A stretch of 64,000 nucleotides of DNA from an uncultured Verrucomicrobiae bacterium (GCA_963772365.1 CAVYXA010000001.1:1280001-1344000); one strand, 5' to 3'; numbered from the stretch's first letter, positions 1 to 64,000 are shown. Notes: generated by a model not told the origin, from the sequence alone. A program made the numbers and translations.

Positions 1-1602
1 CTGGCTCGGCTCAAGACCTACTACATTCAGGACCAGAATCCGCTGATCAATCGCACTGCATTGCCTCGTGGTTCGGTTCCCACGGACCGTTACCGGGTGA
101 CCCTCGAGAACCGCACGAATTTTACTGATGACATCTATGCCATCGCCGACGTCACCAAGCTCAGCGACAAATACGTGATGCAGGATTTCTATCAGGGCGA
201 ATTCCGCCTCAATCCGGTTCCGGACAATGTCGTTGCTCTGACCAAAACCGATCCGTTTTTTTCCCTCACCACGATCACCCGATTTCAGGCCAACGACTTT
301 TTCGAAACGACCGAGCGTTTGCCAGAAGTCGCACTCGATATCAAACGCCATGCGCTGTTCGGCACCCCGATTTTCTACGAGGGCGAAAGCAGTTTTGCCG
401 ATTTGCGGCGGGAGTTTCCTACTGATTCAGGCTTCCAGAATTACGGCGCCATTCGCCTGGATACGTTTCATCAATTGTTGTATCCAAAAACGTATTTCGG
501 CTGGTTGTCGATTGTTCCGCGTGTTGGTTTTCGTGCCACGTATTATGATCAGACGCGGGACAGTGAATCTGAGAACGAGCGCCTGCTTCGAGAGGAGCAA
601 ATGTACATGCCCTTTCGGCTCTCCTTTACGCCAAGTGATAATCCGCTTGTTCCCGATTTTCTGCTGCCGAATCCGACCCTGCTGAAAGTCGCGCCATTCG
701 GAACTCCGCTTCATCCACGGTACGAGATTTTTCCCGGGCCGATCGATTTCGCAGGATCGACAATTCGAACGGTGTTCGACACTGGCGCGGAAGCTTCCTT
801 CAAGATCTCGCGGACCTGGGACGATGTGCAAAGTCGAGCAGCCGGTCTGGATGGATTGATGCACGTGATCCAGCCATTCACAGATTTTTCCTACGTTGCA
901 ACCAACCGGGACGATCCGTCCGAGATTCTGCAGTTCGATCGATTCGAACCTTCCACCCAATTGCGCACCATCGATTTTCCTCAATTCACCACCATTGATT
1001 CCATAGCCAGCTGGACAGTGTGGCGCGCTGGTGTGAGGAACCGGTTGGAAACCCGGCGGGACGACAAAACGATTACCTGGTTCGAACTGGACACGTTTAT
1101 GGATGTCAACTTCACCAATCCCTACGATCGCACACCTTATTCGAACCTATTTAATGACGTCACTTTTACGCCCCTGCCCTGGGTGAACTTCCGGGTCGAT
1201 TCGCAGGTGCCGGCATTCGATAAAGGTTTCACCGAGATAAACACCTACGTCGCATTTCAGCCTGCGGCGGATCTCCGGGTGACCTTCGGTCATCGATACT
1301 TGAATAATAATCCGTTCTTTCTGGACAGCAGTTTGTTCGTTGTGGGCGGTTATTACCGATTAGACGACAACTGGGGATTCGGGCTTCAGGAGCAATATGA
1401 AGAAAATACCGGCGTGCTGGAGCAGCAGCGATACGCAATCTATCGGGACTTGACGGACTGGGTCGCATCTCTGGGTATGGTCATTACCGATAATGCCGGC
1501 GTCAAAGACTATGGCGTGCTCTTCACTTTCACGCTGAAAGCTTTCCCGAAATTCGGTTTCGACTTGAACTTCGATCCCGGTGGCGCCGGTGAAAATCCAT
1601 GA
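1..1602 (+). CDS. lptD: LPS-assembly protein LptD-like outer-membrane beta-barrel (5'-partial)
   Basis: Frame is open from base 1; aromatic-rich beta-strand pattern with an LptD-like C-terminal half (HVIQPF, RNRLETRRD, YAIYRDLTDW, FTFTLKAFP). Confidence 0.75.
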   Translation: MARLKTYYIQDQNPLINRTALPRGSVPTDRYRVTLENRTNFTDDIYAIADVTKLSDKYVMQDFYQGEFRLNPVPDNVVALTKTDPFFSLTTITRFQANDFFETTERLPEVALDIKRHALFGTPIFYEGESSFADLRREFPTDSGFQNYGAIRLDTFHQLLYPKTYFGWLSIVPRVGFRATYYDQTRDSESENERLLREEQMYMPFRLSFTPSDNPLVPDFLLPNPTLLKVAPFGTPLHPRYEIFPGPIDFAGSTIRTVFDTGAEASFKISRTWDDVQSRAAGLDGLMHVIQPFTDFSYVATNRDDPSEILQFDRFEPSTQLRTIDFPQFTTIDSIASWTVWRAGVRNRLETRRDDKTITWFELDTFMDVNFTNPYDRTPYSNLFNDVTFTPLPWVNFRVDSQVPAFDKGFTEINTYVAFQPAADLRVTFGHRYLNNNPFFLDSSLFVVGGYYRLDDNWGFGLQEQYEENTGVLEQQRYAIYRDLTDWVASLGMVITDNAGVKDYGVLFTFTLKAFPKFGFDLNFDPGGAGENP

Positions 1603-1684
1603 GCGCGGTGGTCCAAATCGCGCTATCATTTCCGCTTCTGCGCCGGTCCTGCTAGCAGGATTAAAACCCACGGGCATCTCAACT

Positions 1685-2998
1685 ATGGACATTTCTATTA
1701 TTGGTTCCGGCTACGTTGGTCTCGTCACGGGAGCCTGCTTCGCCGAGGTAGGCCATAACGTAGTTTGCGTCGATAATGATGCCCGCAAGATCGAGACTTT
1801 GCAGGCCGGCAAAGTTCCGATCTATGAGCCCGGGCTCGAGGAATTGATTCATCGCAATGTTTCCGCTCACCGGTTGCGATTCACTGGAAGCATCAAGGAA
1901 GGAGTAGATAATTCCCAGGTTGTTTTCATTGCCGTTCCTACCCCGCAACAGCCGAATGGCGATGTCGATCTTAGCTTCATCGAAAAAGTCGCCCGCGAAA
2001 TCGCCGGCGTCTTGACCAGCTATCGGGTGATTGTCGATAAAAGCACCGTTCCGGTGAAAACCGGCGAGAAAGTCGCCGAGTCGATTCGGCGTTACAATCG
2101 GCACGGCGCCAAGTTCGATGTGGTGAGTAATCCGGAGTTTCTGCGGGAAGGGTGCGCAGTGAACGATCTGATGCATCCCGACCGAATCGTGATCGGCGCA
2201 CAAAGCGAGCATGCTGTCGATCTGATGAAGAAAATTTACGAGCCGTTCATGGCTCCGATTCTCGTTACCGATGTCAATAGTGCCGAGCTGATCAAGCACG
2301 CGGCTAATTCTTTTCTGGCCTTGAAGATTTCTTACATCAACGCCGTTTCCGTTATTTGTGAAGCCAGCGGTGCTGACGTGGAAAAAGTTGCCGATGGGAT
2401 TGGGATGGATCGCCGGATTGGCCGCGCATTTCTCAACGCCGGCATCGGATATGGCGGCTCCTGTTTCCCGAAAGATCTAGCCGCGTTCATCGCCATTAGC
2501 GAGCAATTGGGAGTTCCATTTGATCTGCTCAAAGAAGTGCAGCGGATCAACACTGCGCAAAAACAGCGCTTCCTGAAAGCGGTCCGGGACACACTTTGGG
2601 TTTTACGAGAAAAGAAGATCGCCGTCTGGGGTCTCACCTTCAAACCGGATACGGACGATATTCGCTCGTCGGTTGCGATCGATCTGGTGGCCGACCTTTT
2701 ACGGGAAGGCGCGCAGGTCAGCGCCTATGATCCAAAAGGAATGGAAAAAGCGGGGCAGGTAAAAGCGATCGCGGATGCCAGATTGACCGACTCCGCTCTG
2801 GAAGCTGTCGATGGCGCTGAAGCGCTGATCATTGCCACGGAATGGAAGGACTTCGCCGATGTCGATCTTACGGTGGTTAAGAAACGCATGACCACGCCGA
2901 TTGTGTTTGATGGGCGAAATCTTTTCGATCCCGAAACCATGGCCCAATTGGGCTTCCAATATCATTCGATTGGACGCCCAACTGTGAAGCCGCAGTAG
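1685..2998 (+). CDS. ugd: UDP-glucose/GDP-mannose 6-dehydrogenase
   Basis: IIGSGYVGL Rossmann motif, SNPEFLREG, catalytic GYGGSCFPKD, GLTFKPDTDDIR; ATG at 1685. Confidence 0.95.
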   Translation: MDISIIGSGYVGLVTGACFAEVGHNVVCVDNDARKIETLQAGKVPIYEPGLEELIHRNVSAHRLRFTGSIKEGVDNSQVVFIAVPTPQQPNGDVDLSFIEKVAREIAGVLTSYRVIVDKSTVPVKTGEKVAESIRRYNRHGAKFDVVSNPEFLREGCAVNDLMHPDRIVIGAQSEHAVDLMKKIYEPFMAPILVTDVNSAELIKHAANSFLALKISYINAVSVICEASGADVEKVADGIGMDRRIGRAFLNAGIGYGGSCFPKDLAAFIAISEQLGVPFDLLKEVQRINTAQKQRFLKAVRDTLWVLREKKIAVWGLTFKPDTDDIRSSVAIDLVADLLREGAQVSAYDPKGMEKAGQVKAIADARLTDSALEAVDGAEALIIATEWKDFADVDLTVVKKRMTTPIVFDGRNLFDPETMAQLGFQYHSIGRPTVKPQ

Positions 2999-3010
2999 AA
3001 ACGACTCGGC

Positions 3011-4264
3011 ATGCCACAGCTCTCCGCCCGTCGAGCCGCGGTGAGAGCGTTGCAGAAATGGCGGAGCCAAACCCGCTTCGCCGATTCCATCATTTCCGAG
3101 CTGCTCGCCGACGCCGACTTGAGTGCGTCAGATCGCGGGTTTGCCCTGGAATTATTCTACGGCGTCCTGCGCAACCTGAGTTTGCTCGATTTTTGGACTG
3201 ATTGTCTTCGGCCGTCGCCGGTCGATGTCGATCTTCGCGACATTCTGCGACTCGGCTTCTATCAGCTCTTTTGCCTCAAAACTCCCCCGCACGCAGGAGT
3301 CAACGAGACCGTGAATCTTGCTCCCAAGCGTGGACGCGCGCTGATCAACGGAATCCTTCGCGCAGCCGTGCGGCAACAGGATGAACTGCAGGCCCGGGCA
3401 AGAACTCAGCCGCTCTTCATTCGACTGTCGCATCCGCAATTTCTATTTTCGCGATGGCAGCAGCATTTCGGGACGGAACAAGCCGAACAGTTGTGCACAT
3501 GGAACAACAAAGCGCCTGCGGTTTATGGGCGAATCAATCTGCTGAAAATTGACCGGGACGCATTCCTGCGACGATATCCGCATTCGAAGCCGGTCACCAA
3601 TTATCCTGGTTTTGTCGAGTTCGATATCTTTCCAGTGGAAGCGCTGGATCACGGCCATTGCTACATTCAGGATCCGAGCAGCGCCATCGCCTCCCACCTC
3701 GTCGATCCTCAGCCGGGCGAAAAAATTCTCGATGCTTGCGCGGCTCCAGGTGGGAAGACGAATCACCTCGCAGAACTTATGAAAAATCAGGGAACAATCG
3801 TCGCATGCGATCGCGATCCGGAGCGGGTTCGTGTATTGCAGGCAAACTGCGCCCGTCTGGGAATCGACGTCGCGCAGATCTTTCGCTACGACTGGGAGAA
3901 TGATGATTCCGATCAAATAGCCGGCCTTGGTCCATTTGACCGGATACTGGTTGATGCGCCGTGCAGCAACACAGGCGTGATGCGACGGCGGGTCGACGTG
4001 CGATGGCGATTGCAGCCGTCTGACTTCGTCCACATGCAAAAAAGACAACTAGCGATTGTTCGCGCAGTTTTGCCGCTGCTGAAGCGTGGCGGCGCCCTCG
4101 TTTACAGCACCTGCAGCCTCGAACCAGAAGAAAACGAAGAAGTCGTCAGTCATCTTCTCCACGAATTGTCGATCCTCGAATTGAAAGAGGAGAAACGCTT
4201 CCTTCCTTTTCGGGACGGATTCGACGGAGCATTTGCGGCGAAATTGATGCTCAGAATTTCGTGA
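3011..4264 (+). CDS. rsmB: 16S rRNA m5C967 methyltransferase (RsmB/Sun)
   Basis: NusB-like N-terminus, DACAAPGGKT, ILVDAPCS, YSTCSLEPEENE. Confidence 0.92.
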   Translation: MPQLSARRAAVRALQKWRSQTRFADSIISELLADADLSASDRGFALELFYGVLRNLSLLDFWTDCLRPSPVDVDLRDILRLGFYQLFCLKTPPHAGVNETVNLAPKRGRALINGILRAAVRQQDELQARARTQPLFIRLSHPQFLFSRWQQHFGTEQAEQLCTWNNKAPAVYGRINLLKIDRDAFLRRYPHSKPVTNYPGFVEFDIFPVEALDHGHCYIQDPSSAIASHLVDPQPGEKILDACAAPGGKTNHLAELMKNQGTIVACDRDPERVRVLQANCARLGIDVAQIFRYDWENDDSDQIAGLGPFDRILVDAPCSNTGVMRRRVDVRWRLQPSDFVHMQKRQLAIVRAVLPLLKRGGALVYSTCSLEPEENEEVVSHLLHELSILELKEEKRFLPFRDGFDGAFAAKLMLRIS

Positions 4265-4305
4265 TTAGTTGCATCTGATTTCACTAATGGAATCGTAGCA
4301 TTTCT

Positions 4306-5406
4306 ATGCATGACCCCAGATTTGATAAGCTCGCCAAGGTTCTCGTCGAATATTCCACGCGCCTCCAGCGGAACGAAAACGTCCTGATCGAATCGTTTGA
4401 TATTCCGGACGAAATGACAATCGCTCTGATTCGCGCTTCTCGAAATGCAGGTGCGGTCCCATTCGTTCAAATCCATCGCGGTCGTGTCAGCCGCGCATTG
4501 GCGCTGGACGCAACGGAGCGTCAACTGAGTTTCGCAGCGCGACATGAGCTGGCGCGGATGAAAAAAATGGACGCTTACATCGCCGTTCGCGGCAGTGATA
4601 ACATCACTGAGCTGTCCGATGTGCCAGTGGACAAAATGAAATTGGTTGCGAAAAAGATGCGGCCGGTCATGGACGAACGAGTTAAGAAAACCAAATGGGT
4701 GGTGTTGCGCTGGCCGACGCCCTCGATGGCGCAACTGGCAGGGATGAGCACGGAAGCATTCGAAGATTTTTATTTCGATGTTTGCACACTCGATTATCGA
4801 AAACTGCAGCCCGGCATGAAGGCGCTCAAATCGCTAATGCAGAAAACCGATCGCGTCGAAGTGAAAGGACCCGGGACCGATCTGCGATTCAGCATCAAGG
4901 GGATCAATGCCGTAATGTGCGGCGGCGATCGCAATATTCCTGACGGCGAGGTTTTCAGCTGCCCCGTGAAGGATTCCGTTCAGGGACACGTTACTTTCAA
5001 TGCGCCGAGCATTTATCAGGGGACGGGATTTGATGGAGTCCGTCTGAAATTCCGAGACGGCAAAATTGTCGATGCTAGCAGCAACGAAACCAAGAAGCTG
5101 AACAAGATTCTCGATTCGGATCCGGGTGCGCGTTACATCGGCGAATTTTCGCTGGGATTTAATCCGCGAATCTTGCAGCCGATGCGGGATATTCTGTTCG
5201 ACGAAAAAATCGCCGGCTCATTTCATTTCACACCAGGTCAGGCTTATGAAGAGGCCGATAATGGAAATCGCAGCCAAGTCCATTGGGACATGGTTAATAT
5301 CCAGCGGCCGGAATACGGCGGCGGCGAGATTTATTTTGATGGGAAACTGATTCGGCGCGATGGCGAGTTTGTGCCGAAACAGTTGCGATCGCTGAATCGC
5401 AAGTAG
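4306..5406 (+). CDS. Aminopeptidase, M29 (AmpS/AmpT) family
   Basis: [37 protein letters not shown] motifs. Confidence 0.92.
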
Positions 5407-5438
5407 TTCAGTTCGATCTATCGGCAACAGATAGAAAA

Positions 5439-5463
5439 TAGGGGAAGCTGTTAGCTTCCCCTA
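5439..5463. terminator. Probable bidirectional intrinsic terminator
   Basis: Perfect 11-bp stem TAGGGGAAGCT-gtt-AGCTTCCCCTA between convergent genes. Confidence 0.7.
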
Positions 5464-5494
5464 CAGAGAACGAGAGATATTGCGCAGATCTCTC

Positions 5495-8400
5495 TTAGCC
5501 GCGACGACCGCCCAACAAGTTGAGCTGCATCATCCCGATGTCACCGCTGCCGGTCAGTTGCAGATTCGCAATCTCGAACATCGGAGCGCCTTCGCCCGCG
5601 GGAGCCGGACCGGGCAGCTGGACGAGCACCTGCTTCGAATTCGATGAAAGCGCGATGGACGCGATCTCAAACGAGGGTGAAAACTCGACGGTCGAAATCT
5701 GAAATGGCGCGGTCACCAGAACCGAAGCCGCTTGACCGGATGGAGTGAGTTGCACGGGTGCGGACTCGAAATTCGGAACAAGCTGCAGCCCGGCAACAGT
5801 GAATGACGGCGTGCCGGTGGGCGTTGGACGCTGCTGTTGAGACGGCGTCAGCCGAATATTGCCGAGCGCTCCTCCCGTGGGCTGAATCTTCGCAATCTCA
5901 AATGTCACCTGCAGATTCATCCCGGGTTGTGGCTGTTGCGATGGCGCCAGGCGCATGGTGACGATCTTCGAGGTCGGCCGCACTTGCAGCGCGCCCATCT
6001 TGAAGTTGGGCGTCAATTGCATCGAGGCGATCTCGAAAGTGAACGTAAGTTGCACAGCTGTGTGCATCGCGCCTGCCGGTTGAGGTCCGGCGCCAGGCGC
6101 TGAAGTTGGTCTAACGGTTGGGATTTGGATCGGTTCAGGCATGGTTACAGGTGTTGTTGTTTGGACTAAAGATTCGGACGGCTCGATGATACTCGTTTTA
6201 AACGACTGACTGTCAACTGCCGGTTCGACTGAGGAAACTTCCGGCCACGCCGGCATTTGATTTGGAATTGGTTGTCCCTGCCCAACGGGTTCCACTTCCG
6301 TTTCAGCGACGGCTTCTGCTTCGAGTTCAGGCTCAGCCTCGGCGATCACCTCGGGCTCCGCGATCGATTCCGGCTCGACAACGGGAGCTTTCATCGTCGA
6401 CTCAGCTGTCACCGGTTCAGAAATTGCCGCGTCGAAGATTGGTTCCTCCGAAATCGATTCGAAAGCCGGAGATGCCGCGAATGCCGTCGCGGCTGGAACT
6501 TCGCCAGGCCAAATTGCTGGTTCCAAAGCTTCCGAAGCGGCCGGCATTGTCGGTTCGGTTTTCTGCTCGATTTTCGATTCCGCAATCTGCGGCCCCTGCT
6601 CGATCACTGGTCCAACAGATTCGGCAATCGGCGATTCAAATACCGAGCTTATGGGCTCGCTCACCGCCTCAATGACTTGCGGTTCGCCAACTGCGGATGT
6701 CGGCGCTTTGAAAGCGACCTGCTCTGATGCGCGTCGTACCATAGGTTCGGCAGTTCCTGCCACAGCCGCTTCAGCACCATTCGGACCACGATGAGGTTTG
6801 CCCGAAGGCATTGTTGCCCGCCGCAGAGAAGGCTCTGAAGCTTTCAACTGCAATGAAATCTGGCGCGGACCGCCGTTGAGCCGCCGTGAAACGGCGGGGC
6901 CTGTTTCCGTGGGAGCAACGGTTAATGACGGAACGCTTGGTCCACCCGCCGCCGCAGTCTGGCGGAAAAGCGGAACCTGGGGTACACCCCGCTGACGCAT
7001 CAACCGCAAACCCCCAGCGATCAGGAACATTGCGGCCACCAAAAGCCCACCGATGATCCACGTTCGTGGAGCGGCGAAGCGGGTTTTCTCGGCGGCGGTC
7101 GCTTTTGGCGCTTCACTGACGTGAGCAGGGGCGAGTGCAGTTACAGGGGTCGAAGCAACCGTCGGTGCGGATTGAGCAACCGCGGGCTGTGTGGCTTCCG
7201 TCGCGGGCGAAGTCAGAGCCGCCACCGATGGGGCCGGCGAAGATTCGGCCACGACCGGCGTCGTCTCAACTGTCGGCGATAAAGTGGGCGCCGGCGCCGC
7301 CGGCACTTGTTCCGGCGTAGCGGGAGTTCCAGCAGCAATCGTAGCAGCGGCGGTTCCAGCAGGAGAGGCAGCCGCTTCAGCAACGTTGGCCTCTTTCCAA
7401 TTAACGAATGGACTCGCCGCCGGTGAAGAAGCGGCAATAGATTCTGGTTTGGATTCGGATTTCGGTTCCGCCGCGCTTTCAGCAGCAAGTTCCGTCTTCG
7501 TTTCCTTCGGCTGTTTAGCCGATGCCAATGCCGTGCCGGGGATCGGGCTCGGTTCGATTGCCGGACTGGCCTCGGTTGGTGCCGACATTACCGTGGCCGC
7601 TTCAGCAGCCGGAGCAGGTCCCCCTGCAATTGCTGGACTCTGCATCCACCCGAGATCGTAAAATGAATCCGCGAAAACATTATTCAGAGCGGAGGAATAA
7701 ATCTTCTTCGCTGAGGCGACCCAGTCGTTCGCCTTATCCGCGTTGTTATGCTTAAACTCCCAGGCCGCTTGGGCATAATAAAGAGCCGGCGTATCGCCAG
7801 TGAACTGAAACTGCTCCATCAATTTTTGCGCCCGGCTATCCTTGCCCTCGAGCAGGTAGGTCATGAAAACCTTGAACTTCAGGATCTGTGAAGCCTGGTT
7901 CTTGTCGCCGCCCGGTGTTTGTTTCAACAGCGTCTCGAATCGATCTCGCGCCGTGTCGTAATCCTTCTTTTTGAATGGAATTTGAGCCAGGCTGTATTGC
8001 GCCTCGCGGAATTTCGGATCGACCTTCAGTGCATTTTTGAATGCCTGGTCGGCTTCTTCGAATTGCTTCTGCTCCATCAAAATCTCGCCCCGCAGAGTCA
8101 ACGTTGCAGGCTGATTTGGCTCGGCTGCATCAGCTTCATCGACAAATTTGCGCGCCGTATCCAGATCCCGCTGCTGGAAAGCCTGCTGCGCCTGTTCGAA
8201 TCGGGAATGAGCAAACGACTTTGTCTTTTCGGTTCGTTCCGCTGCTGTGGTTAACGGCATGGAAGCCCGCGGCTCACCGGCCGGCTTCTGCAACCATCCC
8301 ACTTCATACAGCGATTCGGCGAAGAGCTTGTTCAACTGCGGAGAAAAATTCTTTTCCGCCGTAGCCATCCAATCTTTGGCTTTCTGCTCGTCCTTGTGCT

Positions 8401-8944
8401 GAAAAGCAATCGCCACATTCGAATAATGAACCGCCGGCGTGTCGGGCGATAATTCGAACTTGGCCAGGATGGAATCGACCATGTTCTCTTTTCCCTCGAG
8501 CAGATAAGTCAGCAAAATTTTGTATTGAATGAGCTGCGCCGCCTCGCCTTCCAGATCGGAGACATTACTGGAAAGCAAATTCTGGAAGCGCTCGCGAGCT
8601 TGCGCCCAGTCCTTTTTCAAAAATGGGATCTCGGCCAGATTGAATCGCGCATTCCAAAACTTCGGATCGATCTTGACCGCTTCCTGCAAAGCCGTTTGCG
8701 CCTCTTCGTATTTGCCTTCGCGCATTAAAATCACACCCCGCAGGTTGTGCGATTCCGCCACATCCGGTTGACGAGCATCAATTTCGTCGAGTTGCTTGAG
8801 GGCTTCGGAATAATTGTTCCCGTCAAATTCGCGGAACGCCTTGCTATACATTGCCTCCAGCTCGGCTTTTGAGGGCGCCACATTACTGGCTGCGAAGGAA
8901 CTGAAAACCAAAACCATTACCGCCGCGATTTTCCGAATCTTCAT
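5495..8944 (-). CDS. Large TPR-repeat membrane protein: signal peptide, duplicated TPR module, Pro/Ala linker, one TM helix, acidic linker, repeated C-terminal domain
   Basis: MKIRKIAAVMVLVF signal-like start at 8944; two alignable ~190-aa helical modules; TM WIIGGLLVAAMFLIAGGL. Confidence 0.8.
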   Translation of the reverse strand: MKIRKIAAVMVLVFSSFAASNVAPSKAELEAMYSKAFREFDGNNYSEALKQLDEIDARQPDVAESHNLRGVILMREGKYEEAQTALQEAVKIDPKFWNARFNLAEIPFLKKDWAQARERFQNLLSSNVSDLEGEAAQLIQYKILLTYLLEGKENMVDSILAKFELSPDTPAVHYSNVAIAFQHKDEQKAKDWMATAEKNFSPQLNKLFAESLYEVGWLQKPAGEPRASMPLTTAAERTEKTKSFAHSRFEQAQQAFQQRDLDTARKFVDEADAAEPNQPATLTLRGEILMEQKQFEEADQAFKNALKVDPKFREAQYSLAQIPFKKKDYDTARDRFETLLKQTPGGDKNQASQILKFKVFMTYLLEGKDSRAQKLMEQFQFTGDTPALYYAQAAWEFKHNNADKANDWVASAKKIYSSALNNVFADSFYDLGWMQSPAIAGGPAPAAEAATVMSAPTEASPAIEPSPIPGTALASAKQPKETKTELAAESAAEPKSESKPESIAASSPAASPFVNWKEANVAEAAASPAGTAAATIAAGTPATPEQVPAAPAPTLSPTVETTPVVAESSPAPSVAALTSPATEATQPAVAQSAPTVASTPVTALAPAHVSEAPKATAAEKTRFAAPRTWIIGGLLVAAMFLIAGGLRLMRQRGVPQVPLFRQTAAAGGPSVPSLTVAPTETGPAVSRRLNGGPRQISLQLKASEPSLRRATMPSGKPHRGPNGAEAAVAGTAEPMVRRASEQVAFKAPTSAVGEPQVIEAVSEPISSVFESPIAESVGPVIEQGPQIAESKIEQKTEPTMPAASEALEPAIWPGEVPAATAFAASPAFESISEEPIFDAAISEPVTAESTMKAPVVEPESIAEPEVIAEAEPELEAEAVAETEVEPVGQGQPIPNQMPAWPEVSSVEPAVDSQSFKTSIIEPSESLVQTTTPVTMPEPIQIPTVRPTSAPGAGPQPAGAMHTAVQLTFTFEIASMQLTPNFKMGALQVRPTSKIVTMRLAPSQQPQPGMNLQVTFEIAKIQPTGGALGNIRLTPSQQQRPTPTGTPSFTVAGLQLVPNFESAPVQLTPSGQAASVLVTAPFQISTVEFSPSFEIASIALSSNSKQVLVQLPGPAPAGEGAPMFEIANLQLTGSGDIGMMQLNLLGGRRG

Positions 8945-9083
8945 AGGATGTTGATTAGAATCAATTCGTCTGATCCGTGACAAGCCTAAATTTCAGCAAT
9001 CGCCGGCCACAAATTCGGCCCATTATAATAGCAGAAAATCGACCGGCAACTTTTTACTGCAGCGCTGGAATATCGACAACTGT

Positions 9084-9830
9084 TTACGAATTGAGATTCG
9101 CAATGATCCGCAGGCCTTCCAGCGTTAGCTTCGGGTCAATGGCATCGATCTCGCGTAATTTCGTGGCCAGCAATTTCGCATAACCGCCGGTCGCCACCAC
9201 GTGCACTTTTTCTTTTGGAAACTGTTCGGTTTTAACACGAGCGATGATCTCGCGCACTAAACCGCGATAACCGATTACCGCCCCCGACCGCATGGCTTCG
9301 ATTGTCGATCTTCCCACGGCGCGTCTCGGCTCGCGTAAGGTCAATCTCGGCAGCAACGCCGTGCGGTGATACAGAAAATTCGTCATTGCTTCCAAGCCGG
9401 GCGCGATCACTCCACCAATGTATTTTCTTTGATTCGAGACAATGTCGAAAGTCACCGCCGTTCCGAAATCGACCACGATGGCTGGACAACCATAAAGCGC
9501 CCCCACCGCTGCCGCGTTCGCCAAACGATCGGCTCCAATCTTTTCCGGCGCCGGATAATCAATGCCGACACCCAATTTGGTTTTCGAATTTAACGAAAGC
9601 ACTTTCGTTTTTCCCGCCGCTTTTCGAATCAGACGATTTTTCTTCGGGACCACCGAGGAAAAAACAATCAGCTCTATCTTTCGTTTTCCCAGGACGCGGT
9701 GAACGAATTTGGCCGTGAGTTGCGGCGTGCTGATCCGAATCTGCCGGGCAATTCGAGTTCGCGAAGCCAACGCGAGCTTCGTAAACGAATTGCTGATATC
9801 GATCAAAAGATAGTTCGTCACGCGAGCCAT
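9084..9830 (-). CDS. coaX: Type III pantothenate kinase
   Basis: IDISNSFTK, IGADRLAN, VVDFGTAVTFD, GGVIAPG, VVATGG. Confidence 0.93.
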   Translation of the reverse strand: MARVTNYLLIDISNSFTKLALASRTRIARQIRISTPQLTAKFVHRVLGKRKIELIVFSSVVPKKNRLIRKAAGKTKVLSLNSKTKLGVGIDYPAPEKIGADRLANAAAVGALYGCPAIVVDFGTAVTFDIVSNQRKYIGGVIAPGLEAMTNFLYHRTALLPRLTLREPRRAVGRSTIEAMRSGAVIGYRGLVREIIARVKTEQFPKEKVHVVATGGYAKLLATKLREIDAIDPKLTLEGLRIIANLNS

Positions 9831-9867
9831 GCTTGCGAGAGTTTAGCCACATGCGTAGCCTCGTCCC

Positions 9868-11526
9868 GTGCGAAAATTAGTTCACCGCCCGCGCCGATTG
9901 CGCCGGTCCCCTGCCCTGCGCAATCTCGTTCGGGAAACAATTCTCAATCCGCACGATTTCGTGCTGCCGCTTTTCGTGAGCGAGAAGATCGACAAACGCC
10001 GCCCGATCGCCACCATGCCTGGCGTTTCACAATTGTCGATCAATGAAATTGTCGAAGAGGCACGGCGCGCTCAGGATCTCGGTCTCCAGGCCATTTTGCT
10101 TTTTGGAATTCCGGAGAAGAAAGACGAGCAGGCCAGCGAGGCTTACGCCAAAGATGGAGTCGTGCAGGGAGCAGTCCGCGCCATCAAATCGAAGTGTCCG
10201 GAACTGGTCGTGATCACCGATGTTTGTTTGTGCGAATACATGAGTCATGGCCATTGCGGCGTCATGCGCATCGATGGCGATCATTTTCACGTGCTCAATG
10301 ATGAGACTGTCGATCTTCTGGTGAAAACCGCGGTGTCCCATGCCGCTGCCGGCGCAGACATGGTTGCGCCGAGCGACATGATGGACGGACGGATCGGCGC
10401 GATTCGCGAAGCGCTCGATTCAAATGGCTTTAATGAAACCGGTATCATGAGTTACGCGGCCAAGTTTGCCTCCGCATTCTATAGTCCGTTTCGCGATGCA
10501 GCCGAGAACGCGCCGCAATTTGGCGATCGGCGGTCTTATCAGATGGATTATGCGAACGCCGAAGAAGCGATTCGCGAAGTAGCCCTCGATGTCGATGAAG
10601 GCGCCGACATCGTGATGGTCAAGCCAGCCCTGCCCTACCTCGATATTCTCTGGCGCGTCCACGAACGCTTCGGCAAGCCGACCGCCGTCTATCATGTCAG
10701 CGGCGAATACGCCATGATCAAAGCCGCTGCCGAAAAAGGTTTATTGGATGAACGCGCCGCCGTTCTGGAAGTGACAACCGCCCTCAAGCGCGCCGGCGCA
10801 GACCTGATCGTCACCTATTGGGCTTGCGAGCTGGCGCAATGGACGCGGCCGGTAAAAATTCGCCGCGGCGAAAGCGAAACTCATGCGCGCCTGAAACGCC
10901 TCGCCTTTGCCTGGGCGCAAGCGAACGGTTACTCCGCGTGCGCAATGGAAGTGCGGGTGCCGAAATGTCGTTACCGGGCCGATGTCGCCGCCTATCAGCC
11001 CCAAAAGGAAAGTCTAGGATCGACAGCGATCTTCGAGTGCAAACAAGCCATGCCCGATTTGCGGCGGGACAACTGCGACGTCATGGCGACTCGTGAACGG
11101 TTGGAAAGCGTCTGCCGCCGGCGGACCATTCTCGAAAAGCATCTGCGGATTCATTTTCCGAATCTTCGAATCGCTGATTCGCTATTTCCGGAATTCGATT
11201 CGCACAATTTCGCCGCCATCCAACACCGCGGCTACAACCGCGTGTTACGGGAACTAAACGCGCTTCAAAATCGTCTCTACGATTGCACAAAGTTCGACAA
11301 ACTGAGCCGCTATCGCTGCGCAAACCTGCTGTTTTTAGTTTTGCCTCGCGATTTATTTCGGGAATCAGAAGTACCAGTCGGTTGGGGAGCGCTCGTCGAA
11401 TCCGACGGCGAACTCGTGCTCGCCCGCAAACCGGTCCGGCAGGACAACAGCGCTGAAATCCGCTTGCAGCTCTTACAACGAATCGCGGCTGCCGGCACTC
11501 GCGCGTTGAATCGACAATTGCTCTAG
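9868..11526 (+). CDS. hemB: Porphobilinogen synthase fused in frame to a C-terminal PD-(D/E)XK (MmcB-like) domain
   Basis: RPRRLR, DVCLCEYMSHGHCG, APSDMMDGR, MVKPALPYLD in the first ~325 aa; the following ~225 aa contain EVRVP..RADVAAY..IFECK. Confidence 0.85.
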   Translation: MRKLVHRPRRLRRSPALRNLVRETILNPHDFVLPLFVSEKIDKRRPIATMPGVSQLSINEIVEEARRAQDLGLQAILLFGIPEKKDEQASEAYAKDGVVQGAVRAIKSKCPELVVITDVCLCEYMSHGHCGVMRIDGDHFHVLNDETVDLLVKTAVSHAAAGADMVAPSDMMDGRIGAIREALDSNGFNETGIMSYAAKFASAFYSPFRDAAENAPQFGDRRSYQMDYANAEEAIREVALDVDEGADIVMVKPALPYLDILWRVHERFGKPTAVYHVSGEYAMIKAAAEKGLLDERAAVLEVTTALKRAGADLIVTYWACELAQWTRPVKIRRGESETHARLKRLAFAWAQANGYSACAMEVRVPKCRYRADVAAYQPQKESLGSTAIFECKQAMPDLRRDNCDVMATRERLESVCRRRTILEKHLRIHFPNLRIADSLFPEFDSHNFAAIQHRGYNRVLRELNALQNRLYDCTKFDKLSRYRCANLLFLVLPRDLFRESEVPVGWGALVESDGELVLARKPVRQDNSAEIRLQLLQRIAAAGTRALNRQLL

Positions 11527-12026
11527 CCAGCGTTGGACAGAACGAAGACGTTCGTGGGGAACCCGCGAAACATTGTTTGTTTCTCCAATTTCATGCCGAC
11601 TTTCTCGGCAACGCGCCGGGATGGGACATTATCCGGGTGAATCAGCGAGATGACTCGCGGCAGCTTCAAATCATGAACGCCGTGATCGCGCACGGCCCGG
11701 GCGCCTTCCGTCGCCAAACCGAGGTTCCAGTAATCTGGATGCAATCGATAACCGATCTCAATTTCGTTCGTACCATCGACAATTTGATGAAAAAACCCGC
11801 AGTAACCGATTAGCGCACCGGTTTCACGGTCGATCACCGCAAATTGCGATGGCAACCGATCTCGATTCCAGCCCAGGATTTTTTCCAAGAACGCCTTCGT
11901 TTTGTCGCGAGTGAAAACTCCAGTTGAGAAACGCATGAAACCGGGATTGGCCATGAGGTCGGCCAATCGATCCACATCTTGCTTACAGAACGGACGCAGA
12001 ATCAGGCGCTCGGTTTCTAAAATCAT
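11523..12026 (-). CDS. GNAT N-acetyltransferase, RimJ/RimL type
   Basis: LETERLILRPF, EIGYRLHPDYWNLGLATE, NVPSRRVAEKVGM. Confidence 0.9.
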   Translation of the reverse strand: MILETERLILRPFCKQDVDRLADLMANPGFMRFSTGVFTRDKTKAFLEKILGWNRDRLPSQFAVIDRETGALIGYCGFFHQIVDGTNEIEIGYRLHPDYWNLGLATEGARAVRDHGVHDLKLPRVISLIHPDNVPSRRVAEKVGMKLEKQTMFRGFPTNVFVLSNAG

Positions 12027-12033
12027 TTCAAGG

Positions 12034-12061
12034 CGGCGACGCTCATAGAGCGCCGCTACAG
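12034..12061. repeat. GTAG-type REP-like palindrome (single arm)
   Basis: cggcgacgctcatagagcgccgCTACag; its TAG is the punA stop codon. Confidence 0.65.
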
Positions 12062-12832
12062 CAACGGAAGAGCGGCTTCCAGTAATCGGCGAAAAGTTCC
12101 AGCGGCTTTCTCGGCGGTTTCCAGAACTTCTTCATGACTGAGCGCTGTACCCGAAAATCCCGCCGCCAGATTCGTTAGACAGGAAAACCCCGCCACTTCG
12201 ATGCCAATCGCGCATGCTTGGATGGTTTCCAGCACAGTCGACATCCCGATCGCATCGGCGCCGAGTTTTCGCAGCATCCGCACCTCGGCTGGTGTTTCGT
12301 ATTGCGGGCCGAGCACGCCGGCATAAACGCCTTCGCGCAATACCATGTCGATCTTGCGCGCGGCTTTCCGAAAGCTCTCAAGCCATCGCGGCGAGAAAAC
12401 TGCCGTCAGATCGACAAGTTCCGTCGTTCCCAGCAATGGGGTAGTTCCAGTGAGATTGATCTGATCGGTGATCATCATCCAGTCCTCCGGCTTGAATTTT
12501 GGATTGGTCGCGCCGGCGGCATTCGTGAGGATGATTTTGTCAATTCCGGCATCGGCCAAAATGCGAATCCCGGCGGTTACATCGCGAGCCGATAATCCTT
12601 CATAAAGATGGACGCGGCCTTGCGCAAAAATCACGCGCTCATCGCCGATCTGATCAAGAATGAAACGTCCGGCATGTCCGGGCACAGATGGCTGAGGTAT
12701 CTCCGGGAATTTGCTGTAGTCGATCAGTTGATCACTCGCGGGTTCGCCGACGACCGAACTCAACCCAGATCCGAGAACGATTGCGATTTTGGCATTATGA
12801 GCCCGGAGCCGTTCCAAAGCAGGATTTTGCAT
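12056..12832 (-). CDS. punA: Purine-nucleoside phosphorylase (trimeric type)
   Basis: IVLGSGL, VPGHAG, GRVHLYEG, TNAAG, GPQYETPAE, GMSTV. Confidence 0.93.
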   Translation of the reverse strand: MQNPALERLRAHNAKIAIVLGSGLSSVVGEPASDQLIDYSKFPEIPQPSVPGHAGRFILDQIGDERVIFAQGRVHLYEGLSARDVTAGIRILADAGIDKIILTNAAGATNPKFKPEDWMMITDQINLTGTTPLLGTTELVDLTAVFSPRWLESFRKAARKIDMVLREGVYAGVLGPQYETPAEVRMLRKLGADAIGMSTVLETIQACAIGIEVAGFSCLTNLAAGFSGTALSHEEVLETAEKAAGTFRRLLEAALPLL

Positions 12833-12836
12833 GGCT

Positions 12837-12926
12837 GTCATCCTGAGCGAAGGGAAGGATCTCCACTCATTTCGAACGCACCCAATCCAGAAATGGCGCG
12901 AGATGTTTCGCTCCGCTCAACATGAC
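12837..12926. repeat. GTCAT...ATGAC REP-like element, copy 1
   Basis: gtcatcctgagcgaagggaaggatctc ... gagatgtttcgctccgctcaacatgac. Confidence 0.85.
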
Positions 12927-12934
12927 CGCGAAAA

Positions 12935-14575
12935 CTATGCAGCCGAGACCGGTGGCGCGCTGGCCGGTTTTCGCGTCTCAGCCATCACGTCAGGCCGGAT
13001 TCCTTCCTCGCGGGTGCTGATCGTGCGCGGGGGCTGTTTGGGATAGGCGATCCGGCTGTGCAACATCGTCATGAGCGTGAACTGGAAGCGCTCGGCGATT
13101 ACCTTGAGCTCGCCCAAAGTCAGATCGCACTCGTCCAGTTGACCGTCGGCAATTCGTTCTTCGATCAATTCGCGCACCAACTGGTCGATCTTTTGCGGCG
13201 TCGGCTTTTCCAAGCTTCGCGATGCGCCCTCGACGATATCGGCCAGACTAACGATCGCGCTCTCCTTCGTTTGCGGCTTCGGGCCGCCGTAGCGGAAATT
13301 CGATTCCTGCACGTCGGGGATGTCTTCCTCGCGGATGTTAGTGATTTTTCCATCTGCCCGCGCCTCCTCCTGCTGTTGAATGGCCCGCTGGTAAAAGTAA
13401 TAAACCAGTGACGTGCCATGGTGCTCCTGAATGATGTCGATGATGCGCTGGTTGAGTTTGTATTTGAGCGCGAGATCGACACCTTCTTTCACGTGCGCAA
13501 TGATGATTAATGCGCTCATTGTCGGCGCGAGATCGTCGTGCGGATTGCGTTCGAAATTCATGTTCTCAGTGAAATATTCCGGCTTCACCAATTTGCCGAC
13601 ATCGTGAAAGTACGAGCAAACGCGGCAAAGCGTGGCGTTCGCGCCAATCGCTTCGCCAGCCGCCTCGGCCAGGTTCGCGACGACCAGGCTGTGATGATAC
13701 GTGCCAGGCGCTTCGATTGTCATTCGCCGGAGCAAGGGGTGATTGAGGTCGGACATTTCCAGCCACGAAATATCCGTGGTGACTTGAAATATCTGCTCGA
13801 GTATGGGCAGCGTGCCGCCCACTACCATTGCCGTAACGATGCCGTTGCCGACAGCCAGCCCGCTCTGGAGACCGATCAATTCCCAATCGTTCGCCATCGG
13901 AGGGAAGAAATCGATCGGGCCGATAAAACCGAACGTGAGCGATAACAACCAGATCGCAACGCCGACGCCGACACCGGCTCGGATCAGCCGGCTACGCCGT
14001 CGCACTTGCAACGTCAGATAGACGGCAGTGAAACCGCTGATTAAACAACAGACCAAAAGCGGCGCGTTAATGGTTCCAAAGAGGATGCTGCTCCATAGAC
14101 TCACAGATACCGCCGCGTAAAGACCGTGGTTGCGTCCGAGTAAGACACTCAGCACCAGTGGAGCAAACGCATACGGCGCAATCAGCACTCCCATTCCGGG
14201 TTTCAAAAATCCAAACGTGCCGTTATTGCAGAGGACGATCAGTAACTTCGTCGCGGCGAGTTGCGCGAAAATGATTCCGAAGACGAGAAGCACGAGGGAA
14301 TTTTGCGCGAATGTTTTCGGCTGATTGATCCAAAGCTGGGTGACGGCGATACCCAGAAAAAGCAGCGAAATGATGAAATTCTTCGTCGGCTCCGATTCCT
14401 GTCCGCTGAAGATGAGAAACGCCAATCCGACTACAAACGCAGCCAGAATGAACACCTTTACGTAGCCGGCACTTTGAAGGTTTTGCAGCAGTTCGTTGCG
14501 CGTCCGTCGACGCCGCAGTTTTCGCGACGCCCAGCCTCGCCTTATCAACCGTCCGCGCTTTAGAAAATCAAACAT
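12935..14575 (-). CDS. 7TM-HD family phosphohydrolase (PgpH-like)
   Basis: Multiple TM helices, then EAPGTYHHS, YFHDVGK, IIAHVKEG, EHHGT, YGGPKPQTKE, LADIVE. Confidence 0.9.
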   Translation of the reverse strand: MFDFLKRGRLIRRGWASRKLRRRRTRNELLQNLQSAGYVKVFILAAFVVGLAFLIFSGQESEPTKNFIISLLFLGIAVTQLWINQPKTFAQNSLVLLVFGIIFAQLAATKLLIVLCNNGTFGFLKPGMGVLIAPYAFAPLVLSVLLGRNHGLYAAVSVSLWSSILFGTINAPLLVCCLISGFTAVYLTLQVRRRSRLIRAGVGVGVAIWLLSLTFGFIGPIDFFPPMANDWELIGLQSGLAVGNGIVTAMVVGGTLPILEQIFQVTTDISWLEMSDLNHPLLRRMTIEAPGTYHHSLVVANLAEAAGEAIGANATLCRVCSYFHDVGKLVKPEYFTENMNFERNPHDDLAPTMSALIIIAHVKEGVDLALKYKLNQRIIDIIQEHHGTSLVYYFYQRAIQQQEEARADGKITNIREEDIPDVQESNFRYGGPKPQTKESAIVSLADIVEGASRSLEKPTPQKIDQLVRELIEERIADGQLDECDLTLGELKVIAERFQFTLMTMLHSRIAYPKQPPRTISTREEGIRPDVMAETRKPASAPPVSAA

Positions 14576-14599
14576 GCCAGTGGGAGAAAATTGTCGATC

Positions 14600-15574
14600 C
14601 TATTTTCGGCTCGGCGGCGCAGGCGACCGATGTTGTTGGTAAGCGTTAATAATGGCGCGCACGAGTTCATGCCGAACAACATCGCGTTCGGTGAAGTAAA
14701 CAGTCGCAATACCGGGGATGTTTTTCAATGCTTGAAGAGCTTCGACGACGCCGGAGCGTTTGTTGGCTGGAAGGTCGATCTGAGTTACGTCGCCCGTGAC
14801 CACGCATTTGGAATTGAGCCCGATACGGGTTAGCAACATGAACATTTGCTCCATAGTTGTATTCTGCGCTTCATCGAGGATGACGAAGGCGTTATTCAAT
14901 GTCCGGCCCCGCATGTAGGCCAGCGGCGCGACCTCAATGATCTGCCGCGCCATCGCTCGTTCCAATTCCTCAGGGTCTAACATGTCGCGCAATGCATCAT
15001 TAAGCGGCCGCAGATACGGCGTGATTTTTTGTTCGAGATCGCCCGGCAGAAATCCGAGCGCTTCGCCCGCTTCCACCGCTGGCCGGGTCAAAATGATTCG
15101 GGCAACTTCTTCTTTTTTCAGGGCGGCGACGGCCATCGCCACGGCCAGATAGGTTTTGCCAGTGCCGGCCGGACCGATCCCAAAAACCACATCGTGTTTC
15201 TGAATTGCCTCGACATAAGCGCGCTGGTTTGCGCTTCGGGCCATGATGGGCGCCTTGCGCGAGGATGTGACAATCTTTGTCGAAGCTAATTCGCCCAGGT
15301 TCTCGGGCCGCTCTTCGCTGACGGAACTCAAAGTGTAATTAAATTCATGTTTCTGAATCGGGACGCCTTGTTTGCGAGCTTCGTCGAGCTGCTGAAATAC
15401 CTGCTCTGCCTTGTCGATCTTCTCCGGGTCGCCTTCCAGTTTCACCCAGCCTTCCCGGGTTGTGACTTTCACTCCCAGTTTGTCTTCGAGGTTCTTGAGC
15501 AGTTTGAGGTCATTCGCGTAAAGCGATTGCAAAGCGCGCGGACTCTCAAACTCTAATGTGCGTGTTTCCGTCAC
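14600..15574 (-). CDS. phoH: PhoH-family ATPase
   Basis: GPAGTGKT, RPAVEAGEALGFLPG, MRGRT, LDEAQN, GDVTQID. Confidence 0.95.
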   Translation of the reverse strand: MTETRTLEFESPRALQSLYANDLKLLKNLEDKLGVKVTTREGWVKLEGDPEKIDKAEQVFQQLDEARKQGVPIQKHEFNYTLSSVSEERPENLGELASTKIVTSSRKAPIMARSANQRAYVEAIQKHDVVFGIGPAGTGKTYLAVAMAVAALKKEEVARIILTRPAVEAGEALGFLPGDLEQKITPYLRPLNDALRDMLDPEELERAMARQIIEVAPLAYMRGRTLNNAFVILDEAQNTTMEQMFMLLTRIGLNSKCVVTGDVTQIDLPANKRSGVVEALQALKNIPGIATVYFTERDVVRHELVRAIINAYQQHRSPAPPSRK

Positions 15575-15589
15575 TTCGGATCAACCGAT

Positions 15590-16021
15590 CTAGCGGAATC
15601 CGTAAACAAGCGCCCAGTGTGTGCGTTCTTCGGGGGATTCCTCGACAGCGACAATAACAAAATAGCTGCCAGTGCTGTTGGGAATAATGTGCGCGGCTGC
15701 GAAATGTCCCTTTTGCCACCCATCGGGCTGCTCGGCCAGTTTTCCTTCCGAGTCGTAAATGTGCACGGAAATTTTGGCCCGATCGACTTCGGTGCCCATC
15801 CAAAACCAATATTCGTTTCCTTTGAATAATTGCTGGCGCACGGCCTTCTTTTCTCCCGCGCCCAGATCGCCTCCCCAATAATCTTCGCGCACCTGAAATC
15901 CTTCTTTGACGTAAGGCTCCGCCGCCTGAAGCGCGAACGATTGAGCGTCATCGACCGATCCGCCAGCCATTGGCGTAAGGGCGAGAATGGCGGCGAACAA
16001 CAGAAAGACGCGCATGGTCAT
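15590..16021 (-). CDS. Hypothetical secreted protein
   Basis: Signal-like MRVFLLFAAILALTPMAGG followed by a compact beta-rich domain; start uncertain (16015/16021). Confidence 0.7.
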   Translation of the reverse strand: MTMRVFLLFAAILALTPMAGGSVDDAQSFALQAAEPYVKEGFQVREDYWGGDLGAGEKKAVRQQLFKGNEYWFWMGTEVDRAKISVHIYDSEGKLAEQPDGWQKGHFAAAHIIPNSTGSYFVIVAVEESPEERTHWALVYGFR

Positions 16022-16074
16022 TCTGACTGAAGCAGTGGACTCTTGCATGGAGTAATACGGGGCCATCGCAGGAA

Positions 16075-16881
16075 TTATTCTCTGGTCACGATGCCATGAT
16101 CGAGACGCGTCGTGATGTCGTTAATTTTCTTGACCGACGTCGCGGAGATTTTCGTCGTCCCTCCGCTGATCAAAGGTTTCACGTCGCCGAGAGCGGTCTG
16201 GATCTGACGAACAATCGGCACATTATAGCGTTCCGGCATCGCCTGAAGCTGGGTCTGGAAATGATCCACCAGATCCGGCTGATGTAACAATTCGGCGCCA
16301 TCATGCGAAAACTGCTTCGAAACAACCGAGGTCAACACTTCCGTGCCGCGTAGCCACCCGCCCAGGCTCACCAGCTCGGATAATTTCTGGTCCTGCAATT
16401 CGTTCATCGCCTGCTGCACGCTGTTTTGGGTGCGGTCGAGTTCCTGCCGAACATTGTCCCAGCGTCTTTTATCGGCCGCATCGATGATCGCCTTGGCATG
16501 CGGCGTGATCGAGCTGCCCACGCCGATTTGTTTGGCCAACGCCAGAACCCGCTGACCGATGTCTTTGACAGTGGGCGCGTCCTGCGCCTGCACTGCAATG
16601 AATCCATCGGCAATCACCGTCCCCAGCAATAAAGCAACGCGCGGACGTTCGATAAAATTAGTTCCCTTATCGCTGCGGACATGTTCCTTCCAGTTCACCG
16701 TGCCCAGTTTATTCAGTGCGCTGAAAATTTCGTTCGGGAGCGGGACCACAACATCTTCGACGTTTTTGGATAGCCCTTTGATATCGACATGCTGCGGCGG
16801 CGCCTCGGCACCGGGCGCAGTCAGGGCAAACCCGACGGCGGCCAGCGCGCTCAGTTTTAGGAATCTAGGAAATAGGATCAT
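16075..16881 (-). CDS. Hypothetical secreted helical protein
   Basis: Signal peptide (LSALAAVGFALTAPGAEA), 268-aa ORF in an apparent operon. Confidence 0.75.
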   Translation of the reverse strand: MILFPRFLKLSALAAVGFALTAPGAEAPPQHVDIKGLSKNVEDVVVPLPNEIFSALNKLGTVNWKEHVRSDKGTNFIERPRVALLLGTVIADGFIAVQAQDAPTVKDIGQRVLALAKQIGVGSSITPHAKAIIDAADKRRWDNVRQELDRTQNSVQQAMNELQDQKLSELVSLGGWLRGTEVLTSVVSKQFSHDGAELLHQPDLVDHFQTQLQAMPERYNVPIVRQIQTALGDVKPLISGGTTKISATSVKKINDITTRLDHGIVTRE

Positions 16882-17032
16882 TACGAGCTTCGACTGTTGA
16901 TTTCGTCTTGGTATTCAGGATTAATGGAGCAACTCTAAGCAGAACCTTCGCTTCACACAAATTGCCTTCGATAGTTGATCCTTGTAAATCGAATGATCGT
17001 CCTGTCCCGGCGGTATCGGGCCTCCTTTTGCT

Positions 17033-18046
17033 ATGGATTTAACCACATTGCAGCAAATTCTCGGCCGGGCCTCGGCCAAACGGATCGTTGTCATCGGCGA
17101 TCTGATGCTGGATGAATTCGTTTGGGGAAAGGTTGGCCGGATTTCGCCGGAAGCACCGGTGCCGGTTGTCGAAGTCACCGGCGAATCATTTTATCCCGGC
17201 GGCGCCGCCAATGTTGCTCGCAATCTCCGTGAGTTTGTCGATCACGTCGCGATCATCGGAATGATCGGCCAGGATCAGAGGGGCGACCAACTGCGTGCCC
17301 TTTTGGGCCAATGCAAGATCGACATCGCGGATGCGGTGGGCGATCAGACTTTTCACACCATCGTCAAGACCCGCATCATCGCTAGGAATCAACAGGTCGT
17401 TCGAGTCGATCGCGAAAAAATTGTCAAGCCGTCCTCTGCCCAAATCACAAGCGTTGTCGAGGCGATCCGAACAAATCTTGCCAAGACCGACGCCATCATT
17501 TTCGAAGATTACGGCAAAGGTTTTCTGGACCGCGAATTAGTATCGCAAATCGCCCGGGATGCCGTTTCGGCGGGAAAGATCGTCGCGGCCGATCCAAATC
17601 CGCACAATCTCATCGAGTGGAATAAGATTACCGCGGTAAAACCAAATCGTGCCGAAGCGTTCCAGGCCGCAGGAATTCCTTGGCGCGATCCGGGCGGCTC
17701 ACCCGTCGACGATGTCGATCTTAAAACGGCCGGCGAAACATTGCTCAAGAAGTGGGGCTGCAAGAATCTGCTGATTACGCTCGGCGAACACGGCATGATG
17801 CTCTTCGAACAAAATAAGCAGCCGCATCATATCCCCACCAAAGCCCGCCAGGTCTTCGATGTCTCCGGCGCCGGCGATACCGCCATTGCCTTGTTCACTC
17901 TCGCTCTGGCCTGCGATGCCACGCCTGTCGAAGCAGCCGAAATCGCCAATCACGCCAGCGCCGTTGTGGTGGGCAAGCTGGGAACTGCGACCGTGACACG
18001 CGATGAACTCATCGCCAGTTTCGAAAATGATACCCAAGCGTTGTAG
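17033..18046 (+). CDS. rfaE1: D-glycero-beta-D-manno-heptose-7-phosphate kinase (HldE kinase domain, standalone)
   Basis: GDLMLDEF, RISPEAPVPV, GGAANVA, DYGKG, VFDVSGAGDT, VVGKLGTA. Confidence 0.92.
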   Translation: MDLTTLQQILGRASAKRIVVIGDLMLDEFVWGKVGRISPEAPVPVVEVTGESFYPGGAANVARNLREFVDHVAIIGMIGQDQRGDQLRALLGQCKIDIADAVGDQTFHTIVKTRIIARNQQVVRVDREKIVKPSSAQITSVVEAIRTNLAKTDAIIFEDYGKGFLDRELVSQIARDAVSAGKIVAADPNPHNLIEWNKITAVKPNRAEAFQAAGIPWRDPGGSPVDDVDLKTAGETLLKKWGCKNLLITLGEHGMMLFEQNKQPHHIPTKARQVFDVSGAGDTAIALFTLALACDATPVEAAEIANHASAVVVGKLGTATVTRDELIASFENDTQAL

Positions 18047-18119
18047 CGTCTGCTGTCCTCAGCGAATGAATTGCCCGCGTCAGACTCAACCGGTACGCTC
18101 GGGAGAGCGCACGCTACAG
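18041..18119. repeat. GTAG-type REP-like pair
   Basis: ttGTAGcgtctgc ... cgcacgCTACag; the TAG is the rfaE1 stop codon. Confidence 0.65.
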
Positions 18120-18130
18120 CATTGCTCGCA

Positions 18131-18654
18131 TTGAAATTGCCCACCGTTTTTCTCGATCGGGACGGCACAATCATGCGCGACGCCGATTATTGTTCCGATC
18201 CCAAAGACGTCGAAGTCTTCCCCGATGCGTCGAAAGCGTTACGCCGCCTAAAGACAAAAGGGTTCAAGCTAATCATCATCACAAACCAGAGCGGAATCGG
18301 GCGCGGCTTTTTCACTCTGGAGCAATATCGCGCCGTCGAAGCCGAAGTGCTAGGTCAACTGGGCGACGGTTTAATCGATGCGACCTATTTTTGCCCGCAT
18401 CGACCGGACGAGAATTGCAAATGCCGCAAGCCCGCGCCGGAAATGATTTTGCAAGCCGCGCGCGAACACGATGTCGATCTTACGCGATCGTTTTTCATTG
18501 GCGATAAATCGAGCGACATCGAATCCGGTCGTGCCGCCGGCCTGAAAACGATTCTGGTTCGGACCGGCTACGGGAGGCAAATCGATGAACAATTGGCTGA
18601 CTTCGTGGCCGATGATCTTGGAGAAGCTGCTGATTCGATCTTGAAAACTGCTTC

Positions 18655-18658
<4 letters not shown>
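18131..18658 (+). CDS. gmhB: D-glycero-D-manno-heptose 1,7-bisphosphate phosphatase
   Basis: FLDRDGT, TNQSGIGRG, CPH..CKCRKP, IGDK..D; TTG start is approximate. Confidence 0.9.
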
Positions 18659-21068
<2,410 letters not shown>

Positions 21069-21083
21069 GCCACTAAGAGAGCT

Positions 21084-21429
21084 ATGACCGAAAAAGAACT
21101 TGCAGTTCGACTAGTGCGGCACGGGATCGCGACACAGCGACGAACGCCGAATGAACATGCCGAGGCGAACCAAGATGCGGAAGTTAAGGCATCCGGCAAC
21201 GCCGCCACAGCTAACGCTCTTGAGTTCCTCGGCAAGCACTCTGTAGTCGCGGACGTTCAGCCCACTTTCGGCAGCGCCGGTATTGGTTTCGCCTACACGA
21301 TTGCTCCGCAGTTCGTCCAAGAGCTTACCACGGACGACGCGATAGATTCCCGCATTGAGGTACTTTTTAGTGACCCGAAGACCGAGACTGGCGACACCAT
21401 CCACGCACTATCGAGCGGTTGCGAGCGTC
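21084..21429 (+). pseudogene. Truncated orphan cassette gene
   Basis: ATG 14 nt after GTTAGGC; the frame runs into a hicA-like remnant and overlaps hicB out of frame. Confidence 0.5.
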
Positions 21430-21453
21430 AAGCAGGCTGGCCTGAAGTACTGA
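21430..21453 (+). pseudogene. 3' remnant of a HicA toxin gene
   Basis: aag cag gct ggc ctg aag tac tga = KQAGLKY*, a typical HicA C-terminus, 4 nt before the hicB ATG. Confidence 0.55.
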
Positions 21454-21457
21454 TCAC

Positions 21458-21673
21458 ATGCGATACGCCATTGTCCTTGAGCGCGGGCCCACAAGCTACG
21501 GAGCGTATGTGCCGGATCTGCCGGGTTGCGTAGCAGCGGCGGAGACGCGCGACGAGGCGCTTCGCCTAATCCGCGAGGCGATCGAGTTCCATATCGAGGA
21601 GATGGAGGCAGATGGCATTGCTGTTCCGGAGCCAGCATCGAGCGCCGAGTATGTTGAGATCGCCAAGGCCTAA
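21458..21673 (+). CDS. hicB: HicB-family antitoxin (short form)
   Basis: YAIVLE..SYGAYVPDLPGCVAAAETRDEAL..IREAIEFHIE. Confidence 0.92.
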   Translation: MRYAIVLERGPTSYGAYVPDLPGCVAAAETRDEALRLIREAIEFHIEEMEADGIAVPEPASSAEYVEIAKA

Positions 21674-21882
21674 CCATCCAATGGAGTGAACCCCAAAAGC
21701 ATTCGGGCTGTACTCTCCACTTGTGAGATGACTTCCAAACTTCCACTCCGAGCCACGCATGCTCTCGCTCGGATTGTATCCGAGGCCTCGGCTTCCCTGG
21801 TGCGACTCGCCGCTTCGCGCTCGCGCACCCCCGACGTATTGTTATTCAACGGTGGCCGTCGCTCATCTTGTTCTCGTTAGAT
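21668..21882 (+). other. attC-like recombination site (unusually long, 215 bp)
   Basis: R'' GCCTAAC, 5-nt spacer, L'' AATGGAGT; L' GCTCATC pairs with L'' leaving one extra G; R' GTTAGAT. Confidence 0.75.
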
Positions 21883-21885
21883 CCC

Positions 21886-22386
21886 ATGCGTACCTCGTTC
21901 GTGATTACAATGATCCTCCTCGCAGCCTTGCATTCCGCGGCCGCCTACGAACGCGTAATCGCTCCGAACGGACTTCTCGAAGCTTTCACTACAGCAAAGA
22001 AGCCGGATGGAACAGGTATGAAGCTTTTCGTGCGCAACCGCCGCTCAAACGCCCCAGCCGTCCTGCTTCTCCAAAATGACCGCTGGATTGACGCAAAATG
22101 GTCGCCGGACTCTCGCTTCCTGGCCGTTATCGACCATCCCTACGGTCACGTAGCGGATGTTTACGTTTTCGGCATCAGCGCCGCTAACTCGGCTCGACCG
22201 CCAATCGCAAACCTTTTTTACCACACACCCGAGCTGCGGACGCATTACGTTCAATGGGATGTTGTCGATTGGCTGTTGAACACGCGCAATATCATCCTGA
22301 AAAAGAACGTGCACTTCGGCTTTCGACAGGAGACTATTGTCGCGCACATCGGCACCTCCGCATTGAAAGCCCCGGCGCCGGACTAG
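21886..22386 (+). CDS. Hypothetical secreted cassette protein with a TolB/WD40-like motif
   Basis: Signal peptide MRTSFVITMILLAALHSAAA; AKWSPDSRFLAV; ATG 4 nt after GTTAGAT. Confidence 0.7.
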   Translation: MRTSFVITMILLAALHSAAAYERVIAPNGLLEAFTTAKKPDGTGMKLFVRNRRSNAPAVLLLQNDRWIDAKWSPDSRFLAVIDHPYGHVADVYVFGISAANSARPPIANLFYHTPELRTHYVQWDVVDWLLNTRNIILKKNVHFGFRQETIVAHIGTSALKAPAPD

Positions 22387-22538
22387 ACCAAGCGTTGAAG
22401 CTTGTATCCTCTTAAAATGCCCTATCCGTGCCTGAGCTTTTTTTGCCTCAGCACCATTTAACCGCGAAAGCTTCGCGCGTTGATCAATGCCGTTCAGTGC
22501 GGAAGAGGAACCGGAAAGCTTACGAGATAGCGCCGGAA

Positions 22539-23564
22539 TTAATCACCATCGCTCGACTTTTGCGCGGCGCGCTCCAACCGGTCCATGATCGCTGCGCCAA
22601 GTCCGGCGAGGGAAGTCGTTCGGCGACGATGAGATCGAGATCGAGCGCATCGAGCTCGCGCAGATAGCGGAAGAGATTTGCGGCGGCTTCTCGCAAATCC
22701 TGTCGCTCGCTCAGCATTCGAACGGCGGCGAATTTCTTTTCCACTCCGACAAGATTCCACGCAAGCAAACCGACGCGCTGATTTTCCCGCGGCGAAAATG
22801 ATTTCGGCATCGTCGATCAAGCGCAGCGGCGTGTTCGGCGCGTAATGCGATGGGAATTGACCCGGCGCGGAAATTTTCTCGGCCGAGTGTGACGATGCTC
22901 GATCTTGCCAAACTCGGAAAGTTGTTCCGCGGTGATCGGTCCGCGGCGCAGGATGTCGATCTATCCCATTGCGAACCGCAGACAATGGTCGATTCGATTC
23001 CGTGCGTAGTCGGTCCGCGCATCGATGATCAACGGGATACGGCCCTCGAGCTCATCGAACACATGCTGCGCAGTGGTCGGGCTGATCCGACCGAACCGAT
23101 TTGCGCTCGGCGCGGCCAGAGGTTTTCCAAACTCGCTGAATGATTTCTGCAAAAATCGGATGCGCGCTGATGCGAACGGCAACTGTGTCGAGGCCGGCAG
23201 TGACAATATCGGGAACGATTTCGCGTTTGGGCAAAACCATCGTAAACGGGCCGGGCCAGAATCGATCCGCCAATTTCGAAATTGCCGGTAGATTGTCGAT
23301 CAGGAAGATCGGCAACTTTTTCCAGCCAATCGCGATCCGGCAAATGAACGATTAGCGGATCGAACCGCGGACGCTCTTTCGCTTCGAAAATCTTTGGCGA
23401 CCGCAATCGGATGCAGCGCGTCGGCGGCGAGGCCGTAAACAGTTTCGGTCGGCAGCGCGACGACTTCGCCCTTGCGCAGCAGTTCAACTGCTCGCGTTCT
23501 GTAGCGGCGGTCTGCGACCGCTCGTCGGCGGTCATAGACCGCCGCTACCAGTTTCTGTTTTCAC
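22539..23564 (-). CDS. sua5: L-threonylcarbamoyladenylate synthase (Sua5/TsaC), multiply frameshifted in this sequence
   Basis: Fragments in several frames: [73 protein letters not shown] start overlaps the purE stop. Confidence 0.88.
23499..23552. repeat. GTAG-type REP-like pair inside the sua5 5' end
   Basis: ctGTAGcggcggtctgcgaccgc ... cggcggtcatagaccgccgCTAC. Confidence 0.8.
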
Positions 23565-24062
23565 ACTGGCAATCTTGCCGCCAGCACCGATTCGGTTTGT
23601 CTTCTTTCGGAATTGCTCGAGTTTTTGCCGGAACCGTAATTTCGTCGGAGGTGGCCAGGATCGCGGCGGCGAGTAGCGCCGCGTTTTTCGCTCCCGCCTC
23701 GCCGATGGCCAAGGTTCCGACCGGAATACCGCCCGGCATTTGCGCGGTGGACGAGCAAAGAATCGAGTCCCTGCAATGCTTTGGATTGCATCGGCACACC
23801 GAGCACCGGCAGCCAGGTATGCGCGGCGATGACTCCGGCCAGATGCGCCGCGCCGCCCGCGCCGGCAATGATCACGCGCAGGCCGCGATCGGCTGCATCG
23901 CGCGTAAACTCAGCAGTTGCATCAGGAGTGCGATGGGCAGAGAGCACGCGCGTCTCGTTCGGCGATGCCAAGCTTATCGAGCGTTTCCACGGCAACCCGC
24001 ATGGTTTCCCAGTCCGATTTGCTGCCCATAATGATGGCGACTAATGGATTTGATTCCGGCAT
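23561..24062 (-). CDS. purE: N5-CAIR mutase, frameshifted in this sequence
   Basis: [53 protein letters not shown] across frames. Confidence 0.92.
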
Positions 24063-24069
24063 GACGAGA

Positions 24070-24124
24070 TTGTAGGGCGTTTCTGTGAAACGCCAAGCCC
24101 GGCATCTGACCCAGACGCCCTTAT
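24070..24124. repeat. GTAG-type REP-like pair
   Basis: ttGTAGggcgtttctgtgaaacgcc ... tctgacccagacgccct. Confidence 0.6.
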
Positions 24125-24687
24125 ATCGGAACTTCAGCGCTCGATCGTTCTCGTCGGCATGATGGGTGCCGGAAAATCCGCCGTGGGAACGTGTTTGAAA
24201 CGCACGTAGCGGTCTTGCGATTGTTCGACAACGATGAAATGGTCACGGTCAAATTCAGGCTCTCGATTCCCGAAATTTTCTCCAACGATGGCGAGGAAGC
24301 GTTTCGGGAAGCCGAAACGGAGGCGCTTCGACGCTTTCGCCTCAGGATCCGGCAATCATTGTGACAGGCGGTGGAATCGTTCTGCGCGAGGAAAATGTCG
24401 ATCTTCTGAAACAGCTCGGAACGATAGTTTGGCTCGATGCGGATGACGAAATCCTTTTCCAACGCGCTTCGCGAAAGCGTAATCGCCCGTTGTTGGAAAG
24501 GGTGAATCCGAGGGAAATATTCTCGCAATTACTCAACGCGCGACGACCAATTTATGCCAAAATTGCAGAGGTGAGCATCGATACATCAAATCTCAGCGAG
24601 GAAAAAGTTGCGGATGTGGTGTTGCGTGCAGTTGGTGAAAAAGCGACGCAAGGACGCGCCGCACTCCCAAAGCTTCGCGAAATGTAA
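24121..24687 (+). CDS. aroK: Shikimate kinase, frameshifted in this sequence; start uncertain
   Basis: SIVLVGMMGAGKSAVG, DGEEAFREAE, TGGGIV, RNRPLL, RRPIY. Confidence 0.88.
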
Positions 24688-24748
24688 AGCAATTCCCCGT
24701 GTCGCGCGAAGCGCTTTGGGAGTGCGATGAGTCCCCGCATCGCTTTTT
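24638..24748. repeat. Palindromic repeat (AAAGCG..GCACTCCCAAA type) overlapping the aroK 3' end
   Basis: aaaaagcgacgc..cgcactcccaaagc / gctttgggagtgcg..gcatcgcttttt inverted arms. Confidence 0.75.
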
Positions 24749-24763
24749 GAAAGATGCTTTTTC

Positions 24764-25816
24764 ATGAGTGAAGACGCTGTTGAAATAAAAGCCAGACTCG
24801 CTGCGTTTGCGCGCGAGATCGGGTTTGATTCGTGCCGGATCGCGGCTTGCGAGTCGCCTGCGCACGCTGATGAATTTCGCCATTGGCTGCGCGATGGAGC
24901 TCAGGGTGAAATGGATTACATGAAGCGCGGCGAAGAAAAACGCTGCGATCCGCAACAAATCCTGCCAGAGGCGAAGTCGATCGTTGTGGTAGCGCTGAAT
25001 TATTTTCAGGGAGACGCCGCCCATAGGGCGGCGGCTACAGAAGGTAAGATCGCGCGGTACGCCTGGGGCGAGGATTATCACGAACTGATTAAGGCGAAGC
25101 TTGATAAGATCGACAATTTTCTTCGCCAATTCGGCGGCATCCAAAAATGTTACGTCGATACCGGTCCGGTTTTGGAGCGGGATCATGCGGGGCAGGCGGG
25201 AATCGGCTGGCATGGCAAGAGCACAATGCTGATCGATCCACGATTGGGGACGTGGTTTTTTATTGGCGAGATTTTAACGACACTCGAGTTGCCGCCCGAC
25301 GCTCCGCAGATTGATCGTTGCGGAAAATGCGAACGGTGTATCACTGCTTGTCCCACCGGCGCAATCACTGCGCCTCACCGGCTCGATGCGCGCCGCTGCA
25401 TTTCCTATCTGACCATCGAACTGAAAGGTTCTATTCCTCTCGAATTCCGGCCGCTGATCGGTGATCGTATTTTTGGTTGTGACGATTGCCTGGAGGCATG
25501 TCCATGGAACCGGTTCGCAAAAGTATCGCGCGAAAGTGCATTCGCAGCGCGAAGATCGACAACAGAAATGTCGCTGCGCGATTACTTGAGCCTTGGCGAG
25601 ACGGATTTTCGAGCGCTGTTTCGCAATTCACCAATCAAACGGATCAAGCGCCGCGGATTTCTGCGCAATGTCTGTGTTGCGCTGGGAAATGTGGGCGGAC
25701 CGGAAGATTTGCCGGCCTTGGACCAGGCCGCGGCCGATGCCGAGCCGCTGATTGTCGAGCATGCAGTTTGGGCCATCGACAGAATTAGACAACGTTCGAG
25801 GCGCACAGTTTCTTGA
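24764..25816 (+). CDS. queG: Epoxyqueuosine reductase
   Basis: ARYAWGEDYH, VDTGPVLER, CGKCERCITACPT, RCISYLTIE, GCDDCLEACPWN. Confidence 0.96.
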   Translation: MSEDAVEIKARLAAFAREIGFDSCRIAACESPAHADEFRHWLRDGAQGEMDYMKRGEEKRCDPQQILPEAKSIVVVALNYFQGDAAHRAAATEGKIARYAWGEDYHELIKAKLDKIDNFLRQFGGIQKCYVDTGPVLERDHAGQAGIGWHGKSTMLIDPRLGTWFFIGEILTTLELPPDAPQIDRCGKCERCITACPTGAITAPHRLDARRCISYLTIELKGSIPLEFRPLIGDRIFGCDDCLEACPWNRFAKVSRESAFAARRSTTEMSLRDYLSLGETDFRALFRNSPIKRIKRRGFLRNVCVALGNVGGPEDLPALDQAAADAEPLIVEHAVWAIDRIRQRSRRTVS

Positions 25817-25936
25817 ATCCACAAAGGCTGGTTCCAGCATCTCATTGTCGATCCTGTCGATGAACGCGAACTCGCTTACAACAGTCTAAAGTGCCATTAT
25901 TTGTGACGCCCGCCCTTGCCTAAGCCTCCCCGACAT

Positions 25937-27298
25937 ATGCATCAAACTGTCGTGACCCCACCCACCGCGAAATCCGCAGCGAAACAACGCCGTTCCCGTC
26001 GCAGGCGTCGCATCATTTTCGGCGCGATCGGAGTGGTGCTGCTTTGGATCGTGGTGTCGATCATCTTGAGCAAACGCGAGAAACCGATCCCGGTCACGAC
26101 GGAAAAAGCGGCGAAGCGAACGATCGTTGAAACCGTGTCCGCCACCGGCAAGGTTCAACCCGAGACGGAAGTGAAAATCTCGCCGGAGGTCGCGGGCGAG
26201 ATCATCGAGTTGCCGGTCGAAGATGGAAAAGTAGTCAAGAAGGGCGATCTGCTCCTGAAGATCAAACCAGATACTTACAAAGCGCTTCTCGAACAAGAGG
26301 AGGCGGCAATCAGCGCGGCTAAGGCCACAAACCTTCAGCAAAAAGCGACGATGGTGAAAGCCGAGCAGGACTTGAAACGTGCTGACAACATGTATGCGAC
26401 GAAAGCAATATCGATTCAGGAATACAACGCCGCCCAGGCTGCCTACGACGTTGCGAAAAATACTTACGAGAGTTCGCTGCACGAAATCGAGCGCGCCCAG
26501 GCCGCTTCGAGTCAGGCACGCGAGTCGCTGGCCAAGACGACCATTTATTCACCGCTCGATGGCCGGGTGACCGTATTGAACAGTAAATTGGGCGAGCGCG
26601 TTGTTGCGACCGGGCAGTTTGCCGGCACCGAAGTGATGCGCGTTGCCGATCTGGATCACATGCAGGCCGTTGTCGATGTAAACGAGAACGATGTGGTCAA
26701 AGTCAAACCTGGCGACACGGCAAACGTTAAGATCGACGCTTACGGTGACCGCAATTTCAAAGGCATCGTCCAGCAGATCGCCAATACCGGTACAACGACC
26801 GGTACCGGAACGCAGGAAGAGGTGACAAATTTTGAAGTTAAAATCGATCTCGACCGGGACGGCATATTACTAAGACCCGGCTTAAGCTGTACTGCCGACA
26901 TCGAGACGAACATGGTGAAAGACGCCGTGGCCGTGCCGTTGCAAAGCGTCACCATCCGCACCGGCGACACAAATCTGAGCCCGGAAGAAATTGAGAAACG
27001 CAAACAGAAGGAAGCGGCCCGCGACAAAGGCGACAACAATGCGGAATTCGTGAATGAGCGTCAGCAAAAACAGGCGCAAAAAGAGGAGCACGAGAAGTTG
27101 CAGAAAGGCGTGTTCGTCAAGAACGGCAGTAAAGCGCGGTGGGTAAAAGTCGCGACCGGGATTTCTAACGATACCTACATGGAAGTTAAAACCGGAGTAA
27201 AACCGGGTGATGAAGTGATTTCCGGCAGCTACAGCGCAATCAGCCGAAAGCTGAAGGATGGCGCGAAAGTGACTTATGAAAAGGAAGATAAAAAGTGA
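25937..27298 (+). CDS. Efflux periplasmic adaptor (MacA-like MFP)
   Basis: N-terminal TM, SATGKVQP, ISPEVAGEI, coiled hairpin, TIYSPLDG, LRPGLSC. Confidence 0.92.
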   Translation: MHQTVVTPPTAKSAAKQRRSRRRRRIIFGAIGVVLLWIVVSIILSKREKPIPVTTEKAAKRTIVETVSATGKVQPETEVKISPEVAGEIIELPVEDGKVVKKGDLLLKIKPDTYKALLEQEEAAISAAKATNLQQKATMVKAEQDLKRADNMYATKAISIQEYNAAQAAYDVAKNTYESSLHEIERAQAASSQARESLAKTTIYSPLDGRVTVLNSKLGERVVATGQFAGTEVMRVADLDHMQAVVDVNENDVVKVKPGDTANVKIDAYGDRNFKGIVQQIANTGTTTGTGTQEEVTNFEVKIDLDRDGILLRPGLSCTADIETNMVKDAVAVPLQSVTIRTGDTNLSPEEIEKRKQKEAARDKGDNNAEFVNERQQKQAQKEEHEKLQKGVFVKNGSKARWVKVATGISNDTYMEVKTGVKPGDEVISGSYSAISRKLKDGAKVTYEKEDKK

Positions 27299-27796
27299 CG
27301 GGTGATGAGTGACGAGTGACGAGTGACGAGTGACGAGAGTTTCGCTACAACGCTCGCCATGAAAATGAATACTCCTCGTGATTATAAAGATCTGCTTGTT
27401 TGGCAGAAAGGAATGACGCTTGCGAAAATCATTTACCGGCTAACGCAAAAATACCCGTCAGAAGAGAAATTCGGACTTGTCGCTCAAATGCGCCGAGCAG
27501 CTATTTCGATTCCATCGAACATTGCGGAAGGGCAGGCGCGGCATACGACGGGTGAATTCATTCAGTTTATTTCCCATGCAGAAGGCTCGGTCGCCGAACT
27601 CGACACGCAGTTGATTCTCAGCATCGAGCTCAACTTCTGTCGCGCCGCAGATACCGAAAAGGCCTTTGAATTGATCAATGAGCTCCGAAAGATGCTCAAT
27701 GTGTTGCGGCGTAAGCTTTCCACGAGGCAATAACTCATCACCCGTCACTCGTCACTCGTCACTTCCTCTTCACTCGTCACATGTCACTTGTCACTA
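27294..27796 (+). mobile_element. IR-bounded four-helix-bundle gene element (GAGTGAC heptamer arms)
   Basis: 17-bp perfect IR 27294-27310/27733-27749, plus (GAGTGAC)x4 on the left and GTCACTC-type repeats on the right. Confidence 0.65.
27359..27733 (+). CDS. Four-helix-bundle protein (23S rRNA IVS-protein / bAvd-like family)
   Basis: [51 protein letters not shown]. Confidence 0.93.
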
Positions 27797-28539
27797 GATC
27801 GGCGGAGCCGATCATCATCGACATCGAAAACATCACGAAAGACTACGTGATGGGGGAAGAAATGGTGCATGCGCTGCGCGGGGTGTCGTTGCGGATTCAT
27901 CGCAATGAATATCTCGCCATCATGGGCCCGAGCGGGAGCGGCAAATCGACTCTTATGAACATGCTCGGTTGCCTCGATACACCTTCATCCGGCCGCTACG
28001 AATTCAACGGGCGTAACGTTTCGGAAATGGACGACGATGAGCTCGCTGCGATCCGGAACCGCGAGATCGGATTTGTATTTCAAACTTTCAATCTATTGCC
28101 GCGCGCCAACAGCTTGCGCAATGTCGAGCTGCCCCTGATTTATGGCGGCGTCGATCCAGAAACGCGCGAGGAGCGCGCTGCCCAGGTGCTGCGCGATGTG
28201 GGCTTGGGCGATCGGTTGCATCATAAGCCGAGCGAGCTGTCCGGCGGCCAACGGCAGCGAGTGGCGGTCGCGCGCGCGCTCGTGAACAATCCGTCCATCA
28301 TTTTGGCTGACGAACCGACGGGCAATCTCGATTCGAAAACCGGCGAAGAAATCATGGCCTTGTTTGAAGAGCTGTATCAGCGCGGAAACACGGTCATTCT
28401 GGTCACGCATGAAGCGGATATCGCCCGGCACGCCCGGCGAACGGTTCATTTGCGAGACGGATTGATCGAAAGCGACAACGCGAGTGGCATTGGCATCTTG
28501 CCAATGGAACATCGGCTGGAAGCCGATGCCACGGCCTAG
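27781..28539 (+). CDS. ABC transporter ATP-binding protein (MacB/LolD type)
   Basis: [32 protein letters not shown]. Confidence 0.96.
28484..28532. repeat. GTGGCAT..ATGCCAC palindrome forming the ATPase C-terminal tail
   Basis: Two hairpins (cattggc..gccaatg; catcggct..agccgatg) inside a 7-bp terminal IR; encodes [17 protein letters not shown]. Confidence 0.75.
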
Positions 28540-28541
28540 TG

Positions 28542-29792
28542 ATGAAGCGCTTTCTCTATGAGCTGACCGAGAGCTGGAACATCGCGGCCGCACAGATGCG
28601 GGCGAATAAAACGCGGTCCACGCTTACCGCGCTCGGCGTAATCATCGGCATCGTGGCAGTTACCTTAATGGGAACTGCGATCTCCGGGATCCAGGTCGGA
28701 TTCGATAAGAGCCTCTCGGTCCTCGGCGATGACGTTCTTTACGTCACTCAATGGCCTTGGAAACGCGTGGACGACTGGTGGAATTATCGCGACCGCAAAA
28801 AGATCAAGACCGAGTACGCGGAAAAGCTGAACCGAATGATAGCAGCCACGCCGAACTCGAATCTCATCGTGGCCGTGCCGACCTCGAGCCTGATCCGATC
28901 CGTCAAATACGGCGGAAGCGAAGTCGAAAATGTTTTCGTTCTGGGGACAACCTCGGATTTCATCGTAACATCGACAGTCGATTGCAAAGAGGGCCGGTTT
29001 TTTAACGAGATCGAATCGCGGGGCGCGGCCAACGTTTGTCTCATCGGCTACGACGTGGCCGACGCCCTGTTCCCCGCGGAAAGCCCGATCAACAAAACCG
29101 TGCTCATTAACGGCCAAAATTTCAAGGTCGTGGGCGTGAATAATCGGCAGGGAACATTTCTCGGGTTGTTCAGCTGGGACTCGATGGTGGCGATGCCGCT
29201 GGGTGCCTTCAACAAATACTTCAGCTCCAAAAGCGAATCGGACATTCGAGTGAAAGTGAAAGACAAAACGAAGCTGGCCGAGGCCAAAGACGAATTAACC
29301 GGCCTGATGCGGCGGGTGCGCGGTTTGCCGCCGGAAAAAAAGGATGATTTTTCGATTAACGAGCAAGAGGCATTCAAAACGACGCTCGACCCGGTGAAAA
29401 ATTCGATCGCTATTGCCGGCCTTTTTATCACTGGCCTTTCTCTTTTCGTCGGCGCGATCGGTATCATGAATATCACTTTTGTCAGCGTAAAGGAGCGGAC
29501 GAAAGAGATCGGGACCCGCAAAGCCCTCGGTGCGCGACGTCGCACCATCCTGTTGCAATTTCTCATCGAATCCACGGCGCTTTGTCTTTTAGGCGGATTC
29601 ATCGGGCTGACCGTCGCCTACTTTCTCTGTTTCGGAATCGGCAAAGCCTTCCCCTCGTTCCCAATCAATTTTTCCTTCGGTCTCGTCTTCGCCAGCATGA
29701 TCGTGTCAGTCATGACCGGTTTGTTTTCCGGTTTCGCGCCCGCCTGGAGCGCGTCGCGTCTCGATCCCGTGACGGCACTTAGATATGAATGA
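28542..29792 (+). CDS. ABC transporter permease (MacB/FtsX type)
   Basis: RSTLTALGVIIG, GIMNITFVSVKERTKEIG, LDPVTALRYE. Confidence 0.95.
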   Translation: MKRFLYELTESWNIAAAQMRANKTRSTLTALGVIIGIVAVTLMGTAISGIQVGFDKSLSVLGDDVLYVTQWPWKRVDDWWNYRDRKKIKTEYAEKLNRMIAATPNSNLIVAVPTSSLIRSVKYGGSEVENVFVLGTTSDFIVTSTVDCKEGRFFNEIESRGAANVCLIGYDVADALFPAESPINKTVLINGQNFKVVGVNNRQGTFLGLFSWDSMVAMPLGAFNKYFSSKSESDIRVKVKDKTKLAEAKDELTGLMRRVRGLPPEKKDDFSINEQEAFKTTLDPVKNSIAIAGLFITGLSLFVGAIGIMNITFVSVKERTKEIGTRKALGARRRTILLQFLIESTALCLLGGFIGLTVAYFLCFGIGKAFPSFPINFSFGLVFASMIVSVMTGLFSGFAPAWSASRLDPVTALRYE

Positions 29793-30231
29793 ACGAATTT
29801 TAACCACAGAGATCACGGAGACCACAGAGGTGCTGAAGGAGATCAACCGACTTACCGAGCTAGTGATTGGTTGCGCAATTGAGGTGCATAGCGCACTCGG
29901 TCCGGGATTATTGGAGTCGACATATGAAATGTGTATGTGTCGCGAGCTGGCACTGCGAGCGATTCCTTTCGATCGGCAAAAACCAATCCCAGTTATTTAC
30001 AAAGGTGTGAAGCTCGACTGCGGTTATCGCGCGGACCTGATCGTGGACAATCGCGTCCTCGTGGAAATCAAATCGGTCGATCAAACATGTGCGATCCACG
30101 ACGCACAACTGCTCAGCTATTTGAAGCTGACTGGTCTTAAGGTCGGACTTCTCATTAACTTTAATGTGCGAATGCTAAAAGAGGGAATTCGCCGCAAGGT
30201 CCTGGGCAACCCAAACGAAGTGTCGTTATGA
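29785..30231 (+). CDS. GxxExxY protein (PD-(D/E)XK nuclease-like)
   Basis: VHSALGPGLLESTYE, YRADLIVD..LVEIKS, QLLSYLK..GLLINF. Confidence 0.93.
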   Translation: MNERILTTEITETTEVLKEINRLTELVIGCAIEVHSALGPGLLESTYEMCMCRELALRAIPFDRQKPIPVIYKGVKLDCGYRADLIVDNRVLVEIKSVDQTCAIHDAQLLSYLKLTGLKVGLLINFNVRMLKEGIRRKVLGNPNEVSL

Positions 30232-30258
30232 CTCCGTGTTCTCCGTGATCTCTGTGGT
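29803..30258 (+). mobile_element. IR-bounded GxxExxY element (9-nt ACCACAGAG-type arms)
   Basis: 29803-29829 matches the reverse complement of 30232-30258 at 25/27 nt. Confidence 0.65.
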
Positions 30259-30278
30259 GAATAAAGTCAGAAACTAAA

Positions 30279-31517
30279 ATGTTTGGCGAGATCATAAAGA
30301 TGGCTTTGGCCTCGCTCGGAGTGAACAAGCTTCGCTCCGGGTTGACCATGATCGGGATCACCATCGGTGTGTTCTCCGTCATTTCGGTGATGACTGCTGT
30401 AGGCGCGCTCCAATACTCGATCGAGAACGGAATCAGTTTTCTCGGGGCGAATATTTTCCAGTTCGCCAAATATCCGGCAAACCTCTCTGCCAGCGGCGAC
30501 GTGAAGAAAAAATATCAGAACCGGCGAAACATTAGTTACCGCCAGGCGATGCATTACTACGAACTGATGGAGGGAAACGCCACTGAGATCTGTCTGAAAA
30601 GTTTCGGTTACGAGATTAAAGGTCAGGCCGTTTACAAAGGCGTGAAGACGACCCCGAGCCTTCTTGTCGTCGGAGCCAACCGGAGTTTTCTTACCGCCAA
30701 CGCCTATACGCTCGGTTACGGCCGAAACATCAATGATGAAGATGTTGCATTGTCGCGCCGAGCGCTGGTGGTCGGAAAAGTGATCGAGAAACGATTATTC
30801 CCCCACGAAACCCCGATTGGCAAAGTCATCCGGCTAAGCGGCCACACTTACACCATCATCGGCGTGCTCGCGGAGAAAGGGACCGCGTTCGGCCAGAGCC
30901 AGGACGATCTTTGCATCATGCCGATCACGCGGTTCTTCGAGGATTACGGCGAAGCCAAGCGCACGGTCAATATCGCGACCCAGGCGTTCTCGGCGGAAAC
31001 GTATAATCGCACCCTGGACAGAGCGATCGGAGCGATGCGAATCGCCCGCGGTCTTCGGCCGGATCAGCCCAACGATTTCGAGATTTACTCCAATGATTCG
31101 CTCAAGAGCGCGTTTATTTCCGTGGCTGGAATTGTCCGCGTGGGCGCGTTTGTTATCAGTTTGATCGCGCTAATCGCGGCAGGCATCGGCATCATGAACA
31201 TCATGCTCGTGAGCGTAACCGAACGGACGAAGGAGATTGGCGTCCGCAAATCGATCGGCGCGCGCAGTCGCGACATTCTGCGGCAGTTTCTGGCTGAGGC
31301 CGTATTTATTTCCGAGGCAGGCGGTATCCTGGGCATCATTCTAGGGATCATCGTCGGCGATTTGCTGGCAGCCTGGCTGAAGGTGGACGTGATTTTTCCC
31401 TATGGATGGGCCATTGCCGGATTAGTTGTGTGTTCGGCAATCGGTATCGGATTCGGGTTGTATCCGGCCTATCGAGCTGCTTCTCTCGATCCAATCGAAG
31501 CCCTGCGCTACGAGTAA
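30279..31517 (+). CDS. ABC transporter permease (MacB/FtsX type)
   Basis: NKLRSGLTMIGITIG, GIMNIMLVSVTERTKEIG, LDPIEALRYE. Confidence 0.95.
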   Translation: MFGEIIKMALASLGVNKLRSGLTMIGITIGVFSVISVMTAVGALQYSIENGISFLGANIFQFAKYPANLSASGDVKKKYQNRRNISYRQAMHYYELMEGNATEICLKSFGYEIKGQAVYKGVKTTPSLLVVGANRSFLTANAYTLGYGRNINDEDVALSRRALVVGKVIEKRLFPHETPIGKVIRLSGHTYTIIGVLAEKGTAFGQSQDDLCIMPITRFFEDYGEAKRTVNIATQAFSAETYNRTLDRAIGAMRIARGLRPDQPNDFEIYSNDSLKSAFISVAGIVRVGAFVISLIALIAAGIGIMNIMLVSVTERTKEIGVRKSIGARSRDILRQFLAEAVFISEAGGILGIILGIIVGDLLAAWLKVDVIFPYGWAIAGLVVCSAIGIGFGLYPAYRAASLDPIEALRYE

Positions 31518-31531
31518 GATCGACAAATTAG

Positions 31532-31561
31532 AGAGCGGCAGCGAAGCGCGCCTGCCGCTCT
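31532..31561. terminator. Terminator-like hairpin after the ABC operon
   Basis: AGAGCGGCAG-10nt-CTGCCGCTCT. Confidence 0.55.
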
Positions 31562-31789
31562 TGCTCTCGGGTCGCGAGAGCCTAACCCCTCAGAATTGGT
31601 GTTTGGTGGAGTCGACTGCCTACTCTAGACTTTATAGTTTTAGTATAAATTATCAGCCGAAGGCAATACAAATCTTGGCGGATCCGCCATCCGCGCGGAT
31701 AACATCCGACCGCTCAAACCGACCCAGTTGCTCAATTGCCGATTGGCGTTTATCATCTCTAGCGCGTCAAAAACGCGCCTTTTCTATTC

Positions 31790-32221
31790 ATGCAGAAAAT
31801 TGGATTTGCCGAAGCTCTCGACTCCATCGTCGCGAGCGATCAGCGCTATCAACGGGAGGCTTACGTCTTTCTGCGGGACGCGCTCGATTTCACGACTAAA
31901 CAGCAAAAGCGAGCGCGGGGCGCGACCGTCCGCCACGTTTCGGGACCGGAATTGCTCGATGGCGTGCGCCAATATGCTCTGAAAGAGTTTGGACCGATGG
32001 TAATGACGGTGTTCGATGCCTGGGGAGTTCATTGCACGGAAGACATTGGGCACATGGTTTTTAATCTGATCAGTGCCGGCATTTTCGGAAAGACAGCGGA
32101 AGATTCGATCGAGGATTTTAAAAACGTGTATGATTTCGAAGAAGCTTTCGTTAAACCATTCGCACCAGAAAAACCTGTCACTCCGCAGCGGAAGCCAGGT
32201 TTTCCCGCGCCAAAATCTTAG
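31790..32221 (+). CDS. Minf_1886-type (Verrucomicrobia/Planctomycetes-restricted) protein
   Basis: RYQREAYVFL..ALD, RHVSGPELL..FGPM..VFDAWG..TEDIG..VFNLI..FGKT..DSIEDF. Confidence 0.8.
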   Translation: MQKIGFAEALDSIVASDQRYQREAYVFLRDALDFTTKQQKRARGATVRHVSGPELLDGVRQYALKEFGPMVMTVFDAWGVHCTEDIGHMVFNLISAGIFGKTAEDSIEDFKNVYDFEEAFVKPFAPEKPVTPQRKPGFPAPKS

Positions 32222-32266
32222 CCAATCCGCCCCGCCACTACTTGAAACGGAGCGTGTTAACAAATC

Positions 32267-34940
32267 ATGAGAGGTTGTGAAGCGGCGGGGCTGATGGCGG
32301 TAATTATGTTTACTGTTTCCAATCTCAATGCCGCCCAGCCCAAGGAATCGGCGGTTATAACCGTTCCGCCGAGCACAGCTACAAAATGGGTTTTGCCGGA
32401 TGGATTGACCGTCATCGTGCAGGAAGACCACAGCGCGCCGGTGGCGAGCGTGCAAGCCTGGTGCGCAACCGGCAGCATCGACGAGGCCGACCATCTGGGA
32501 GCCGGTTTGTCGCACATTCTTGAGCACATGCTGTTCAAAGGCACAAAGAGAAGATCGACAAATGCAATTGCCCAGAAAATTCAGGACGTCGGCGGCTACA
32601 TCAACGCCTACACCTCCTTCGATCGCACGGTTTTTTGGATCGACGTTCCAAAAGAGGGCGTCTCCACCGCTCTGGATGTGTTGGCCGATGCCATGATGAA
32701 TTCAACGTTGCCGCCGAACGAGTACATGAAAGAACAGGAAGTGATCCGGCGCGAGTTTGCCATGGGTATGGATGACCCGGACCGAATGGTCGGCCAGCTT
32801 TTGTTCGCGACCGCTTACCAGAAGCATCCCTATCGCTTTCCGGTCATTGGCGAGATGGAAATCTATAACCAGCTCAGCCAGCAACAGGTGATGGAGTATT
32901 ACAAGAAGCGATACGTGCCGAACAATCTCACCTTCATCGTGGTCGGCGATGTCGATACTGAAAAAGTCCATCAGCAATTGGCTGATTTCTTCAAGAGTTA
33001 TCCAGAAAAATCGATCACGCCGATATTCATTCCGGCCGAGCCGCCACAGCTTGGCCGGCGGGAAGTGCATAACGAGTTTCCCACGGAGCTGACCCGGCTG
33101 TCGATGGCGTGGCATATTCCGGGGATCACAGACCCGGACGTTCCCGCGCTCGATGTTCTTTCGACGGTTCTCGGCGAAGGACGCAGCTCGCGATTGTATC
33201 GAAGGGTTCGCGAAGAAGCCGGTCTCGCTTACGGGATTTCGGCGTTTTCCTACACGCCAGGAGAGCCCGGTTTGCTCGGCATCGAAGCGACTGTCGATCC
33301 TAAAAATCGCCAGTCGGCGGAGAATTTAATCTTACAGATCATCGACGAGGTCAAAAACGGAGGCGTCATGGCCGATGAACTAACCAAGTCGAAGAAAATT
33401 TCTCTCAGTCACCAGCTCGATGCCCTAACAACGATGCGAGGGCAGGCGAGCGATATCGGTTCGAACTGGCTGTTGACGCGCAATCTGAATTTTAGTCGGG
33501 ATTATCTCGACGCTCTGCAAAAGGTGACGGTGGAGGACGTTCGCCGAGTAGCAGGAAAATATCTCACCGGATGACAATTTAACCGTCGTCTCGTTAAATC
33601 CGAAGGGAAGCTTGGCCGGCAAAGGCGAGGCCGCGAAAGCAGATTGAAGCCGGGCGAGATCCAAAAATTCGAACTGTCGAACGGCCTGCGTCTCCTGGTT
33701 CGGGAAGATTCGCGTCTGCCATTGGTGTCGATCTCAGCGGTATTTCGCGGTGGGCTATTGGCCGAGACGGCTCAGGACAACGGAATTACCCGGCTGATGG
33801 CCCGGACACTTCTCAAAGGAACTAAGACTCGCACGGCGGAGCAGATTGCTAATCAAATCGAGGCGGTTGGTGGCGCCATCGGCAGCGACGCCGGCAATAA
33901 CAGTTTCAGCGTTTCACTTCACATTATGAAGGCGGACCTGAAATTGGGCTCCGATATTTTGGCTGATGTATTACTCAATGCCACGATGCCGGAGAAGGCG
34001 GTCGCGCGCGAAAAAGAAGTGCAAATCGCCGGGATTAAAGAGGAAGAGGAAAGGCTAACCTCGGTGGCTCGCAATATCCTGCGCCAGGCGCTTTTTGTCG
34101 ATCATCCTTATGCGCTTCGCGGCAACGGCACCGTTGAATCGGTTCAACATCTGACTCAAAAAGATCTGCTCGAGTTTCGCGATCGCTACCTCGTGGCGAA
34201 GAACGGCGTCATTTCCGTTTTTGGAGATGTCAAAGCGGCAGAAGTAAAAAAATTATTCGAGCTGCTGCTGGGTAAGATGAAAGCTGGCGGTCTCGCCCTT
34301 GCCGAGGCGAGTCCACCTCCGCGCTTGAAGGAGGTCGAGACTGTTCAGAGCGTCAAAGACAAAGCGCAGGCGGTAATCATGGTTGGTTATCGCGGGCGTG
34401 GACATTTTCGATCCGGATCGATACGCGCTCGATCTCATCGACGAAGCCAGCAGCGATCTCGGCTCGCGGTTTTTCATTCGCATTCGTGAAGAAATGGGAC
34501 TGGCGTATTACGTAGGCGCGAGCCAGATGCAGGGACTGGTCCCGGGCTTGTTCGCATTTTATCTCGGCACTGATCCGCAAAAGGTTGCGCCGGTAAAAAC
34601 GGCGTTGCTTGATGAGATCAAGAAGCTCGCCAGCCAAGGTTTGTCCGAAGAAGAATTGATGCGAGCCAAGAAGAAATTGATCGGACAACAGGAGATCGCA
34701 AACCAGAGCAACGATTCGTTTGGCCAGCAGGCCGCTCTCGATGAGCTTTACGGGCTCGGGTTCAATCATTACAAAGAGCTGGAATCCAAGGTGAACGCCG
34801 TGTCCATGGAAGATATCGAACGCGTAGCCGCGAAATATTTTCGCGATCAACCATATGTCTTGGCCTCTGTACATCCGAGCGTCTCCGCCGGGAATCCGGC
34901 GGCCAGACCACCGAAGGCAGCAGCGCCGAAAAAGAAATAG
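32267..34940 (+). CDS. M16 (pitrilysin-family) zinc protease, split by about three frameshifts
   Basis: HILEHMLFKG HxxEH motif, NAYTSFDRT; the second half continues across breaks near 33570, 33643 and 34395. Confidence 0.9.
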
Positions 34941-34959
34941 AATGATTTCAAGGTACACT

Positions 34960-35040
34960 GTCCTCATCCTCACCTTCTCCCACTGGGAGAAGGAACCTCT
35001 CTCACGCCGGGAGAGACGGACGCGAAGCGCCAGTGAGGGC
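34960..35040. repeat. CCTCA..TCTCCC/GGGAGA..TGAGGG palindromic repeat
   Basis: gtcctcatcctcaccttctccc-act-gggagaagg ... ctctc..gggagaga..gtgagggc. Confidence 0.65.
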
Positions 35041-35070
35041 AAAACAAAAGCGGGCTGTTCGCTGTAGAAT

Positions 35071-35538
35071 ATGGCTGAAGTACAATCAGGACAAACAATG
35101 GGCGAGCTTTCCCAGCGCTTCATCGAGTTTGTGATGATGCATGCGCAAAACGCTGCGCTCTTTCTCGGGCAAATTCCCAATCCGAAGACCGGTCAGGGCG
35201 AAGTGAATCTCGAACTGGCGAAAATGTTCATCGATCAGCTCGACATGATTCAGGAAAAAACCCGGGGCAATCTCACCAGCGAGGAAGCCACCGTGCTGCG
35301 CAATGCGATTTCCAATTTGCAGATGGCCTATGTGGAAGTTGCGCAAGGATCCTCGCAAGGTTCTGAAGGTAGGGCGCAACCGCCGGGCGCGCCGCCTGAG
35401 AGCGAAACACCGCCTCAGCCAAAAGAACCATCACCAGCCGACGTAAAATCGACAGCTGCCGAACCGGCTGCATCATCTCCGTCAGCCGAAGCGGAAACCG
35501 AATCAAAGAAGAAGTTCACTAAGAGCTACGGCCCTTAG
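35071..35538 (+). CDS. DUF1844-like protein
   Basis: ALFLGQIPNP..NLELAKMFIDQLDMIQEKTRGNLTSEE. Confidence 0.85.
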   Translation: MAEVQSGQTMGELSQRFIEFVMMHAQNAALFLGQIPNPKTGQGEVNLELAKMFIDQLDMIQEKTRGNLTSEEATVLRNAISNLQMAYVEVAQGSSQGSEGRAQPPGAPPESETPPQPKEPSPADVKSTAAEPAASSPSAEAETESKKKFTKSYGP

Positions 35539-35559
35539 CACCCGGCGTTCGCGCCTTCG

Positions 35560-36318
35560 ATGGCAATCAGAAAGTTCAGCGTAGGAATCGCGCTCGTCTT
35601 TGTTTTCGCTCTTCCAGGCATTGCCCAGGAATCTCCCACTCCGTCCGTTTCCGCGATTCCAAGCGAAACTCCTTCGCCCACGCCCGAGCCGACTCCGTCA
35701 CCCACTCTGTTCACGTTTCCAACTTCGTCGCCTTCCCCTACTCCGACGCCCGTACGAATGGTTCGGCTGAATTTCGTGCCACCGCCGATGGAAGGAAAAA
35801 TCAGCCTCGGCATTTTCGATGAGCAGGGAAAACTTGTGCGCGTTCTTTACCGCGAAGCTAACATCGACAAATTTGCCGTTGGCGCGGACTCGTTAAGCAC
35901 GACGTGGGATGGAAAAAATGACGCCGGCGAAGATTTGCCGCCGGGAAAATATCGTGCCCGCGGCTATGCGGTTGGCCAACTCAAGGTTGAGGACTTGGGA
36001 AACCCAAATGTTCCGCCGTCCAATACGGCCGATTACGTTTCGATCAAGCTCGTAGCAAATCCACTGGCAAACGATACGCGTTCGGTTGTCGATCTTGGCG
36101 TCGGGTGTGACAATGAAGGAAGCTTCATCAAAACCATGGACGGCTTGCCGCTGTTTACGGTGAGCAAGATTCCGAACCTCGTGCGGGCGTCGATCACCAA
36201 GTCGGGAGAGAAATCGGTCGTCGTTTGGCAGGGCGAAGGCGCGGCGGTCGAGCAATTTCGCGTCTCGAACATCAACCAAATGATGGGGTTCGATTGCGGC
36301 TTTTTTGAATTGAAGTAA
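35560..36318 (+). CDS. Secreted protein with PT/PS linker and FlgD Ig-like domain
   Basis: Signal peptide, (PTP) linker, SLGIFDEQGKLVRVL..WDGKNDAGEDLPPGKY. Confidence 0.8.
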   Translation: MAIRKFSVGIALVFVFALPGIAQESPTPSVSAIPSETPSPTPEPTPSPTLFTFPTSSPSPTPTPVRMVRLNFVPPPMEGKISLGIFDEQGKLVRVLYREANIDKFAVGADSLSTTWDGKNDAGEDLPPGKYRARGYAVGQLKVEDLGNPNVPPSNTADYVSIKLVANPLANDTRSVVDLGVGCDNEGSFIKTMDGLPLFTVSKIPNLVRASITKSGEKSVVVWQGEGAAVEQFRVSNINQMMGFDCGFFELK

Positions 36319-36365
36319 GTGTGCCGACACACACCAGGAACCACGCGTTCCGTTTCACTATCGTA

Positions 36366-36708
36366 TAGCGCCAAAGGCGCTGCTCACCGTTAGCCTGGGG
36401 CATCGCCCCGGGAATGGAAAGGTCCACGGCGGCAGCGCTGGAAGCGCGAATCAGTTCTCCTCTGCTAATCGATATCGTCGGCTATCCCACCCGTAGCGTT
36501 CATCGAAATCGATGCCGTGTCGGCGCAACAGCTCGCGATATTCCTCCTGAAACCTGCGAGTGCGATGGTGATCCGATTGCGTGTAGATGTATCGAAGCAC
36601 AGCCTCGAGCTGACTCGGGCTCACTGAAAACGCACCATAACCGCGCTGCCAGAAAAATAATCCTGGGGCGATACCCCAGGCTAATGGTAAAGGGCGCCTT
36701 TGGCGCTA
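36366..36708. mobile_element. Non-autonomous IR-flanked element with IS200/RAYT-type transposase remnant
   Basis: ~50-bp inverted repeats 36366-36415 and 36659-36708 (tagcgccaaaggcgc..ttagcctgggg.atcgcccc.gg). Confidence 0.8.
36451..36660 (-). pseudogene. tnpA: C-terminal half of an IS200/IS605-family Y1 transposase
   Basis: Manual translation FFWQRGYGAFSVSPSQLEAVLRYIYTQSDHHRTRRFQEEYRELLRRHGIDFDERYGWD; no start and no HUH region. Confidence 0.85.
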
Positions 36709-36820
36709 AACACGTCGCCCGGTCGTTAATCTTCTAGTTAATAGCCGGGGCATCGGCCTCTGAAATGGCTTCGCGACAAGCGCTGGTCACGATACTAAAT
36801 CTCTGCTACTTAAAACGCTC

Positions 36821-38143
36821 ATGGCTCCCAGCACGGAACTTCAACATACTCTCGGCAAACCCGCCGGATTTAGCGGCACATCATTGCATACCGGCGAAAA
36901 AGTTTCGCTAAAGCTTCACCCCGCATCGGTCGATCACGGAATCAAGTTCCGGCGCAAAGATTTGCAGGACGAACCGACAATCGACGCCAGGATCGACAGT
37001 CTCAAGACGGTCGAGCGCGCGACTACAATCGGCGAAGGCTCGGTGCGGGTGCACACGGTTGAGCACGTGCTGGCGGCGCTCTCCGCGATGGGAGTAGACA
37101 ATGCGATTGTCGAAATGGATGCCAACGAGCCGCCAATCGGCGATGGCAGTGCTGAAGCTTATGTCGATGCTATAAAACGCGCCGGTATTGTCCCCCAGGA
37201 CGCAGCCCGAAAATTTTTTGGCGTTCGCGAACCGATGCACGCCGAATCCAAGAGCGGCGCGCTTCTGATTCTGCTGCCCGACGAGAAATTTCGAATCTCC
37301 TGCACACAGGCTGGTCCGAACAATCGCTTCACTCAATTTTTCTCGACCGAGATCACTCCGGCCATTTTCGAGCGCGAAATCGCGCCAGCGCGCACATTCG
37401 TTTACTACGAGGATGTCGAACCGTTGATGCAAAAGAACCTGATCAAGGGTGGTAGTTTGGAAAATGCCATTGTCATTCGCGGCGAGTCGGTTCTGAGCAA
37501 GGAGCCGCTGCGCTTCCCGGATGAATTCGTCCGCCACAAAATTCTCGATATTCTTGGCGATCTTGCCCTGCTTGGATCCCGCATTCGCGGTCATCTCATC
37601 GCGGTCCGGCCCGGTCACGCTGTGAATGCCGAGTTGACGCGCGCGCTTGCTCGCGAGTATGCGCGAACGAGTGCGCTCTCCGTCCCGCGAGTTTTCCCAG
37701 CGGGGGAAGGCGGTCTCGATGTCAATCAGGTGATGGAGATATTGCCCCATCGTTATCCATTTTTGATGGTCGATCGGGTGATCGGTTTCGAAGGCGATAC
37801 CAAGGTGACCGCGGTAAAATCGATCTCCATTAACGAGCCTTACTTCGAAGGACATTTCCCCGGACATCCGGTGATGCCTGGCGTTCTTCAAGTCGAAGCC
37901 ATGGCGCAAACGGCGAGCATCTTGTTATTTCGATTAGCCAAAACCACGAGCCGGATCGGCTATTTCATGAGCGCCGACTCCGTGAAGTTTCGCAAGCCGG
38001 TTTTTCCCGGAGACACGCTTTTTATACATGCTGAGATTACCAAAACGCGCGGTACCAGTCTGGCCAAGGCGAAGTGTCACTGCGTGGTAAATGACACGGT
38101 TGTCTCAGAAGGAGAGTTGATGTTCACGTTTCTCGCCCCATGA
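36821..38143 (+). CDS. lpxC-fabZ: Bifunctional LpxC/FabZ
   Basis: TVEHVLAAL, PPIGDGS, RHKILDILGDL, then LPHRYPFLMVD, GHFPGHPVMPGVL. Confidence 0.96.
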   Translation: MAPSTELQHTLGKPAGFSGTSLHTGEKVSLKLHPASVDHGIKFRRKDLQDEPTIDARIDSLKTVERATTIGEGSVRVHTVEHVLAALSAMGVDNAIVEMDANEPPIGDGSAEAYVDAIKRAGIVPQDAARKFFGVREPMHAESKSGALLILLPDEKFRISCTQAGPNNRFTQFFSTEITPAIFEREIAPARTFVYYEDVEPLMQKNLIKGGSLENAIVIRGESVLSKEPLRFPDEFVRHKILDILGDLALLGSRIRGHLIAVRPGHAVNAELTRALAREYARTSALSVPRVFPAGEGGLDVNQVMEILPHRYPFLMVDRVIGFEGDTKVTAVKSISINEPYFEGHFPGHPVMPGVLQVEAMAQTASILLFRLAKTTSRIGYFMSADSVKFRKPVFPGDTLFIHAEITKTRGTSLAKAKCHCVVNDTVVSEGELMFTFLAP

Positions 38144-38147
38144 GACA

Positions 38148-38250
38148 TTGTCATTCTGATCCCGCAGTGCGGGAGAAGAATCTCAAATCATTTCCGCGTG
38201 ACTGCTCACTAAAAATAGATGGAGATGTTTCGCTTCGCTCAACATGACAA
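38148..38250. repeat. GTCAT...ATGAC REP-like element, copy 2
   Basis: ttgtcattctga..gaagaatctc ... gagatgtttcgcttcgctcaacatgacaa. Confidence 0.85.
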
Positions 38251-38301
38251 CCCGAGAAAGTGATGCCGCTCCGGATGCAGTGACGTTCGATATAAACAAC
38301 A

Positions 38302-39081
38302 ATGACTGACGTGCAGATTCATCCCACGGCGATTATCGATCCTGCGGCGGAACTCGGTGGCGGAACGATCGTCGGCCCATATTGCGTGATCGGAGCGAAT
38401 ATTTTACTCGGCGCTGATTGCTGGTTACAAAACCACGTGACCCTGGCCGGACCGATGCGAGCCGGAAACGGAAACAAGTTTTACGCCCATTGCTCGATCG
38501 GACAGCAAACCCAGGACTTAAAATACAAGGGCGAACCGACCTATCTCGAAATCGGCGATCAAAATACGTTCCGCGAGTTTGTCACCGTCAATCGCAGCAC
38601 GACCAGTGAAGGCAAAACACGCGTGGGCAGTCGCGGCAATTTTCTGGCGTATAGCCACATTGGACACGATTGCAGCGTAGGCGATGAAGTCGTTTTTTCG
38701 AATAACGGCACGCTGGCTGGGCACGTGCAAGTGGGCGACAACGCCGTCATGGGCGGACTTACCGCAGTCCATCAATTTTGCCGCATCGGCCGGTTTGCCA
38801 TCACGGGCGGCTGCTCGAAAATCGTGCAGGATGTTCCGCCGTTCATGATCGCAGATGGTAACCCGGCGGAAATTCGCGGAGTGAATGTCATCGGGCTCGA
38901 GCGAAAAAATTTCCCGCCGGAAAGTGTGAAGGTGATTAAGGAAGCGTTTCGCTTGCTCTATCGTGCTAAGCTAAACACCGCTCAGGCCATTGAGGCCATG
39001 CGACAGGAGTTGCCTGCACAAAAAGAGATTGCCGATATCATCGAGTTCATCGAGACGAGCGAGCGCGGAATTATTCGCTAA
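38302..39081 (+). CDS. lpxA: UDP-N-acetylglucosamine acyltransferase
   Basis: IHPTAII, hexapeptide repeats, QDLKY, HIGHDC, VHQFCRIG, QDVPPF. Confidence 0.96.
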   Translation: MTDVQIHPTAIIDPAAELGGGTIVGPYCVIGANILLGADCWLQNHVTLAGPMRAGNGNKFYAHCSIGQQTQDLKYKGEPTYLEIGDQNTFREFVTVNRSTTSEGKTRVGSRGNFLAYSHIGHDCSVGDEVVFSNNGTLAGHVQVGDNAVMGGLTAVHQFCRIGRFAITGGCSKIVQDVPPFMIADGNPAEIRGVNVIGLERKNFPPESVKVIKEAFRLLYRAKLNTAQAIEAMRQELPAQKEIADIIEFIETSERGIIR

Positions 39082-39093
39082 GTGTCAAAGCTT

Positions 39094-39140
39094 CTCATCC
39101 TGAGCGCGGCGAAGGGGACAATGCAACTCGCTCGCATGAC
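39094..39140. repeat. Degenerate GTCAT...ATGAC element, copy 3
   Basis: ctcatcctgagcgcggcgaagg ... ctcgctcgcatgac. Confidence 0.6.
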
Positions 39141-39152
39141 AAATTTGAGGCT

Positions 39153-40727
39153 CTATTGCTTTACCGGTGTTGGCGTTGGCGATCTTCCGCTAGCTTCGGT
39201 TTCCAAATCGCGCAGGAGCGGCGCGGCGGGAGAATCCGGCGCGACCCGCAACGTCGCCCGAATTAATTCAAGCGCTTGTTTTGGCTTCTTCAGTTTCATC
39301 CAGGCATTCGCCTCTTCCAGAACCACCCGCACAATATCATCTCGATTCGTGTAGTAGGTGCGCGCCAGATCGAAATCCCTGTTCGCAGCGGACAAATGAT
39401 CGTCACTCTCCTCTAATAACCCCAAATCCTCCATCATTGGACCGTTCTCTGCACGCATCGCGGCCTGACGCGCGGCCGGACGAAAGTCATCCGGTGTGCG
39501 GGTCGCGTTTTTGATTGCGAAATCGTGGTACATCTTCCAATCGCTCTTTGCCGAATCATGCTGTGAATCGATCTGCAGCCAGTTCGCATAGGGTCGATAC
39601 AGCGGATCTCCCACCATCACCGACATCCAAGAGAGGACTCGCATCGACATGTACGCGCTCTCGGCAAATGTGAACCCGTGAAGCAGGCGATCGTTAAGAA
39701 TATCCAGCTGCGGCGTGAATTGCAGATACGGTTCGTAAACATTGCCTACGCTGGCCGCGGCGCCTTTTGTAACTAACGGACCGACCCATCCCGACTTCGG
39801 GTCCCGCAACGTTCCGGCACTGTAAGAGTGAATGTGAACCGCAATCGCTCCCGGGAGGAAATGAAATTCCGGCTGTGCAAAAGCGCCGGCTATGTTCTCC
39901 GTGTACCAACCATAATAAAGCGCGCAATCTGTGACGGGAAAACCGTCGGGAAAAATTTGTGGGTTGTTGTCATAAACCACGGGGATTCCGACTCTGCGAC
40001 ATTGCTCCACAATTTCCGACAGCCATTTGTCCGCCACGGAAAGACCCGGCGTCGAATTACGAGCTCCATCGACATAGGCGCGACCCCACAAGCCTTTCTT
40101 CTCGGTTTTGATTGCCTCGACAATCATCTGCTTCACTGTGGCTGCGCTCGGCGCATCCAGGCGGCAAACGAGTAGCAAACCGGGATTTTGGAAATCTGCG
40201 ATCGCGCGAAAACTTTGGAAATATTCGTTAGCGATAACGCCCGAGATCTGGCGCGAGTAAGCGGCCAGCACCGCCAGCTCGGAATCGACCGAAGCTTCAT
40301 TTCGATTCCCAATCGGGTCCTGGCCTGGAGCATCACCGGGATAATCCTTCGCAGGTTGGATTTTCATGGGGACGCCTTTGATCAGAGCGACGAAACGGAT
40401 CGCGCTGCCGATTACCGAGGTCTCTCCGTCGGATTCATGCGTCGTCCACCAGCCGCGTTTTACAAAAATCTTCCGGAGCGGATCGGCGATTGTATCATCG
40501 TATTCGGCCCGGCTGATTTCCTCGTTGCTTGTGCAATTGAGGCCGATCAGGTGATCGCGTGGAATGCCACGTTGCTTGGCGTAAAATTTCGCCAAAACAA
40601 CGGATTCGGGAACCGTCTTGTTGTAAATGACGAGTGTCGATGCTGCGAGCGATTGATCGGCGCGCGCCTCGATCAGAAGCAGAAGCGGAAAAAAGAGAAG
40701 CAGAGCGAAAGATCGAAACGCGTTCAC
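39153..40727 (-). CDS. TIGR03790-type protein with C-terminal TPR-like helices
   Basis: LAKFYAKQRGIP, ASVDSELA, LVCRLD, YYGWY, GAIAVHIHSYSA, GNVYEPYL, GDPLYRP. Confidence 0.85.
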   Translation of the reverse strand: MNAFRSFALLLFFPLLLLIEARADQSLAASTLVIYNKTVPESVVLAKFYAKQRGIPRDHLIGLNCTSNEEISRAEYDDTIADPLRKIFVKRGWWTTHESDGETSVIGSAIRFVALIKGVPMKIQPAKDYPGDAPGQDPIGNRNEASVDSELAVLAAYSRQISGVIANEYFQSFRAIADFQNPGLLLVCRLDAPSAATVKQMIVEAIKTEKKGLWGRAYVDGARNSTPGLSVADKWLSEIVEQCRRVGIPVVYDNNPQIFPDGFPVTDCALYYGWYTENIAGAFAQPEFHFLPGAIAVHIHSYSAGTLRDPKSGWVGPLVTKGAAASVGNVYEPYLQFTPQLDILNDRLLHGFTFAESAYMSMRVLSWMSVMVGDPLYRPYANWLQIDSQHDSAKSDWKMYHDFAIKNATRTPDDFRPAARQAAMRAENGPMMEDLGLLEESDDHLSAANRDFDLARTYYTNRDDIVRVVLEEANAWMKLKKPKQALELIRATLRVAPDSPAAPLLRDLETEASGRSPTPTPVKQ

Positions 40728-41642
40728 TAGAGGGTCAGCTTTAAACCGTCGTAAGCAATGTGAGTGTGAGCTGGAAGACGTGACTCGGCGGCTTGCGGCA
40801 GCTCGTGGCTAACGTGCGTAAAATAGGTCTGTACCGGGCTTAACCCGCGCAGCTACCTCGAGCGCCTGGCCAATGCTGAGATGAGTGGGATGCGGTTTTT
40901 CGCGTAGAGCATCTATGATCAAGATTTTGACTCCGGCGATAAGATCGACAATCGCATCGGGCACGGCGCTGCAATCACTCAGATAAGCCACGAGCTTTTG
41001 CGGAACACAGGCGTTCTCGCCTGTGCGGATGGCGGACATTCCTGTCTGCTGTTTCTCTTCGCCAGACTCAAAGTCCGGCGGCCGCACAGACTGCAAGTCT
41101 GTGTTCCGATTCGCGCGTGAAAAGAGATAACCATTCACTACGACATCGCCATGCGGCACCGGCAATGGAGTGATCAGCGTCGATCCCAGCGCAAATGCGC
41201 CTTCAATCAGATGCGGCTCCGGTTTCAGATAATAGGGAATCAGCTTCCTGGCCTTAAACGCGAATTGAAAAACGCGCTCCAGATCACCCATCGTTTCCGG
41301 CGAGGCATAAACCGGCATCGACCCACGAGCGTGTGAAAATCGGCGGAGATCATCGAAGCCCATGATGTGGTCTGTATGCGAGTGAGTGAAAATTACCGCA
41401 TCCACCCGCCGAATATTTGCGCGCAACGCCTGCGCCCGAAAATCTGTGCCCGTGTCCACCACGAACGCGCACTCCGGTGTTTCAATGTAAATGGAGGAAC
41501 GCAGCCGTTGGTCGCGCGGATCGGACGAATGGCAGACGTCGCAATCACAGCCAATCATCGGCACGCCCTGTGACGTGCCGGTGCCAAGAAATGTGAGAAC
41601 GAACCCCGACTTGAGATTTGAAGATGCAATTGGCAAGCTCAA
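40727..41642 (-). CDS. MBL-fold metallo-hydrolase (PhnP-like), with one frameshift near 40836 and a 36-aa repeat-derived insert
   Basis: LGTGTSQGVPMIGCDCDVC, THSHTDHIMGFDDLR; the shifted frame continues QTYFTHVSH..AYDGL* to 40727. Confidence 0.9.
41001..41108. repeat. 108-bp palindromic element inserted in frame
   Basis: Terminal IR CGGAACACAG/CTGTGTTCCG with internal hairpins. Confidence 0.8.
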
Positions 41643-41677
41643 ACTTTCGACTCAACCAATCAACCTCTCAACCACCA

Positions 41678-43339
41678 ATGCCCGCTACCCTGAGCTTATT
41701 GCGAATCAAAAATCTTGCGCTGGTGGAAGAGCTCGAGTGGGAACTCGCACCCGGTTTCATTGCCGTGACTGGCGAAACCGGCGCGGGCAAATCGATTATC
41801 ATCGGAGCGCTTCAACTTTTGCTCGGCGAGCGCGCGGACAAATCGCTCATTCGCACTGGGGCGGATCAATGCACGGTCGAAGCGATTTTCAGCGGAAAAG
41901 AATTACGCAAGTTGAACCCGCAGCTTGTCGAAGCTGGCGCCGAACCGTGCGAGGACGATCTCATCATCAAACGAACATTCTCGGCCACCGGCGGCACTCG
42001 CCAATTCATCAATGGCTCGCCGACGACGTTGTCGATCTTGAAGAATCTTGGTGATGAACTTGTCGATCTTCACGGACCGCACGATCATCAGTCTCTTCTC
42101 TCGCCCGAGAAGCAACTGGGCTTGCTCGATTCCTTCGCCCGAGCCGAAGCCGATCTCGCTGAATATCGGAAGCGTTACTCCGAACTGCAGAACTTGCTGG
42201 CCGAACACACCGCACTCAATACCGCTGAGACCGCCCGGGAACAGGAGCTCGATTTGCTTCGACATCAGATTGGCGAAATTTCCGCGGCTAAACTCGCGGC
42301 CGGCGAAGAAGAAGAAATCGAGACGCGTTACAAACTGGCCAGCAACAGCAAACGTTTGATCGAGCTGGCCAGCGCCGTCGCTCGCAGGTTGTCCGAAGCC
42401 GATGATTCGGTTCTATCACAGCTGGCCGAAACCCAGCGACTGTTGCGCGAGCTGGAGAAGATCGATAGTTCCATCGCACAGTTCTCATCGGCGCACGCTG
42501 CCAGCGTGGTCGAGCTCTCGGAGATCGCCCGAGCACTTTCGAATTACGCAGAAAAGCTCGATCTCGATCCGGAACAACTCGCGGCTCTCGAGCAGCGCGT
42601 TTCCCTGTTCGAGACTTTGAAACGCAAATACGGCGGTTCGATTTCCGAAGTGATCGCCTTTGGCGAACGGGCGGCTGAGCGAATGCGGAAGATCGAAGGA
42701 CGCGACACGGAGTTGGAACGTTTGGCAGCGGAGATCGAAAAAGTCCGCGAGCAAATGAATCGGGCCGGCGAAGCGCTGCGGAAGCTACGAACCAAGGCCG
42801 CGCCGAAACTTTCCGTCACAATTCGCAAGAACCTTGTCGATCTTGGGTTTCGCCAATCGGAATTCGAAGTGAAGCTCGATGCTCTGGAAAATCCGCGCGC
42901 CATCGGGTTTGATTCCGTTGAATTGCTGTTTTCACCCAACCCGGGCGAGCCGTTGAAACCGCTGCGGGTAATCGCTTCCAGCGGGGAAATTTCGCGCCTC
43001 ATGCTGGCCATCAAATCCGCGCTGGCCGCACATGACGCGGTCCCGTTACTGGTTTTTGACGAGATCGACACAAACGTGGGCGGAGAGATCGCAAATGCGG
43101 TCGGCGCGAAGATGAAAACGTTGGGGGACAAGCATCAAGTAATTTGCATCACGCATCTGCCTCAGGTCGCGTCGACAGCTTTCTCGCATTTTGTTGTGAC
43201 CAAGGAAGTAGTGCGCGGCCGCACTTACTCGCAACTTCGCGAGGTCACCGGCAAAGCACGGCGAGAAGAAATCGCCCGAATGCTCGGCGGAAAAAGCGAT
43301 TCGGCTTTGGAATTGGCTGCGACATTACTCAAACAATAG
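41678..43339 (+). CDS. recN: DNA repair protein RecN
   Basis: TGETGAGKS, DLHGPHDHQ, ASSGEISR, VFDEID, CITHLPQVA. Confidence 0.96.
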   Translation: MPATLSLLRIKNLALVEELEWELAPGFIAVTGETGAGKSIIIGALQLLLGERADKSLIRTGADQCTVEAIFSGKELRKLNPQLVEAGAEPCEDDLIIKRTFSATGGTRQFINGSPTTLSILKNLGDELVDLHGPHDHQSLLSPEKQLGLLDSFARAEADLAEYRKRYSELQNLLAEHTALNTAETAREQELDLLRHQIGEISAAKLAAGEEEEIETRYKLASNSKRLIELASAVARRLSEADDSVLSQLAETQRLLRELEKIDSSIAQFSSAHAASVVELSEIARALSNYAEKLDLDPEQLAALEQRVSLFETLKRKYGGSISEVIAFGERAAERMRKIEGRDTELERLAAEIEKVREQMNRAGEALRKLRTKAAPKLSVTIRKNLVDLGFRQSEFEVKLDALENPRAIGFDSVELLFSPNPGEPLKPLRVIASSGEISRLMLAIKSALAAHDAVPLLVFDEIDTNVGGEIANAVGAKMKTLGDKHQVICITHLPQVASTAFSHFVVTKEVVRGRTYSQLREVTGKARREEIARMLGGKSDSALELAATLLKQ

Positions 43340-43366
43340 TGAGTCGCACGTTCCGCGTTTGTCCGT

Positions 43367-43957
43367 TTATTTACTCGGAACGCCAAGCGCGAGGATCGTC
43401 TTTCCGAAGATGTCGTTGAGAACTTGGGCGAGGCCCGTATAAATGGCGGAGAAGCCGCAGAAAATTCCTTCGTAACCGGTGAAATGCCTGAAGCCGGGAC
43501 CGGCGTCCGTGAAGTCGCCGATGGCGAGCAGAAAGAACAAAAGCGTCAGCGAACCAAAGACGACTCGGGTAGCGACATACAGTTTGAGCGTGGCGATGAA
43601 CATGACAAAGGTGAACAGGCCCCACATTGCCAGATAGGCAGCCATGGCCGATTCAGCCGATGCCGTCGCCCATCCGATTTTCGGCATTACTATTAAAGCG
43701 ACGAGCGAAAACCAAAATAATCCATAGGAAATGAATGCGGTGGTGGCGAAGGTATTGCCTTTCCGCCATTCCATAATTCCGGCAATGATTTGGGCGATGC
43801 CACCGTAGAAAATCCCCATTGCCAAAATCATGCTGTTCAGTTCAAAGAAGCCCGCGTTATGACAGTTGAGCAGGACTGTAGTCATACCGAAGCCGAGCAG
43901 CCCGAGCGGCGCGGGATTACCCGTCGTGTCTTTGATTTGAGTGAGCCCTTCGTTCAT
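43367..43957 (-). CDS. satP: Acetate/succinate channel, GPR1/FUN34/YaaH family
   Basis: [33 protein letters not shown]. Confidence 0.92.
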
Positions 43958-44131
43958 GCGGGCAGTGTTGTAAGAACAACATCGACAATGCAAGGAGAAT
44001 GACGCAGGGAGAAACAGTCTCAAGTATTCCCGGCTACGAGGCTTCTCGGGCGGCGTTGTAGCGACGTAACTCTTTTAACGATTTAACTTGTCGGCAACGG
44101 AGCGCCGAAATTATCGTCGGTTCTTTCGAAC

Positions 44132-45313
44132 ATGATTCAGCGCGATTATCTCATCGTCGGCGGCGGTATCAGCGGGGCGAGCGTCTGTGAAGGCATTCGC
44201 AAATACGATAAGCGCGGATCGATCACTTTGGTCGGCGCCGAAGTTTTCCCGCCGTATCGACGCTGGATTCTCTCGAAAGATTTTCTGCGGGGCAAGACAG
44301 CCGAGCCCAAGAAGCTGATCGAGCACGATGAGCGATGGTATCGCGCTCATAAGGTCGAGGCCCGTTTTGGGACAATTGTCACTCAGTTCAATATCGACCG
44401 CCGGCTCGCAGTCCTGGCCAATGGTGAGAGCATCGAGTTCAAGAAAGCTTGCCTGGCCATGGGCAGCCGGCCCGCCCGGCCGACAGTGGCCGGCACAACT
44501 CTCGGCAATGTCATTTATTTGCGAACGATGCGCGACGCGCTCGCCCTGCGAGAAATGGCCGATCTGGAAAGGACAATCATGATTGTCGGCGGCGGCCTAC
44601 TCGCTTGCGAAGTCGCCGCCAGCCTGCGGCGAGTCAAACACAAGGTCAGCATGATGCATCGAGATGCCTCTTTGCTGGATCGGTATGTTGATCCTGAGAC
44701 TGGCACGTGGTTGACGGAATATTTTGCAAAGCACGGCGTCACCCTGCTAATGGGTGAAAGCTTGAACGGATTCGAGGGCAAAACTGTGCTGCGAAATATT
44801 CAAACCAAAAGCGGAAACCGCGTGCCGGCGGGTCTCGCCGTGGTGGCCTGCGGAGCGGAGCCGAATCTCGATCTTGTCCGGGGCACGCCGCTTTCGGGAC
44901 CGCACGGATCACCGGTAAATGATTTTCTCGAGACGGAAGAAAAAGGAATCTATGCGGTGGGCGATCTGGCGTTTTATCCCGATCGGTTGATGGGAGGAAT
45001 GCGGCGGCAAACGCACTGGGACAACGCGCGTGGGCAAGGCCTGGTGGCTGGCGCGAATATGACCGGCAAGAAACGAATCCGGTACGAACAGATTCCCTAT
45101 TTCTGGACGGAGATGTTCGATCTTCGAATGGACTTCGTGGGCGATTTCAGTATCCAACCTACTCGGGTCGACGTAACGGGCGCACGCGCGAAAAAGAAAT
45201 TTGTGATCCGTCATTTTCAAGGAGACAAATTGCGCGCGATCTTGTTGTGCTGTCAGCCGCAGCGCGAAGTGGACGCGGCCAAAAAACAATTGCGCCACGC
45301 AGTCCAAAAATAA
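44132..45313 (+). CDS. FAD/NAD(P)-dependent oxidoreductase (ferredoxin-reductase-like)
   Basis: IVGGGISG, PPYRR..LSK, IVGGGLLACE, IYAVGD, PYFWTEMF. Confidence 0.88.
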   Translation: MIQRDYLIVGGGISGASVCEGIRKYDKRGSITLVGAEVFPPYRRWILSKDFLRGKTAEPKKLIEHDERWYRAHKVEARFGTIVTQFNIDRRLAVLANGESIEFKKACLAMGSRPARPTVAGTTLGNVIYLRTMRDALALREMADLERTIMIVGGGLLACEVAASLRRVKHKVSMMHRDASLLDRYVDPETGTWLTEYFAKHGVTLLMGESLNGFEGKTVLRNIQTKSGNRVPAGLAVVACGAEPNLDLVRGTPLSGPHGSPVNDFLETEEKGIYAVGDLAFYPDRLMGGMRRQTHWDNARGQGLVAGANMTGKKRIRYEQIPYFWTEMFDLRMDFVGDFSIQPTRVDVTGARAKKKFVIRHFQGDKLRAILLCCQPQREVDAAKKQLRHAVQK

Positions 45314-45316
45314 TCG

Positions 45317-46210
45317 TCACGCCCGGGCCCGCTTTCGATACACCAGCAACGCGGCCGCAATATCTTCTACCGCCATCCCTAGCGATTTGAAGATTGTCGT
45401 TTCATCGGGACGCGCGGGGACCTTACCTGCAAGCGCTTCGCCGAGCTCGGCATAAATCTTCGCCCGGGAAAGAATGATGTCACCGGATTCCTTTTGTGCG
45501 CCTTCACGCGAATCGACAAAAACGAGATTTTGCATGGCTTCATCATCCAATTCGCGCCACTCGGGACGGCAAGCACCAACTGCATTGACGTGACAACCCG
45601 GCTTGAGCCATGCCCCACGCAAAACCGGCGTCTGTGAGCTTGTCACGGTCACGATTACATCCGCGCCGCGTACGGCATCTTCGGCCGCCATTGATGTTGC
45701 GCCGATTTCGACGGCGAATGTCTCAGCATTCTCTTTGGTTCGGCTCCAAACGCGAATTTCCTCGAATTTCCTCACCAGCCGTAGCGCTTCAACGTGACTC
45801 CGCGCTTGGACTCCACTTCCAAGAATGGCCAGGATTTTAGCGTCCGGTGATGCCAGAAGTCGGGTAGCCACAGCCGACACTGCCGCCGTCCGCATCTCGG
45901 TGATCAATCTCCCATCCATGACCACGAGAGGCGTGCCGGTCTTCGGATCGACAAGAAAGATCGTGGCCATGTGCGTGGGCAAACCGATCTCGGCATTTGG
46001 AGGATAAAACGTGACCACTTTGAGACCGAGTCCTTGCGAAAAGGCTGGCATGATTCCAAGAAAACCTCCCGGAGGATCGACAGCGATTATGGAGCGCACC
46101 GGCTGAATCACTCTGCCGGCAGAAAAATCGATCAGCGCTTTTTCCATGGCAGGAATCAGCTCCTGCATTCCCAGGTGCTGACGGACCACGCTCTCATCGA
46201 GAAATTCCAT
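45317..46210 (-). CDS. Ornithine cyclodeaminase/mu-crystallin family protein
   Basis: ITEMRTAAVS, ILGSGVQARSH, HVNAVGA, FKSLGMAVED. Confidence 0.92.
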   Translation of the reverse strand: MEFLDESVVRQHLGMQELIPAMEKALIDFSAGRVIQPVRSIIAVDPPGGFLGIMPAFSQGLGLKVVTFYPPNAEIGLPTHMATIFLVDPKTGTPLVVMDGRLITEMRTAAVSAVATRLLASPDAKILAILGSGVQARSHVEALRLVRKFEEIRVWSRTKENAETFAVEIGATSMAAEDAVRGADVIVTVTSSQTPVLRGAWLKPGCHVNAVGACRPEWRELDDEAMQNLVFVDSREGAQKESGDIILSRAKIYAELGEALAGKVPARPDETTIFKSLGMAVEDIAAALLVYRKRARA

Positions 46211-46276
46211 CACGTTTTGTAATATCGTGGAACAAGATGAGCTTTACAGAAAGCCAAACCTGTAGGAATTGAGAGG

Positions 46277-46702
46277 ATGCAGATGTTTTCAAGTCGCAAA
46301 CAGGAATCGCCGTCAGTCGAGACGCCAACGCCGGCCGCCCGACCGGAACAGTTCAACCGCACCACCCCGCCCACGCCGAACCGATCCGGTGGGATTTTGT
46401 CGAGGGGCGTCTCGATCAAGGGGACCGTGAAATTTAACAACGAACTTTTGATCGATGGTGAAGTGGAAGGCAAAATCCAGTCCACGGGAACTCTTACGAT
46501 CGGCGAGCACGCAAAGATTCGCGGTGAGATTCGGTCAAAGTCGGTGAAGGTGCGCGGAAACGTGGAAGGCAATATTTTTGCCACGGAACGTTGCGAGCTC
46601 CAGGCCGGGTGCACCTTGCGTGGCGACATCGAAGCTCCGCGCTTCGTTGTCGATGAAAACGCGGCTTTCCTCGGCAGCGCAAAAGTCGGAACACCGAAGT
46701 AA
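46277..46702 (+). CDS. Bactofilin (polymer-forming cytoskeletal protein)
   Basis: IKGTVKF..LLIDGEVEGKI..LTIG..VRGNVEGNI..GDI..A.F.G. Confidence 0.9.
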   Translation: MQMFSSRKQESPSVETPTPAARPEQFNRTTPPTPNRSGGILSRGVSIKGTVKFNNELLIDGEVEGKIQSTGTLTIGEHAKIRGEIRSKSVKVRGNVEGNIFATERCELQAGCTLRGDIEAPRFVVDENAAFLGSAKVGTPK

Positions 46703-46780
46703 CTCGGACAAGCGGGCGCGTCGGCAGGTTCCATCTGCATCCGCGCGTGACATCCGTCGGCAGGCGCAGATAATCCTGGA

Positions 46781-47887
46781 GTGGACAGACTCAATCTGCT
46801 CGGCGTCGGTCTCGGGCTAGCCTATCTCGCCGGGATCAATCTTTATCTCACGGTTTTTGCGACCGGGCTGGCGATTCATTTCCATTGGATCACCCTCGCG
46901 CCGGCCTATCAATCGCTGGATGTACTGGGCGATCCCGCGGTGATCATCTTCGCCGGCGTTCTCTACTTTCTGGAATTTTTTGCGGACAAGATTCCGTGGA
47001 TCGATTCGGCATGGGATAGCGTGCACACCGTGATCCGGCCAATTGGGGGAGCACTTCTCGCCATTCAAACACTTGGTCATCCTACTCCAGCGTTCGCGGT
47101 TATCGTCGGTCTTCTCGGAGGCGGTACCAGCCTGATCTCTCACACGGCGAAAGCAACGACTCGTCTCACCGCTAATACATCGCCCGAGCCGTTCTCAAAT
47201 ATAGCCCTGAGCCTGGCTGAAGACATCGCCGTGCTGGGCGGACTGGCTTTGATCCACTTCAATCCTCTGCTCGCATTGTCGATCTTTGTCCTGACGATTT
47301 TCGCCCTCCTCTACTTCGCGCCAAAAATGTTGCGGGCGATGAAGGCAAAGATCTGGCTGGCTTGGAAAAAATTAAATGGGCCGGCCGACCTCGACATGCC
47401 GGCCAAGCTCCCGATCGCTTTGCCTAACCGGTTCGCATCGATCTTTAACCGGCAAAATCTGCTCGGCGAAACGATTGCGTGGGCGGCGCCATGCATCAGC
47501 GGACGCGGCCGCCGAATTCCACCAAATCTGTTCGGCGCTCTGGTCGCAACCGACCAGGAGCCGCGAAAGCTTCACTTCGTCGGGCGCAAGAACGGTCGGC
47601 CTTTCTCGCAAACGATCGATCTCGATGGATCAATGATTACGCACGAGCCGAAATTTTTGTCCGAGAACCTGATCATTTTTCCGGCAGCTGGGAAGGGCCC
47701 GAAGTATTTGTTCGTTTTTCCGCGGTCGCAGGCCGCCCTGGTGGAAAAGATTGTGGAATATTTTCGGGGACATTTGTCCGCCGACAGTGGCATTGTTTCA
47801 TCCGCCCATTCTGTCGTGTTGAGCGAAGCGAAACATCTCGTCATCCCGAGCGAAGTCGAGGGATCCCGTCGCGGAACCTTGAGGTGA
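46781..47887 (+). CDS. DUF4126-like membrane protein with repeat-derived C-terminal tail
   Basis: AGINLY, EFFADKIPWIDSAWD..HTVIRP, SPEPFSN..LSLAED. Confidence 0.85.
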   Translation: MDRLNLLGVGLGLAYLAGINLYLTVFATGLAIHFHWITLAPAYQSLDVLGDPAVIIFAGVLYFLEFFADKIPWIDSAWDSVHTVIRPIGGALLAIQTLGHPTPAFAVIVGLLGGGTSLISHTAKATTRLTANTSPEPFSNIALSLAEDIAVLGGLALIHFNPLLALSIFVLTIFALLYFAPKMLRAMKAKIWLAWKKLNGPADLDMPAKLPIALPNRFASIFNRQNLLGETIAWAAPCISGRGRRIPPNLFGALVATDQEPRKLHFVGRKNGRPFSQTIDLDGSMITHEPKFLSENLIIFPAAGKGPKYLFVFPRSQAALVEKIVEYFRGHLSADSGIVSSAHSVVLSEAKHLVIPSEVEGSRRGTLR

Positions 47888-47933
47888 CGCCACGGGATTC
47901 TTCGACTCCGCTTCGCTACGCTCAGAATGACAG
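47811..47933. repeat. Compound GTCAT...ATGAC element, copy 4
   Basis: gtcgtgttgagcgaagcgaaacatctc gtcatcccgagcgaagtcgagggatccc ... gggattcttcgactccgcttcgctacgctcagaatgacag. Confidence 0.85.
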
Positions 47934-47992
47934 GTCCCGCCAGCAGCGACTTCGGAGTCGCCCTTTGCTGAAGCTTGCCCTACAACGGCGGG

Positions 47993-49366
47993 ATGCAATC
48001 GTCTCCCGCCGAGCGTTACCGCGAGCTTCGCGACACGACGCGCGTGAGGGAGTGCGCTCTTTTTCTTCCGTTGCGGGTGCCGAGCGAATTGGAGCTGCAA
48101 GCCCGCTGGTTTGCCGGCGATTTTGGCAAACAGTTTGTGACGCCTGACGGAGACAAGATCGACATCGTTCAATTCGGAACTTGGAACCGCGAAGCTGGGC
48201 CGGATTTTCGCGAGGCGGCGATCTCAGTTAACGGAGGGGACCCAACTCGTGGCAGTATCGAATTCGATCTGGTGGATCGAAACTGGGAGACACACGGTCA
48301 CGCCACTAATCTATCGTTCGAAGATGCCGTGCTTCATGTGTTCGTAGAAAAGAGCGACCGCGCTTTTTTCACTCGAACGAAGTCAAACCGCGAAGTGCGA
48401 CAATTGCAGGTTGATCCGAACGCGCTGCCCGAGAGCTTTAGCGCGAATATCCCGCTGGCCCGGCCGGGGCGATGTCAGGCGCCATTGAAAGATTTGCCGG
48501 AAGATCGAATCAACGAAATCCTGAGCGCGGCCGCGCAGTTTCGATTGCAGCAAAAAGCCGCCCGAATCCGCCGTAAGCTCGACAGTCATGGACGAGATGA
48601 AGCTGTTTTTCAGGAAATCGCGACGGCTTTAGGTTACAAACAAAACAAACTGCCATTCACTTTGCTGGCGCAACGCCTTCCTCTGAAACTTTTGCGCGAG
48701 AACATCGACAATTCCGAGGCCCTGCTTTTTGGCATGGCCGGTTTTCTTCGAAACGCCGATCTCGACGTTTACAAAAAATCGACGCGCCAATATGTGCGGC
48801 AACTCTGGGATCGGTGGTGGCCGCATCGCGACGAGTTCGAACGTTTGATCTTGCCGGGTAAACTCTGGCGGCTCAGCAGTTCGCGACCACTCAATCATCC
48901 GCAGCGCCGCCTGGCCGCGCTAGCCACGCTGGCACGGGAATGGTCCCGGTTTCAACGGGCTTCGGCGAAAAGCAGAGCCGACGCAGCCAACGATTTCTTT
49001 CACAGCCTGGAACACCCGTTTTGGAATTTTCATTACACGCTTACCGCTCCAGCCTCGCCCAAAAAGATGGCGCTGATCGGCGAATCACGAGTCGCGGATA
49101 TTCTGGCGAATGTTCTCTTCCCGTTTTGGTTGGCGGAAAATGCCGAGCCTTGGACGGAATACGTGAAATTGTCGGCGCGTTTATCCAATCGGAGATTGGA
49201 AATTGCCGCCACGCGATTGTTTGGAAACGATGATCGGCGGACGCAATTTTTGAAAACGGTCGCCCATCAACAGGGTTTGCTTCAGATTTATGAGGATTTT
49301 TGCATGCGAGACAATTCCGATTGTGCTCAGTGCCCATTTCCCGAGCAAATGGCAAAATGGACGTGA
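47993..49366 (+). CDS. DUF2851-like protein
   Basis: ELQARW, GTWNREAGPDF, WETHGH, LHV, RPLNHPQRRLA, QGLLQIY..FC..CAQC. Confidence 0.82.
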   Translation: MQSSPAERYRELRDTTRVRECALFLPLRVPSELELQARWFAGDFGKQFVTPDGDKIDIVQFGTWNREAGPDFREAAISVNGGDPTRGSIEFDLVDRNWETHGHATNLSFEDAVLHVFVEKSDRAFFTRTKSNREVRQLQVDPNALPESFSANIPLARPGRCQAPLKDLPEDRINEILSAAAQFRLQQKAARIRRKLDSHGRDEAVFQEIATALGYKQNKLPFTLLAQRLPLKLLRENIDNSEALLFGMAGFLRNADLDVYKKSTRQYVRQLWDRWWPHRDEFERLILPGKLWRLSSSRPLNHPQRRLAALATLAREWSRFQRASAKSRADAANDFFHSLEHPFWNFHYTLTAPASPKKMALIGESRVADILANVLFPFWLAENAEPWTEYVKLSARLSNRRLEIAATRLFGNDDRRTQFLKTVAHQQGLLQIYEDFCMRDNSDCAQCPFPEQMAKWT

Positions 49367-49442
49367 CCAGCGCAAGCATTCCGCGGCATCATTTCAGGGA
49401 ATTCTTGTACTAACAATAAAGACAAAACATAATTGCGACCCG

Positions 49443-50030
49443 ATGCCGACCCGGTTGAAATCTTCGAAAGGCTTCACTTTGCTGGAGCTCATGGTGGTCA
49501 TCCTTGTGATCGCCACATTGATGGCTCTGGCGGTTCCGGTTTATCAAGGCGTTCTGGAACGGGCGAGGAAAGTCCAGGCGAAAAACGACGTCACTCAGAT
49601 TGTGACCGCCATCAATGCTTACTATACGGAGTATGGTAAATACCCGGTTGCAGCCGATGACACGCCGATCACCGATAATGGCACTTTGTTTAATGCGTTG
49701 CGTGCCGTTACCGGGAGTGATTCTGATAACCTGCGAAAGATCGTCTTCATATCGCCTCCCAACGTGAAAAGTGACACCGTCGGAACCAGGCGAGGCGGCG
49801 TCAGTCCAACTGACGGCAACTATTACGACCCATGGGGGAATTCCTATCGCGTAGCGATTGATGGCACTTATGACAATCAAATCGCAAATCCGTACAACGC
49901 CGACAGCGGCGCTGGTCCAAGCCAACTAAGGCAAGGTGTCATCGTGTGGTCGCTGGGCAAAGACAACATGCTCGGAAAAGCTGGAGATAGCGTGTTCACG
50001 GGCTCCGACGACGTGATTTCGTGGCAGTGA
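49443..50030 (+). CDS. Prepilin-type N-terminal cleavage/methylation protein (pseudopilin-like)
   Basis: KG|FTLLELMVVILVIATL, DPWGNSY, VWSLGKD, DDVISW. Confidence 0.9.
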   Translation: MPTRLKSSKGFTLLELMVVILVIATLMALAVPVYQGVLERARKVQAKNDVTQIVTAINAYYTEYGKYPVAADDTPITDNGTLFNALRAVTGSDSDNLRKIVFISPPNVKSDTVGTRRGGVSPTDGNYYDPWGNSYRVAIDGTYDNQIANPYNADSGAGPSQLRQGVIVWSLGKDNMLGKAGDSVFTGSDDVISWQ

Positions 50031-50033
50031 ATG

Positions 50034-50104
50034 AGCGGGTGAAGGGAATCGAACCCTCGTATGCAGCTTGGGAAGCTGCCGTTCTACCATTGAACTACAC
50101 CCGC
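50034..50104 (-). tRNA. tRNA-Gly (CCC)
   Basis: GCGGGTGTAGTTCAATGGTAGAACGGCAGCTTCCCAAGCTGCATACGAGGGTTCGATTCCCTTCACCCGCT cloverleaf; CCA not encoded. Confidence 0.97.
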
Positions 50105-50258
50105 GGAGGAACGTTCGATGCTCGATGTTTGATGTCGGATTTGCAAGCGCCGATTGGTCGCCCATAGCGCCAATATTGGTTTGCCAAGAAAAGATCGACA
50201 GTGAGATAGTAACGAAACGCGGCGTCGCGTTATCGAAGGTGACGCCTCGATTTTCCTA

Positions 50259-50729
50259 ATGCCAGTCGATCTGCCGCAAACAACTCAAAGAATGGGAGGA
50301 CCACTGGTCAAACAGTTCTCCGTATTTCTCCCGAACAAGGTCGGTGCGATGCTCGACCTGGTGAAACTGCTTAATAGTCACGATACTCATGTGGTCGCAC
50401 TTAGCGTTTCCGAGTCGACGGATTCGGCCATCGCCCGAATCATCGTAAGCGATCCGCAGCGGGTGGAAAAGTTGTTGCGGGAAAACAACATTGCCTTTGG
50501 GCTGAGCGAAGTTGTTGTCGTCGAGTTGCACGAAGTGGCGACCCAACTGGTCAAGCTTCTTGCGGCGTTGTTCATGGCGGAAGTGAATGTGCACTTTACC
50601 TATCCGTTATTGACCAGACCACATGGATTCGCCGCTCTCGCTCTTCACGTGGATGACACCGATTGCGCCTCGTCGGTGCTGCTGAGCGAAGGATTCAAAA
50701 CGCTCAGTCAAAACGATATTTCCCGGTAG
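50259..50729 (+). CDS. Tandem ACT-domain protein
   Basis: VKQFSVFLPNKVG..ALSVSES.D.AIARIIV.DP; second repeat ..AEVNVHFTY. Confidence 0.82.
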   Translation: MPVDLPQTTQRMGGPLVKQFSVFLPNKVGAMLDLVKLLNSHDTHVVALSVSESTDSAIARIIVSDPQRVEKLLRENNIAFGLSEVVVVELHEVATQLVKLLAALFMAEVNVHFTYPLLTRPHGFAALALHVDDTDCASSVLLSEGFKTLSQNDISR

Positions 50730-50834
50730 AATTTCACACTACAGCCCCGGTTCTCCGGCCGGTTCGTTGGGATTTTTCCAAATTCAGTCTGACCGTGGCA
50801 TAAGCGAAGCTTTACCGATCACGTTCCCTGGCTT

Positions 50835-51173
50835 ATGAAACTATTCCGTAAGAGTAGTCCGGCACATCATTCCGTCGAGCCTCCTCCGATTCCCAGCTCG
50901 CTGGTGGTGCCGCCCAAGCCGACGATTTGTCTCAGCGCCGAGCAAAAAGCGATTCTGGAGCAACCTGTCGATCCTCGTGTGGACCGCATCCTGGGTGAAA
51001 TCTACGGCGAAAAGGCTGCGGCAGAACGGGCTCTCAAATCTCATCTTCGAATCGTCAAATTTCCCGACGCTCATTCCGAGGAGCGGCACGTCGTGCAGGA
51101 TAAAAACGGGTTCTGGCGAATCGTTCCGGGCCCGGCGCCGAACGAAAAAAGCGGTTTATTTGACGCGTTGTAG
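50835..51173 (+). CDS. Hypothetical protein
   Basis: 112-aa ATG ORF filling the gap; no recognisable motif. Confidence 0.55.
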   Translation: MKLFRKSSPAHHSVEPPPIPSSLVVPPKPTICLSAEQKAILEQPVDPRVDRILGEIYGEKAAAERALKSHLRIVKFPDAHSEERHVVQDKNGFWRIVPGPAPNEKSGLFDAL

Positions 51174-51202
51174 CAGCGCAATTCTCTTGCGGGGCGGGTC
51201 AA

Positions 51203-51883
51203 TCAATCCGCCGTTTGTTGGAGAAGAAACTCGGCCAGACGCAAATCGCGCGGATAAGTAATTTTGAGATTGCACTCTTTATTTAGGACGAGAGCTATCT
51301 TGTGACCGATGATTTCGACCGCTGATACTTCGTCAGTAACAGACAGTTCTTTCTCGGAGATCAGGCGATAAGCTTTCTCGAGTAAACTTCTCTCGAAGAT
51401 CTGAGGTGTTTGCATGGCATATAGATCGTGACGATCCACTGATCCAGTTACATTCAAATCAGCATCGGCGCGTTTGATTGTATCTCGGATCGGCTCGGCC
51501 AATGTCGCGGCGCCCGTCGCCCGAGCCTTTTGGTAAACAGATTCAATTTGTGACGGGCTAACGAGTGGTCGCGCTGCATCGTGGACGGCAACATATTTTA
51601 TTTCGCTGCCAAGCTTCGCCAAACCTGCCCGAACAGAATCTTGTCGATGTTCCCCTCCACGGACAATGGATCGCACTTTCGTAAAATTCTCCGCACGGAC
51701 CAGTTCTTCCATCTCGCGATGTCGATCCTCTCGGGCGACGACAAGAATTTCGCTGACCGATTTGGCCTTTTGAAACGCTGCGATAGCGTGCGCGACCACC
51801 GGTTTGCCGGCGATCTGGACAAATAATTTGTCGACAGCCATGCGACGACTGCTGCCGGCGGCGACCAGAATTACTGAAAGCAT
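51203..51883 (-). CDS. ispD: 2-C-methyl-D-erythritol 4-phosphate cytidylyltransferase
   Basis: AAGSSRRM, GGEHRQDSV, VHDAARP, QTPQIF, TDE, NLKITYP. Confidence 0.95.
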   Translation of the reverse strand: MLSVILVAAGSSRRMAVDKLFVQIAGKPVVAHAIAAFQKAKSVSEILVVAREDRHREMEELVRAENFTKVRSIVRGGEHRQDSVRAGLAKLGSEIKYVAVHDAARPLVSPSQIESVYQKARATGAATLAEPIRDTIKRADADLNVTGSVDRHDLYAMQTPQIFERSLLEKAYRLISEKELSVTDEVSAVEIIGHKIALVLNKECNLKITYPRDLRLAEFLLQQTAD

Positions 51884-51892
51884 CGTGGAGGT

Positions 51893-51988
51893 GTTAAAAC
51901 GCTGAACCGTTGAACCGGAATACAGCCATTGTCATTTTGAGCGAAGCGAAGAATGGAGCGAATGGAAATAACGTTTCAACGATTTAAC
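51893..51988. repeat. Gene-less 8-nt-unit inverted arms with a nested half GTCAT element (51929-51955)
   Basis: gttaaaacgctgaaccgtt vs aacgtttcaacgatttaac (16/19 complementary); inner ttgtcattttgagcgaagcgaagaat. Confidence 0.6.
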
Positions 51989-51989
51989 G

Positions 51990-52442
51990 TCACGACAGTT
52001 GGCGCGACACTTCCGCGCTTAGCGTTTTCCCATCGGCTCGTCCGGCCACTTTCGCCTGCAACGCTTTCATGACCGCGCCCATTTGTGCTTTCGATGTTGC
52101 TCCAACTTCGGCAATTGTTTCGCGCACTGCTTTGGACAGCTCATCAGCGCTCATCGCCTGTGGCAGATAAGAATTCAGGATCGACAATTCTTCTTTCTCC
52201 TTCGCAGCCAGTTCGGGCCGCCCGCCTTTTTCAAAGCTCTCGATGGAATCCTGTCGCTGCTTGGCTTGTTTGCGAACCACCTGGGTTACCTCAGTATCGT
52301 TCAACTGACCTTCGGCTCCGGACTTCTCGATTGCCGCATTCTTCATCGCCGCTTTCAGCATCCGTAAAACGCCAAGCCTCGTCGCCTCCCTGGACCGCAT
52401 CGCCTCTTTCAAATCCGAATCTACGCGTTCAACGATCGTCAT
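51990..52442 (-). CDS. GatB/YqeY domain protein
   Basis: DLKEAMR..RLGVLRMLKAA, KQRQDSIE.F..GGR.ELA.KE, YLPQ, MGAVM. Confidence 0.93.
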   Translation of the reverse strand: MTIVERVDSDLKEAMRSREATRLGVLRMLKAAMKNAAIEKSGAEGQLNDTEVTQVVRKQAKQRQDSIESFEKGGRPELAAKEKEELSILNSYLPQAMSADELSKAVRETIAEVGATSKAQMGAVMKALQAKVAGRADGKTLSAEVSRQLS

Positions 52443-52452
52443 GGCGCAAAGA

Positions 52453-52478
52453 TTGTAGCGGCGGTCTGTGACCGTCGC
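52453..52478. repeat. GTAG-type REP-like single arm
   Basis: ttGTAGcggcggtctgtgaccgtcgc, near-identical to 23499-23521. Confidence 0.75.
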
Positions 52479-52503
52479 AAACTACGGCTCCTAACTTAAC
52501 CGC

Positions 52504-53440
52504 TCACAAGGCGGCGAGCTGCTCGGCGCATCTTCGCACCGATTCCGCGTCGGTCACCGAAACAACATCCATGTCTTTTCGTGTACGCCTGAGCAATCCG
52601 GCGAGCACGCCGCCCGGGCCGAGTTCTATGAAAAAATCGCAGCCGAGTTGAACGAGGCGCTCCATGCAATCGGTCCAACGAACAGGTCCTCGTAATCTGG
52701 TCCTGCAATGTCCGGTGGATTTCCGGCAGCGTTTTGACCTCTTCGCCAGTTACATTGCTGATCACCAGAAATTGCGGCAATTGCATTTGAACGTCGAGAA
52801 GCGCCGAGCCGAATTTTTGATAGGCTTTTTCCATGAGGCGCGAATGATAGGCGCCGGCAACGTTGAGCATCGTTGCGCGACGCACGCCATATTTTTTCGC
52901 GACCCCGACAGCCGCTTCTACCTTGGCCAATTCACCCGAAATCACGATCTGCCCCGGCGCGTTGATGTTCGCAACATCGACATCTTCATCCGCCGCGAGA
53001 CGCCTGACATCGTTCTCCGCGCCGCCGATCAGCGCCGCCATTCCTCCCCGCGTCTCCTGACAGGCTTTGTCCATCAATTCGCCACGAGTCTGCACGAGCT
53101 TCAGGCCACTGGCGAAATCGAAGGTGCCTGCGGCAGCATGCGCAGTAAGTTCGCCCAGCGATAAACCGGCCGCGCCACCAATCGAAAGATCACCCGTTAA
53201 TTCGCGCAGCACTTCGAGGCAGGCGAGGCCATGAACGTAAAGAGCTGGCTGACAATTCGACGTTTTCGTCAATTCCTCGATAGGACCATTCCAGGCGATG
53301 TCGGTCAGTTTGCGTTCCAGAATTTCATCCGCCTGTCGAAACAATGCACCTGCCGTGGCGAATTGTTCCGCAAGATCGCGACCCATACCGACGGTCTGCG
53401 CGCCCTGACCGGCAAACAGCAATGCAACTTTCTTTGGCAT
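52504..53440 (-). CDS. fabD: Malonyl-CoA-ACP transacylase, one frameshift near 52690
   Basis: FAGQGAQ, GLSLGE, NAPGQIVISG, VAGAYHS; the shifted frame continues PVRWTDCM..ELGPGGVL to a stop at 52504. Confidence 0.93.
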
Positions 53441-53542
53441 GACACTTTGTAAACGTGTTTCAGGCCGATCGCGAGTCGGGAATTAGTAAAAGTGCTTGCG
53501 CGCAAGAGTCCACTCGCCAGCGTAAAAGGAACTGTCGATTTT

Positions 53543-54799
53543 ATGCCTTTCACTGTGCGCGAAATTGAATCGCCCGATCCCGTAACGCGCGTGGTCGCGG
53601 CAGACGCGAAGTTGCACGAAGCAGATCAGGACATTGGCGAGAAGATGGTTCTCAACATGGGACCATCGCATCCGGCAACTCACGGCGTGCTGCGACTCGT
53701 GCTGGAGCTCGATGGCGAAATCATTGTCAAAGCGGAACCGGATGTAGGCTTTTTGCATCGCGGCGATGAGAAGATCGCCGAGAACATGCAATACAATCAG
53801 TTCGTGCCTTACACGGACCGGCTCGATTATCTTGCCCCGCTCTCGAACAATGTCGCTTACGCGCTGGCGGTGGAAAAATTGATGGGCTGGGACGTCCCGC
53901 CTCGAGGCAAGACCATTCGAACAATTTGCTGCGAAACTTCGCGGATCTCGTCGCATTTGCTGGGGCTCGGTTCGATGGCGCTCGATCTCGGCGCCATGAC
54001 CGTGTTTCTCTACACTTTCAAAGAACGGGAAAAACTTTACGATCTCTTCGAGCTATTGACCGGCGCGCGTTTCACGACTTCCTATACGCGCGTTGGTGGC
54101 CAAATTCGCGACTTGCCGGACACATTTATTCCGCGGCTCAAAAAATTTCTCGATGATTTCCCTCCGAGCCTGGACGAGTGCGATAATTTGCTGACGCGGA
54201 ACAAGATTTTTGTCGATCGTACCAAAGACATTGGAGTCATTCCTAAAGATCGGGCAATCGCTTACGCTTTGTCTGGACCGAACTTGCGAGGAAGCGGAAT
54301 CGAACACGACCTGCGGCGCAAACATCCGTATCTGGATTACGAGCATTACGACTTCGATGTCGTGATTGGCAGCGCGGGAGATTGCTATGATCGTTACCTG
54401 GTGCGCATCGAAGAGATGCGTCAGAGCATCCGCATTTTGCGGCAGGCAATCGAGAAACTACCGAGTGGCCCCATCAATCTGTCTGATTGGAAGAACATGA
54501 CGCCGCCGAAATCGCACACGATGACCAAAATGGAGGAGCTGATTCATCATTTCATTGTCGTGACCGAAGGACTCGATTCGCCGCCGGGGGAAGTTTATTT
54601 CGCGGCGGAAAATCCAAAAGGGGAGCTGGGTTTTTACATCAACAGCAAAGGCGGCGGAGTTCCGCATCGCCTGAAGATCCGGGCGCCGTCATTTGTGAAC
54701 CTGAGCATTCTGCCGGAGCTATTGCCCGGCTGCATGGTGAGCGACATACCAGCCGTGCTAGGCAGTCTGGACTTCGTGATGGGCGAATGCGACAGATGA
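53543..54799 (+). CDS. nuoD: NADH-quinone oxidoreductase subunit D
   Basis: NMGPSHPATHGVLR, GFLHRGDEK, DRLDY, ENPKGELG, DFVMGECDR. Confidence 0.96.
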   Translation: MPFTVREIESPDPVTRVVAADAKLHEADQDIGEKMVLNMGPSHPATHGVLRLVLELDGEIIVKAEPDVGFLHRGDEKIAENMQYNQFVPYTDRLDYLAPLSNNVAYALAVEKLMGWDVPPRGKTIRTICCETSRISSHLLGLGSMALDLGAMTVFLYTFKEREKLYDLFELLTGARFTTSYTRVGGQIRDLPDTFIPRLKKFLDDFPPSLDECDNLLTRNKIFVDRTKDIGVIPKDRAIAYALSGPNLRGSGIEHDLRRKHPYLDYEHYDFDVVIGSAGDCYDRYLVRIEEMRQSIRILRQAIEKLPSGPINLSDWKNMTPPKSHTMTKMEELIHHFIVVTEGLDSPPGEVYFAAENPKGELGFYINSKGGGVPHRLKIRAPSFVNLSILPELLPGCMVSDIPAVLGSLDFVMGECDR

Positions 54800-54828
54800 T
54801 TTGGGTTCGTGATTGGATAAATCGTTAC

Positions 54829-55128
54829 ATGGTTAAATCGAGAATTCGTTTCAGTGTTCCAGCGCGGGCTTTCGTACTCCTGCTCATGATCGTGCTCGGA
54901 ATTTCGTGTTCCAATAACAGGTTGCGTAAGGCCAATGTCGATGAAGTGACCGAGGGAATGTCGAAGAAGCAGGTCGAATCGATTCTTGGCCCACCCAGCG
55001 ACGTGGATAATACGGACTTCGTTCTTTCGAAAAAGATGACTTACGTTTACCGCCAGGATAACGGCACGGTGACGATCGTATTTAAAGACGACAAGGTTAC
55101 CGATAAATACAGCACCCTGCCCCGCTGA
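54829..55128 (+). CDS. Small lipoprotein, SmpA/OmlA-like; start uncertain (54796 or 54829)
   Basis: Lipobox-like LGISC, then GMSKKQVESILGPP..YVY..IVF.DDKV. Confidence 0.7.
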   Translation: MVKSRIRFSVPARAFVLLLMIVLGISCSNNRLRKANVDEVTEGMSKKQVESILGPPSDVDNTDFVLSKKMTYVYRQDNGTVTIVFKDDKVTDKYSTLPR

Positions 55129-55136
55129 TTTCTCTA

Positions 55137-57119
55137 GTGAACTCGACGAGCACAAATGTTCCCGCCGAGTTAGAGCGGCAGATGGATGAGGCGATCGCCC
55201 GTTATCCGGAAGATCGACAACGGAGTGCGGCCATGCCGCTGCTTCATCTTTGGCAGGAGAATTTCGGATTCATTAACGGCGAAGCGGTCACGTGGATCGC
55301 GGCCAAGCTCGGTCTTCAGCCGATCAATATTCTGGAGCTGGTCTCGTTTTATCCGATGTTCCGCACAGCGCCGGCTGGCCGAACCCATATTCGGGTTTGC
55401 CGGACGCTGAGCTGTGCAATGGCGGGCGCGTATCAGGTGATGGAAAATCTGTGCGGGGCCACCCACATTCAGCGCAATGTCGATCGCGAAGGAATGCACA
55501 ATCCGATCTCGGTAAGCCCGAACGGACATTACAGCATTGAGTTTGTGGAATGCCTGGCCAGTTGCGGCACTGCTCCGGTTTGCATGGTTAACGAGCAACT
55601 GCACGAGGGTGTGCAACCGAGCTTCGCGTCAAATATTCTGACCGGCCCCCCGATATTGCTCTATGTGAATCCGTCGCATCCGCTCGAGCATCGCCTCGTT
55701 TTCAAAAATATCGGGAACCAGGATTGGACGACCGACATTGATTGTTATTTGCGCAACGGTGGCTACGAAGACTTGCGCAAAGCTGTCACGATGTCGCGGG
55801 AGCAAATCGTGAATGAGATCAAAACATCCGGACTTCGTGGCCGCGGTGGAGCCGGATTTCCGTGCGGAGTAAAATGGGGGTTCATCAAGCCGAACGAGAA
55901 GCGACCGGTTTATCTGATCTGTAATGCGGATGAATCGGAGCCCGGCACGTTTAAAGATCGCTACATCATTCACGAGGATCCGCATCAACTGCTCGAAGGA
56001 ATTCTGATCTCATGCTTCGCCCTAAACGCGCGAACAGCCTATATTTACATTCGAGGCGAGTTTCCCGAAGGCGCGAAGATTCTCGAACGCGCCATCGAGG
56101 AAGCGCGGGCGCATAATTTTTTAGGCGAAGATATTCTCGGGACCGGGTTCGATGTCGAGGTTTACATTCACCGAGGCGCAGGCGCTTACATCTGTGGCGA
56201 GGAAACGGGCTTGATCGAATCGCTCGAAGGCAAGCGGGGTTATCCACGAATCAAGCCGCCCTATTTTCCGGCGGTGCTCGGTCTCTATATGTGCCCCACG
56301 ATCGTGAACAATGTCGAAACGCTCTGCCATGTGAAACAGATCATCGCCATGGGCGGCGCGAAGTATGCGCGACTCGGACGGCCTAACAATACTGGAACGC
56401 GCATCGTTTGCGTGAGCGGCGATGTCCAGCGACCGGGATATTTTGAAATCGAAGTAGGCGCGGTCACAATGGGCCAGCTGATCTACGATTTGGCTGGCGG
56501 TATGAGATTTGGCCGCACGCTCAAAGCCGTCATTCCCGGTGGGACATCGGCTAAAGTTTTGCGCGCCGATGAGCGGTTCAAGCTCAAGGAGAAACAGCCC
56601 GATGGATCGACAATCGAGCGGGAAATGTCGATCGACGAACTCCCATTGGATTTTGATTCGCTAGCCGCCGCCGGATCCATGGCTGGTTCCGGAGGAGTGA
56701 TCGTGCTCGACGATTCACGCGACATGGTCTGGGCGCTCAACAATATCAACGAATTTTATGCTCACGAATCGTGTGGTCAGTGCACTCCCTGTCGCGAAGG
56801 TTCGCTTTGGATGAAGAAAATTACCGACCGGATGCTGCTAGGAGGCGGCGTAACGCAGGATCCACAGACGTTAAAGACAATCGGCGATAACATCGCCGGA
56901 CGTACCATCTGCGCGTTCGGCGAAGCTTGCGCCTGGCCGACCCAAAGTTTCGTCCAGAAATTCCCGGAGGAATTCGCCGCTCACGCGCAGAAAGCTTCGC
57001 CGCCGCCACTGCCGCCTGAGATCACACCGGAAGAATTGATCGAGAAAGAAAAAATTCCCACTGTTCCCATGGCACGCGATCCGGGCTGGGAAAAAGCCGG
57101 CGCCGCAGGAACGATTTAG
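55137..57119 (+). CDS. nuoEF: Fused NADH-quinone oxidoreductase subunits E and F
   Basis: NuoE: VSFYPMF, VCRTLSC, ECLASCGTAP; NuoF: LRGRGGAGF, NADESEPGTFKD, GAYICGEET, HESCGQCTPCREG. Confidence 0.93.
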   Translation: MNSTSTNVPAELERQMDEAIARYPEDRQRSAAMPLLHLWQENFGFINGEAVTWIAAKLGLQPINILELVSFYPMFRTAPAGRTHIRVCRTLSCAMAGAYQVMENLCGATHIQRNVDREGMHNPISVSPNGHYSIEFVECLASCGTAPVCMVNEQLHEGVQPSFASNILTGPPILLYVNPSHPLEHRLVFKNIGNQDWTTDIDCYLRNGGYEDLRKAVTMSREQIVNEIKTSGLRGRGGAGFPCGVKWGFIKPNEKRPVYLICNADESEPGTFKDRYIIHEDPHQLLEGILISCFALNARTAYIYIRGEFPEGAKILERAIEEARAHNFLGEDILGTGFDVEVYIHRGAGAYICGEETGLIESLEGKRGYPRIKPPYFPAVLGLYMCPTIVNNVETLCHVKQIIAMGGAKYARLGRPNNTGTRIVCVSGDVQRPGYFEIEVGAVTMGQLIYDLAGGMRFGRTLKAVIPGGTSAKVLRADERFKLKEKQPDGSTIEREMSIDELPLDFDSLAAAGSMAGSGGVIVLDDSRDMVWALNNINEFYAHESCGQCTPCREGSLWMKKITDRMLLGGGVTQDPQTLKTIGDNIAGRTICAFGEACAWPTQSFVQKFPEEFAAHAQKASPPPLPPEITPEELIEKEKIPTVPMARDPGWEKAGAAGTI

Positions 57120-57591
57120 AATGAATCAGGAAAGCAGGAAAGCAGGAAGATTACGAGACAAGGAACTGACGGATAGAATCATTGCCGCCGCTATTCGTGT
57201 TCATCGCGAATTGGGACCCGGCTTTCTCGAAGCCATCTATGAAGAAGCACTTGCCGTCGAATTCGCTTTGACTGGAATTCAGTTCATTCGGCAAAAACCA
57301 ATACCGCTATTCTATCGGGACCACCAAAATCGGCGAACACCGGCTGGATTTTCTTGTCGAGGACAAGATCGTGGTCGAATTGAAGGCAATCAGTGCTCTC
57401 GACGACATTCATTTTGCAATTGGCCGCAGTTATTTGAAAGCGGCAAATCTTCAAGATGGGCTTCTTCTGAATTTTGCGACCGCTCCTTTAATGATCAAAC
57501 GCTTTTGTCGTGAGCGTCCACTTCAAGATGAGGATGTCGATCTTGTTCTGTAATCCCAACCTTTCCTGTTTTCCTGCTTTCCTCATTCATT
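57120..57591 (+). mobile_element. IR-bounded GxxExxY element (8-nt CAGGAAAG arms)
   Basis: 57120-57147 matches the reverse complement of 57564-57591 at 26/28 nt. Confidence 0.65.
57121..57553 (+). CDS. GxxExxY protein, one frameshift in an A-run near 57326
   Basis: VHRELGPGFLEAIYE; second frame HRLDFLVEDKIVVELKA..SYLKA..GLLLNF. Confidence 0.9.
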
Positions 57592-57592
57592 A

Positions 57593-59314
57593 ATGTCCTC
57601 CGAAGCTTCAGTTCCAATTTTCAACGTCCAGATCAATGGCGTCTGGCATCAATTCCCCAAAGGCACGCGAGTGATCGAAGCTTGTGCGCAAGCCGGCGTG
57701 TTTGTGCCGCGATATTGCTATCACAAGAAACTGAGTTCGCCGGGTAATTGCCGGATGTGTCTGATTGAAATGGGCATGCCCAGGATGGGCCCGGATCGCA
57801 AGCCCGAGCTCGGCCCCGACGGAAAACCGGTGGTTAACTGGATGCCGCGTCCGCAAATTTCCTGTGCGCAGGAAGTTTCCGATGGCATGGGAGTGCGGAC
57901 CGATTCGCCGCTGGTCAAGGAATGCCAGCGCGGGGTGATGGAGTTTCTCCTCATCAATCATCCGCTCGATTGTCCGATCTGCGATCAGGCCGGCGAATGT
58001 GAATTGCAGGAGTTCAGCGTGGAATTCGGCAACTCCCAATCGCGTTTTCTCGAGAACAAAGTTAAGAAGCCAAAGAACGTAGAGCTGGGACCAAGAGTCA
58101 CGCTCGACGACGAACGCTGCATTCTGTGCTCTCGTTGCATTCGTTTCTGCCAGGAAATTGCGCATGACGACGTGCTTGGATTTGTCGATCGTGGGAGTCA
58201 CACCGTTCTCACTGCTCATCCGGGCAAGCGTCTCGAGAATAATTATTCACTGAACACAGTCGACATCTGTCCCGTCGGCGCGCTGACTTCGAGCGATTTT
58301 CGATTTAAGATGCGAGTTTGGTTTTTGAAAGAAACGAAGAGCATCTGCACGAGCTGCGCGACTGGCTGCAATACGATCATCGGCTCACGCGAAGATGTGA
58401 TTTATCGCCAGACCCCGCGCGAGAATGACGCAGTCAACTCCTGCTGGATGTGCGATTACGGACGGCTCAACTTCGATTATCTCGAATCGGAAAACAGATT
58501 GCTGGAGCCGCGCATCCGCGTGGGAGAGAAGTTTCACCCAACCGATTGGAACAATGCAATTACCCAGACTGCATTTCTGTTGCGTCAATTCTCGGGATGG
58601 GAAATTGGGATTCTGGCTTCGGGACGAATGACGAATGAAGAGCTTTGGTTGACCTCGCAACTGGCCCGCATACTGGGGGTTCAGTTGATCGACATCGTCC
58701 CGCGGAACGGTCCCGGAGACGATATTCTTCTGAGCGAAGATCGAAATCCGAACACGAACGGCGCGCGCCTTCTCGGGGTCACGTCAAATCCGGGCACGAA
58801 CCTGCCGATGATCATTGATGCGGTAAATTCCGGACGCGTCCAAGCATTGATCTCGCTCGGAGAAAATCCGATTGCTGCCGGAATCCCGGCCGAAAAATTG
58901 TCGATCCTGCCGGCATATGTGGTGATGGACCTTCTAGGAAATGCGGTAACAGATCACGCGACAGTTGTGCTTCCATCATGCGGCTTTGCTGAAAAGCGCG
59001 GCTCGATGGTCAACGGCAAGGGTCGTCTGCAGCGACTGAATCGCGCGGTCCGGCCGCCGGGTCAGGCGCGCGATGATTGGGAAATTCTGCGCGATTTGCT
59101 CCAGGCGCTCGGCAGCAGCAACGGCCTGTATTCCATCGACGACGTCTTCGCGCAAATGAGCCAATGGGTTCCGCAGTTCACGGGGCTGAGCCTGAGCAAA
59201 ATTGGCGACCTAGGCGTGCAAGTTATGGAAGCGCACGAATCGCCTCCCCCGCCCATCGATCCTGCCGCCAAAGACATCGAAGAAGCAGACTCCAAGAGAC
59301 CGACGGGTCGCTAG
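57593..59314 (+). CDS. nuoG: NADH-quinone oxidoreductase subunit G (short form)
   Basis: PRYCYH..GNCRMCL, NHPLDCPICDQAGECELQ, RCILCSRCIRFC, CTSCATGC. Confidence 0.93.
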   Translation: MSSEASVPIFNVQINGVWHQFPKGTRVIEACAQAGVFVPRYCYHKKLSSPGNCRMCLIEMGMPRMGPDRKPELGPDGKPVVNWMPRPQISCAQEVSDGMGVRTDSPLVKECQRGVMEFLLINHPLDCPICDQAGECELQEFSVEFGNSQSRFLENKVKKPKNVELGPRVTLDDERCILCSRCIRFCQEIAHDDVLGFVDRGSHTVLTAHPGKRLENNYSLNTVDICPVGALTSSDFRFKMRVWFLKETKSICTSCATGCNTIIGSREDVIYRQTPRENDAVNSCWMCDYGRLNFDYLESENRLLEPRIRVGEKFHPTDWNNAITQTAFLLRQFSGWEIGILASGRMTNEELWLTSQLARILGVQLIDIVPRNGPGDDILLSEDRNPNTNGARLLGVTSNPGTNLPMIIDAVNSGRVQALISLGENPIAAGIPAEKLSILPAYVVMDLLGNAVTDHATVVLPSCGFAEKRGSMVNGKGRLQRLNRAVRPPGQARDDWEILRDLLQALGSSNGLYSIDDVFAQMSQWVPQFTGLSLSKIGDLGVQVMEAHESPPPPIDPAAKDIEEADSKRPTGR

Positions 59315-59330
59315 CTCGAAGGCAAAACAA

Positions 59331-60392
59331 ATGGATTGGTTCTTCATCATCGCGTCGCTGCTCAAAATCCTCGGGATTCTGTTTATCGTCATCCTGCCGA
59401 TGGTTTCCTACAGCGTTTATGCCGAGCGAAGGATAAGCGCGTTCATCCAGGATCGGATCGGGCCAAATCGCGTCGGACCGGCCGGTCTGCTTCAGCCGAT
59501 TGCCGACATGTTCAAACTTCTGCTCAAAGAAGACTTCACGCCGCGCAGTGTAAACACCTTCTACTACTGGCTAGCACCGGCACTGGCGATGATGCCGGCA
59601 ATCATTACGATCGCAGTCGTCCCGTTCGGCAGCACATTGTTCGGCGTTCCGATGGTAATCGCGGACGTGAATGTCGGCATTCTATTCGTCTTTGCGATCG
59701 CTTCGTTGGGAGTTTACGGAATTGTCATCGCGGGTTGGGCGTCTAATTCGAAGTATCCCTTCCTCGGCGGAATCCGTTCGAGTTCACAGATGCTATCGTA
59801 TGAGCTCTCTCTCGGCCTCTCCGTGATCCCGATTTTTCTGCTGGTGGGAAGTCTGCGTCTGACCAGCGTCGTGCAGTATCAGATCGATCATGGCTGGTTC
59901 ATTGCACCATTTGTCGGCGACTGGGCCAATCCCTGGAAATGGTTGCTCACAATTCCGATGGTCATCTCGTTCCTGGTTTTCACAATCGCGATGTTCGCGG
60001 AAACGAACCGGTTGCCATTCGATCTTCCCGAAGCCGAACAGGAATTAGCCGGCGGTTATCATACCGAATACAGCTCGATGAAGTTCGCCCTCTTCTTTCT
60101 CGGCGAGTATGCTGCGATGATTACCGGTTCCGCAATTCTGGTGACGCTGTTCTTTGGCGGCTGGTATTTCCCGGGAATCCCGGATGGCTCGCATGGCTGG
60201 ATCTTTGGCTTGCTGAACATCGCGGTTTTCTTTGCCAAAGTGACCGTCGTCTTATTTTTCTTTATCTGGGTCCGCTGGACGTTGCCCCGCTTCCGCTACG
60301 ATCAATTGATGCGGCTCGGCTGGCTTTTCTTTTTCGAAATTGCACTGTCAAATATCTTCATCGCCGCCGCAATCGTGGCTTTTGCTGGATGA
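59331..60392 (+). CDS. nuoH: NADH-quinone oxidoreductase subunit H
   Basis: ERRISAFIQDRIGPNRVG, SNSKY, ETNRLPFDLPEAEQEL, PRFRYDQLM. Confidence 0.97.
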   Translation: MDWFFIIASLLKILGILFIVILPMVSYSVYAERRISAFIQDRIGPNRVGPAGLLQPIADMFKLLLKEDFTPRSVNTFYYWLAPALAMMPAIITIAVVPFGSTLFGVPMVIADVNVGILFVFAIASLGVYGIVIAGWASNSKYPFLGGIRSSSQMLSYELSLGLSVIPIFLLVGSLRLTSVVQYQIDHGWFIAPFVGDWANPWKWLLTIPMVISFLVFTIAMFAETNRLPFDLPEAEQELAGGYHTEYSSMKFALFFLGEYAAMITGSAILVTLFFGGWYFPGIPDGSHGWIFGLLNIAVFFAKVTVVLFFFIWVRWTLPRFRYDQLMRLGWLFFFEIALSNIFIAAAIVAFAG

Positions 60393-60409
60393 GTTCGAGC
60401 TGCCATTCC

Positions 60410-60506
60410 CCTGTCATGTTGAGCGAAGCGAAACATCTCCGTCTATTCTTCTGATGTATCGGAGCAGAAATGAACAGAGATTCATTGCTTCGCTCAGAAT
60501 GACAGG
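60410..60506. repeat. GTCAT...ATGAC REP-like element, copy 5
   Basis: cctgtcatgttgagcgaagcgaaacatctc ... gagattcattgcttcgctcagaatgacagg. Confidence 0.85.
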
Positions 60507-60596
60507 CTAACAAATGCTCCGCCTCGGCGGGCAGCATGCGGTCGCGTTCCACCCCGAGCCAGCTTGAGAATCGACTAATTTACCGGATATTCTCCG

Positions 60597-61547
60597 ATGG
60601 TAAGTGCGGGTATACACTTCGGTGTCGATCTTGCCGAAGAACTGCTGGAACTAAAGCGCGAGCGAAACGCGGTCATTCTTGCGCACAATTACCAGGTGCC
60701 GGAGTTGCAGGACGTCGCGGATTACGTGGGCGATTCGCTCGGGCTCAGTTATCAGGCAGCCAAAACGGACGCCGATGTGATCCTTTTCTGCGGCGTCCAT
60801 TTCATGGCCGAAACGGCGAAGATTATTAATCCCGCTAAGCGCGTTATTCTGCCTGATCTTGATGCCGGCTGTTCCCTTTCGGAGTCCTGCCCTCCGGACA
60901 AACTCGCTGCCTTCTTGAAAGCGAACGCGGACAAAAATTATTACGTCATCGCCTACATCAATTGCAGCGCCGGAGTCAAAGCGCAGGCCGACGTGATTTG
61001 CACCAGCGGGAATGCGGACAAGATCGTCCGCTCCGCTCCGCCGGATCGCAACATTCTGTTCGTGCCCGATCAAAATCTTGGCGCCTGGGTGATGGAACGC
61101 ACCGGGCGCAAGATGGATTTGTGGCAGGGCACTTGTTATGTTCACGTCGAATTCACAGCTCGCAGTATCAACCGGATTCGCGAGCAGTATCCGGAAGCGC
61201 CTGTGGTCGCGCATCCGGAATGCACTTACGCCGTGCGAATGCTCGCGGATGAAGTCTGTTCGACCGAAAAAATGATCGTGTTTTGCAAACAATCGCCCGC
61301 CCGGGAAATTATCGTCGTGACAGAAGCAGGAATGTTACATCGACTCGAAAAGGAAATTCCCGACAAAATCTTCGTTCCCGGCCCCACGGAGAATTGTTTC
61401 TGTGGCGAATGCCGGTTCATGAAAATGAACACTTTGGAAAAAGCGCATGCCGCGCTGCTAAATATGGAGCCGGAAATTGTTTTGCCCGAATCACTGCGCA
61501 AGCGAGCTGAGGCCCCGATTTTGCGAATGCTCGATCTGTCCAAATAA
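60597..61547 (+). CDS. nadA: Quinolinate synthase
   Basis: ILAHNYQ, GDSLGL, CGVHFMAE, AGCSL, YINCSA, AHPEC, CRFMK. Confidence 0.96.
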   Translation: MVSAGIHFGVDLAEELLELKRERNAVILAHNYQVPELQDVADYVGDSLGLSYQAAKTDADVILFCGVHFMAETAKIINPAKRVILPDLDAGCSLSESCPPDKLAAFLKANADKNYYVIAYINCSAGVKAQADVICTSGNADKIVRSAPPDRNILFVPDQNLGAWVMERTGRKMDLWQGTCYVHVEFTARSINRIREQYPEAPVVAHPECTYAVRMLADEVCSTEKMIVFCKQSPAREIIVVTEAGMLHRLEKEIPDKIFVPGPTENCFCGECRFMKMNTLEKAHAALLNMEPEIVLPESLRKRAEAPILRMLDLSK

Positions 61548-61555
61548 GCAATTCG

Positions 61556-62710
61556 TTATCGACGCGAACCGCGATTGCGCTTCACAAAATTTCCGGGCGG
61601 TTGCTGCTCGTCGTCGGGAACAGACCCGGCAGCGTCGCTCAGATGCGCTTCCTCGACCGGCAGAAGCTCCTTGAACCGGTTCTTGTCGATTGCTTTCATG
61701 AATGCTTCATGCGGTGTGATGATGCCCCGCTGCAGCAAAGCCCAGATTGCGTCATCCATGAATTGCATCCCACGGTTTCTGCCGGAGATGATTACGTCCT
61801 GAAGTTTTTGGGTCGCGCCTTCGCGAATGATGGAAGCGACCGCGGCGTTGGCGATGAGAATTTCATTCACGGCAATCCGTCCCGAACCATCCGCTTTTTT
61901 CAAAAGAAGCTGGGCCAGGACGCCGCGAAGTGAATTCGCCAGCATCGCCCGGACCTGCTCCTGACGAGACGCAGGAAAAACGTCCACCAATCGATCGACC
62001 GTCTTTCGAGCATTGTTCGTGTGCAATGTTCCCAAAACAAGCAGGCCGGTTTCTGAAGCGGTTAATGCCAGCGCGATGGTCTCCAAATCCCGCATTTCGC
62101 CGAGTAGAACGATATCGGCGTCTTCCCGCAACGCGGCTTTGAGCGCAATCGGAAACGATTCCGCATCGTCTGGAATTTCCCGCTGCGTGATGACGCTGCG
62201 TTTGTTGTTGTGAACGAATTCTATTGGTTCTTCGATTGTCACGATGTGGCGCGAGAAATTTTGATTGATGTAATCGACCAAGGCCGCAAGCGTTGTCGAT
62301 TTTCCCGAGCCGGTGGGGCCGGTGACCAAAACCAATCCGCCGCGCAAGTGGGCGAATTCCTTTGCCACGAGCGGAATCCCCAGCTCTTCGAGGGTGGCGA
62401 TTTTTGTCGGGATCAGACGAAAAACGGCGCCGTAGCCATGGGTCTGCTTGAGATAGTTGCACCGAAACCTTGAATACCGGTCCATTTCATAGGCGAAATC
62501 GAGATCACCGCGGTCTTCAAAGATTTGCCAGTTATGTTCGCGGCAAACCTCGCTCAACATTTTTGCTGCTTCTTCACGTGAAATTGCTTCGGATCGAATC
62601 GGCATGATGTCACCGTGTCGGCGCATCTTTGGCGGCTGACCTTCGCCGATATGCAAATCGGAACCGCCTTGCTCGACGATCACAGTGAGAAATTGATCCA
62701 GGTATGCCAT
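61556..62710 (-). CDS. pilT: PilT/PilU-family type IV pilus ATPase
   Basis: SDLH, VTGPTGSGKSTT, TIEEPIE, ALREDAD, GEMRD, TLHT. Confidence 0.92.
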   Translation of the reverse strand: MAYLDQFLTVIVEQGGSDLHIGEGQPPKMRRHGDIMPIRSEAISREEAAKMLSEVCREHNWQIFEDRGDLDFAYEMDRYSRFRCNYLKQTHGYGAVFRLIPTKIATLEELGIPLVAKEFAHLRGGLVLVTGPTGSGKSTTLAALVDYINQNFSRHIVTIEEPIEFVHNNKRSVITQREIPDDAESFPIALKAALREDADIVLLGEMRDLETIALALTASETGLLVLGTLHTNNARKTVDRLVDVFPASRQEQVRAMLANSLRGVLAQLLLKKADGSGRIAVNEILIANAAVASIIREGATQKLQDVIISGRNRGMQFMDDAIWALLQRGIITPHEAFMKAIDKNRFKELLPVEEAHLSDAAGSVPDDEQQPPGNFVKRNRGSRR

Positions 62711-62728
62711 GAACGCTAAGGATGAGGA

Positions 62729-62792
62729 ATGAGGGTGGAAGGATGAACAAAGGAGAATGCGCAGCTAAGAAATTTCATCCTTCCTCTCTCAT
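62729..62792. repeat. Gene-less GGATGAA-type inverted arms between pilT paralogues
   Basis: 62729-62747 vs 62774-62792, 17/19 complementary, core ggaaggatgaa/ttcatccttcc perfect. Confidence 0.6.
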
Positions 62793-63922
62793 CGTTTCAA
62801 TTGCGGGCTCACTTGGTCTTTTTGATCGGTACGGGCAAGGGCTTCCTCGCCGCTGATTAATCCGCGCTGGAAAAGATCGACAAGGGAATCATCCATCAAT
62901 TGCATCCCCTGCTTTTTGCCGGTCTGGATAATGCCGGGCAGCATGTAGGTTCTGGCTTCGCGAATCATGTTGGCGACGGCTGGAGTATTGGTGAGAATTT
63001 CCAATGCCAGAACTCGCCCCTGATCGTCGATCCTCGGAACCAATTGCTGGCTGATCACTCCGCGCAACGATTCGCTCACCATGACCCGGATCTGTTCCTG
63101 TTGATCGACGGGGAAAACATCGAGCAAACGATCGAGTGTCCGTGAAGCATTGCCGGTGTGCAAAGTTCCCAACACAAGGTGACCCGTTTCCGCTGCTGTG
63201 ATGGCCAGCGAGATGGTTTCCAGGTCGCGCATTTCGCCCACCATGATGACATCCGGATCTTCCCGCAGCGCACCCCGCAGCGCGACGGCGAACGATTCGG
63301 TATGAGTGCGCACTTCCCGTTGGGTGATGTGGCAACCCTTCGGCTCGATGATGTATTCGATCGGATCTTCCAGAGTGATGATGTGCTCCCGCCGTTCGAC
63401 GTTTATCTGATCCACCAGTGCAGCCAGAGTTGTCGATTTGCCGCTGCCCACCGATCCGGTAACCAGAATCAAGCCGTTCTGATAACGCGTGAGCAGTTTC
63501 AGGTGCTCGGGGAGGCCGAGCTCGTCCATCGTGCGCACGTTGGTATTGATGATGCGAAAAACAAGATCGACACCGAGCCGCTGCCGAACCACGCTGGTGC
63601 GAAAGCGGCCGAACGAATTTGAATACGCAAAATCGGCATCACCGCGCCCGGCCAACTGTTTCTTCTGGAGATCGCTCAAAAATGCTTCCGAAAGCTTTTT
63701 TGTATCGGCCGCTGTAAGTGTGGGAGCACCGGCCCAGATTGGTCGCAGCGTGCCATGCAATCGCCAGAGAGGTGGAGCGTTCACGCCCAGATGAATATCG
63801 GACGCGCCCGCTTTTTGGCCGATCGCCAAATAATCGTCCACGTGAGAAAGCAAATGCGGAGCAATGGCACTGCGTTTGTCATTTGATTTCTCAGTCATGG
63901 CAGGACTGACGGAGATAATCAT
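62789..63922 (-). CDS. pilT: PilT/PilU-family type IV pilus ATPase; start 63922 or 63898
   Basis: ASDIH, VTGSVGSGKSTT, TLEDPIE, ALREDPD, AETGHLVLGTLHT. Confidence 0.92.
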   Translation of the reverse strand: MIISVSPAMTEKSNDKRSAIAPHLLSHVDDYLAIGQKAGASDIHLGVNAPPLWRLHGTLRPIWAGAPTLTAADTKKLSEAFLSDLQKKQLAGRGDADFAYSNSFGRFRTSVVRQRLGVDLVFRIINTNVRTMDELGLPEHLKLLTRYQNGLILVTGSVGSGKSTTLAALVDQINVERREHIITLEDPIEYIIEPKGCHITQREVRTHTESFAVALRGALREDPDVIMVGEMRDLETISLAITAAETGHLVLGTLHTGNASRTLDRLLDVFPVDQQEQIRVMVSESLRGVISQQLVPRIDDQGRVLALEILTNTPAVANMIREARTYMLPGIIQTGKKQGMQLMDDSLVDLFQRGLISGEEALARTDQKDQVSPQLKR

Positions 63923-64000
63923 GTGCCGCCGAGCACAGGTAAATTCAAATCCGATTAGCGGTTGAGAATCCGCGTTGGGAATCTGTTACAAGCGCGACGC

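What the first reader, a model, noticed from the sequence alone, without database searches (positions are those of the whole stretch)
27294..57591. Candidate family of 'operon-intervening' elements: single genes wrapped in inverted microsatellite arms
Seen: three insertions share one design despite two unrelated cargo families and three different repeat units. They are four-helix-bundle at 27294-27796 (7-nt GAGTGAC), GxxExxY at 29803-30258 (9-nt ACCACAGAG) and GxxExxY at 57120-57591 (8-nt CAGGAAAG). Each is co-oriented with its host operon and lies between a stop codon and the next gene. The purine-rich arm comes first and the pyrimidine-rich arm second, so on mRNA or ssDNA the arms would pair and loop out the cargo. 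Known: four-helix-bundle proteins were first found in excised 23S rRNA intervening sequences and are related to the DGR accessory protein bAvd; GxxExxY proteins have a PD-(D/E)XK nuclease fold. Inference: a selfish or regulatory element class that enters operons without polarity, perhaps processed at the RNA stem or mobilised by the nuclease. I do not know of a mechanistic description of this.
Basis: partly seen in the sequence, partly recalled or inferred. Interest (0 to 1): 0.85.

Follow-up and report, generated by a model that had tools for sequence, protein, structure and literature searches.

The report
Hairpin-armed gene cassettes swapped between operons
Three tiny genes of unknown function, each bracketed by mirror-image short repeats, sit between the stop and start codons of ordinary operon genes, and relatives show such cassettes being lost, gutted or precisely swapped at the same spot, which points to an undescribed, slow-moving kind of selfish DNA related to the spacers known from ribosomal RNA.

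Summary
Observation confirmed. E1 is a four-helix-bundle (23S-IVS-type) gene. E2 and E3 are GxxExxY PD-(D/E)XK nuclease genes; E3 is frameshifted. Each has inverted tandem-repeat arms.

The design is genome-wide: 14 of 18 such genes have strong arms, against 12 of 3120 control ORFs. In relatives the same junctions are filled, gutted, arm-only, filled by another cassette, or empty. Each cassette clade keeps one junction and its own arm word. In one close pair (flanks 90-99% identical) the nuoF-nuoG cassette was replaced (65% identical), exchanging only tens of flanking bases, with no target duplication seen. Gene-less hairpins with the same arm are more numerous where the cognate nuclease is present, though only part of that effect is cognate-specific.

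Best reading (about 0.5): DNA-level, junction-homing selfish cassettes. The closest known relative is the Coxiella 23S IVS. This scan noted the architecture before in at least eight other genomes and elsewhere in this one. Nine paper searches found no description.

The parts
25916..27298 (+). macA-like periplasmic adaptor gene, upstream host gene of E1; its stop codon lies in the first unit of the left arm
   Evidence: TIGR01730 168 bits
27294..27337 (+). E1 left arm, about 6.3 copies of a 7-nt unit (AGTGACG)
   Evidence: TRF score 74
27359..27733 (+). E1 cargo: four-helix-bundle / 23S rRNA-IVS protein (Xcc0516/S23p family), intact, 124 aa
   Evidence: TIGR02436 119 bits, PF05635 128 bits, PDB 2GSC E 1.7e-27; Avd models below cut-off
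27734..27797 (+). E1 right arm, about 9 degenerate reverse-complement units; contains the predicted ATPase start at 27781
27781..28539 (+). MacB/LolD-type ABC ATPase (host)
28539..29792 (+). ABC permease 1 (host), upstream of E2
29785..30231 (+). E2 cargo: GxxExxY PD-(D/E)XK nuclease-like protein, intact; start overlaps the permease 3' end; left arm encodes its N-terminus
   Evidence: TIGR04256 150 bits, PF13366 146 bits; invariant E, D, E, N and near-invariant K, Q, Y in 103 homologs; model pLDDT 96
29800..29829 (+). E2 left arm, three 9-nt units (ACCACAGAG type)
30232..30261 (+). E2 right arm (reverse complement), starting directly after the cargo stop
30279..31517 (+). ABC permease 2 (host)
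55137..57119 (+). fused nuoE-nuoF (host), stop codon abutting E3
57120..57148 (+). E3 left arm, three 8-nt units (CAGGAAAG); encodes the cargo N-terminus
57121..57553 (+). E3 cargo: GxxExxY gene broken by a frameshift in the A-run at 57326-57329; this clade lacks the Gln of the QxxxY motif
   Evidence: two half-hits, 61.5 and 56.3 bits
57563..57591 (+). E3 right arm, ending 1 nt before the nuoG start
57593..59314 (+). nuoG (host)

Best explanation
These are promoterless, slowly mobile selfish cassettes (arm - small gene - inverted arm) that occupy the stop-start junctions of operons and act mainly at the DNA level.

Shown:
- Each cassette lineage has its own arm word and, within this bacterial family, one home junction.
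- Cassettes are lost, internally deleted, reduced to arms, or replaced by another cassette there.
- At least once a cassette was exchanged with only tens of flanking bases, with no target duplication seen.
- The genes are under purifying selection.
- Gene-less hairpins with the same arm and unique loops are scattered over the chromosome.

Inferred:
- The cassette borrows the operon's transcript and is translationally coupled to the upstream stop, so co-oriented copies persist.
- The GxxExxY nuclease recognises its own three-unit arm (or the cruciform it forms) or the cognate junction, and cuts DNA. This drives short-tract gene conversion into the home junction when chromosomal DNA is exchanged, and more often seeds arm-only hairpins elsewhere.
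- Four-helix-bundle cassettes such as E1 use the same packaging but have no nuclease, so they need an activity in trans. The 23S rRNA IVS is the same cassette landed in rRNA.
For: Enrichment: 14/18 vs 12/3120; 79 of 108 distinct GxxExxY loci, with 2 of 205 shifted windows as control; 21/28 vs 0/54 for four-helix-bundle loci.

Allelic series: nuoF-G, 23 scorable of 25 family genomes: 13 GxxExxY, 1 gutted, 1 four-helix-bundle, 1 gutted four-helix-bundle, 7 empty, interspersed on the host tree. Permease-permease, 30 loci: 2, 2, 1, 2, 7 arm-only, 16 empty.

Junction fidelity: the E3 clade is single-copy in 24 of 61 genomes, and all 24 are at nuoF-G.

Replacement: G062 vs G078 flanks are 90-99% identical to the junction, while the cassettes are 65% identical with different arm subtypes. 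The same pair's permease cassettes are 93% identical. Their metK-ahcY alleles are filled vs empty and differ only about 8-10 codons into each gene. Cargo and flank trees conflict at strongly supported nodes (AU p 2.4e-5, 0.011, 0.0009). No flank co-conversion signal in 150-nt windows.

Selection: pN 0.19 vs pS 0.79.

Arm word tracks the cargo clade, including one family across 17 phyla at unrelated junctions.

Arm copies minus the cassette's own two: median 15 with cognate gene vs 3 without, and 7.5 vs 2 for a second family; cognate t 3.6 and 3.3, non-cognate t 2.1 and 1.0.

The nuclease site is conserved; the nearest folds are Cas4, lambda-exonuclease and restriction-type nucleases.
Against: - No activity, binding, excision or expression is shown; no sequencing run was listed.
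- The clean swap rests on one pair of fragmented MAGs (410 and 530 contigs): a chimeric contig is possible, and the direction (gain or loss) is unknown.
- No recent copies exist in G000: cargos are at most 53% and 62% identical.
- The E2-site cargo tree is largely congruent with the host (8 taxa, one moderate conflict).
- Cross-tests of the arm-count association are also positive (p 5e-4 and 0.01, same genus-contrast scores), so much of it is a general element-rich-genome effect; it is not corrected for phylogeny.
- Arm labels on the tree came from regexes I wrote after seeing the arms, and two rows were mislabelled (L168, L077). The tree is the quick one.
- An arm pairs strictly best with its own partner in only 5/11, 2/7, 1/6 and 18/49 loci.
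- Fold matches are weak (Foldseek E >= 2e-3, VIA Z <= 7.9).
- A 130-aa nuclease has no evident DNA-binding or recombinase domain, the E3 clade lacks the Gln of QxxxY, and E1 has no nuclease at all.
Confidence: 0.5

Rival explanations
1. RNA-level intervening sequence. The arms exist to form an mRNA stem that RNase III cuts or that loops the cargo out, making the insertion harmless or tuning operon expression, as for the 23S rRNA IVS.
For: The Coxiella IVS has a 28-bp terminal stem with tandem heptamers before an S23p ORF and is excised by RNase III (PMC4990558, passages). The stems are predicted to fold here (z -3.4 to -4.9). Co-orientation: 12 of 18 loci by automated calls vs 39% background, p 0.016; 46 of 64 armed loci with both neighbours called. 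No promoter or terminator match at the arms.
Against: No G-U bias on the sense strand: 56 vs 65 and 22 vs 22; the test has modest power. The arm sequence itself, not just pairing, is kept across genera and phyla while synonymous sites are saturated. Order is pyrimidine-first in 14 of 79. Arm-only hairpins also lie in divergent and convergent spacers (3 of 16 rows). This reading does not explain how the cassettes move. It can coexist with the best explanation as a side effect.
Confidence: 0.2
2. Domesticated accessory genes. Each cassette entered once long ago, is inherited vertically because it, or its hairpin, benefits the host, and decays by deletion. Apparent swaps come from ordinary recombination or assembly chimeras.
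For: One junction per clade; purifying selection; E2-site congruence and 93% identity in G062/G078; no close paralogs in G000; GxxExxY relatives on 8 of 72,556 plasmids and none found in 50,697 phages. RAYT genes behave like this (10.1101/2021.07.10.451892, section 4).
Against: Empty alleles are common and scattered over the host tree, so no junction needs a cassette. Unrelated cassettes occupy the same junction in close relatives (G000 vs G001). Ordinary recombination with a diverged donor would be expected to bring long flanks, yet only tens of bases differ. One clade with one arm family sits at unrelated junctions in 17 phyla.
Confidence: 0.2
3. Classical insertion sequence with MITE derivatives: arms are terminal inverted repeats with repeated transposase sites, and the cassette transposes to new sites.
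For: Fixed three-unit arms at both ends and many arm-only derivatives. A near-identical arm-only hairpin sits at two junctions of one operon in G001. One four-helix-bundle clade with related arms is at different junctions (one of its four rows is unpublished G008).
Against: No target-site duplication seen in the one close filled/empty pair. Single copy per genome. No transposase family hit. The loops of arm-only copies are unique rather than shared.
Confidence: 0.08

Closest known systems
ORF-bearing 23S rRNA intervening sequence (Coxiella burnetii helix 45; Leptospira), PMC4990558 (passages read)
   Same: Same protein family as E1 (PF05635/S23p, PDB 2GSC), about 430-500 nt, about 28-bp terminal inverted repeats, tandem heptamers before the ORF, patchy distribution, unknown mode of spread.
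   Different: E1 lies between protein-coding genes, not in rRNA. RNase III excision was not testable. E2 and E3 carry an unrelated nuclease. The Coxiella ORF is described as decaying, whereas the E3-type genes are under purifying selection.
REPIN-RAYT systems (10.1101/2021.07.10.451892, abstract and section 4; PMC3733652, passages)
   Same: Single-copy gene at a fixed extragenic site, flanked by inverted repeats, rare on plasmids; dispersed gene-less elements with conserved arms and variable spacer.
   Different: The enzyme is PD-(D/E)XK or a helical bundle, not an HUH tyrosine transposase. Arms are tandem words, not palindromes. Copies number in the tens, not hundreds. The E3-type gene is not congruent with its host.
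Free-standing homing endonucleases, intronless homing (phage T4 seg/mob; PMC2988022, passages)
   Same: A nuclease gene between conserved genes, site-faithful, with filled, degenerate and empty alleles and no target duplication seen.
   Different: Chromosomal rather than phage-borne; not GIY-YIG or HNH; bracketed by arms. Flank exchange is only tens of bases, whereas free-standing enzymes cut far away and co-convert flanks. A nuclease-free cargo shows the same pattern.
Intergenic heptamer repeats (TAACTGA in Beggiatoaceae, PMC4679880, passages; cyanobacterial STRR, recalled)
   Same: 7-nt tandem repeats next to start and stop codons inside housekeeping operons.
   Different: Described as direct repeats. 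The paper has no occurrence of 'S23', 'four helix' or 'intervening', so no link to a cargo gene is made there.
DGR accessory protein Avd (PMC10053308, passage)
   Same: Homologous four-helix-bundle fold; weak hits to NF033474 (33 bits) and PF22296 (22 bits).
   Different: Both hits are below cut-off (80 and 40). E1's neighbours are ABC transporter genes, with no reverse transcriptase next to it.

Membership tests
TIGR02436 / PF05635 (E1 protein) | score above curated cut-off | tested here: met
   119 vs 24 bits; 128 vs 33.8 bits
TIGR04256 / PF13366 GxxExxY (E2, E3 proteins) | score above cut-off | tested here: met
   E2 150 bits; E3 halves 61.5 and 56.3 vs 35
PD-(D/E)XK nuclease | fold and catalytic D...E-x-K | tested here: met
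   D68 and E78 invariant, K80 >=90% in 103 sequences; model pLDDT 96; top fold hits are all of this fold, though weak
PD-(D/E)XK nuclease | nuclease activity | not testable with these tools
   needs an assay; listed as function unknown in PMC3424549 (table row)
23S rRNA IVS | terminal inverted repeats forming an approx. 28-bp stem around an S23p ORF | tested here: met
   E1 against the description
23S rRNA IVS | located in an rRNA helix | tested here: not met
   flanked by macA and the ATPase; Rfam finds only a tRNA in the window
23S rRNA IVS | excised from the transcript by RNase III | not testable with these tools
   no run listed; the indirect G-U test was negative
REPIN-RAYT | HUH tyrosine transposase | tested here: not met
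   cargos hit only PF05635/PF22296 and PF13366
REPIN-RAYT | single-copy gene at a fixed site, rare on plasmids | tested here: met
REPIN-RAYT | dispersed elements depend on the cognate gene | tested here: inconclusive
   cognate effect present but cross-effects too; not phylogeny-corrected
REPIN-RAYT | gene phylogeny congruent with host | tested here: not met
   E3 clade; roughly met for the E2 site
Free-standing homing endonuclease | site fidelity with filled, degenerate and empty alleles | tested here: met
Free-standing homing endonuclease | substantial co-conversion of flanking DNA | tested here: not met
   partial rho -0.07 in the nearest 150 nt on both sides; only tens of bases differ in G062/G078
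Free-standing homing endonuclease | cleaves the cassette-free allele | not testable with these tools
   needs an assay
IS / MITE | target-site duplication | tested here: inconclusive
   none seen in the single close filled/empty pair; other pairs are too diverged
IS / MITE | multiple near-identical copies per genome | tested here: not met
   the one identical pair (G012) includes its flanks and looks like an assembly duplicate
DGR Avd | above Avd cut-off and linked to a reverse transcriptase | tested here: not met
   32.7 vs 80 bits; neighbours are ABC transporter genes

The most novel reading that the evidence does not exclude
An undescribed class of chromosomal selfish elements in many phyla. 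A minimal PD-(D/E)XK nuclease recognises its own tandem-word arms, homes precisely into the stop-start junctions of housekeeping operons with almost no flanking exchange, and spawns populations of gene-less hairpins. The four-helix-bundle cassettes, including the rRNA intervening sequences known since 1990, would be nuclease-free passengers of the same route. This would explain both the spread of IVSs and the excess of 7-9-nt intergenic repeats in bacterial genomes.
Probability: 0.3. Interest if true: 0.9.

Novelty: new variant of a known kind. Interest (0 to 1): 0.72.

Why it matters
Two large protein families of unknown function (PF05635, PF13366) gain a shared genomic anatomy and a testable substrate: the clade-specific arm and the home junction. 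How rRNA intervening sequences spread is described as unclear in PMC4990558; finding the same cassette moving between ordinary operon junctions makes that question testable in harmless model strains. A roughly 130-aa nuclease tied to precise, seemingly scar-free junction exchange would be a new, very small mobility module. These cassettes also rewrite the ends of housekeeping genes (the E1 arm supplies the predicted ATPase start).

Tried and rejected
- Sequencing runs: none was listed for 26500-31000. This is no evidence either way, and read laying was not used.
- Single-sequence structure prediction was useless (pLDDT 36). The PDB sequence search with the GxxExxY profile found nothing.
- G-U wobble test for an RNA stem: negative.
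- Co-conversion in 150-nt and 90-nt windows: none seen.
- Cargo remnants or shared loops in CAGGAAAG arm-only hairpins: none among 21 loops, apart from local duplications.
- A recent duplicate in G012 was rejected as an assembly duplicate (99.9% over 1795 nt including flanks).
- Concerted evolution of the two arms: only weak support.
- Stop-start juxtaposition as evidence for an RNA function was rejected, because empty junctions are themselves only 0-22 nt.
- Promoters or terminators at the arms: none. Rfam families: only a tRNA.
- Phage carriage: not found in 50,697 records.
- A wider search of genus g40 gave only 4 genomes. The four-helix-bundle locus of G078 had no match in G062.
- The AU tests compare fully resolved trees and overstate the conflict; I rely on the named nodes instead.
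- Paper searches found no description of the arm-plus-cargo design outside rRNA. Subscription journals are not covered, and I read no supplements.


Full report
1. Observation. The window lies in a 3.35-Mb, 6-contig genome. Family hits (Minf_1886) and the nearest named records place it among Chthoniobacteraceae-like Verrucomicrobiota. The three elements are present as described. E1 holds an intact four-helix-bundle gene (TIGR02436, PF05635, PDB 2GSC E 1.7e-27) between macA and the ATPase. E2 holds an intact GxxExxY gene between two permeases. E3 holds a GxxExxY gene between fused nuoEF and nuoG, broken by a frameshift at 57326-57329. One frameshift site was found in 42 kb of conserved genes of this genome, so a real mutation is more likely than a read error, but this is not proven. 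Predicted folds close each cassette in a long stem (z -4.85, -3.44, -4.21).

2. More than chance. The genome has 6 GxxExxY loci and 12 four-helix-bundle loci. With one scoring rule, 14 of these 18 reach an arm score of 14, against 12 of 3120 crude ORFs (6 of 1173 short ones). By my reading those 12 sit in other palindromic repeat families or next to arms. For GxxExxY loci from relatives and other phyla, 81 of 111 rows pass, against 2 of 205 shifted windows. Three loci were dropped for short flanks and three rows are duplicates; after de-duplication it is 79 of 108. The cross-phylum set is the best 80 of 556 relatives of E2, so it samples E2's clade only. For four-helix-bundle genes, 21 of 28 loci pass against 0 of 54 controls; 2 partial loci of the 30 fetched were left out. 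Co-orientation on both sides holds for 12 of 18 own loci by crude automated calls (background 39%, p 0.016) and for 46 of 64 armed loci with both neighbours called.

3. Allelic series. At nuoF-nuoG, 23 of 25 family genomes were scorable: 13 full-length GxxExxY (three frameshifted or broken), 1 internally deleted, 1 four-helix-bundle cassette with other arms, 1 deleted copy of that (G001, the same genus as G000), and 7 empty spacers of 0-22 nt. Five more genomes, picked for many arms and no intact gene, gave 3 arm-only, 1 deleted and 1 empty. These states are interspersed on the nuoF/G tree. In the 30 best-scoring of 59 macAB loci, the macA-ATPase junction (29 scorable) has the E1 cassette in 3 and arm-only hairpins in 2. 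The permease-permease junction has 2 GxxExxY, 2 remnants, 1 four-helix-bundle, 2 remnants of it, 7 arm-only and 16 empty. metK-ahcY likewise carries GxxExxY in some genomes and a four-helix-bundle cassette in G004.

4. One clade, one junction, one arm word. On the quick protein tree (core only, arms excluded) clades match arm words; the labels were my own regexes and two rows were mislabelled. Within the family each GxxExxY clade maps to one junction (the gene names metK-ahcY, cdsA-dxr, uvrD-malQ and nuoK-nuoL are my reading of the translations). The E3 clade is single-copy in 24 of 61 genomes and all 24 lie at nuoF-G. E2's wider clade keeps one arm family across 17 phyla at mostly unrelated junctions. 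Own-genome cargos are at most 53% and 62% identical. E3-type genes are old and constrained: median pS 0.79, pN 0.19 over 55 pairs. GxxExxY relatives occur on 8 of 72,556 plasmids, 6 of them over 400 kb, and were not found in 50,697 phages. So there is no ongoing transposition in this genome.

5. But not purely vertical. Cargo and flank trees at nuoF-G conflict. Host clades imposed on the cargo give AU p 2.4e-5, although one of the two single constraints was not rejected (p 0.055). Cargo clades imposed on the host give p 0.011 and 0.0009 (11 taxa including unpublished G003 and G008). With 25 genomes, none flagged unpublished, the host groups G062 with G078 (100) and G004 with G052/G063/G079 (100), while the cargos fall in different subclades. 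G062 and G078 are 90-99% identical in 90-nt windows up to the junction, but their cassettes are 65% identical with different arm subtypes. Identity breaks in the last two nuoF codons and resumes about 25-30 nt into nuoG. Their permease cassettes are 93% identical, like the flank at 94.5%, which is an internal vertical control. At metK-ahcY G062 is filled and G078 empty, differing about 8 codons before the stop and 10 codons after the start, with no duplication seen. Across 25 genomes the nearest 150 nt of flank does not follow the cargo (partial rho -0.07). Caveats: this is one pair of fragmented MAGs, the direction is unknown, and the E2-site tree is largely congruent with its host.

6. Gene-less hairpins. 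G000 has 15 distinct arm-only hairpins under a strict filter; four carry the E3 arm. In relatives such hairpins keep the three-unit arm, have unique loops and often nest. The E3 arm occurs in 56 of 61 genomes, while the reversed control occurs in none. After subtracting two own arms, genomes with the intact core clade have a median of 15 copies (n 17) against 3 (n 32; 12 genomes with divergent or broken genes excluded). For the metK family it is 7.5 (n 10) against 2 (n 51). Cross-tests are also positive (p 5e-4, 0.01). A joint regression gives cognate t 3.6 and 3.3, non-cognate 2.1 and 1.0 (includes G008; no correction for relatedness). This is partial support for a REPIN-like dependence.

7. 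RNA or DNA. If the stem were selected as mRNA, G-U-compatible mismatches should favour the sense strand. They do not: 56 vs 65 and 22 vs 22. Order is pyrimidine-first in 14 of 79 loci. No run was listed to test processing. RNase III cleavage may still happen, but nothing here shows selection for it.

8. The proteins. In 103 GxxExxY sequences the GxxE glutamate, D68, E78 and N109 are invariant, and K80, Q92 and Y96 are at 90% or more. The model (pLDDT 96) matches Cas4, lambda exonuclease and restriction-type nucleases weakly (E >= 2e-3; Z <= 7.9). That QxxxY marks RecB-like nucleases is recalled, not from a call. The E3 clade lacks this Gln. PF13366 is listed as function unknown with multiple transfers (PMC3424549, one table row).

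9. Mechanism. Shown: architecture, allelic series, junction fidelity, selection, and one precise replacement. Inferred: translational coupling, arm or junction recognition, cutting, short-tract conversion, seeding of hairpins, and a trans activity for E1-type cassettes. Confidence is about 0.5; RNA processing 0.2; domesticated vertical genes 0.2; classical IS 0.08.

10. Known relatives. The Coxiella 23S IVS has the same protein, stem length and tandem heptamers (PMC4990558, passages). E1 works like an IVS by anatomy but fails the rRNA-location test. The family is scattered over CPR rRNA insertion sites (PMC11270868, passages) and was noted inside cas loci (PMC3936711, one passage). The system resembles REPIN-RAYT (abstract and section 4; PMC3733652 passages) without the HUH enzyme, and free-standing homing endonucleases (PMC2988022, passages) without long co-conversion. 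Nine searches found no account of the design outside rRNA; subscription journals and supplements were not seen. Earlier notes of this scan report the architecture in at least eight other genomes and on another contig of this one. I saw no mention of junction fidelity, the precise swap, the negative G-U test or the arm-count association in the few lines shown of those notes.

11. Verdict. Real and not an artefact. It is a new variant of the IVS kind for E1, and possibly a new class for the nuclease cassettes (probability 0.3). Interest 0.72.

Noticed in passing
G000:C1:1420430-1420768 (-): A four-helix-bundle cassette with arms sits inside a fragmented hsdM-like pseudogene, so not every cassette lies between genes.
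   Followed up: partly
window 55137-57119: nuoE and nuoF are fused in one 660-aa ORF; long uninterrupted frames in relatives suggest the fusion is shared.
   Followed up: no
window 36363-36711: 51-nt inverted arms (84% complementary) of another palindromic type enclose 247 nt with no Pfam hit, upstream of lpxC-fabZ; possibly a gutted REP-flanked cassette.
   Followed up: partly
window 23501-23548, 24638-24748, 60410-60506: REP-like hairpins; two resemble families repeated elsewhere in the genome.
   Followed up: no
G000:C1:1726090-1728975 and C3:398907-403524: Dense clusters of a 22-28-nt repeat in both orientations.
   Followed up: no
G000:C3:792352-792747: An extended 7-nt array with a short hairpin and a long reverse array, with no cargo-family hit.
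   Followed up: no
L035 (G001): A near-identical approx. 146-nt arm-only hairpin at two successive junctions of the macAB operon, which suggests local copying.
   Followed up: partly
L168: Each side of the GxxExxY gene is a complete hairpin (arm plus reverse arm), a possible route to the reversed-arm orientation.
   Followed up: no
L121 (Chloroflexota): An E2-clade cassette lies directly upstream of a nuoG-like gene in another phylum.
   Followed up: no
L212-L214 (G024): Arms of different families are nested inside one another.
   Followed up: no
G000:C1:1469421-1469747: A second cargo gene in this genome appears frameshifted: the match covers only model positions 3-86.
   Followed up: no
window 50034-50135: A tRNA gene (- strand) next to a short 7-nt tandem array.
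   Followed up: no
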